Source: a virus
Lineage: Duplodnaviria; Caudoviricetes
Direction: 5' to 3' (one strand)
IMG/VR virus record: IMGVR_UViG_3300013125_000852
Span: 1 to 31,308 of that record
DNA length: 31,308 bases
Below the pieces are notes generated by a model, which had not been told where the DNA came from, searched no databases, and was given only the letters and a program-made list of their open reading frames with translations. This document shows, in pieces, positions 1-31,308 of this stretch. Numbering within the stretch: position 1 is the first letter of the stretch; every line of letters begins with the position of its first letter. Both the position numbers and the translations under genes were made by a program.

Positions 1-195
1 ATCCTGCTGTGGGAAAGCCTTGCATGGGACCCCCCTGACTCAGCCCGTCGAGGCTGGGGAATTTACATTAGGTAACTGCTATATCATATTGAAATAAAAT
101 GACAAGAATAATATAATGTAAAACGTTATTGCCCGTTCGGCCTAAAACGCGATATATAATAAGATTTGGCGAAAAAACGCAGAGGCAAGCCCACA

Positions 196-1104
196 ATGAA
201 TATCCTTGATCTCATCGGAAACACCCCCCTGGTTAAAATTCAATACCCTAACGGGTCAAACGGCGTGCGCATATTGGGAAAACTAGAGGGCAACAATCCG
301 GGCGGCTCGGTAAAGGACCGCATCGCGTACCACATGATCCAAAAGGCGGAGGAAGAAGGTCGCCTGACGAAAGACAAGGTCATATTGGAACCCACTTCCG
401 GCAATACCGGGATCGGCCTTTCCATGGTTGCGGCCAGTAAAGGATATCGCTGTTTGCTCACGCTTCCGGAATGTGTGAGCGTCGAACGGCGAAACACGCT
501 CCGAGCTTTCGGCGCGGAATTGGAAATCACCGTTGCGTGCGACGGTACAGACGGCGCGATTCGAAAAGCCCATGATATTTACGAGGCAGACCCGGAAAAG
601 TACTTCATGCCCAACCAGTTTGAAAACCCATACAACATCGAAGCCCACTACATGACCACCGGAAAAGAAATCCTGGAGCAAACCGCAGGCGAAATAGCAA
701 TGTTTGTGGCTGGAATGGGGACCAGCGGAACCCTGATGGGAGTTTCCAGGCGTCTAAAAGAGCACAACCCGGCCATCCAGATCGTGGGAGTCGAGCCCGT
801 GGAGGGGCATGCGATTCAGGGCCTTAAGAACATGAAAGAGGCCATTGTGCCCAGGATCTACGAGCCCAAACGCATCGACAGGATCATTCAAGTCGACGAC
901 GACCACGCTTACGACACCACCCGGTGGCTGGCACTGACTCAGGGGATTTTCGTGGGAATGAGTTCCGGCGCTGCCGTGCACGGAGCCATGCAGGCAGCCA
1001 AAGATCTCAAGAACGGCACAGTGGTCTGCATACTGCCCGACCGTGGAGACAGATACCTTAGCACTACTCTGTTCAAATCCATCTGCGCCAAGTGCCCGCC
1101 ATAA
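196..1104 (+). CDS. cysM: Cysteine synthase (O-acetylserine sulfhydrylase, CysM/CysK family, PLP-dependent)
   Basis: IGNTPLV, KLEGNNPGGSVKDR (PLP lysine), EPTSGNTG, GMGTSGT, GMSSGA and PDRGDRYLS motifs. ATG at 196 preferred over TTG at 166. Confidence 0.93.
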   Translation: MNILDLIGNTPLVKIQYPNGSNGVRILGKLEGNNPGGSVKDRIAYHMIQKAEEEGRLTKDKVILEPTSGNTGIGLSMVAASKGYRCLLTLPECVSVERRNTLRAFGAELEITVACDGTDGAIRKAHDIYEADPEKYFMPNQFENPYNIEAHYMTTGKEILEQTAGEIAMFVAGMGTSGTLMGVSRRLKEHNPAIQIVGVEPVEGHAIQGLKNMKEAIVPRIYEPKRIDRIIQVDDDHAYDTTRWLALTQGIFVGMSSGAAVHGAMQAAKDLKNGTVVCILPDRGDRYLSTTLFKSICAKCPP

Positions 1105-1121
1105 GATAGAAGAGAAGATAC

Positions 1122-1156
1122 GGGGGAAACTTTCTCGCACAAAAAAAGTTTCACCC
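1122..1156. repeat. Host-side copy of palindrome family F between convergent genes; possible bidirectional terminator
   Basis: GGGGGAAACTTT...AAAGTTTCACCC imperfect inverted repeat resembling the F elements at 7923, 14652, 16624 and 27438. Confidence 0.5.
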
Positions 1157-1169
1157 ACAAAACATGCCT

Positions 1170-1517
1170 TCAGAGGCCTCTATCATGTGCGGGCGGCTCG
1201 GGAATCCACGTCTTCCGTAAATAGTCGAACCGCTCCCGCCACTGGCGAGCCTTTTCCGGATTCAGGAGCGCTGCCACATCTTCTTTAGCGCCTTCCAGTT
1301 CCCTCTCGACTCTCGGTTGCACGTCTCGACGAATTGCCTGGATGGCCTTCTGTCTGGCCGCGATGATCTCCCTCACTCTTGCAGCTTGTTCGTCGGATAG
1401 CCCGAGCTTGCTCTTGATCCGGTTCGTGATCCTCATGGGAGTCTGTTCGGGGTGGCGGATCGCGTGCAGCACCATTTTGTGGATGACTATCACGGTGACC
1501 CCTGATCCGATCAGCGC
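1170..1517 (-). pseudogene. 5'-truncated small membrane-anchored helical protein (Spy/CpxP or periplasmic-sensor-like), interrupted by the prophage
   Basis: Begins mid-hydrophobic segment (ALIGSGVTVIVIH), followed by KLGLSDEQAARVREI and LLNPEK motifs. The ORF-track start (TTG 1544) lies inside the tandem end repeat and has no SD. Confidence 0.6.
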
Positions 1518-1525
1518 TATAGTCC

Positions 1526-1565
1526 GCGGCACAGAACCGGACAAACTGCGGCACAGAACCGGACA
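1526..1565. repeat. Two exact 18-bp direct repeats GCGGCACAGAACCGGACA with 22-bp period; candidate transposase-binding sites at the prophage end
   Basis: Copies at 1526-1543 and 1548-1565, 8 bp inside the inferred junction at 1517/1518. Confidence 0.75.
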
Positions 1566-1732
1566 GAATAGGCGTTTTCAGCCGTGTGAATTCATGCACC
1601 ATTCGTCCCGTGTCGCGTTGTCCTCAAACGAGTCATATTTAGCCCTCAAATCTCAAAATTGCGCAATTTCGCAAACTGACCCACTATAATCCATATTAGA
1701 GTGCTTTGCATCAGGCTTCCAGCCATTCGCGC

Positions 1733-2380
1733 TCAAGCATAGTTGCGAATCAGCAGCTCATTGACACGCTTGCGTGCTTCAACTTTACGCGCCAGTGAGT
1801 ACCGCGTCGTGACCTGCTCGATCTCCGCCCATTTGTAGAGTTTCCTGATTTCAGCATGATCATTATAGCTCAGAAGGAACTTCCCTTTCAAGTGTTTCAG
1901 CGTCGCTGCAAGACGTTCATGCGCCCTCTCTATAATGTCCTTAATGTAGTCGCTCAGAATCGGTGCTCTATCGCTCAGTCGATAGCCGAAGCTCGGCTTG
2001 ACCGTTCTGTCTCCGAAAGCCTGTCTGAGCAGCCAGAAGAACCTGGCAGCCCGCTGCACCTCAGTAAGTATGACAGGCTGGAACGCCTGTCCCACAAGCC
2101 CTTGCTTGTCTCTCCTGAAATCTTCCTGGCTCGCCAGCCTGAACCGCAGCTTTTCGAGCAGTTCAAGCGGCTTTTCTCGCACACATCGGAAGAAGTTCGT
2201 CAGATCGCCATGCCTGTCATTCAGGACCTCTGCCTTGGACACGCTCGCCTCTTTACCGAACAGCACCCATGCAGCGCCGCAGAAGACCTCGATATACGTC
2301 GTATGCTCAGGAAACAGCTTCAGGATTTTCGGCCTCAGCAGCCTCTTTCCGCCGACCCATCCGATTGGACTCTGTAACAT
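1733..2380 (-). CDS. dam: Dam/D12-class DNA adenine methylase with an in-frame internal deletion removing the DPPY motif (probably inactive)
   Basis: SPIGWVGGKR, YIEVFCGAAWV, EVLND, LTEVQRAARF and KGKFLLSYND...ELLIRNY motifs. No DPPY; only 215 aa. SD AAGGAGG. Confidence 0.85.
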   Translation of the reverse strand: MLQSPIGWVGGKRLLRPKILKLFPEHTTYIEVFCGAAWVLFGKEASVSKAEVLNDRHGDLTNFFRCVREKPLELLEKLRFRLASQEDFRRDKQGLVGQAFQPVILTEVQRAARFFWLLRQAFGDRTVKPSFGYRLSDRAPILSDYIKDIIERAHERLAATLKHLKGKFLLSYNDHAEIRKLYKWAEIEQVTTRYSLARKVEARKRVNELLIRNYA

Positions 2381-2535
2381 GATTCGCCTCCTTGCGTCGA
2401 TGACGCTCGAAGGCGTTCAGGATTGATCTCAAGCCGATTTATAGTCTTGCATCGGCCGCACTTACATTCAGCCGAAATGCTTATCGAAGCTTCAAACAGC
2501 TTCTTACCGCAAGTCTTGCATCTAACTTCGCCCAT
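2335..2535 (-). CDS. com: Mu Com-family zinc-finger translational regulator (66 aa)
   Basis: MGEVRCKTCGKKLF...ECKCGRCKTIN matches the Com CxxC...CxxC pattern. It overlaps the methylase start as Mu com overlaps mom. SD AAGGA before ATG 2535. Confidence 0.82.
   Translation of the reverse strand: MGEVRCKTCGKKLFEASISISAECKCGRCKTINRLEINPERLRASSTQGGESCYRVQSDGSAERGC
2385..2415 (-). promoter_or_regulatory. mRNA hairpin sequestering the methylase Shine-Dalgarno sequence
   Basis: mRNA CGCCUUC-GA-GCGUC-AUC-GACGC-AA-GGAGGCG gives 7-bp and 5-bp stems covering GGAGG, ending 4 nt before the AUG. Confidence 0.65.
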
Positions 2536-2805
2536 CACAATGTCCTTGTGATACAATGTCCTCATGTCGCGCGCTCTCAGAGCCGCTTTACGGTCAGTGC
2601 GCGATATTTGAGGAGTCTGCATCTTGCAGGGCCGAAGTGTTTTTTCGGTCGGTTTTGGCTGCATCAACAGCCTAAACTGCTCCTCAATCAATCACCGGCT
2701 ACGAAGACAATCCGCAGATTCCGGGCGCATGCCATGCGCCCCTACCAATCGGCTGTTTCATCTGCGTCATCTGCGGTTGGTTCCCTTCTCTCCCATGCTA
2801 CATCC

Positions 2806-2994
2806 TCAGTCGCTTCCACCCTGTTTCTCGATCTCCAGCGCCACGGCCTGGCGATACAGCTCCAGCTCTGCGATCAGCCGTGACGAGCCTGACAACCCCA
2901 GCATCGAGACTTGCTGCTCCATAGCTGCAATATTCACGAGCATACTGAGTAGATTGGATGGCACTTTTTCATAGTCTATAATCGGCCGCGGCAT
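2806..2994 (-). CDS. Small helical hypothetical protein (62 aa) downstream of the fibre gene; possible fibre chaperone
   Basis: MPRPIIDYEK... with SD AAGGGGA before ATG 2994. The longer ORF-track version overlaps the fibre gene. Confidence 0.55.
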   Translation of the reverse strand: MPRPIIDYEKVPSNLLSMLVNIAAMEQQVSMLGLSGSSRLIAELELYRQAVALEIEKQGGSD

Positions 2995-3008
2995 TGTGTT
3001 TCCCCTTT

Positions 3009-5996
3009 CTATCCCGACGCGACACGCTGCACGTATATGCTGGCGTTGATGTATTGCATATATGCATTGCACGTTGTGACGGCTGGGTTCCCGGTTGCCG
3101 TGCAGTGCGGCGTGAATTGGTATGAAAATGTCCCATAGATATTCCCTTGGCTCAATGAGGCAGGCGCAACGGCCAGATCTCGCCATGCACTCAACGTCTG
3201 CTGATTCTGGCCGACATAGTAATAGGCGATGCAATATCCAGGCGCGCCGATATCTGAAAGGCATGTCCCGACTATGTTTCCGTTGTAGATCAGCTCGCCG
3301 TGCAGCCTGTATACGCTCCCGCCCACCGATGTGAACACCAAGCTCGTGCCTCTCCCATAGATCAATCCAGGAATGACCAGTTCCGTGTAGTCCGCTGTTA
3401 CCTGAGCGGTCCACGTTCGGGTTGGCTCATTGTATCGGCTACAGACATTATGGTCATAGGCCATGGAATTCAAGGATGTGAAGCATAGCGAGCCTACAAG
3501 GACCTTGTCCGGCGAAAGCAGGTTCAGCTTCGAATAGTTAGTGTCTGGCGCCTGTGTTGACAAAAAAAATGTGTCGTATCCAATATAGACATAATAGAAC
3601 GTCCCCACAGACCCGGAAACCTGCAACGTGATCCCCTCTTGCGGAATCAGCCGCATCGAGAGATCCGGAAATACGATCGTGCATGGATCGGTAAGCGGCA
3701 CGAGCTTGATGGTGTTGCTGTTCACCCGTTCCAGTCGCACTAGGATGCCCGCGGTTTTTTGCTGCTCATAAAGCATGTTCGCGGAAAGCGATGTCTGAAT
3801 CTTCGCGCTGCTCCAGGTATCGTTGAATGTCGTCGCGGAATCGTCAATCTTGAGCTGCGAGAGCGGCGCAATTTCTTTGATGAAGTTTCCCGAAAAGTGG
3901 CTCTGCGCTGTGGGCCGGATGCGAGCCAGCCATCTCGCATTGTTTCCCGGCCAGTTGCCCGACAGATATCCATTCACGGGCGCCGTGAGGCAGCAAAAGA
4001 GCGCGCCTGCGAAATCACCCCAGAATGACCTATTGTTCGCCAGATACAGATAGAGGTCTTGGTCGGGATAATCTTCGATCGCATTTAGCGGCTGTAGAGG
4101 CGCATCAGGGCTATTTTCGTCATATTCCTGGACAATATCCGTAGTCGCGCAAACGTGGACCCTGGCGTCGTCCTGATCATACGTCTGCACGGTCAAACCG
4201 GCCACATTGACCAGACCGTCCGTGCCCGTCCGCTTGGCAACCTTGAACGAGAAATCATCCACATTGACAAATCGGATGTCAGCCAACCCTGAATAATAAC
4301 TTGGGCTGATCACGGGTTGCCTGATTGCTGTCACGTCCGCGCTGGGTCGGAACATGCCCGCGCTGTCGGTCATGATTTGCCCGATATGCCGCGTCACATA
4401 GCCCGGCCACTGTTCATCGAGCCTGCCATGATCCGGCGCCTTCGGGCTCAGGAACGGCTTTAGGCGCATATCCAGCGAAGCGTCGTAATTGCCTTCCGCG
4501 GCGATGTCCTTCGAGGTCCACGGCCGATTCGTCGCGGGATTTACCGCATTGAAATTGAACTCATCCACATCGCCGGAAATGTAGATATAATGCTGCATAT
4601 TTGGCGAAAGCGCGCCCGTCTCGCGTTGGATCTTGCCCGGCGCCTCGTCGTTCCATGAGACCCACGGATCGTTGGTCGTGATGTCATACTCCACGCCCAG
4701 ATAGTGCAGGTTACCCGCGACGTAGATCTGCCCATAAGCCCCGTCGAGCAGCGCGAACCGCAAAGTGTCGCCGTCCACGAACTGGACCTGGTAATCGCTG
4801 AAATCCCTCAATGTCTCCGGGAAATTCGTGGTCCTGGATATCAAGGAAATGTCCACTTCACGGAGAAAGAACGGACCGCCTTGCTCTGTGGGCGTGTCAT
4901 CAGTCTCGACCTTGCCCACAAGCCTCGCATTGCGGCCAGGGCCGATTGTTGACAGGTAGCCATCAGTCTCGGGAGTGGTGGAGAGAAAGAGCCTGCCTCT
5001 AAAATCCCATGAGCCCCCCTCACCCTGACCCTCTCCCGGAGGGAGAGGGAAATGGACGCTGAAGGCGGCATCCCTGGAATTGGCCACGTAGATCCAATAT
5101 TCCGTTTCAGGCTGCAAAATCACCGGCAAGATGCCGGCGCTACCAATTTCAAGGGTCGGCTGTTTGTTGGTCACCGCTGCGCTGCGCTCCGCTTTCACGA
5201 ATTCGCCATTGACCCAGATCAGCCCCGAACCGCCCGGAATGGCTTCGAGGCTGATTTCGGTCGGGCTGATCCAGACCACACGCGCGTCCGGACTGACCAT
5301 CTGCAAAAAACCAGGCGGCAAATGCCGTTCAGGCTCATCATCCTCCAGCCTGGAATGCTTCTCGCGTAGCCATTGGTAGCCATTCCAGAACAGCAGGACA
5401 TTTGTTTCCACGACCGCGTGCAGCTCGCCCATCGAGCGGCCTGGATTGGGCAGGTCTGATTTGTTGTCCACGTTCCAATAGCGATGCAGCGGTTTGAATT
5501 CCTCCACCGAGGAATCCCAATAATAGAGCCTCCAGTAATATTGATTCGCGGTCGCGTCATAGAACCGGACGTTCCAAATCTCACCAAAGGGCCTCGGGCC
5601 AGTGGGCAGTTCCGAATAGGTGAGCGCAGCCCCGGCAATTCCAATCCCGATCCACTGCGTCCCGTCCCACCAGTAATCATGCTCCCATCTGCGGAACCGG
5701 CGAACATGCCCGTAGACATTCCCTTCGGGGCTCACGCGATACAATTCATCCCCGTAATTGCCGTCGCAAAAATAGGGCATGGAGGCCGTGGCCGCAGTGT
5801 TTGACGGCGGCCAATCCCCCCCCTCACCCTGGCCCTCTCCCGCGAGGGGCGAGGGAATAGCGGGCAGATCGTCAGGCGAATCCAGCGGCGGCTGCTGAGG
5901 CTGCACATAGAGCATGAGGTTGAACCGCTGCGCAAGCTGCTCCAGACCGTCGCCGTCAAGCGAAATATCGACCGCAGGCCAGAATTTAGACGACAT
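3009..5996 (-). CDS. Large tail fibre / receptor-binding-like structural protein with four internal domain repeats (995 aa)
   Basis: Lies after the tail-collar gene. Repeated beta-rich unit (YxYxxN...FLS..P..GYL...PG.NAR) and a KIDDSATTFNDTWSSAKI fibre linker. Start at MSSKF (5996); the upstream extension is translated repeat. Confidence 0.7.
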   Translation of the reverse strand: MSSKFWPAVDISLDGDGLEQLAQRFNLMLYVQPQQPPLDSPDDLPAIPSPLAGEGQGEGGDWPPSNTAATASMPYFCDGNYGDELYRVSPEGNVYGHVRRFRRWEHDYWWDGTQWIGIGIAGAALTYSELPTGPRPFGEIWNVRFYDATANQYYWRLYYWDSSVEEFKPLHRYWNVDNKSDLPNPGRSMGELHAVVETNVLLFWNGYQWLREKHSRLEDDEPERHLPPGFLQMVSPDARVVWISPTEISLEAIPGGSGLIWVNGEFVKAERSAAVTNKQPTLEIGSAGILPVILQPETEYWIYVANSRDAAFSVHFPLPPGEGQGEGGSWDFRGRLFLSTTPETDGYLSTIGPGRNARLVGKVETDDTPTEQGGPFFLREVDISLISRTTNFPETLRDFSDYQVQFVDGDTLRFALLDGAYGQIYVAGNLHYLGVEYDITTNDPWVSWNDEAPGKIQRETGALSPNMQHYIYISGDVDEFNFNAVNPATNRPWTSKDIAAEGNYDASLDMRLKPFLSPKAPDHGRLDEQWPGYVTRHIGQIMTDSAGMFRPSADVTAIRQPVISPSYYSGLADIRFVNVDDFSFKVAKRTGTDGLVNVAGLTVQTYDQDDARVHVCATTDIVQEYDENSPDAPLQPLNAIEDYPDQDLYLYLANNRSFWGDFAGALFCCLTAPVNGYLSGNWPGNNARWLARIRPTAQSHFSGNFIKEIAPLSQLKIDDSATTFNDTWSSAKIQTSLSANMLYEQQKTAGILVRLERVNSNTIKLVPLTDPCTIVFPDLSMRLIPQEGITLQVSGSVGTFYYVYIGYDTFFLSTQAPDTNYSKLNLLSPDKVLVGSLCFTSLNSMAYDHNVCSRYNEPTRTWTAQVTADYTELVIPGLIYGRGTSLVFTSVGGSVYRLHGELIYNGNIVGTCLSDIGAPGYCIAYYYVGQNQQTLSAWRDLAVAPASLSQGNIYGTFSYQFTPHCTATGNPAVTTCNAYMQYINASIYVQRVASG

Positions 5997-6010
5997 GCGG
6001 AAAATACCTT

Positions 6011-6208
6011 CCCTCACCCCGCCCTCTCCCAAAGGGCGAGGGTGAAAGATGTAACCCCTCTCCCAAGGGGAGAGGGTGAAAGATGTAATCCCTCTCTCCC
6101 CAGGGAGAGAGAACCGAGTTTGCCCTCTCCCTCTGGGAGAGGGTTGGGTGAGGGTCTCCCTGCTCTTCCTCTTTCCCCTCGCCCCCCGGGAGAGGGATGG
6201 GGTGAGGG
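6011..6208. repeat. Cluster of five family-B elements (CCCTCACCC-n3-CCCTCTCCC-n-GGGAGAGGG)
   Basis: Five CCCTC/GAGGG-type hairpins in both orientations, with a duplicated GGGTGAAAGATGTAA spacer. Confidence 0.85.
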
Positions 6209-6211
6209 CAG

Positions 6212-7453
6212 CTACGTCTTGATAATCTTCAGCACAACCGCCGCAGGATGATAGTTATTATGCGCCTCCCCGCCGCCCTGCGCGGAGATTGTATGCGAGT
6301 GAGTGCCCGTCACATTCGGAGCGTTGCTGCCCGCAGACGGCGTATAAGCGCCGGTCGCTGAAGGGGTGCTTGTGCCGGTGCTGCCGCCGTGATTGTGGCT
6401 CGGCATCTGATCCACCGTCAGAGTGACCGTCTCAGCGCCTCCGGTATTTCCCACTGCATTGCCAAGTTGAGCCGTGCCGGTCCCGCCTGAACCGACCGCG
6501 CTCCGGCGGCGAAGGTCCGGCAGATTGAACGTTGTTGAGCCGTCGCCTATACCCCATGTCGTCCCTATGGCTGTGAACAGAGCTGCATAGGTCTCACGGC
6601 TCACTGCGGAACCATCGCACGCGAGCCAGCCGTCGGGTGCTGAATCGCCGCCGTAATCCATTATCATGCCCGCGGGCAGGGTTGACCCTCCCGGCACATC
6701 CACCGCCTTCAACACCGTTCCATCGATCTTGCAGTATTTCCCATCCTCAAGATTGCCGATGGTTCTCGCTCCATCGGTCCCAGTCAACGCCACGACGGTA
6801 GGAGAGGCCGCATTGCCGCCTAATTGCCCCGCGAGTTGAACCCTGCCTTTGACCTCGGCGGTAGCGTCCGGCACAGGAGCTACCCCCACCACTGTGGTCC
6901 CGGAGCGTCCCAACAATTCACCGTCGTCTATGGCGCCCATTGATAGCGATTGCCCACCAGATTCCTTCACCCCGACCACAAGAGGCTCGTCCGCTGTGCC
7001 GCTAAAATTGCCCGCCAACTTGAGCTTACCTTTGACGTCGGCGGTGGCATCCGGCGTCGCGGTCGCGGGATACGGCCATTCCGTCCAGTTGCCCAGGATA
7101 CTGGGATCGTCGCCAGTCAGGACATAGGCCTTGGTGACATCGGACCTCAACGCCATGTCCCGCTTCTGAGCCGTCAGGGCCAGCATTTCAACCTCAGAAG
7201 CCACGCTGAAGGTATCCCCGAGCGCTGCGGGCGGGAGTTTATTCATAGGGACCTGAACGTTCTGGTCCAATAGCAACGGCCCGCCGGCTTGGTCCGCGGA
7301 ACCAACAAAATCCTCGAGCGCATCGGCTCGACCGCCCAGCGCGTCGGTCTCCTCAGCGATCGCGGCAAGATTATCATTGACCTTGTCCCACGCGGCAGGA
7401 TTCAGGTCCGGGTTCTGAGGGTCAAGACTGATTGGATCGGGAGTATATGGCAT
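6212..7453 (-). CDS. Tail fibre protein with phage tail-collar domain
   Basis: PAGMIMDYGG..APDGWLACDGSAVSRETYAALFTAIGTTWG.GDGSTTFNLPDLR and GGAETVTLTVDQMPSHNH. Duplicated PDATAxVKGxxxLAG module. Confidence 0.92.
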   Translation of the reverse strand: MPYTPDPISLDPQNPDLNPAAWDKVNDNLAAIAEETDALGGRADALEDFVGSADQAGGPLLLDQNVQVPMNKLPPAALGDTFSVASEVEMLALTAQKRDMALRSDVTKAYVLTGDDPSILGNWTEWPYPATATPDATADVKGKLKLAGNFSGTADEPLVVGVKESGGQSLSMGAIDDGELLGRSGTTVVGVAPVPDATAEVKGRVQLAGQLGGNAASPTVVALTGTDGARTIGNLEDGKYCKIDGTVLKAVDVPGGSTLPAGMIMDYGGDSAPDGWLACDGSAVSRETYAALFTAIGTTWGIGDGSTTFNLPDLRRRSAVGSGGTGTAQLGNAVGNTGGAETVTLTVDQMPSHNHGGSTGTSTPSATGAYTPSAGSNAPNVTGTHSHTISAQGGGEAHNNYHPAAVVLKIIKT

Positions 7454-7489
7454 GATTCTGTATCCCTGTGGGACAGGCTTTCCAGCCTG

Positions 7490-7705
7490 TCATTTCGCTT
7501 TGCCTTTTCTTTTCAGCGGCTCGGCAGGTTGCGCTGCCTCTATTGCCGCCAGACGCTCATGGAGCGCGGCCAGCATCGTCTTCAGTTCCTGATTCTCGGC
7601 TGCAATGGCCTCAACCTTGCGGCTCTGCGGGCTCGGCGCGGGGACTCGCCAGCCCCTTTTTTTGCCGGCCTTCATGCCTTGCGGCGGATTGTCATATGGA
7701 TTCAT
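7490..7705 (-). CDS. Small coiled-coil hypothetical phage protein (71 aa)
   Basis: MNPYDNPP...AAENQELKTMLAALHERLAAIEA; co-oriented with the operon. Confidence 0.6.
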   Translation of the reverse strand: MNPYDNPPQGMKAGKKRGWRVPAPSPQSRKVEAIAAENQELKTMLAALHERLAAIEAAQPAEPLKRKGKAK

Positions 7706-7710
7706 TTTTG

Positions 7711-7955
7711 CCCTCACCCTAACCCTCTCCCGGAGGGAGAGGGGCGGATGTAGGGGAAGTTCGCGAACCGCCCCTACCTTGTGGTGGAGGGGTGCCGGAT
7801 CATCTTCGTGACCTCACGAAGATGATCCGGCATGCTTTCCCAGCGCCCCTCGGGTTTGCTGCGCTGAATCACCGGCAAGATGCCGGCGCTACAAATACTC
7901 AAGAGTTTTTGGGAGGGGGTCCGGGGGAAGACCTTTTTGCAAAAAGGGCTCCCCC
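7711..7955. repeat. Composite palindrome cassette (B, C-like, G, A, F)
   Basis: B 7711-7743; GTAGGGG...CCCCTAC 7750-7777; perfect 19-bp stem 7793-7832; A 7872-7892; F 7923-7955. Confidence 0.85.
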
Positions 7956-7983
7956 GCTTTTCTTCCCATGGCTCGCCTCGCCA

Positions 7984-10900
7984 TTACACTCGGCTGCACA
8001 CGAAGCCCACGTCGCGGACCTTCGGAGTGCGGGCCTGGTTGGTCGTCTCCAGATAGGTGAAGGGGCGCATCTGGCTAAATTCAGCCACATTCATGGTCCC
8101 TCCATCTGTGTATTCTCCATTGCCCACGCTGTCCGCCCCGGTGTCTGGATCGACCAGCGTGACCGTATCCGCTGTAACATCCACGAGCCTCCACGTTCCG
8201 TTTGCATTGGTATTGCCGCCCACGTCCGCGATCACGGCCACTTCGTTCTCCTGATGGCCGTGGTTTTCGCTGGTCAGCACAATTGGCGTCGTGTTGGATG
8301 CGCCCGTGATTGTCGCCTCCTCCGGGGTCTGAAACTCGTGGATATAGAAATTCTCTTCAGCTCCGATGGGTATATATCCCGGCGTGGGGAGCATATCCAC
8401 CAGGTGCTCGCCATCGTCTACCGAATATTTCGGAGTAATGGACCGCACGCCATTGCCGTTTGTCCCGTCCGTATCGAGCTTTACGTAGCACGCGACTTTG
8501 TTCGGATATGCGAGCGGATCTGTGAATAGCTGATCGTTCCATACCGCGTATCCAGACGTTTCGTGGAGCAGGAACAGGATGCCCGCGATCTGTTCGAGGA
8601 TCTGGTACGAACCGCCCAGACTCGTCACGTCGATGCGCAATTGGACCTCAGTTACGATCTGCTCCAGGACCACGTCTATACCCGGCCGGAAGGGAATCCA
8701 GTCGCTGGACCCTGCAAGTGCATAGCTCCAAATCACGGTTGTTCCAGGGCCGATAAATTCGGTGACAGCTATGGCTATGCGGCTCGCGCTCACTCCCGAG
8801 ATCGCATGGAACACGATCTGGCAGTTGTTTTCAAAATTCGACTTGTAGAGCTTGTATTTCAGGTCCCGCCGCGTCCATGGGTCCCACGTTCGGCCGTTCG
8901 GGCTGTGGAAGGCCACACCGTCAGCCATCGGCGGGCCGATAATCTCGCCGGTAGCCGCGTCGATTGCGCCCAGTTCCGCGGCCCAGACCTCGAAATCGGT
9001 GCTATTGCCGCCGGGCATGGGCACAAAGCAGAATTCATTTCCCGGCTGATACCCGAGCACATGCTCGAATGTGAAAACCGTCTCAACACTGCCATCAGCC
9101 GAAACCGAAATGTCAGCAGGCTCCAGCGTGCATGAGGCCAGGACTTGCTGGCTGGGATAGCCGTTCACTACAGTCCTGATCTGGATCGTGAAGGGCTGAG
9201 TGGCCGATTTGGCAGCGAAAAACAGACCCACGGCTGAGAGGTAAGTCGCTCCCTCTGCTGGGATCAAAAAAGTCTCAGCGATCGGATCGAGCTGAGCATG
9301 TTCGCCGGTATCCACCGCCTGCGTCTGAGTCACCGTTTCAGTGCGTGTGGTGAATGTCGGAATGCCGATGCTGGTGCTCTGCGTTGTCCGAACCATTCCC
9401 GCGCCGAGGAAGGAGGCCAGCGCTCTGGAATGCGTCGGCTGGCTGTAGTGGAAAACGTTCACCGGGGCCTCGCCATTCGTCACCCCTTCGGGCATCACGA
9501 ACTTGCCTGTCAGCCGCCCGGAATTGTCCGTGGCGACCGTGGTCTTCCCCTCATAGGTATGCGTCCCGGCCGCGCCTTTAGGGTTCTCCGCTCCTGAGTC
9601 GTAGACGAAATCCGCGACCTTTCCTGCGATTGCAATCACATGGTCCGAATTCGGGACCAGGCCGTCAACTCGCACATGGACCTCAAAATCGCTGCCGTCC
9701 GGGTTTTTCGTGCGGAGCATCGGCGCGAGGGACAGATCGACCACCCTATCGCCTACGTCAACCGTGGTGGACCCCGGGATTAGCGTCGTTTGCACGCCCG
9801 AGCGTTGCTGCAGGGCCATGATGTCGCCGACCATCATGCCGATGTTCTGGCCTGGATAAGCTTCCCTCCAATTATCAACCCGTGTTTGCCCCGTATTGAA
9901 CCAATCCCCCCAAAGGACGGAGGATATCTGCGCGCCGAGGTTATCTATTGCGCTGCTCAAATTGTCGTCAAAATCGCTATTCAGGTCCGGGGCCTGGTTT
10001 TCGTCCATAAAAACTTGCACGGACGGGCTGAGCGTCATGGTGCCGTAGTAGTCCTCGATCACATAGTCCGGAGCGCAGTTGATCCTTATCGAGGCTGCGA
10101 GCTGCTGATCGAACACCTCGGGCTGGTAATCGAGCAAAATGCTGTTCCCCACCCTCCGCACATTGGTCGAACTAGCCAAGTCCACGCTTAGGAGCGCGCC
10201 CTCCCGCGTGGCAGGCAGCATCAGCGTCCGCGTCTGGCGGTCCAGGGCCGCGGTATGCCTGATCCCATTCTTATTGAATGCCATGTCCATACGCCCGAAC
10301 CCGGTGAGCGCATCAGTGAACAGGCCCTTGAAATCAACAGCCACGGGCAGGGCCGCAACCTCCTTTTCCAGGTTGTTCACGACGCTCCAATACTCGACGC
10401 GTTCCATCCTGGCCTTGAGTTCCTGGAGGTCTTCCTGCGTGAGCCGCCGGCGCTTGAGCTGGACAACACTGACGTCCGACACGTTGTACGTATACGGAGG
10501 GACCTGGACGATAGCGATCGAGAGCAAGCCCGTCTGATCGGGCGGGATCGGCGGATTTTTGGCCGCCGCGCCTGTTATCAGGCTGAAATTGCCCTGGTCT
10601 GACAGGACCAATTTGTCTATGCGGCCGAGGTAATATTCATAATCGAAATTTGGGTCCTCCTCAGGCGTCGGCCACACACCTGCCACGGTGCGGAAATCCA
10701 GACAGTCCCGCAGATTGAGCGTGGAGAATGACTCGATTTCGGCATAGAGATCATAGGAATCCGCAACCACCAAGTCGCCCTCAACCTCGTGATACCAACA
10801 TTCCAGGCTCACATAGTATGTCGCGGCAGTGATGGGCTGGCCGGTTGCTCCGCCGCCCTGTTCGCCCGCGGCCGACCAATCTATCTTGGATGTCCCGTGA

Positions 10901-12879
10901 GCCAGGCCCGTGGAATTCTTCACCAGGCTATACAGATTATATTCGCTCTGGCTCTGCCCCGGAGAATCATTCACACGCAGGATACGCACCGCGTCAATAA
11001 CCGCTCCGCTCAACCCTCCAACCGCCTCGCCGTTGATCACGCGGGTTATGGCAGTTGCGCCCGTAAAAACCAGATCGTCCTGGCCGTCCTCCGCGCCCTT
11101 CACTACCTGCGCATCAACGACCCGGATCAGGGACCGCGAACCTTTCACCGCGAGCCGGTTGTACGCGTAGGCCACATAATACGTCGCGCCGCTGTTAGGT
11201 TCCGCGCCTCCCATGCCCGCGAAGGAGATAGTGTTGCCATCCCGCACAAAATCCACGCCATTCTGGTAATCCCATTTATGATCGTGCGCATCCGCGGCCG
11301 TATTCGATGCGCCGATAATCGTGAGCACATTCGTGTGGCCCAGTTCGTCAATATGCGTCGCTCCGTTGTGTGTCACAGCTTCAACAATATCGACCCGATA
11401 GCTGATGTCCGTGACGTTCTTCACAAACATGTCGTTGATACGATAGAGCCGCGTGCCCACCGGCTCGTAGGTCCCTGTTGAAATGCCCAGCTCGGTGTAA
11501 CAGTCGCTCGCAACCGCCTGCACGGCGAGGCTCTTCCCGTCCGCGGCCTTTATCTGGAGATGCCCGCCAGCCGCGGTGCAGATTACAAGCGTCCCACTCG
11601 TCGGGTATGCATTTATCGAGCTGGCGATCTGCGAACCGACCTGAGCAGCCGTCTGTCCGTTCCCTGTTAACGCCACGGTGTGACTATTACCCGACCCGAT
11701 CGTGAGCTTGATATTCAGCCCGTCAACGTCGAAATTCTCCTCTTCGCTTGTGATGACGCTCCCGCCCGGGATCGAAAATGGATCGCTCGCGCTTTCATTC
11801 ACGAACAGCGTTTCCCTCGCCCTGGCCAAATCCATAGGCTGCGCAGCCTTGGTCCGCACCTCAAAACCGTTCGGATAAGCCTCCCCGCACTTCGCCAGGA
11901 GCCGCAGCTTCGCAGCATCCGTCGGATGCGCCGCGACTTCGAGGGGGAACGGGTCCACCACGAACGAGCCGCTCACGGCAAATGTCCGCCGTGCAAGCGT
12001 CCTGTCGAGCATCGTCCGTTCAGGCGCCAGGACCTCAAGTTTCGGCTGCCCGTCGATGAACTCCCTGATTTTGATCTGATTCGGATCGTCCACCGTCCAA
12101 TTCACGGAAAACACCAGTTTGTCCGTGCCCGGCTGGCAATACTCCCGGTCCACCCCCTCGTCCAGGTTCCTCATATACGTGTCGTCAGTATGGGTCAGGG
12201 CCTCGGGCGTGACCACAATGCCGACAACCTCCGTGCCCGAACCCGTGAGCGTGACCTGGCCGCTCGGAATGGGCAGATAAATGCCCTCAAGATAAATCTT
12301 GCCCTCGGTGAATTCCCAGACATTCTCACTGACCAGCCGCTCCTTGAGCCCGTAAATCTGGTCCCCGTCCTTATGGAGCGTGTCTCCCAGGCCCCGGATC
12401 ATGCGATGAAAAACGCTCTGCAAATCCATCAATTCGTGGCGCTGGAAGTCCCGTCCCAGGTTCCCCAATAGCATCCACCAGTTCGGGCGCCCTGAGGTAT
12501 CGCTCCCGGGCGGCTGGATGTTCTGCACGGCCTGGCCCGTGTCGTCTATCACCGCGAGGGATGCAGCGACTTCACCCAACAGTTTTTGAACCCCCGCATC
12601 CTTCTTGAAGAACCGGACATACCCCGCGGCGGCAGGCACATTCGTGGCCCTCAGCCGCACGAAATTCACGCCGCTCAGAGTATTCGGCGCATTGGATAGA
12701 CTCACCGCCTCGCCCGGAGTTGTCTCTCCCACCAGGCTGCGGAATGTCGCGCAATACTCACACGTCTGCGCGCCCGGGACACCGAGCACTTCCGGCGCGG
12801 CAAGGATCGGCTCATCCAGGTTGTCGAAAGCGCGAACCTGGTAATCGTGGAATTTCTTCAGGACTATACTGTCGCCCAT
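7984..12879 (-). CDS. DUF4815-like giant baseplate/virion structural protein (1631 aa)
   Basis: GRDFQRHELMDLQS, LARRTFAVSGSFVVDPF, YYLGRIDKLVL, RMERVEYWSVVNNLE, DPIAETF..GLFFAAK..IQIRTVVNGYPS and DLKYKLYK motifs. C-terminal ITGASNTTPIVLTSENHG domain. SD AGGAGGAG. Confidence 0.8.
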   Translation of the reverse strand: MGDSIVLKKFHDYQVRAFDNLDEPILAAPEVLGVPGAQTCEYCATFRSLVGETTPGEAVSLSNAPNTLSGVNFVRLRATNVPAAAGYVRFFKKDAGVQKLLGEVAASLAVIDDTGQAVQNIQPPGSDTSGRPNWWMLLGNLGRDFQRHELMDLQSVFHRMIRGLGDTLHKDGDQIYGLKERLVSENVWEFTEGKIYLEGIYLPIPSGQVTLTGSGTEVVGIVVTPEALTHTDDTYMRNLDEGVDREYCQPGTDKLVFSVNWTVDDPNQIKIREFIDGQPKLEVLAPERTMLDRTLARRTFAVSGSFVVDPFPLEVAAHPTDAAKLRLLAKCGEAYPNGFEVRTKAAQPMDLARARETLFVNESASDPFSIPGGSVITSEEENFDVDGLNIKLTIGSGNSHTVALTGNGQTAAQVGSQIASSINAYPTSGTLVICTAAGGHLQIKAADGKSLAVQAVASDCYTELGISTGTYEPVGTRLYRINDMFVKNVTDISYRVDIVEAVTHNGATHIDELGHTNVLTIIGASNTAADAHDHKWDYQNGVDFVRDGNTISFAGMGGAEPNSGATYYVAYAYNRLAVKGSRSLIRVVDAQVVKGAEDGQDDLVFTGATAITRVINGEAVGGLSGAVIDAVRILRVNDSPGQSQSEYNLYSLVKNSTGLAHGTSKIDWSAAGEQGGGATGQPITAATYYVSLECWYHEVEGDLVVADSYDLYAEIESFSTLNLRDCLDFRTVAGVWPTPEEDPNFDYEYYLGRIDKLVLSDQGNFSLITGAAAKNPPIPPDQTGLLSIAIVQVPPYTYNVSDVSVVQLKRRRLTQEDLQELKARMERVEYWSVVNNLEKEVAALPVAVDFKGLFTDALTGFGRMDMAFNKNGIRHTAALDRQTRTLMLPATREGALLSVDLASSTNVRRVGNSILLDYQPEVFDQQLAASIRINCAPDYVIEDYYGTMTLSPSVQVFMDENQAPDLNSDFDDNLSSAIDNLGAQISSVLWGDWFNTGQTRVDNWREAYPGQNIGMMVGDIMALQQRSGVQTTLIPGSTTVDVGDRVVDLSLAPMLRTKNPDGSDFEVHVRVDGLVPNSDHVIAIAGKVADFVYDSGAENPKGAAGTHTYEGKTTVATDNSGRLTGKFVMPEGVTNGEAPVNVFHYSQPTHSRALASFLGAGMVRTTQSTSIGIPTFTTRTETVTQTQAVDTGEHAQLDPIAETFLIPAEGATYLSAVGLFFAAKSATQPFTIQIRTVVNGYPSQQVLASCTLEPADISVSADGSVETVFTFEHVLGYQPGNEFCFVPMPGGNSTDFEVWAAELGAIDAATGEIIGPPMADGVAFHSPNGRTWDPWTRRDLKYKLYKSNFENNCQIVFHAISGVSASRIAIAVTEFIGPGTTVIWSYALAGSSDWIPFRPGIDVVLEQIVTEVQLRIDVTSLGGSYQILEQIAGILFLLHETSGYAVWNDQLFTDPLAYPNKVACYVKLDTDGTNGNGVRSITPKYSVDDGEHLVDMLPTPGYIPIGAEENFYIHEFQTPEEATITGASNTTPIVLTSENHGHQENEVAVIADVGGNTNANGTWRLVDVTADTVTLVDPDTGADSVGNGEYTDGGTMNVAEFSQMRPFTYLETTNQARTPKVRDVGFVCSRV

Positions 12880-12899
12880 GGGGCTCCTCCTAGAATGCT

Positions 12900-13026
12900 A
12901 TCCGCAGATTACTGTACGGTGCGACCGGCGGGACGCCGGCACGCTACAATTTGTTTCGTAGCGCCGGCATCTTGCCGGTGATTCGGCCCCGAAAGAGTCT
13001 CTGCCTAATCTGCGCAATCTGTGGAT
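12900..13026. repeat. Family-D inverted flanks enclosing two inverted family-A elements
   Basis: ATCCGCAGATT...[12925-12947][12958-12978]...AATCTGCGCAATCTGTGGAT. Confidence 0.8.
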
Positions 13027-13038
13027 GGCATTCTCTCA

Positions 13039-13551
13039 TTATTCAAATTTCCAAATAAACTCGATATCCCGCTCCTCGCCAGGTCCGAACGATCGCATCA
13101 CCGTGTTTGAAATCCTGCCGAGCAGGCCCCTATCGCTCACGTTGGCAGGCGCCAGCCATTGATCGTTTTCGTGTCCGGGAGCGGGGACGAGATTCACAAA
13201 AAAACCCTTCTGGCGGAAATTGCCAGTGGGCATCCCTTCCAAATGTTGGAGCAGGAAATAGATGTAGATGAACCGGGCGGACTCCGCGATTGCATCCTCA
13301 TCCGCTACAAACGCGTATTTCTGGCCCTCAACTATTACGTCCTCGTTTTCGGTCACCGTCTTGGCCAGCGATACAATCTGCGGCTTGACGAACACGATAG
13401 CCTCTTCGATGTCCGTCGCGCCTAGTGGATCGGTCGGCGGGCTCTCCTCATTATCCCATGGGGTGGTCCGACCGATTGCCCCCCAGATGCTGAAGGCCGC
13501 CTTGACGGTCTGCGCTACGCCAGCCCGCATACAATATGGTGTTGCACTCAT
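13039..13551 (-). CDS. Baseplate wedge-like protein
   Basis: AIGRTTPWDNEESPP and ARFIYI...FRQKG motifs of myovirus baseplate proteins; synteny. Confidence 0.65.
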   Translation of the reverse strand: MSATPYCMRAGVAQTVKAAFSIWGAIGRTTPWDNEESPPTDPLGATDIEEAIVFVKPQIVSLAKTVTENEDVIVEGQKYAFVADEDAIAESARFIYIYFLLQHLEGMPTGNFRQKGFFVNLVPAPGHENDQWLAPANVSDRGLLGRISNTVMRSFGPGEERDIEFIWKFE

Positions 13552-13560
13552 TCAAAGCTC

Positions 13561-14433
13561 CTATGTGCGCAGCACATCCTCTTCCGGTTGGATGGCTGCT
13601 ATTTCTTCGGGCAATGGATTTTCCGGCGTCCCCATGACCGTGGTGAGCCCCGGAGTCATTATGGACAACGGCGAATCCGTCGTCAGATAGGCGTTGCTTG
13701 ATGCTGTGTCTCCCTCACGGACGTGTTCCGCTTCCGGTTGGGCCGATTCGCCGCCCAACCAGAGATCAATTCCCAGGCGACCATAACCGAGCGTGCCCTC
13801 GCGGGTATTGGTATTGATTTCAACGCCCGCGTCCCGTTCGGTAATGACCGATTCGGTGATTGCAACATCAGACTCAGTGATCCTCAGATACCAGCGTTCA
13901 CCGCCCGCGAGCGTTTCCGCGAGGTCCGCCCTCAGTCCGGCCAGGTCCACCGCATCGGTCACGCACAGAATGAACGCGCCATCATGGTAATAATCCGGCG
14001 CAACAAACCGGCACGCGCCTGAACCCAGGTTGGCCTGTTTGCCCAACACGAACAGCTTTGAAGCTTGGTCGATTACCGACCAGTCCCCGCCGCCATTGTC
14101 CGCAACAGCGTCCCCGACTCTCGCCAAAGTGCCCTTGTACGAGTGCCGGGGGATGGCGTGTTTCTGCCGCCGCCGGTTCCACGAGTGGACCATATCGCCT
14201 CGCCATTGACGCCCAACCAGCGGCGCCTGGTGCTTCAGGAACCGGTCCGGGACATGATCCACGCTCCGCAGGTCCTTGATCGCCGCGGCATTCTCCTGCG
14301 CCAGGTCAAACGACGTATCGAGCACCCCGAGGGACCGTTCGAGCACACCCTTCCCGTCCTCACGGGTATCGTCGCGATCCAGGCGCTTCCAAATTTCCGG
14401 AAGCCTTTTGAACATGCGCACGCGTTCAGCCAT
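13561..14433 (-). CDS. Baseplate wedge protein, P2 gpI / T4 gp7-like
   Basis: FKRLPEIWKRLD...LER.L.VLD...VPDRFLKHQA..VG...YKGT pattern; follows baseplate J. Confidence 0.75.
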   Translation of the reverse strand: MAERVRMFKRLPEIWKRLDRDDTREDGKGVLERSLGVLDTSFDLAQENAAAIKDLRSVDHVPDRFLKHQAPLVGRQWRGDMVHSWNRRRQKHAIPRHSYKGTLARVGDAVADNGGGDWSVIDQASKLFVLGKQANLGSGACRFVAPDYYHDGAFILCVTDAVDLAGLRADLAETLAGGERWYLRITESDVAITESVITERDAGVEINTNTREGTLGYGRLGIDLWLGGESAQPEAEHVREGDTASSNAYLTTDSPLSIMTPGLTTVMGTPENPLPEEIAAIQPEEDVLRT

Positions 14434-14447
14434 CGAATACAATCCTT

Positions 14448-14690
14448 ATCCGCAGATTCACGCAGATTTCACAGATTGCTGTACGGCGCGACCGGCGGTC
14501 GCCTCGGGGCGCACGCCATGCGCCCCTACAAATGCCTTTCGTTGCCTTTCTGCGAGCGGTCCTCAGACCATTTTCGTGGAGTCACGAAAATGATCTGAGG
14601 ATGCTTTCCCAGGGCCGTCAGGCCCCGCAATAGAGTTTTAGGGAGGGGGTTTGGGGGAAGACCCTTTTGCAAAAGGGGCGCCCCCGATTC
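14448..14690. repeat. Composite palindrome cassette (D, C, G, F)
   Basis: CGCAGATT-type tandem 14448-14477; C 14481-14529; 19-bp stem with one mismatch 14560-14601; F 14652-14685. Confidence 0.85.
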
Positions 14691-14696
14691 TCTTCC

Positions 14697-16136
14697 CTAT
14701 GTTATCGTCACGGTAATCGCGCCCGCGGCCGGTATTTGGCCATTAGCGATGGTCACACCGGTCATTGGCGCATCGAATTCGACCCACGAAACGCCGGCCA
14801 CGGCCGACGCCGCGGCATGCAGCTCGGTGAATGTTATTGACCCGCCGATTGTCCGGTCCTCTGGCGCAAATATGCTATTCAGCGCCGCGATCACAGCCGT
14901 CCGCACAGAGTCACTCGAATATCCCTGAAGGACCCCGATGCGCACGCTCACATTCACCGGGATCTCAACCGCGTCTTTCAAGATGTAACGCTCTTTCCAC
15001 GGACCCAGATGCCCCCTCTCGCCGCAATATGCCCAGATCTGTTCCTTGAGCAGCGATGACATGGGGCCGCCGCCTTCCGGGACCACATAAAGCACTACGT
15101 ACATGTGCGGCCACTCCAATGAGTCGTTCCGGTCGAGCGATTGGACGTGCAGCACGCCGGGGAGATGTTCGAGCAGGGCCTCATAGTCCGACGGCCATCC
15201 ATCGACCCGCTTCACCGTAACCATGCGACGCTGAGCATTGGTCACAGCCGGGATTGACCGGCGGATGGATTCCGTTGACTCGGCCGGAGCTCCTCCCGTT
15301 GCGGACTCGATATTGGCAGCCGTCACTGAATCGGACAGTCCGTCCGGGACCAGATAGATGACGCCCGAACCGCAGTTGCCCAGGGCCTCCGCACAAACCA
15401 CAAATCTGATATGGAGATCCTCGGAGGATGGGGGCAGGCTGCCTGCTGTTCCATCCCCCAGCACCAACCAGACAGAATCGTCTTCGCCATTCAATTCGAG
15501 CAGGAAATGCCTATCCGTGGGCCTGGACCGCCAGAACGAATCGACCTCACTCCAATAGATTTCCGCTCCGGCGCCTCCCTGCCACAATTCTACTGTCCCG
15601 GCTGCCAGGCCTCTCGGCAGCGCAAACCTCAGATGGCCGGTCCAATCATGATCGTCAATCCAGTCCGAGGGCTCGATTTCAGCCTCGACAACCACCCCCT
15701 GGATCGCGTTGACTTCAATGGAATTCTCAGCCTCTGCGATCGCTGCGGCCGCTGCGGTGAGATATTCAACCCCATCCGCTCTCCCCATCGCCGAATATTT
15801 CGGGATGCTGATTGCTCCTACAACACCCGCTTTCCGGTCGATCCTCAACCTGGTCGATGCCGCGGATGCCAATGTGGGCAGATAATCCACGGTCCGGCCG
15901 ATATCAATGCCGTCCTGCTTGAACCTGAAATACGGCACCAGGCACGATTCCGCTGCACGGTCTACGTTCGCATTCAATAGATCCGTCTGCCGCGCCTGGA
16001 GCCTCTTCAGGGCCTTGCCCGCATCCGAATGGTTCAGGTCGGTCAGCTCGGGAACGTCCTGTAGCCCGAGCGCATCGAGCCGCTCCAGCTCCGCCGAATA
16101 GTCGCGTCCGGTAAAATTCAATGCCGGTTCAGTCAT
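14697..16136 (-). CDS. Baseplate J / T4 gp6-like wedge protein
   Basis: NFTGRDY, TDLNHSDAG, LGDGTAG.LP, ATGGAPAESTESIRR, RMVT..DYE and AVAGVSWV motifs. Confidence 0.9.
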   Translation of the reverse strand: MTEPALNFTGRDYSAELERLDALGLQDVPELTDLNHSDAGKALKRLQARQTDLLNANVDRAAESCLVPYFRFKQDGIDIGRTVDYLPTLASAASTRLRIDRKAGVVGAISIPKYSAMGRADGVEYLTAAAAAIAEAENSIEVNAIQGVVVEAEIEPSDWIDDHDWTGHLRFALPRGLAAGTVELWQGGAGAEIYWSEVDSFWRSRPTDRHFLLELNGEDDSVWLVLGDGTAGSLPPSSEDLHIRFVVCAEALGNCGSGVIYLVPDGLSDSVTAANIESATGGAPAESTESIRRSIPAVTNAQRRMVTVKRVDGWPSDYEALLEHLPGVLHVQSLDRNDSLEWPHMYVVLYVVPEGGGPMSSLLKEQIWAYCGERGHLGPWKERYILKDAVEIPVNVSVRIGVLQGYSSDSVRTAVIAALNSIFAPEDRTIGGSITFTELHAAASAVAGVSWVEFDAPMTGVTIANGQIPAAGAITVTIT

Positions 16137-16170
16137 GAGATTTACAAGTCCTTAACGCAGATTCCAAACC

Positions 16171-16694
16171 CAGAGGGCGCTGGGAAAGCATGCGGGGACC
16201 CGCTTTTTGCAAAAAGCCGGTTCCCGCACCCTCCGGCAAAAACTCCCATATAATGTTCGGTCTTCATGGTCTTCGTTGCCTTTACGCGAGGTAGGGGCGA
16301 GGCATGCCTTGCCCAGGGCGACCGCTGGTCGCCCCTACCTTCATTGCGTTTCTTGTCCGTAGCACGATCCGCATACGATTTTCCCGATTTTCCAGAATAG
16401 TGCCACGATTCATCCTGGAGGCTACCCGGATCCGGCTGGCGCTGGATACTCGAGGAGGTGATTCGTAGCACGATTGCATTTTCTTCGTTGCCTTTGTTGC
16501 CGGGGTGCGGAAGTCATTTTCGGTTTGAAAATGACTTCCGCATGCTTGGTCAGCTCCCCCAGGGCCGAATCACCGGCGAGACGCCGGCGCTACAAAGCCA
16601 TAGGAGTTCTTGAAAGGGGCGCCGGGGGAAAGCTTCTTGCAAGAAGTTTCCCCCGGCATTCCACAATCTGCGTAATCGGCGCAATCTGCGGTTA
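16171..16694. repeat. Repeat-rich spacer: inverted F cassette, C, unique core, then H-A-F-D cassette
   Basis: F reversed ~16193-16227; C 16291-16338; H 16506-16542; A 16573-16593; F 16621-16657; D 16665-16694. Confidence 0.8.
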
Positions 16695-16703
16695 TTCTTC
16701 CCG

Positions 16704-17561
16704 TCATGCGGCCAGCTCCATCAGGACACGGGTCCGGGAGGGCATCCTGAGCAACGTGCCGGGGCGCGGGTCCAAGGCCGCATCGTCCGCGCTCGACGGT
16801 TCCCCGCGTTCCGCAGCGTCCTGGCTATAACAATCCGAGATCACCCACCAGAACTTGATATCGCCATACATCCGCCATGAGATGAGGAGCCAGGTATCGA
16901 AATGCCTGACCTCCTCGAACATATCATCCGGCCGTGGCGGAATGCGTTTGGTCCGCCTGGGCCTGATATATCGTTCATTTCCAACCTGATAGGCCGGGCG
17001 CCCATGATACCGTGAGCACCAGTCATGCCCTTCCGCGTCTATTTCTCCGAGCGGATATTCAGCCGCTCTCGCCTGCCTGGGCGTCACGAACGGACTGACC
17101 AGGTTGCCCGGGACCTGGGTTCGGATAATCTCCGGATTCAGCACGCATGGCAGAATGCCCTGATCTATGCCCTCGCCGGTAGGATGCCAATCCACGCCCT
17201 CGGGAACCGGAATCCGAGCCCGCCTTTCCCACCGCTGCGTCGCCACCTCTAACCACGTCTCGAATTCCTCTTCGGTCATCCGGTTATTCGGATCGTTGAT
17301 AACGGTCTCGGTCCGCGATCCGTATTCCGGCAGAGTGTCATGCTCCCCGGGCCGGGTGATAATGATATTGAAAATGGCCTCGCTGATATGGTTGTCCCGA
17401 GCCGGGAGCTTCTCCCGACTGGTGAACGATTCCGTCACATACTCAACGGCAATCTCCGCGTTGTCGGCACGGCCTTCCGTAACGACTACCCCGCCCGTCG
17501 CAGGATTCACCCGAAAGGGAAATCCAATGCCCTTGCCATAGAATGGAGCGGTTCTGATCAT
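16704..17561 (-). CDS. Baseplate gp25/GpW-like protein fused to a C-terminal LysM/gp53-like domain
   Basis: YGKGIGFPFR, I.EAIFNII.TRPGE...PEYGS, RWERR and GNLVSPF (gp25). C-terminal DTWLLISWRMYGDIKFWWVI...PGTLLRMPS (LysM-like). Confidence 0.75.
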   Translation of the reverse strand: MIRTAPFYGKGIGFPFRVNPATGGVVVTEGRADNAEIAVEYVTESFTSREKLPARDNHISEAIFNIIITRPGEHDTLPEYGSRTETVINDPNNRMTEEEFETWLEVATQRWERRARIPVPEGVDWHPTGEGIDQGILPCVLNPEIIRTQVPGNLVSPFVTPRQARAAEYPLGEIDAEGHDWCSRYHGRPAYQVGNERYIRPRRTKRIPPRPDDMFEEVRHFDTWLLISWRMYGDIKFWWVISDCYSQDAAERGEPSSADDAALDPRPGTLLRMPSRTRVLMELAA

Positions 17562-17573
17562 GAAACAGCCTCT

Positions 17574-17717
17574 AACCGCAGATTTCCCTGGGGCGCACGC
17601 CATGCGCCCCTACAAATGCCTACGGATCAGGATTGTATTCGTAGCGCCGGCGTCCCGCCGGTAGTAGGGGCGCATGGCGTGCGCCCCAGGGCGACCGGCA
17701 AGATGCCGGCACGCTAC
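17574..17717. repeat. Palindrome cluster (D, C-half, A variant, C/A hybrid)
   Basis: 17590-17613, 17641-17661, 17664-17717. Confidence 0.8.
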
Positions 17718-17718
17718 A

Positions 17719-18819
17719 TCAAACCAACACTGCCCCGCCGTTGTCGCCGCCTCCGGTATCCCCACTGCCTCCTGAATCTCCACTGCCCGATCCCCCACCG
17801 GCAGGATCGGGCGATTCCGGGGCCGTAGCCCCGGTATCTTGCCCGTCATCACCGTTGAATTCCGAGAAGGCATTTTTCACGCCTCTTGCCAGTCCCTCGA
17901 TGCAGGTCTCCACATCGGCTCGTTTGCTCGCCTTGAGGAGCATGTGCGTGCTGGTCACCCAGCCTTTTTCTCCGGCAAGGACCAACTGCACCGGACCGGA
18001 GGAGATGAACGTGTTTTTCTTCTCCGCATCGAACAGTATTGACGGGCCGATCTTCCCATTCTCCGTGGCCGCGAATATGGCCAGGATGCCTTTGCCATCG
18101 CCTGCGTAATGCCAGATGCCCCCGCCGTTCGCATCCATCAGGCCCATGTAGTAATGGCCGTCCTTGGTGGCGTCCTTGACGCTTTCGGATGTGCCCGTCG
18201 CGACCATTTTGGTCCCTCGGCGCTTCCCTTTCCGCGGCTTCGATTCCTCTCCCTCGCTCTCCTGCTCATCCTCATCCTTGCCCGGCCCGGACATGAACAG
18301 GCCCGCTCCCAGGCTATCAATGAGCGCGAGCTTTTCCCTCTGCCCCCGATCGTCGAACAAAAGGGTATGGCCCGCCTCAGACTTCAGGATGCGCAGCCGG
18401 GTAGCGTCCCGCGGATTGTTCTTGCCCGCGGTTTTCACTTCCAGCGGCGTGAGCTGCTTGTTCCGGTCTTTCCCCGTCTTCTGCCCCTGTTGATATGGCG
18501 GCCCGGGTATGGCGAAGAGGGCCTGCGGATGGCCGGACAGGAATCCCAGATAAACAGTCTGTTGCGGCTGCAGCGGCAGCCACGCGCCCTGATCGCCCTT
18601 GGATTCGTCGCCGCCGCCGATGGGCGCGCCAATGACCTGGACCCATCCTGTCCAGTTCTTTTTGCCCTTGCCGAGCAAGTCCGGGCATTCGCACCTGACG
18701 CGGCCAACGCCCCACGGGTCCTTGACATCCTTGACCGTAGCGTCGTGGAAGGACAGGAACTGATTCATAAGAAACGGCGTCGGGACATATGGCGGTTCCC
18801 AATCGCGAGCGAAGAACAT
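17719..18819 (-). CDS. Baseplate central spike, gp5/VgrG/GpV OB-fold protein
   Basis: ATVKDVKDPWGVGRVRCECP, W.P....V.LGFLSGHP and LKSEAGHTLLFDD motifs. Confidence 0.85.
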   Translation of the reverse strand: MFFARDWEPPYVPTPFLMNQFLSFHDATVKDVKDPWGVGRVRCECPDLLGKGKKNWTGWVQVIGAPIGGGDESKGDQGAWLPLQPQQTVYLGFLSGHPQALFAIPGPPYQQGQKTGKDRNKQLTPLEVKTAGKNNPRDATRLRILKSEAGHTLLFDDRGQREKLALIDSLGAGLFMSGPGKDEDEQESEGEESKPRKGKRRGTKMVATGTSESVKDATKDGHYYMGLMDANGGGIWHYAGDGKGILAIFAATENGKIGPSILFDAEKKNTFISSGPVQLVLAGEKGWVTSTHMLLKASKRADVETCIEGLARGVKNAFSEFNGDDGQDTGATAPESPDPAGGGSGSGDSGGSGDTGGGDNGGAVLV

Positions 18820-18820
18820 G

Positions 18821-20020
18821 TTACGTGCCTCCCGCCGCGTTGGCCGCGCCCGAAGCGCTGCCCGCGGCAGCCCCGGCCGCTTTGGCTTCGTAGGGTTTTG
18901 CGCCGTCCAGAAGGTCGATGCCCTCCATCTTGCCCTTGCCTGGCTCGCCCGCTCCCCGCTGAGATTGCGGCTTTGTCCTCGGTTTGAAACTGATTACCCG
19001 CTCGCCGATTCCGTAGGTGAAAGTAGCCTGGGATTCACCGTCGAGATCGCGCTGGCCCATGAAGATTGTCGGCTGCTTCTCGAATGCCTTCGCAAAGAAG
19101 ACGTTCGGCGATTCAGCGCCCGCGCCGCCTTTGCCCTGGCCGCCGCGGATCAGGCTGCATTTGGTCCGCGAGCCCTTCTTGCCGCCTCCGGTGCGTTCAA
19201 TCTCCTCCGCATACCATTCCCCCGAATATTTTGAGCCCACATTCAGGACCGTGATGCATTTGCCCGCCCGCAACCGCGGGAACCCCCGCAATACCAGCTC
19301 GGCCGTTACCGGAGAACCGGCCGCGCCTGCTGCATTGTTCGACGCCAAGTTCTCGTCGAATTCCAAACCCTCTTTCGGCGGCAGAAAGGTCCGGCCGACC
19401 GCGGCCCCGCTGGCGCCCAGCGCAGTCTCACCCGCAAATTGCGCAGGCTTGCCGCCCTTGTCCTTCGGGAACACGCTCCGAAGGCCGCCTGATGACGCGC
19501 CGCCTCCCTTGGACTTCACCTTGAGTTGCTTTTTCAGCCGGTAGAGCACCTGATGCCATTTCTCATTGTATACGCCGAACGGCTGGTCCGTGAATTTCGG
19601 GCCGCCGCCGCTGCCATCCAGTTTGATCCCGAGCTGCTTGCAGATGCTGTCAGCGATCTGCCGCGCATTCATGTCCTTGTCGAAATTGCCCTTGTTTTTG
19701 CCGCCGGCCAGTTTTTGAGATTCATCGTATCCGCAAAGCTTGATCTTCAGCGGCCCCTTTTCGAGGTTCTCCTCCTCATCTTCTACGATGGGGAATTGGA
19801 GCGGCTCATCCAGGCTGCCATCCTCGCCGAAACGTATCGAGAGCATCTCCCCGGTCTGCCCGATGCCGTCATTCTTGCGCTCTTCATTGCTCAGGGTGAC
19901 CTCAACCTTGGACATCTTCTGTTCGGATTCCACAGCAGTCCATTCCAGCGTGTCCTTCGTGACATCCCTGCCGGCCACGGTAATGACGAAGTCCGTTTCG
20001 ATGACAGCATCGCGGCTCAT
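18821..20020 (-). CDS. Baseplate hub protein (P2 gpD / T4 gp27-like)
   Basis: FVITVAGRDVT, AELVLRGFPRLRAGKCITVLNVGSKYSGEWY. ATG 20020 overlaps the upstream stop (ATGA). Confidence 0.75.
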   Translation of the reverse strand: MSRDAVIETDFVITVAGRDVTKDTLEWTAVESEQKMSKVEVTLSNEERKNDGIGQTGEMLSIRFGEDGSLDEPLQFPIVEDEEENLEKGPLKIKLCGYDESQKLAGGKNKGNFDKDMNARQIADSICKQLGIKLDGSGGGPKFTDQPFGVYNEKWHQVLYRLKKQLKVKSKGGGASSGGLRSVFPKDKGGKPAQFAGETALGASGAAVGRTFLPPKEGLEFDENLASNNAAGAAGSPVTAELVLRGFPRLRAGKCITVLNVGSKYSGEWYAEEIERTGGGKKGSRTKCSLIRGGQGKGGAGAESPNVFFAKAFEKQPTIFMGQRDLDGESQATFTYGIGERVISFKPRTKPQSQRGAGEPGKGKMEGIDLLDGAKPYEAKAAGAAAGSASGAANAAGGT

Positions 20021-20457
20021 TGCACAACCCAAAAGAGCAGCCCGATCTTCGCGAAATACGGCTGCAACGTGATTGGATGGAAAAACTTGTGGTAATGCGG
20101 GTTCGCTTCGAGCAACACGCAAGTCCAGCGCCGGTCGCCGAGGATGAGCTTCAACCGGGGCGGCCGATCCTTGCCCCGGCCTTTCACGGTTGGGTCGGTA
20201 AGCCGCTGGAGCGATTTGACCATGCTATCCACGTCCTGATCGCTATTGTCCCGTGAGAGCGCTATATCGAATTGGATATGCGGCACGCCTCCGGCCGAGT
20301 ACTCCACGCCGGGAATTTTGGCGCCCGCGGTCGGGATGGCTTCCCAGTCCGCTTTGGCATCCGGCCCGTCGATCTGTTCGGGGTTCCACTGGAATGCGAC
20401 CGTTTGACCGGAGCCTTCCAGCGGAATGACCATGCCGTGAGTGAATGGATAGGTCAT
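20017..20457 (-). CDS. Tail tube initiator (CIS tube / Pvc7 / gp48-like)
   Basis: FQWNPEQI, EYSAGG and PPRLKLILG motifs; directly follows the tape measure gene. Confidence 0.78.
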   Translation of the reverse strand: MTYPFTHGMVIPLEGSGQTVAFQWNPEQIDGPDAKADWEAIPTAGAKIPGVEYSAGGVPHIQFDIALSRDNSDQDVDSMVKSLQRLTDPTVKGRGKDRPPRLKLILGDRRWTCVLLEANPHYHKFFHPITLQPYFAKIGLLFWVVQ

Positions 20458-22460
20458 TGCCAGGATTCCCCAAATCCGCCGCGGCCCGCTGCATACTCCG
20501 CCTGAATTTGCTCGTGAACAGTGTCAACGATGAATTCCTTGAATGCGGGGTTCCAATTGATGTTGATCTGCGGCTTCGTCTCCACAAAGACCGGCTGCGG
20601 CCCTGCTGGGACGCCCGCCCCGCCGCGATATATGACAGAGCCTATAGAGTCATTCAGCCAATTCCAGACGGCGGACGCTTCGGGCGCCGCCTGGGTGATG
20701 AGATTCCCTTCAGGCGCGCCCTTTCCGGGCGCAATATTGGGATTGGCCGCGTTGAGCCTATCAATGCGATCCGCCTGGCCCTCCTGCCAGCCCCTCAGCC
20801 ATGTATAGCCCTCATGGATCTTCTTTATGGCTGCGGCCAGGTCTTTGAGGCCGGGCATGATATCGGCCACTACAGCCTTGATATCGCTAAGGCCCGTTGT
20901 CAGGCTGGCTAATGACGTTCCTGCCAACTGCCCCAGGTCCGTGGCTATGCTGCGCAACGCACTGGGGTCCGCGGAATTGAATGCGGCCATCAGCCGGTCA
21001 ACAACAGCGCTCAAACCGGGCGCGCCCGCGAATGCCGCCGAAAAGCCCTCCCACATCCCCTGCGCGGCCATCCGAGCATTGGCTTCCATGATGTCGGTCT
21101 TCTGATTCCATTTGCTTTCGATCTGGTCCAGCGTTTCGCCATAGGGCTTCATGAACTCCATGGCCATCGCCTGAAACGGCTTTTTGATGGTCCTACTGAG
21201 GTCTTCGGCCTTCTGCTTGAAGATCGTGTAACGGGCATCGAAGGATTGCTGGCTTTCCAGGAGCTTGTCCCATTCAGCCGCAGGATTCAGGCCTTTCAAC
21301 ATCTTTTCGAGCTCCGGCCTGGCCCCCGACTGAAACGCTTTGGTCAATATGGGGATGCCCTGCATCCCTCCTTCGCCGAATGCCTCATTGATTATCTTGC
21401 TCACATCTGTGCCGCGGCGCTTTGCCAGGGCCTGCAATTCATCGAACCAGCCGCCCAGCATCTTCATGTATTCCGCGGGCGACTTGTCCATTAGCTGAAC
21501 GCCGAACCGCTGTGCTCTGGCTTGGGTGACCGCCTGCGATGATTTGAGCATCTCCCGCAATTCTTTGGGCAAATCATGCTCGTCTCTTGCACCCAACTGC
21601 GCCAGGAATCGTTCCTGGCCTAATGCCGCACCGACCTTGCCAAAACCTTCGCCGGTCTTGCTCATGACGGCCCGAAGCAACTCTCCGGTGCGCTCTCCCA
21701 ATGCGCCGGCCAAGGTGGCCATATCCGCGATCATCGATTCCTGGGGTTTGCCGAGTTGAGAATAGATGCCGACGAGGTGGCCCAGGGCGACCTTCAAATC
21801 TGCGCCCTGCGCACCGCTCTGCGAAATCGCCATTGGAATTTGAGCTGCAAAGCGCTGGACCATCGGGAGTAGTTCTTCATTGCTCTTACCCACGCCATAG
21901 GACCACAGGAATTTACGTATCAGGTTGGTAGCCTCGGCGATTGCCGTGCCCGGTCCCAAACCCTTTTGCAACTGGATTGCAGCTTCCAGGCCCGATTTAT
22001 TCGCCTCGACCGCATCCATGCCAGTCCCGAATTTGGATGCGATATCGAATATGCCCTTGGAAACATCTGCATGCTCGATGCCGGGCAAGACCTTCCTCAG
22101 GCCCTTGGCATGCTGCTCATAAGATTTGATGGCGGCCTCGGGATGCTGCATATAGCGCAGATAATCCGTCCATTGCTGGGCTTCAGGATTGCCCTTTACC
22201 CATTCGGCCATGCCGCCGAAGGCCTTGCCCGCAACGAACGCGGTGATGGCCAACTTCGCCAGGCGCAGCCCGGTAGTCATGCGCTGGGACATGTTATGAA
22301 CGGAATTGCCCATCATATCGAAATGGCGCATCATCCGCGGAGTATTGGAATCCACAACCGACGACAACCCGGTGTAGGCGCGGTGCAGCCCCCGCATGTG
22401 CTGGATGCCCTCAGCCCCACCTTGAAAGCCAAATCTGACTCCGATTTCCGTTAAACCCAT
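20454..22460 (-). CDS. Tail tape measure protein (668 aa)
   Basis: Ala/Gly/Met-rich, helical-looking protein between the chaperones and the tube initiator. Confidence 0.8.
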   Translation of the reverse strand: MGLTEIGVRFGFQGGAEGIQHMRGLHRAYTGLSSVVDSNTPRMMRHFDMMGNSVHNMSQRMTTGLRLAKLAITAFVAGKAFGGMAEWVKGNPEAQQWTDYLRYMQHPEAAIKSYEQHAKGLRKVLPGIEHADVSKGIFDIASKFGTGMDAVEANKSGLEAAIQLQKGLGPGTAIAEATNLIRKFLWSYGVGKSNEELLPMVQRFAAQIPMAISQSGAQGADLKVALGHLVGIYSQLGKPQESMIADMATLAGALGERTGELLRAVMSKTGEGFGKVGAALGQERFLAQLGARDEHDLPKELREMLKSSQAVTQARAQRFGVQLMDKSPAEYMKMLGGWFDELQALAKRRGTDVSKIINEAFGEGGMQGIPILTKAFQSGARPELEKMLKGLNPAAEWDKLLESQQSFDARYTIFKQKAEDLSRTIKKPFQAMAMEFMKPYGETLDQIESKWNQKTDIMEANARMAAQGMWEGFSAAFAGAPGLSAVVDRLMAAFNSADPSALRSIATDLGQLAGTSLASLTTGLSDIKAVVADIMPGLKDLAAAIKKIHEGYTWLRGWQEGQADRIDRLNAANPNIAPGKGAPEGNLITQAAPEASAVWNWLNDSIGSVIYRGGAGVPAGPQPVFVETKPQININWNPAFKEFIVDTVHEQIQAEYAAGRGGFGESWQ

Positions 22461-22482
22461 GTTTGCACCACCAAATCCTTCG

Positions 22483-22543
22483 ATCCGCAGATTTCACAGA
22501 TTTTCGCGGAAAAGAATCTGCGTAATCGGCGTAATCTGCGGAT
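22483..22543. repeat. 'Empty' family-D element (inverted CGCAGATT / AATCTGCG 9-nt tandem units)
   Basis: ATCCGCAGATTTCACAGATTTTCGCGGA-AAAG-AATCTGCGTAATCGGCGTAATCTGCGGAT. Confidence 0.8.
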
Positions 22544-22550
22544 GGATCTC

Positions 22551-22757
22551 TTATTTGCTTCCGAACATTTTTTCGAGGAGCTCGCCGAGCCGTTTATGAA
22601 CGTCCCGGCGTTCCCTCACCGGCCAGCGTTTCACCTCGCTGCGTTGCTGGTGATGCCATTGGCATATGTCGAATACGGCCCGGCTGGGGCTATATATCTG
22701 ATACAGTAGCCGCCAGTTTAATCGGCCGAAGGCCGCTGCGAAATTGCCGAACTTCAC
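22551..22757 (-). CDS. Small tail assembly chaperone partner (lambda T-like position)
   Basis: GTGA overlap with the upstream stop; HHQQRSEVKRWPVRERR resembles the small pre-TMP ORF of myoviruses. Confidence 0.6.
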   Translation of the reverse strand: MKFGNFAAAFGRLNWRLLYQIYSPSRAVFDICQWHHQQRSEVKRWPVRERRDVHKRLGELLEKMFGSK

Positions 22758-23443
22758 ACCATGAGGCCCGGCAGCAAGAAAGAAGGGTCCGCAAAAAGGT
22801 CCACCACCTGTGCTTTCCCCTGTTTGTTCCGGAACCGAACCCGCGTATCATAGCCGCACTGGTTCTTGCGCATGTCGGCCCGGAGCGCCTTGTGATCGAA
22901 TCCGGGCCATTGCTTGACCGCCTCCAATTTGATATCTGTCGAGCCATTCACGCTCCGGATCGCGCGGAACGACATCCGCGTCGGCTGGAAGCCGGGCAGC
23001 TCCAATTCTTCCAGGTCCTGCGCCGCGGTCTTGTACCCGTAAACAATCTGATGACCTGTCCGGGGCAACGTGAATTTGAACGTCGGGTCCGGCCCCGCGG
23101 TCATCGCGAGGAAATCGAGCTCCTTCAAATCCACTGCATATCCGGACTCCTGGGGATCGTCATCATTCACCAATATGAGGGTGTCCCCGTAGGTCACACG
23201 ATAGATTTCAATCCCGAGGCATTTGTAATCCGGGGTCCGCAACGCCAGGACGTCATCCCGCGTAACAGGGGCCTTGTCGCCGAGCTTGGCCGTGCAGTAG
23301 GCCCAGTAATCGGGCAACGCCGCGGCCAAACCCTTATTGGATTCAGTTATCAATTCCTCGGCAAAGCTGTCCGCCTCGCGTATTACCGCCTCCAGGCCGG
23401 ACACCGGCAGCGTGACGGTTTTGGTCAAATACTGATATTCCAT
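22754..23443 (-). CDS. Tail assembly chaperone / baseplate hub assembly protein (T4 gp26-like)
   Basis: Duplicated TLPxSG/TG motif (VTLPVSG, FTLPRTG); lies between tube and TMP. Confidence 0.65.
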   Translation of the reverse strand: MEYQYLTKTVTLPVSGLEAVIREADSFAEELITESNKGLAAALPDYWAYCTAKLGDKAPVTRDDVLALRTPDYKCLGIEIYRVTYGDTLILVNDDDPQESGYAVDLKELDFLAMTAGPDPTFKFTLPRTGHQIVYGYKTAAQDLEELELPGFQPTRMSFRAIRSVNGSTDIKLEAVKQWPGFDHKALRADMRKNQCGYDTRVRFRNKQGKAQVVDLFADPSFLLPGLMV

Positions 23444-23446
23444 ATT

Positions 23447-23651
23447 CCCTCACCCCAACCCTCTCCCAGCGGGAGAGGGGAAGCTACCGGCGGGCCTGCC
23501 CCGGACCACGATCCGGGGACGCCGGCGCTGCGAAGGCATCCGCAGATTGCGCAGATTGCTGTACGGCGCGACCGGCGGTCGCCCTGGGGCGCACGCCATG
23601 CGCCCCTACCGTAGCGCCGGCATCTTGCCGGTGATTCTGTTCAATCTGCGG
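23447..23651. repeat. Nested palindrome cluster (B, A with 24-nt insert, D[C,A]D)
   Basis: B 23447-23479; A 23487-23531 split by 23495-23518; D 23538-23557; C 23561-23609; A 23611-23631; D 23643-23651. Confidence 0.85.
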
Positions 23652-23656
23652 CTGCC

Positions 23657-23878
23657 CTATTCTTCCCGGATCGCTTCCAGGGCCTGCGGCCCGAGATCGT
23701 TGAATATGAACTTCGCGGCCTCAGCCTGCGTGGTCCGGGCCAGCATTTCCTTCACCGGTCTCTCCGGATGATCGGAGAGCCGCGCTTCCACCCGACCGTC
23801 GTCCAGGACCTCCACCGCGGCATGTTCCAGCAGCGGCGAAAGCTCATCCAATTTGGTGCCCTTTTTCGGCCTTCCCAT
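23657..23878 (-). CDS. Small hypothetical phage protein (73 aa)
   Basis: MGRPKKGTK..., SD AGGGAG, co-oriented. Confidence 0.6.
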   Translation of the reverse strand: MGRPKKGTKLDELSPLLEHAAVEVLDDGRVEARLSDHPERPVKEMLARTTQAEAAKFIFNDLGPQALEAIREE

Positions 23879-23892
23879 GATTCTTCTCCCTG

Positions 23893-24044
23893 CCGGCAAG
23901 ATGCCGGCGCTGCGGAATACAAGCCGTTATCCGCAGATTTCACAGATTGCGCCGGTGTTTCGGGCCGTGTAGGGGCGCATGGCATGCGCCCTCTGGAGGG
24001 CGACCGCCGGCCGCCCCTACAGCAGTCTGCGTGAATCGGCGGTT
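23893..24044. repeat. Palindrome cluster A + D[C]D
   Basis: A 23893-23913; D 23929-23948; C 23969-24020; D-right to 24044. Confidence 0.8.
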
Positions 24045-24050
24045 GCTCCC

Positions 24051-24515
24051 CTACGCTCTTATCCGCCAGTTATTGCAGCGGCCTGTGATTTTTATCGTCA
24101 TCCGCTTCTTGCCGTCATCCGCGTCCCATTCCTCGAACTCGGCCTCCTGCGGATAGCCATCCTCCACGTCCACGGTGAATGCAGGGTTGTCCTCCGGGCC
24201 AATCGCTATGGCTGTGAAATCCCGGTAATAGAGCTTCGGGTTCCGGGTGCGCACCTGGTCCTGCCAATTCTGCCAGAACAGAATGGCTTCCTTGTTTTCA
24301 GCCGGAAGAATGACCTCGGCAGACCATGTATCCAGCTTCTCGCCGCCTGCCTGGTAGACCGCCAGCGTCTGGGCGCCCCCGTTCAATTCGACTTCTTCAA
24401 AGCTGCGCTTCCCGAGCTTGAACTTGTTCACCAGCGCGGGCGAATAACCATTGAATTCCAGCCGATATTCTTTGCCGAGCAGCGCCGTGCCTACCTGTCT
24501 CGCGTCCGTTATCAT
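24051..24515 (-). CDS. Tail tube protein (T4 gp19-like)
   Basis: FWQNWQDQV...YYRDFT...DGYPQE.EFEEWDA pattern; follows the sheath gene; SD GGAGG. Confidence 0.85.
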   Translation of the reverse strand: MITDARQVGTALLGKEYRLEFNGYSPALVNKFKLGKRSFEEVELNGGAQTLAVYQAGGEKLDTWSAEVILPAENKEAILFWQNWQDQVRTRNPKLYYRDFTAIAIGPEDNPAFTVDVEDGYPQEAEFEEWDADDGKKRMTIKITGRCNNWRIRA

Positions 24516-24590
24516 ATTGCCTCCATCACGGGCGACCGCCGGTCGCCTCTACAATCTGCGTAATCTGCGCAAATCTGCGGTTAATGCCTC

Positions 24591-26897
24591 TTATGCCGCT
24601 TGCCGCAGCCATCCAGGCAATGCATAGAGGTCTCGATAGTCCTGGAAGGGCTGGCCTGTTCTCATTACTCCCATCTCAATCGTGGGATAGAAAATTTGAC
24701 GCACCGGCTGAATCAATAGCCGGCAGCGATAAATCCCCGCGTCGATCTCAGGGCCGGTGTTCAATACCGCGCCCTTCAGTGTCCCCTCGGCCGTGAAGTA
24801 CGCGTCCTCATCGCAGACGAGCACGTATCCATAGATCGCGCCGCTGTTCAGGTCCTCCCGCAGGATAGGATTCAAAATCCTGTAGACTTCACGCCACTGA
24901 TAGGGATGGTTCGGCCGGTTGATGAACTGCAACCCGACCGGATAGAGCATCCACTGATACTCGAGGATCTTGTGGACCACGGGGAATTCACGCAGGGCCG
25001 AAAATGCCCGCTGCGATGTCCAGCCGCCCCAGATGTAAGCGCCTTCCCATCCGCGAGTTTCCAAGCTGGTGTGCAGGATGCGGCCGTTGTTGATCTGGTA
25101 TTCGGCTAACAGGTCCGCTCCCGCGCCATCCTCCGCGGGATTGTCGTCTATGGCCAGCACGTTCGGGACCTTCCCGCGTTCCACCCCGAATGGCGACCAA
25201 TGCCGGCCATGAGCGCTATCTGTTTTGCAAATGGCCGCGGCCAATGCGGGCAGACACGTGATTTCCACATTCTCGTTGTTTTTCGGATCGAAGATCGTTA
25301 TACGGCCTCGCATGAACCCGGCTTTCCACATGTTGAACGCGGCATGCTGATAACCCGCTTCCGGGTCGCCCATTCGCCAGGCCACAGTATCGGCGGCAGA
25401 CAGGCCCGCGGGGGTCGGCCCCCACCAGAATCGGCCCTTGCGAGCATCCACAAAGGTCTCGGCAGCCGCCCGCACGGTCGCGGAGCTTGTCCCGAACTGC
25501 ATGAGATTTATAAATGGCATGGACCAATGATCGGTCACATATAGGCCCGTCTTGCCCGCGGGATCGCCGATCCAGTCCGCATCGGTGAGCACCAGGGTGC
25601 CATCCGAACCGGCTGAACAGACATAGCCGGTTGAGGTCAACGCCGGCCAATTATTCGGCGCGGGGTTCGGGTCATCGTCGGTGTCCACTATCCTGCCGCC
25701 CCTGAAATGCGAATTGACATAGCCCTTCCAATAGCGGCTATTTGCCGGGTCCGGACTCAGCTCGGGATAATACGCCTCAGTCGCGCCGGGGACCACGATC
25801 CGCACATTCATGGTCTCGCCGGGATTCAGCGGCGAGTCATAGACATACAATTTGGCGCCGTTGCCGTATGCGCCCGGATGCAGCTCCAGCTTCCAGGGAT
25901 ATTTCACCGGCGGCACAGCCCCGGAATGCAGATCATTATCCAGGCCCATCGGCGTGTCCGCGGTCGAGGACGCCTGGACCTGGACCTTGGACCCGGTCCC
26001 GGACGTGCTCGATATGATGCTCAAAAAGCCCTGGAGACCATTCGCGGTCGCACCGGACAGGTCCGCCAGTTGAGCCGCCACCTGCGCGGCTGTCAGCACG
26101 AAATTACCAGTCTCGCTGTTCGCCGGGGTCAGCGGGAATGTCTGGTCCTCGCCGGCGTCTACGGCCACAACCAGCGAATCCGTGCCCACCGCATGAGTAT
26201 AAACCCCTTCGCCGAGGCCCAGAGCAGAATAAGCATCATGGGTTACGGCCATGATCTCGATGTCCTTGGCGACATCGGTGGATTCGCAATGGACCTTGTT
26301 GTCCGAAACAGTGGCATTGATCCCTTCCGTTCCGGCGTTTATATCGTCGCAGATCTGCGTTGCGGTCCGGGCTGCGCCGGGCGTCAGGGTGACGGTTTGA
26401 TCCGCGCCCCATGCGCCCTCGACGCCCACCCGCAATTTGACCTTGTCATTGACGTCCACGGTAATCGCGAACGGGCCGAGTTCGGTCCCTGTGAACCGTC
26501 CGGGCGTTGCGGGGCTGAATGTGAATGGTCCGGCCGCGCTGTCCACTTGGGCATGAGTCGGCACATTGCCGCCCCGATCCGGGATGAGCGCCGACGCCGC
26601 TACAACATCCACGGTCGAGCGATCGCTCACGTCCGAACAATGCGCGATACGATGGAAGACGATATTTGCGCCCGCCTTCAACGCCTCGATGCACTGAATC
26701 GGATCCTGGGTCCAATCCACCGAATCGCCATACATCTCGATGAACCGCGCGATGTCCTTCGCGGTAAACGCATTGCCGTCCCAGAGCGGGCCTCGTGAAG
26801 CCTGGCCGTAGACGCCGATATATGACTTGGGGATCGGCTCTGCTTCATAGCTCAAATCGAACAGCGGGAATAATACTCTCGGGTCGCCTAAGCTCAT
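24591..26897 (-). CDS. Contractile tail sheath protein with inserted domains (768 aa)
   Basis: GQASRGP, PGAYGNG, DWIGDPAGKTGLY, WSPFGVERG, YIWGGWT, YVLVCDE and LLIQPVR motifs; SD AGGAGGTG. Confidence 0.92.
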   Translation of the reverse strand: MSLGDPRVLFPLFDLSYEAEPIPKSYIGVYGQASRGPLWDGNAFTAKDIARFIEMYGDSVDWTQDPIQCIEALKAGANIVFHRIAHCSDVSDRSTVDVVAASALIPDRGGNVPTHAQVDSAAGPFTFSPATPGRFTGTELGPFAITVDVNDKVKLRVGVEGAWGADQTVTLTPGAARTATQICDDINAGTEGINATVSDNKVHCESTDVAKDIEIMAVTHDAYSALGLGEGVYTHAVGTDSLVVAVDAGEDQTFPLTPANSETGNFVLTAAQVAAQLADLSGATANGLQGFLSIISSTSGTGSKVQVQASSTADTPMGLDNDLHSGAVPPVKYPWKLELHPGAYGNGAKLYVYDSPLNPGETMNVRIVVPGATEAYYPELSPDPANSRYWKGYVNSHFRGGRIVDTDDDPNPAPNNWPALTSTGYVCSAGSDGTLVLTDADWIGDPAGKTGLYVTDHWSMPFINLMQFGTSSATVRAAAETFVDARKGRFWWGPTPAGLSAADTVAWRMGDPEAGYQHAAFNMWKAGFMRGRITIFDPKNNENVEITCLPALAAAICKTDSAHGRHWSPFGVERGKVPNVLAIDDNPAEDGAGADLLAEYQINNGRILHTSLETRGWEGAYIWGGWTSQRAFSALREFPVVHKILEYQWMLYPVGLQFINRPNHPYQWREVYRILNPILREDLNSGAIYGYVLVCDEDAYFTAEGTLKGAVLNTGPEIDAGIYRCRLLIQPVRQIFYPTIEMGVMRTGQPFQDYRDLYALPGWLRQAA

Positions 26898-26899
26898 GA

Positions 26900-27259
26900 T
26901 TATTCACCTCCTGCATATTCCCGGCGTTCAATCCAGCCGAGCTTTTCCCAGGCAAAAATCTGTTTCGTGAGCAGCTTTTTCAAAATCGGCCCGCTGACAT
27001 GAATGTCCCGGCCTGCGCATCGCGGCCCCAGATTGATATGAGTCCCATCGCGCAGCGGGCACGCAAGCGGCTGTTTGGATTTGTTCACCAGGATGCAATA
27101 GTCGGTTCGTAGCGCCGGCGCCTTGCCGGTATCTGCGGCCGGCTTTTCCCCCTCACCCTGGCTCTCTCCCGCCAGGGGAGAGGGGGGGCTTTTCTCTTCC
27201 ATAGCGCCGGCATCTTGCCGGTACTCTTCTTCTTCTTTGGCCTTATTTCTTGTGGCCAT
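26900..27259 (-). CDS. Small pre-sheath phage protein carrying three in-frame palindromic repeats
   Basis: SD AAGGAGG before ATG 27259; C-terminal LVNKSKQPL...INLGPR domain; repeats at 27109, ~27149 and 27201. Confidence 0.7.
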   Translation of the reverse strand: MATRNKAKEEEEYRQDAGAMEEKSPPSPLAGESQGEGEKPAADTGKAPALRTDYCILVNKSKQPLACPLRDGTHINLGPRCAGRDIHVSGPILKKLLTKQIFAWEKLGWIERREYAGGE

Positions 27260-27276
27260 GAGGCCCTCCTTATTTT

Positions 27277-27471
27277 CCCTCACCCCAACCCTCTCCCAGA
27301 GGGCGAGGGGGTTTTGATCGTTATTGCTGCCGGGGTGCGGAAGTCATTTTCAAATTGAAAATGACTTCCGCATGCTTGCTCAGCGCCCCAGGGCCGAATC
27401 ACCGGCAAATACACAAAAGTCTTTGGGAGGGGGCCGCGGGGGAAGACCTTTCTACAGAAAGGGCTCCCCCG
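27277..27471. repeat. Composite cassette B-H-(A remnant)-F
   Basis: B 27277-27309; H 27336-27372; GGGCCGAATCACCGGCAA; F 27438-27470. Confidence 0.85.
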
Positions 27472-27472
27472 C

Positions 27473-28078
27473 TTACACTCCTATCTGCAAATCGAACTCT
27501 CTTATGCCGAGCGCCTGGAATGCAGCCTGGCGTTCAACCCACACGTTCGAGACTCGATACCGGACCGCAGTCCGGTAGAACGGCTTTTCAAGCTCATCCA
27601 GGTCCTCCGGGCTGCCTGTGCTGATCATCAGCGGAGCTCCGAATTTGTTGCCGTCGATCTGCAACCGAAACGGCACCGGAAATGCTTCGAGAAGCATCAG
27701 GAACAGCGCGGTGTCCTGATCGTCCGCCACGCTGTAGCAGTCCACCTGGTAGAAGAGCTCCAGGGGGATCGGCCACCATTTCCATTCCCAGGACGCCGGG
27801 CCAATGAACTCCCCGCCGCCGAATTCAGTCTCGGGAATGGTCACCGTGACCTGCTCGTCAGACGGCGTGAAATACTCGAGATGGTTCCGGCAGGCATCCA
27901 AATCGATTCGAGCTTTCATGTATCGAGACAGACTGATGCACGGCGGAATCATCTCGCCTTTCTCACGATCCGGGCCAAGGCCGTGAATGGGCATCGGCTG
28001 AACTACCGGCGGGACGCCGGCGCTACATTTGATTCGGCCGAGCCGGTCCAGAATATATGCATCAACCAGTTTGATCAT
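27473..28078 (-). CDS. Tail terminator / sheath cap (Pvc16/gp15-like)
   Basis: PCIS and PIPLELFYQVDCYS motifs; lies just upstream of the sheath region. Confidence 0.65.
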   Translation of the reverse strand: MIKLVDAYILDRLGRIKCSAGVPPVVQPMPIHGLGPDREKGEMIPPCISLSRYMKARIDLDACRNHLEYFTPSDEQVTVTIPETEFGGGEFIGPASWEWKWWPIPLELFYQVDCYSVADDQDTALFLMLLEAFPVPFRLQIDGNKFGAPLMISTGSPEDLDELEKPFYRTAVRYRVSNVWVERQAAFQALGIREFDLQIGV

Positions 28079-28089
28079 GATTCCTCTGT

Positions 28090-28144
28090 GTGGGGCAGGC
28101 TTTCTAGCCTGCCTTCACCTGCCAGGCTGGAAAGCCTGGCCCAC
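28090..28144. repeat. Inverted pair of family-E elements (GTGGG-CAGGCTTTC-AGCCTG)
   Basis: 28090-28113 and 28122-28144; the same arrangement recurs at 29373-29426. Confidence 0.8.
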
Positions 28145-28146
28145 AT

Positions 28147-28713
28147 TCATTTGAATGTCTTCTCCACCGCTTCCTGATAGATCGACACTACCCGGGGCGC
28201 AGTCTCTGTCTCGGTCGGCGCCATGAACGGCCGTGCAGGGATTTTCCGTTTCGACGAACCGAACTCATGCACCGCTGCAATGTTTGTCTCGCCGGCTTTG
28301 CGGATCACGGTGACGGCCCCGCGGTCCCATTGTTTTGTCCGATATCGGATGCCCGATATCAGCTTTCCGGTGTCGATCAGGAGCTGATTGCCTCCGGCAG
28401 CCAGCCTAAGCGCCAAATCGCCCTTGCTCTCTGTAGCGCCAAACCCGAGGCCCCTTTCGGCCAGCCTCCCGCTTAGTTTGGCCCTGGACATGCGCCTGAG
28501 TTTCCCCGCGGTTTTGAGCATCTTTCTGATCCGGTATTTCTCGCTGAGTGGCGGCCACCCCAAATCCTGGCTCTCGATATGTTTCACGGCCGTGGTCTCG
28601 ATCAAATGCCCGATCTGATCCGTGGCTTCACGGACATTGGCCTTGAACCGTTCGCCAATGCCGGCAAACATCCGTTCTAGCTTCGCCCAGTCGCCGTATT
28701 TCTCAGCGCCCAT
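28147..28713 (-). CDS. Virion morphogenesis / tail completion protein (Mu gpG / HK97 gp10-like)
   Basis: WPPLSEKY..RK, LIDTGKL..I and AAVHEFG...IPARPF motifs. Confidence 0.85.
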   Translation of the reverse strand: MGAEKYGDWAKLERMFAGIGERFKANVREATDQIGHLIETTAVKHIESQDLGWPPLSEKYRIRKMLKTAGKLRRMSRAKLSGRLAERGLGFGATESKGDLALRLAAGGNQLLIDTGKLISGIRYRTKQWDRGAVTVIRKAGETNIAAVHEFGSSKRKIPARPFMAPTETETAPRVVSIYQEAVEKTFK

Positions 28714-28724
28714 CGGAAATCCTT

Positions 28725-28825
28725 AACCGCAGATTGTAGGGGCGACCGGCGGTCGCCCTGGGCGCATGCCATGCGCCCCTACATCATTCCGGAAAAATCT
28801 GCGGCCATCTGCGAAATCTGTGGTT
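28725..28825. repeat. D[C]D nested element
   Basis: AACCGCAGATT-[GTAGGGGCG...CGCCCCTAC 28736-28782]-AATCTGCGGCCATCTGCGAAATCTGTGGTT. Confidence 0.82.
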
Positions 28826-28939
28826 GATCTTCTCCGTCCAGGTCCTCTCCACATTTCAACGAAAGTGCGTTGCATCTCGTTTCCTACACGTTTCCTAGGT
28901 CCACGGCGTAAGAGAGGGCGGGCGACCGGCCGCGGCGCT

Positions 28940-29359
28940 CTAATCGCCGTAGGTGAATTCCGTGGCCGGGGCCGACTTGTTCAGCTCGACCGCGCGTCTC
29001 AGAATGACCTCCACCTGGTTATGGATGCCCGCTATGGGCACGGTGTGGTCCTTGATGACCTCATCAACCACCAGGTCCCACCGTTCATTCCCGATCAGGA
29101 AATGATCCGAAGCCTCCACCGCAGTCCCGGCTGCATCCAGGTCCCGTTTCAACAGAGTCAGCCGCCGAATGCGCTGGTCCCGGATGCCTGCATGGTCCAC
29201 CAGCAGGCCCTGATCGGTCGCGGGGTCGATGTCCTCCATCATCCCGACCAGATCGTGCTCCGCGCCGGTGGCCTTCACCAGCGTCACTGCATCGCCGGCC
29301 AGAAGGTCATGGACCTCATCCAGCGCCTCTGAGATTTCCTGTTTTTCGGTCGGGTCCAT
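28940..29359 (-). CDS. Head closure / head-tail joining protein
   Basis: Size, synteny and DHFLIGNERW beta-barrel-like pattern. Confidence 0.6.
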   Translation of the reverse strand: MDPTEKQEISEALDEVHDLLAGDAVTLVKATGAEHDLVGMMEDIDPATDQGLLVDHAGIRDQRIRRLTLLKRDLDAAGTAVEASDHFLIGNERWDLVVDEVIKDHTVPIAGIHNQVEVILRRAVELNKSAPATEFTYGD

Positions 29360-29372
29360 TTCACTGCCTATT

Positions 29373-29426
29373 GTGGGCCAGGCTTTCTAGCCTGGCGTTT
29401 GCGGAAGGCTGGAAAGCCTGCCCCAC
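29373..29426. repeat. Inverted pair of family-E elements
   Basis: GTGGGCCAGGCTTTCTAGCCTGGC...AGGCTGGAAAGCCTGCCCCAC. Confidence 0.8.
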
Positions 29427-29433
29427 ATCAATG

Positions 29434-29841
29434 TCAATCTATCCGCACGATGCGCGGCTTCGGATATCCAGGCGGCAACGGCCGGTCCAGATCTTCCGGC
29501 GCGGCCTCTTTTGCGGCCAGCTTCACCTGGTTCTTGAGCTGCTCCTGCAGCGCTTTCAGAAACTCGATCGCAGCCTCATATTCCGCTTCGGATGCTCCGC
29601 CCTTCGCTCGTTTGAGCCGTTTGGCCTGGCTGAAGGTCAACAGGAGGCGGGGAATGAGCGCCTGCGTCGCGAGAACCGAGATATAGACCTTCTGCTGTTC
29701 GGTGATCGTGGCTGCTCCGTATTGCTGGAGCTCCATCTGAGCTTCCACCTGCCGGGTGATGATCGCATCCGTCAGCGTGGGATCGAGCGCCAGCACCGCG
29801 TCGAGCTGGTCTTTCACGAGTTGCACTGCATCAACAGCCAT
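29434..29841 (-). CDS. Head-tail adaptor (neck) protein
   Basis: Helical 135-aa protein with KRAKGGASEAEY beta-hairpin-like motif; synteny after the capsid gene. Confidence 0.6.
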   Translation of the reverse strand: MAVDAVQLVKDQLDAVLALDPTLTDAIITRQVEAQMELQQYGAATITEQQKVYISVLATQALIPRLLLTFSQAKRLKRAKGGASEAEYEAAIEFLKALQEQLKNQVKLAAKEAAPEDLDRPLPPGYPKPRIVRID

Positions 29842-29853
29842 CGAAATCCTCTA

Positions 29854-29981
29854 CCGGCAAGATGCCAGCGCTACGAATACAATCCCGATCCGCAGATTTC
29901 ACAGATTTGCTGTAGGGGCGCATGGCGTGCGCCCCAGGGCGACCACCGGTCGCCCCTACATAATCGGCGTAATCTGCGGTT
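29854..29981. repeat. A + D[C]D nested element
   Basis: A 29854-29874; D 29888-29908; C 29912-29959; D 29961-29981. Confidence 0.85.
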
Positions 29982-30525
29982 ATTTCTTCCTCTTTTCATG
30001 TTCCCGCTGCCATTCCGCGACAGCGATCTGCACCGCGATATTGTGCTCGCTGGTGCGGCTCTTGACATTGAGGCCCAGCCTCTTGGCCCTGGCGCGGAGC
30101 TGCGCCACGGTATTCTCCTGTTTGAGCGTCTCGACCCGGCGCTCGATCACAATGTCTCGGGCCGCGGCCAATGCTTCGGGCGTGGTGGGCAGAGATGCCG
30201 CAGCGCCGGCGTCTTGCCGGTCTTCTTGCATCTCTGCCTCATGCGCCACGGCGCCCGGGTCCGCAGACTCCGCTGGCGCTGCCGGACTTACGTCCGGGTC
30301 CTTCTCGCTCCCTCTCCCCTCGCGGGAGAGGGACGGGGTGAGGGACGCATCCGCGGGCGGATCGGCGTAGATCAGGCTGCGAGTGTCCAGCCGCTGAGCC
30401 GTCAGGCTCCCGGCCGGCACGACTTCCGGAAGCTGCTTTATCTCTCCCGGTCGAATGTGGAACCCCAGTTCCCGGTCATAATGCTGGCCGTGCTCCGACG
30501 CCAGCTTTACCCATTTCCGTTCCAT
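29980..30525 (-). CDS. Post-capsid accessory protein with low-complexity linker and Rho-N/HeH-like C-terminus; two in-frame repeats
   Basis: TVAQLRARAKRLGLNVK motif; repeats at 30200-30220 and 30310-30344. Confidence 0.65.
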   Translation of the reverse strand: MERKWVKLASEHGQHYDRELGFHIRPGEIKQLPEVVPAGSLTAQRLDTRSLIYADPPADASLTPSLSREGRGSEKDPDVSPAAPAESADPGAVAHEAEMQEDRQDAGAAASLPTTPEALAAARDIVIERRVETLKQENTVAQLRARAKRLGLNVKSRTSEHNIAVQIAVAEWQREHEKRKK

Positions 30526-30601
30526 TTCAGTACCCCTACCGGCGGGACGCCGGCGCTACGCCCCCACCCTCCCTCTTCCGCAAGGGGAGAGGGTGATGGC
30601 A

Positions 30602-31308
30602 TTAAGGCCTATGCTGACCGAGTTCGAACCAGGTCGGTATTCCATAGGAAGCTCCGGCCTCTCCGCGAGCCTGCGTCTCATCGATGCCGAGGCAGCTCTT
30701 TTCGCCCGTTTTCTCGAATACCGAGCTCTCCACGAATGTGATGATCTGCGAATACGTCCGGATATCGTCATCGTTCATGACGTGGAACGGGATCGAGACC
30801 CGCTCCCGCACGCAATTGCGGGTATCAACCATGATCGTCTGATGGTCCGGGACTGATGCGGACACGAACCGATCCGGCACCGGTTCCGGGGTCTGGCGCA
30901 GCGGCGCAAGCGCGACGCCCAGGTCGAGATATGGTTTGAACTCGTTGATAGATCCGACGGTCACGGCCATCGACCGCGGATACAGCAACGTGTTCCAGTT
31001 CTGGCCGATCTGGTCCCCGAGCGCCCACGGTTCAACGAAGTCCACATAAGCCAGGCCCGTTTCGGTGGCTGCGACGCCTATGATCGGGCAGGAATCGGCC
31101 CCCGTGGAAAGGCTGCCATTGACTATCGCTGCCACGCATGCCAGGTCCTTGGTGACCTGCTGAATGCGTCCCGCTTCAACGAGGTACGGTTCAATTATGG
31201 GGACGGGGCTGAACCGAAGAAATTCATTGGACATCTCCAGACCCCAGGCCACTTTTTTCCAGGCGATCGATTCATCCCCATGGAACAATTTGGCCGTGGG
31301 AATGGTCG
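30602..31308 (-). CDS. Major capsid protein (5' end outside the window)
   Basis: Frame is open to the window edge (TIPTAKLFHGDESIAWKKVAWGLEMSNE...). HK97-fold-like K-x-x-x-G-x-E-x-S-x-E pattern and IVNGS...PIIGV; lies upstream of the neck genes. Confidence 0.72.
   Translation of the reverse strand, partial: TIPTAKLFHGDESIAWKKVAWGLEMSNEFLRFSPVPIIEPYLVEAGRIQQVTKDLACVAAIVNGSLSTGADSCPIIGVAATETGLAYVDFVEPWALGDQIGQNWNTLLYPRSMAVTVGSINEFKPYLDLGVALAPLRQTPEPVPDRFVSASVPDHQTIMVDTRNCVRERVSIPFHVMNDDDIRTYSQIITFVESSVFEKTGEKSCLGIDETQARGEAGASYGIPTWFELGQHRP

Follow-up and report, generated by a model that had tools for sequence, protein, structure and literature searches.

The window analysed here, a stretch of 31,308 nucleotides in the IMG/VR record IMGVR_UViG_3300013125_000852, holds a flank of host DNA and one half of a Mu-like phage of ~61.7 kb with a contractile tail. 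The left end carries the host cysM gene (166..1104, plus strand), the phage begins at 1518, and the late half of the phage, which encodes the tail and head, occupies 1518..31308 on the minus strand and continues into two further records, G001 and G079. G001 is identical to the window across positions 1518-20000 (18.5 kb), and G079 shares with G001 a stretch of 13,430 bases in which 4 positions mismatch; the idea that G079 represents a second repeat-rich phage was rejected, as it is the same phage. The host is likely a bacterium of the Desulfomonilales, because the flanking CysM shares 95% identity with its counterpart in the genome G057, which ranked first of 64 matches in a search of 70 genomes from the order of an uncultured Desulfomonile bin, and we use G057 as a proxy for the host.

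The merged phage encodes the DDE transposase MuA, a MuB-like ATPase, Gam (apparently split in G079), GemA, Gp27, a repressor, a terminase, and a contractile tail, with Com encoded in the window; MuA, the MuB ATPase, and the Gam/GemA/Gp27/Com group place the phage in the Mu-like class. Mu itself has TG...CA termini and generates a 5-bp target duplication. The phage described here resembles the Mu-like transposable phages in these genes (its MuB counterpart being an AAA protein), in its end repeats, and in its variable host flanks, but differs in its size of ~62 kb, its DUF4815-type baseplate, and a shared left-end sequence that starts with TA instead of the TG of Mu. The left end (1518..1570, plus strand) contains a tandemly repeated ~20-bp motif, likely a set of transposase-binding sites by prediction. 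A further difference is that repeat motifs make up ~6% of the genome.

A motif scan of the ~61.7 kb identifies 168 repeat units in eight families (C, 46; D, 30; A, 28; B, 27; E, 18; F, 10; G, 6; H, 3), where 10 shuffles gave 1-3 units each (~2 by chance). In the window alone, family A has 13 matches with at most 2 mismatches and family B has seven exact matches, and neither occurs in 100 shuffles. Families A and C start with GTAG and E with GTGG, whereas B, D, F, G, and H have no such tag and hence lie outside the GTAG REP class. The units form inverted dimers (C-C and E-E) and larger mosaics such as D-C-C-D and A-C-C. The largest of many intergenic clusters is an F-C-C-G-G-A-F-D mosaic at 16193..16690; others are the B-D-C-C-A-D and A-D-C-C mosaics around a small ORF (23447..24020), a nested A-D-C-C-D mosaic (29854..29978), and four B units between the collar and fibre genes (6011..6208). 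Intergenic units often stop right at ribosome-binding sites, and family B supplies a GAGG motif ahead of three start codons, one of them that of the chaperone, which directly follows a B arm of the 23447..24020 mosaic. Copies of A in ORFs fit the consensus exactly about as often as those elsewhere (12/17 and 9/11, respectively), so colonisation looks recent or continuing.

A preliminary description of this DNA had listed ten palindromic repeats lying in frame inside phage proteins, and all ten are present and in frame. In the Dam-like D12 methylase (1733..2380, minus strand), a family E unit, a GTGG-tagged REP, encodes the peptide VGQAFQPV (2075..2095, minus strand). The 995-aa tail-fibre-like protein (3009..5996, minus strand), whose role is suggested by its position and which has no Pfam or PHROG match, contains family B at 5017..5049 (plus strand), family A, a GTAG REP, at 5123..5143 (minus strand), and a second B at 5821..5855 (plus strand). 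An A-B-A mosaic (27109..27221, plus strand; A at 27201, B at 27150, A at 27109) lies in the N-terminal linker of the 119-aa pre-sheath protein (26900..27259, minus strand). The tail terminator (27473..28078, minus strand) carries family A at residues 18-25 (28006..28026, minus strand), and the hypervariable middle linker of the 181-aa post-capsid protein (29980..30525, minus strand) carries A (30200..30220, plus strand) and B (30310..30344, minus strand). We found an eleventh copy, absent from the earlier list: a family A variant in the C-terminal extension of the spike (17825..17845, plus strand). As had been noted, several frames and both orientations are used, with A read as SAGILPV/SAGVPPV, RQDAGA, or GKAPALR, and B as PSPLAGEG, PLPPGEG, or SLTPSLSREG.

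Two of these copies call for a guarded reading. The methylase lacks 49 aa between two HERL-coding stretches, a deletion seen in contigs of all four lake-water sequencing runs compared, and has thereby lost the DPPY motif present in 125 of 128 full-length homologues; the enzyme is likely dead, and its repeat is uninformative on selection because the gene has lost its catalytic motif. Unit B at 5821..5855 falls on the N-terminus (MAWPP) of the two nearest fibre homologues and precedes the start in three others, and would be coding only if the 59-aa N-terminal extension unique to the window's fibre is translated. We also considered that this unit had fused a small upstream gene to the fibre, a candidate left unsupported by a 6-sequence profile, which did not find that gene. 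As a separate observation, relatives have an upstream ORF of ~90-110 aa, which the extension in the window resembles by eye.

The proposal that the repeats add peptides to phage proteins applies to some copies and fails for others. The repeat segment of the terminator is 15 aa long against 9 in 11 of 14 homologues (+6), and that of MuA is 32 aa against 11 in 19 of 22 (+21). The segment in the lysin measures 40 aa against 7 and 20 in its homologues, and the methylase loop with E is 26 aa long against a mode of 20 in 128 homologues. Two fibre copies, in contrast, barely change the length: the A copy at 5123 spans 14 aa where 6 of 6 homologues have 16 (-2), and the B copy at 5017 spans 23 aa against 21 in the three closest homologues (+2) and 10-13 in three others. 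Judged from these alignments, both look like overwrites of native codons. Insertion plus a compensatory deletion gives the same picture in the fibre, and no empty-site allele was found at the DNA level among homologues that are 30-57% identical, so that the two routes are inseparable here. A structure model of the fibre was set aside as uninformative (pLDDT 50.6, and less than 50 in the stretches that hold the two repeat sites). In no aligned homologue was the same peptide seen where the palindrome was lacking.

Across the phage, the copies within ORFs occupy loops, linkers, and termini of variable length. The terminator gave no solved structure by sequence search; its model (pLDDT 86) matches 9mkb (E 2e-7) and 4huh in Foldseek and predicts the gp15/gpU fold (T4 gp15-like), for a gene located between those of the neck and sheath, with the A copy at the tip of a predicted beta-hairpin. 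The N-terminal linker of the pre-sheath protein is 50 aa long here and 3-47 aa in eight homologues, and look-alike models align only to about residues 40-119 of the protein. The linkers that hold copies in the post-capsid and portal-MuF proteins likewise range over 40-82 and 34-70 aa, respectively.

The preliminary description had spoken of peptides added to virion proteins; a restriction to such proteins did not hold once the rest of the phage was included. The other half contains 47 in-ORF units, six of them in MuA, and the whole phage has 63/166 units in ORFs (65 in-ORF matches minus two taken as chance, an H at window position 15741 and a C in an N6-N4 methylase), a count in which many early-region ORFs are without homologue support and N-terminal copies may precede the true starts. 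The pattern is not virion-specific, because the in-ORF units span 24 ORFs that include the MuA transposase. Targeting of virion genes was rejected also by density, which is 2.5 in-ORF units per kb in the early and lysis half and 0.46 per kb in the late half, with the boundary at merged position 39184 and the lysin and its neighbour counted as early.

We searched for the same repeats in bacteria related to the host. Family A occurs in 28 of the 70 Desulfomonilales genomes, frequently as +/- pairs and with 0 to 150 copies each, and family B in two of five genomes searched; on this distribution, the repeats are elements of the host lineage. Several families are linked to specific genes. In related bacteria, family E lies on both sides of a gene for a RAYT-type transposase (Y1_Tnp) at locus L081, and A-like or C-like hairpins bracket other Y1_Tnp genes (L078-L080 and L082). 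G057 has 10 Y1_Tnp matches, and no exact family A copy was seen beside the transposase gene at these 10 loci. In relatives, family B brackets a DUF559 gene and family H a GxxExxY gene, which gives these proteins a candidate role in mobilising repeats. The phage records G001 and G079 gave no match to PF01797, PF04480, or PF13366, and no member of the Y1 transposase, DUF559, or GxxExxY families was found in them.

The phage is far more densely populated than the chromosomes available for comparison. G001 has 16 copies of family A in 43 kb (370/Mb), against 35 in the 5.7 Mb of G057 (6/Mb), and even the richest of the 70 genomes, with 150 copies in 5.5 Mb (27/Mb), falls short of the phage by a factor of 14; the density of family A in the phage is thus 14-60 times that in these genomes, among which the true host is not represented. 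For all families together, the phage has 27 units per 10 kb and G057 has 3 per 10 kb (103 units in 340 kb), although these 340 kb are 17 regions mostly chosen for holding repeats. The enrichment may be overstated because the true host is missing (G057 is a relative with a 95% identical CysM), the search patterns derive from the phage, and repeats are lost from metagenome bins. The repeat clusters of G057 were considered as related prophages and rejected, since none of the 17 regions has a phage protein match. Phages related to this one mostly carry small numbers of units from these families (0-25 per record), and therefore the load likely depends on the host.

We consider it fairly probable that hairpins of host families colonised a working Mu-like phage by means of host enzymes supplied in trans, and that in-frame copies persist only where they are tolerated. 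Host enzymes would write repeats into the phage DNA, and each event would either add residues or overwrite a few native codons. Mu multiplies through a cycle of replicative transposition. In the present phage, replicative transposition may help by exposing single-stranded DNA and by supplying many copies of the genome. Frame-breaking events would be purged, neutral ones would drift to fixation, and purifying selection would leave those in-frame events that fall in loops. Five of the six frames of family A are open, and therefore many in-frame events would be viable. According to the available text of PMC8266576 (Corneloup 2021), TnpA-REP acts on REPs in single-stranded form, cutting at C|T to either side of the hairpin and carrying out strand transfer; such activity could yield both additions and replacements.

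Alternatively, the true host may be exceptionally repeat-rich, in which case the phage would mirror its chromosome, gaining copies while integrated and showing no special enrichment. The missing host genome leaves room for this, as do the spread of 0-150 copies of family A among its relatives and the host genes of G057 that also hold in-frame units: 14/105 units of the repeat-picked regions lie in long ORFs, some of them chance F matches, and a C-C-C-B cluster lies inside a 941-aa ORF. We nevertheless regard this explanation as unlikely, since a 14-fold gap separates the phage from even the richest relative, and the 340 kb of G057 picked for its repeats yields no more than 103 units, where the 61.7 kb of the phage yields 168.

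Colonisation of a working phage, as we favour, agrees with the distribution of units between genes and gaps. In the phage part of the window, 11/69 units lie in ORFs and 58 outside, although ~91% of the non-repeat sequence is coding (binomial p ~1e-50); the densities of 0.42 units per kb of coding and 15.5 per kb of non-coding sequence amount to a ~37-fold depletion. The genes for the sheath, tube, tape measure, DUF4815 protein, gp25, hub, neck, capsid, protease, large terminase, and MuB are free of repeats, and the clean state of most core virion genes points to purifying selection. No repeat-broken gene was found in a search of 37 intergenic gaps against relatives, which exposed two extra conserved coding stretches. 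The sites of the in-ORF copies also look permissive: the hairpin tip of the terminator, the enlarged segment of MuA, and linkers in which homologues hold in-frame GTAG hairpins of their own. The phage is also likely still active, because it has two host flanks, the host DNA beyond the phage end at 1518 differing between the window and G001, and because contigs begin at the phage end (1517/1518) in 4/4 lake-water runs; this comparison covers the left phage end, and the runs (X1-X4) possibly stem from one campaign. Phage depth exceeds flank depth in X1 and X2 and does not clearly do so in X3 and X4.

These results sustain the earlier suggestion of selection for a functional particle, here extended to a working phage, and they weigh against a decaying prophage that gathers repeats under relaxed selection, in which frame-preserving copies would simply mark the genes that are still recognisable. 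The methylase without DPPY, the apparently split Gam, and the odd repeat-rich early ORFs without homologues would suit decay, whereas the structural genes are all intact and syntenic, coding sequence is strongly depleted in units, no gene is broken by a repeat, and neither the two host flanks nor the contig breaks at the phage end in all four runs would be expected of it. We hold such decay to be quite improbable.

The repeats could also be adaptive, by diversifying surface loops, by tuning translation, or by marking the phage DNA as self against repeat-linked nucleases. Related phages appear to have been struck independently in the same linkers: several homologues have their own in-frame GTAG hairpins or B-like or F-like repeats there, as verified by folding the DNA; one MuA homologue contains an insert of 9 aa where the phage has its repeat; and several MuA homologues have F-type peptides in the C-terminal linker, as read from the peptides only. 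The units that end at ribosome-binding sites, the GAGG motifs before three starts, and the two fibre copies that seem to overwrite native residues are further points in favour. On the other hand, the same few peptides recur in unrelated proteins, including non-virion ones and the likely dead methylase; the listed phage pieces of the four runs show no variation; and a diversifying enzyme was not found among the phage genes. Apart from the recurrent use of the same linkers, loop diversification, which the preliminary description had offered as a possibility, gains no support, and we see little chance that the repeats are maintained as adaptations. The in-frame repeats are likely tolerated passengers rather than a built-in means of particle diversification. 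An assembly artefact, in which metagenome repeats were stitched into phage genes, is extremely improbable: many unrelated contigs do align at the repeats, but single contigs cross several of them without gaps or differences (1518-6149 in X2 and 1517-6155 in X3), the second record is identical over 18.5 kb, the third differs at 4/13,430 bases, and homologues from other samples behave alike.

The closest known system is that of the GTAG REPs with their RAYT/TnpA-REP enzymes (as described in the available text of PMC3733652 and PMC8266576). Both involve 20-35-bp GC-rich hairpins with a GTAG/GTGG tag (A, C, and E here), inverted dimers, a Y1 transposase gene flanked by repeats (in related genomes in our case), and a mostly intergenic distribution with some in-frame copies, presumed neutral in loops and linkers. 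Intragenic GTAG REPs have been described as likely neutral in linkers, with the caution that N-terminal copies may be extragenic (Di Nocera 2013, PMC3733652, in the portion available). The present case stands apart from those accounts in that the repeats crowd a transposable phage 14-60 times more densely than they do related chromosomes (the true host being absent from these), in their mosaics with DUF559- and GxxExxY-linked families that lack the GTAG tag, and in some apparent codon overwrites. The word "prophage" is absent from the main text of PMC3733652, and neither "phage" nor the five repeat peptides were found in its supplements (four text files). REPINs, described in the available text of Bertels and Rainey (10.1101/2021.07.10.451892) as almost exclusively extragenic and vertically inherited, share with our repeats the non-autonomous palindromic units, a transposase acting in trans, and inverted dimers (C-C and E-E), but here 63/166 units lie in ORFs and are carried on a horizontally mobile element with two host flanks. 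The preliminary description had invoked the Rickettsia palindromic elements, which are ~150 bp long, encode a conserved peptide, lie in frame in unrelated genes, and are predicted to be compatible with the protein fold (PMC10969869, as far as its available text goes). The precedent stands for in-frame palindromic inserts in unrelated protein genes, but it is a looser match than the intragenic GTAG REPs of PMC3733652, as we find 21-35-bp units of several families, with several frames and peptides and in both orientations, in a phage.

Each ingredient has a precedent, and what is new is the extreme degree to which a likely active transposable phage is loaded with several enzyme-linked families, together with the apparent codon overwrites and the recurrent strikes on the same loops. 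A literature search, with limited coverage of subscription journals, turned up neither a report of Mu-like phages saturated with REPs nor one linking repeats to DUF559 or GxxExxY. More tentatively, transposable phages could be preferred sinks and horizontal carriers for host hairpin repeats linked to three unrelated families of nucleases (RAYT, DUF559, and GxxExxY), by a shared single-stranded DNA route that can overwrite codons as well as insert. If true, REPs could no longer be viewed as passed on vertically alone, DUF559 and GxxExxY would count as new enzymes of repeat mobilisation, and new protein loops would have a continuing source. How REPs spread is described as unresolved in the available text of PMC8266576, and a repeat-laden, likely active phage with independently struck relatives would serve as a natural high-turnover reporter of repeat mobility, for which the Y1 transposase, DUF559, and GxxExxY are named here as candidate mobilising enzymes. 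The in-frame copies also map insertion-tolerant loops in MuA, portal-MuF, the terminator, and the lysin, and annotators should be aware that such peptides are repeat-derived.

We compared the frequency of Mu markers in B-bearing viral contigs and in controls, using the 50 longest of 69 B-bearing IMG/VR contigs of at least 12 kb and 49 length-matched controls drawn with an arbitrary 15-mer. Neither planned test was significant (MuA-C, 7/50 vs 2/49, p=0.16; Portal_Mu, 13/50 vs 9/49, p=0.47), and the union of Mu markers at the family cut-off gave 15/50 vs 8/49 (p=0.15). A strict union, defined post hoc and to be taken as a lead only, gave 14/50 vs 3/49 (p=0.006).

Hairpin repeats of this phage lie in frame within both portal-MuF, whose linker carries a B-C-A series (6098-6192 of L004, the phage piece bearing that gene), and MuA, which holds an A-C-C series and three E units (12591-12664 and 10972-11151) in L145, the piece with the early genes. 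Between genes, ribosome-binding sites form the exact end point of many repeat units, and the arm of a B unit supplies a GAGG motif directly before start codons at 23447-23479 and 7711-7743 of the window and at 1762-1796 of L145.

Among relatives, G004 (loci L036-L039) is a complete 70-kb phage with direct terminal repeats that has its tail and head module in common with the window phage and contains almost none of these repeat families. Three relatives (L020, L021 and L029) have an insert of ~100 aa in the terminator, and segments resembling it, in repeated form, are also found in sheath, decoration and DUF4815 proteins.

In the tail region, a second reading frame (22560-22790, minus strand) that overlaps the tail-chaperone gene at its end is conserved, with homologues in the related-phage loci L071, L007 and L019, and this conservation suggests a putative programmed frameshift of the lambda G/GT type. 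Between the tube and chaperone genes lies a small unlisted ORF (23657-23878, minus strand) with a weak homologue in another related locus, L028; repeat mosaics border it on both sides.

At the phage end, a Com-like zinc-ribbon gene and, after it, a Dam-like methylase gene together occupy 1733-2565 (minus strand), an arrangement like that of Mu com-mom, and the methylase has lost its DPPY motif. The adjoining host ORF (1170-1544, minus strand), a weak Metal_resist match, extends at its 5' end into the phage end at 1518 and was likely interrupted by the phage.

In related bacteria, similar upstream sequence and a small acidic ORF (L154 ~2190-2300 and L155 ~1000-1260) adjoin both the DUF559 gene (in G073) and the GxxExxY gene (in G057, the Desulfomonilales host proxy), hinting that the two genes may share a landing site.

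Gam is apparently split into two overlapping ORFs (L145 6678-7243, minus strand), with no repeat at the break, in what appears to be either a real frameshift or an assembly error. On the plus strand of L145, the stretch from the repressor to the right end of the phage contains two ankyrin-type or secreted-looking genes (18377-19658).

Follow-up and report, generated by a model that had tools for sequence, protein, structure and literature searches.

Short palindromic repeats of several families crowd the gene junctions of a Mu-like temperate phage

The window analysed here (the whole stretch of DNA, 31,308 nt) holds one end of a prophage and its late operon (here and below, the strand is given where one was assigned):

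1518..1565, right end of the Mu-like prophage, where an 18-bp repeat occurs twice in direct orientation (1526-1543 and 1548-1565)
1733..31288, minus strand, late operon with capsid, neck, sheath, tube, tape measure, baseplate and tail-fibre genes, a Dam-type methyltransferase gene and a Cys-rich ORF, which we take to be com-like

Two records, G006 and G077, span the phage, whose length is ~61.6 kb; G006 and the window were 99.99% identical over the 16.7 kb compared, and G077 and G006 99.97% identical over 13.4 kb. The phage is a Mu-like temperate phage, sharing with Mu-like transposable phages MuA, MuB, Gam, GemA, Mor, gp27, end repeats and a terminal adenine methyltransferase, and its ends appear to match. 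The MuA-type DDE transposase, with a Mu C-terminal domain, and the MuB-like ATPase were both called in G077. The host is most likely a Desulfomonilaceae bacterium. The prophage right end breaks a host ORF (1170-1544), and contig pieces from 4 of 4 sequencing runs begin at 1517-1518. The two 18-bp repeats are likely transposase binding sites. The motif AGAACCGGACA is common to both ends, lying equally far from the left end in G077; the left end begins with TG and the right with TA, and the flanks of the two records have no 5-bp duplication in common. The phage exceeds in size the cultured phages whose MuA matches best (25-42 kb). Junction DNA in the window amounts to ~2.9 kb, and the extra length is thus only partly explained by repeats; many ORFs of the early region lacked a Pfam match.

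Clusters of repeats from the families A, B, C1, C2 and D to H lie between the genes (> and < mark the orientation of D):

2711..2776, D>, C1, <D (motif scan and fold)
6011..6208, B hairpins as one long stem (z -8.7)
7468..7491, plus strand, single E, a GTGG-footed REP (motif scan, hairpin fold)
7711..7957, mosaic of B, C-like, H, A and F
12900..13024, D> [A-type pair] <D
14448..14690, three D, a C2/C1 dimer, H and F
16156..16338, D, F and C
16506..16691, G, A, F and D
17574..17717, D, C1, A, C1 and A2
22483..22543, D>D> ... <D<D<D, cargo-free
23447..23651, B, A-like, D> [C2 C1 A] <D
23893..24045, A, D> [C1 C2] <D
24530..24580, C2 and three D
27277..27471, B, G and F
28090..28144, inverted E pair, REPIN-like
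28725..28822, D> [C2 C1] <D<D
29373..29426, inverted E pair
29854..29979, A, D> [C1 C2] <D
30539..30593, A and B, past the capsid gene

All 19 cluster starts given in a preliminary description of this DNA agreed with motif matches or with the sequence, two of the clusters falling within one 567-bp interval. From the methyltransferase gene to the major capsid gene, 18 of the 25 junctions between called genes carried repeats, and the seven bare ones were all short, as had been described (13, 9, 1, 8, -4, -4 and 2 bp). The count thus bears out the statement that open junctions are saturated, but that statement is partly circular: orthologous junctions in relatives are short or overlapping (at the site of 28090..28144, a 4-bp overlap in 7 of the 9 relatives scored), and the gaps were therefore made by the repeats. 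Nor is the load confined to the late operon. The late clusters are real, but the early region is loaded too, and more densely (17.5 against 8.4 clusters per 10 kb), while the immunity end has no cluster in 3.6 kb.

Strand matches were compared with 10 Markov-1 simulations, giving, observed against simulated, 14 and 0 for A, 8 and 0 for B, 9 and 0 for C1, 5 and 0 for C2, 26 and 1.2 for the D 8-mer, 6 and 0 for E, 8 and 0 for F, 4 and 0.2 for G, and 4 and 0 for H. One copy of each, folded as a single-stranded DNA hairpin, gave z from -2.2 to -10. REPs are defined by GTAG or GTGG 0-2 nt 5' of a 7-20 bp stem with a 2-5 nt loop (PMC6006769); A, C and E have this shape (8-bp stems, 3-5 nt loops, an unpaired foot), and the foot is absent from B, D, F, G and H. 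Mosaics of D and C recur ~10 times, and their inverted D ends match the ends around GxxExxY genes; MITEs are recognised by terminal inverted repeats in common with an autonomous element and by target-site duplication, and the D-bounded mosaics may be of this kind. By its sequence, 22483..22543 looks like an empty GxxExxY cassette. Rfam gave no match, terminator-like sites (a stem, then a U run) were not enriched at 11400-31300 (11 observed, 17.2 in shuffles), and one composite cluster had no match below an E value of 0.06 among 50,697 GenBank phage records. The variant GTACGGCGCG, considered as proof of copying inside the phage, was dropped as an argument because a near match exists in G051 (L398), a chromosome discussed below.

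Repeats also lie inside genes; 10 further copies, missed in the preliminary description, were found within five coding sequences of the window:

5017..5049, B, in frame in a tail-fibre gene, ~13 extra residues compared with two orthologs
5123..5143, minus strand, A, in frame in the tail-fibre gene, without a clear gap against orthologs
5821..5855, B, N-terminal extension of the tail-fibre ORF
17825..17845, plus strand, degenerate A, C-terminal extension of the baseplate spike gene
27109..27221, plus strand, A, B and A, all in frame, N-terminal linker of a 119-aa gene (26900-27259)
28006..28026, minus strand, A, in frame in a 201-aa gene adjoining the neck gene, an insertion compared with nine orthologs
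30200..30344, A and B, both in frame, linker of a 181-aa gene

In two relatives the linker of the 119-aa gene carries hairpins of other families, and in relatives that of the 181-aa gene contains other repeat-coded peptides. Over the phage, in-frame insertions compared with orthologs were seen in MuA, portal, lysin and other proteins. By mechanical ORF calls, 42 of 115 copies lie within ORFs in the phage, compared with 19 of 146 in chromosome stretches.

The preliminary description had proposed that equal repeat density in host DNA would point to passive spill-over. The prophage was instead denser than every chromosome stretch examined. It has 62 clusters in 61.6 kb, compared with 16 in 200 kb of G051 (12.6-fold), the nearest host relative, and 36 multi-family clusters compared with one; since G051 is only 85% identical at cysK, these 13- to 70-fold figures compare different species. 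Multi-family clusters were rare in chromosomes (1 in 200 kb, 0 in 160 kb). The one within-genome comparison, of the G066 prophage with its own chromosome, gave a 3- to 4-fold excess with broad patterns and 20- to 25-fold with one F pattern, in a setting where fragmented assemblies lose repeats. Among 70 genomes of the family, none came close to the phage level for A, B or C1: A occurred in 16 (maximum 80), C1 in 6 (maximum 12), and B reached 223 exact copies in G067, 5.6-fold below the phage. E in chromosomes is known from fetched stretches. As side observations, a degenerate F-like copy lies at 1122-1144, past the host cysK gene, and mosaics exist in chromosomes (L397).

Repeat load in related phages follows the host. 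Related prophages in repeat-poor hosts were bare (G005, G009, G020 and G024), as was a MuA/MuB element of the repeat-poor G065, and the one in the repeat-rich G066 carries the F and D-like families of that genome. The same junctions hold other families in related phages and differ even between the close relatives G073 and G074, so the lack of polymorphism that had also been named as a sign of spill-over was not found. On the sheath tree, the loaded phages need 3-4 changes, with different families. Two unrelated phages, G078 and the integrase-bearing G080, are loaded too. A single sheath protein searched against genome contigs returned no relative, but an alignment search did find relatives.

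As guessed in the preliminary description, RAYT, DUF559, GxxExxY and DinD-like genes do accompany families in Desulfomonilaceae chromosomes, namely E, sisters of A, and B, D and H. In G051, inverted E copies lie on both sides of a Y1_Tnp gene (L406), and A-sister hairpins flank Y1_Tnp genes at L404, L405 and L421. No RAYT gene flanked by exact A or C was found among 32 loci around Y1_Tnp matches, nor seen at six C1 loci viewed without a family scan. B flanks a DUF559 gene in one clear cassette (L132), D flanks GxxExxY genes as inverted ends in two (L134, L136), and H lies inside dinD-like fragments. Flanking does not prove DNA movement, and on this arrangement DUF559 and GxxExxY are possibly repeat-spreading enzymes. 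For F, no partner gene was evident at eight loci from Clostridia and Desulfovibrionaceae viewed without a family scan; G was in none of 122 genomes of the class, and none of the 120 loci listed in a 16-mer scan had its full palindrome. The two records spanning the phage contain no Y1_Tnp, DUF559 or GxxExxY gene. The single undescribed deposition system proposed earlier is not what these data suggest, as a separate host gene goes with each traced family and the phage is without those genes.

The copies themselves, the partner genes in related chromosomes and their absence from the phage, the enrichment and the lineage-specific insertion were observed directly, and we consider it fairly probable that host enzymes deposit the repeats in trans and that the phage accumulates copies wherever they are tolerated. 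RAYT tyrosine transposases of the host would likely copy the GTAG/GTGG hairpins, host DUF559 and GxxExxY nucleases may copy B and D, and copies would likely be kept where harmless. Per site, repeats might be deposited faster, or purged more slowly, in phage DNA: it would undergo additional replication through single-stranded forks, its genes would lie silent in the lysogen, and small genes and flexible linkers abound in it. Hairpins already in place may draw in more copies; the nested D>[C1-C2]<D mosaics so formed would then be copied or converted as units, and selection would purge copies from folded domains and from most of the coupled junctions. Until tested, any effect of the repeats on mRNA decay or translation is best treated as a by-product.

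It could instead be that selection keeps junction hairpins for stabilising mRNA or tuning translation, and thereby setting the ratios of proteins, with any host family serving; we find this unlikely. Three baseplate junctions (spike>gp25, gp25>J and J>tail) are loaded in nearly all loaded relatives, in most of them by different families, which could be a sign of selection. In the window, folding gave z <= -4.6 for 12 of the 18 RNAs from junctions, and several junctions have an inner D arm followed by AGG(A) and a start codon. About 15 of the 18 clusters start within 15 nt of a stop codon, a closeness that is partly trivial because the junctions are short; PMC12306157 (citing Liang 2015) reports REP translational control in E. 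coli at distances within 15 nt of the stop. However, relatives keep the same operon working with overlapping junctions, and terminator-like sites are not enriched. The higher density of the early region and the share of copies inside ORFs (over a third) argue against this role, and weaken in particular the late-mRNA-specific purpose suggested in the preliminary description.

Slightly less likely again is plain spill-over, in which the host is extremely repeat-rich and the prophage merely mirrors it. The B copies of G067, the F-like copy past cysK and the chromosomal mosaics would fit, all of them from relatives or the flank, but the 70 family genomes, the enrichment within G066 and the scarcity of chromosomal multi-family clusters speak against it. 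Replicative transposition as the specific cause, whereby a Mu-like genome copied within the chromosome, beside REP-rich targets, collects repeats, appears quite improbable. The phage is Mu-like, a MuA/MuB contig of G066 carries the same repeats, and a Pseudomonas transposable phage inserts beside REP-like sites, according to PMC5977238; yet G080 and G078 are loaded and the MuA/MuB element of G065 is bare. A dedicated single system, phage-encoded or unknown, that deposits all families, or a set of operators for one phage regulator, is very improbable: early ORFs without Pfam matches, the partnerless F and G and the recurrent D and C mosaics could be read that way, but the families are unrelated in sequence, are spread over host chromosomes with different partners there, and dispersed repressor operators were rejected on the empty immunity end and the swapping of families in relatives.

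Building on deposition by host enzymes in trans, a wider proposal is doubtful and offered tentatively: several classes of host-dependent mini-elements, some of them spread by DUF559 and GxxExxY nucleases instead of RAYTs, might breed and travel chiefly in temperate phages of repeat-rich anaerobes. Inside the phage they would nest into composites providing a stop codon, a hairpin and a ribosome-binding site. These would open up coupled junctions and give virion and transposase proteins extra peptides, and with the phage they would pass from host to host.

Known REP, REPIN and BIME elements with their RAYTs (PMC3733652, PMC6006769) resemble A, C and E in being GTAG/GTGG-footed 8-bp hairpins, single or in inverted pairs. 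They too lie mostly just past genes, some in frame, with several families in mosaics, and are RAYT-flanked, as E is. Unlike them, the repeats here fill a phage genome to a density of ~1 cluster per kb and are mixed with the non-REP families B, D, F, G and H; the text of PMC3733652 has no word beginning with "phage" or "prophage". Neisseria mosaic intergenic arrays (dRS3 and others; PMC3733652) likewise interleave families in one space, but are chromosomal, whereas here most phage junctions are occupied. Rickettsia palindromic elements and other intragenic repeats (PMC3184786, PMC3733652) add peptides in frame to termini and linkers, as here, where, unlike in Rickettsia, virion and transposase proteins are affected and independent families occupy orthologous linkers. 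In the Pseudomonas fluorescens group, mobile elements lie in REP-devoid regions, or "REP deserts" (PMC3390384); the same comparison of mobile element with chromosome has the opposite sign here, the prophage being denser. Our literature search, with most subscription papers outside it, turned up neither REP-saturated phages nor any link of repeats to GxxExxY or DUF559.

To our knowledge, phage DNA is usually free of such repeats. The load described here is the reverse of that pattern, and it runs opposite to the "REP desert" cue by which acquired DNA is flagged. For the open question of the spread and usefulness of REP-like repeats, this phage of ~62 kb and ~60 clusters offers a compact system in which insertion rules, tolerance and function can be tested, with relatives both bare and loaded and with independent insertions at orthologous sites. 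The repeats add peptides to phage proteins, suggest DUF559 and GxxExxY genes as candidates for enzymes that spread repeats, and mark the host lineage of the phage.

Variation within the source samples was viewed in contigs of runs X1-X5 (X1 and X2 are perhaps the source of the window; X5 contributes a small share only). None of the joints listed removes one cluster and rejoins its flanks; in runs X2-X4, long pieces show 0-1 letter differences from the window, and the joints listed join repeat to repeat.

The preliminary description placed 19 clusters of short palindromic repeats in the window (families A to H, of which A, C (C1/C2), and E are GTAG/GTGG-footed hairpins and the others lack such a foot) and held that they occupy the open gene junctions of a phage late operon. 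Both claims stood: all 19 clusters were present, and in this minus-strand operon 18 of the 25 junctions between called genes were loaded, while the other seven measured 13 bp or shorter. Every family was far above the Markov control in the window, one copy tested per family folded as a hairpin, and 10 further copies lay within five coding sequences. Cross-matches indicated an internal domain, with a Flagellin_IN match, common to the sheath (24591-26897), a DUF4815 protein (7984-12879), and a head-region protein (L082, 2396-3388).

Two virus records together span the phage. G006 was 99.99% identical to the window over the 16.7 kb compared, and G077, 99.97% identical to G006 over a 13.4-kb overlap, continued through the early genes. 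These records encoded Mu gp27, Mor, GemA, Gam, a MuB-like ATPase, a DDE transposase with a Mu C-terminal domain, and an S24 repressor. The motif AGAACCGGACA was common to the left end of G077 and window position 1518, at equal distance from the end, and contig pieces began at 1517-1518 in all four runs. Given the Mu-type genes, matching ends, and contig starts, the phage is Mu-like and about 61.6 kb long. The features around its end in the window were as follows.

166-1104, cysteine synthase gene (cysK) of the host
1733-2380, minus strand, Dam-type methyltransferase gene, at the phage end
2335-2691, minus strand, Cys-rich ORF without a family match, adjoining the methyltransferase gene

A Cys-rich ORF before a Dam-type methyltransferase is presumably the com-mom layout of Mu. 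The best named matches of cysK were Desulfomonilaceae (87% and 84%), with one unplaced record at 94%, and the nearest of 70 genomes of the family was G051, at 85% DNA identity in the cysK region. At 1518 the phage end interrupted a host ORF (1170-1544, minus strand) that weakly matched Metal_resist and had a syntenic counterpart after cysK in G051. Directly 3' of the cysK stop, a degenerate F-like hairpin (1122-1157) suggests that the host carries family F. In contigs of runs X3 and X4, the phage was nearly identical, yet the host cysK region was another allele, which suggests that the phage moved recently with its repeats intact.

Along the phage, clusters per 10 kb numbered 8.4 in the late region, 8.9 in the head and lysis region, and 17.5 in the early region, and the 3.6-kb immunity end had none (about 3.6 expected, P about 0.02). 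A D>[C1-C2]<D unit, bounded by inverted D copies, was seen about 10 times, and G006 and G077 supplied 19 of the 41 stretches that matched family A exactly in IMG/VR. By mechanical ORF calls, 42 of 115 copies in the phage lay well inside long ORFs, compared to 19 of 146 in chromosome stretches. In-frame copies were insertions relative to orthologs in MuA, the portal, the lysin, the tail fibre, and three smaller genes, and relatives carried other repeat families in the same protein linkers. One early ORF of 384 aa (L216, 9222-10373, minus strand), without a Pfam match, was made up in considerable part of A, B, and C repeats.

Among sheath relatives, 7 of 17 were loaded, and the loaded or bare label needed 3 to 4 changes on a sheath tree that left out two loci, L083 and L090. 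In L083 the sheath match was broken by about 120 bp (8697-8819), possibly a small insert or an intron. Orthologous junctions held different families in different loaded relatives, and junctions loaded in the phage were overlaps in relatives, and vice versa: portal-protease measured 117 bp in the phage, -4 in G073 and G075, and 571 in the repeat-rich genome G066, and terminase-portal -16 in the phage and 142 in G066. Even the close relatives G073 and G074 differed at four junctions. Since junctions loaded in one phage overlap in another, the gaps were created by the repeats. Of the three other C1-bearing virus records fetched, two were unrelated phages in which many junctions held C, either together with D or by itself; one of these two carried integrases, so transposition is not required for loading.

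Families A, C, and E are REPs under the definition quoted in PMC6006769. In G051, E stood on both sides of a Y1_Tnp (RAYT transposase) gene, and sister variants of A flanked Y1_Tnp genes in G051 and G034. B flanked the sole DUF559 gene found among five genomes. In G034, D copies in inverted orientation bounded GxxExxY genes; G068 had a one-sided trace of D, and the GxxExxY match in G051 had no flanking D. H lay within dinD-like fragments, three of three tested matching NF008573 below its whole-protein cut-off. No partner gene for C, F, or G was found in the chromosomal loci examined, Rfam gave no match, and Y1_Tnp, GxxExxY, and DUF559 were absent from G006 and G077. The families are thus parts of distinct host cassettes, and these three genes are missing from the phage. 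From their flanks, DUF559 or GxxExxY proteins would be candidate movers. Long tandem runs of E-like GTAG hairpins surrounded the RAYT genes of G067 and G068 (L419, L411).

PMC3733652 and PMC3184786 already describe REP families, mosaics, and copies within genes. Mobile elements of Pseudomonas are REP deserts according to PMC3390384, the opposite of this repeat-dense mobile DNA, and the transposable phage in PMC5977238 is tied to REP-like sites as targets, whereas here the repeats lie inside the phage genome. Our literature search found no report of phages saturated with such repeats. The repeat loading is real, striking, and recurrent; its parts are known or half-known, and the place and degree are new.

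We consider it probable that host enzymes deposit the repeats in trans and that the phage retains more of them than the chromosome does. The substrate of Y1 transposases is single-stranded DNA at forks (PMC6006769), which phage replication would provide; purging would be slowed by gene silence in lysogeny and by many flexible linkers, and existing hairpins would draw in further copies. Selection of the repeats for mRNA control, unlikely in our view, could account for three convergently loaded baseplate junctions and for repeats near stop codons (compare PMC12306157), but the early region is denser than the late, copies lie within coding sequences, relatives are compact, and there is no terminator signal. 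Plain spill-over from an unusually repeat-rich host is, to us, about as unlikely.

Identical patterns gave 20 A, 13 B, 19 C1, and 26 D matches in the 61.6-kb phage versus 26, 18, 10, and 2 in the 5.7 Mb of G051, a relative of the host and not the host itself; among the 70 genomes, the richest for A lay 22-fold below the phage and the richest for B 5.6-fold. In G051, ten 20-kb stretches chosen blind to repeats held 16 clusters, one of them multi-family, compared to 62 and 36 in the phage. A related prophage occurred in 5 of the 70 genomes. In that of G066, most junctions carry the F and D-like families of the same genome, at a level 3-fold (broad patterns) to 25-fold (one F pattern) above eight blind chromosome stretches, which begin at contig ends and so have inflated counts, while broken assemblies deflate whole-genome counts. 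ABC-three-component defence-like genes adjoin this prophage (L154, 846-4283), and an extra small gene between its sheath and tube genes (L153) encodes what we take to be an HU/IHF protein. Families A and B are missing from G005, G009, G020, and G024, and there the prophage genes were compact and bare, but these are imperfect controls, being distant from the phage (sheath about 35%) and, in at least two cases, without early genes nearby. The head-tail modules of G020 (L163, 2-6502) and G024 (L164, 13798-18923) begin next to the same two host genes, a sensor kinase and a sigma-54 regulator, without intervening early genes, and are possibly domesticated or GTA-like.
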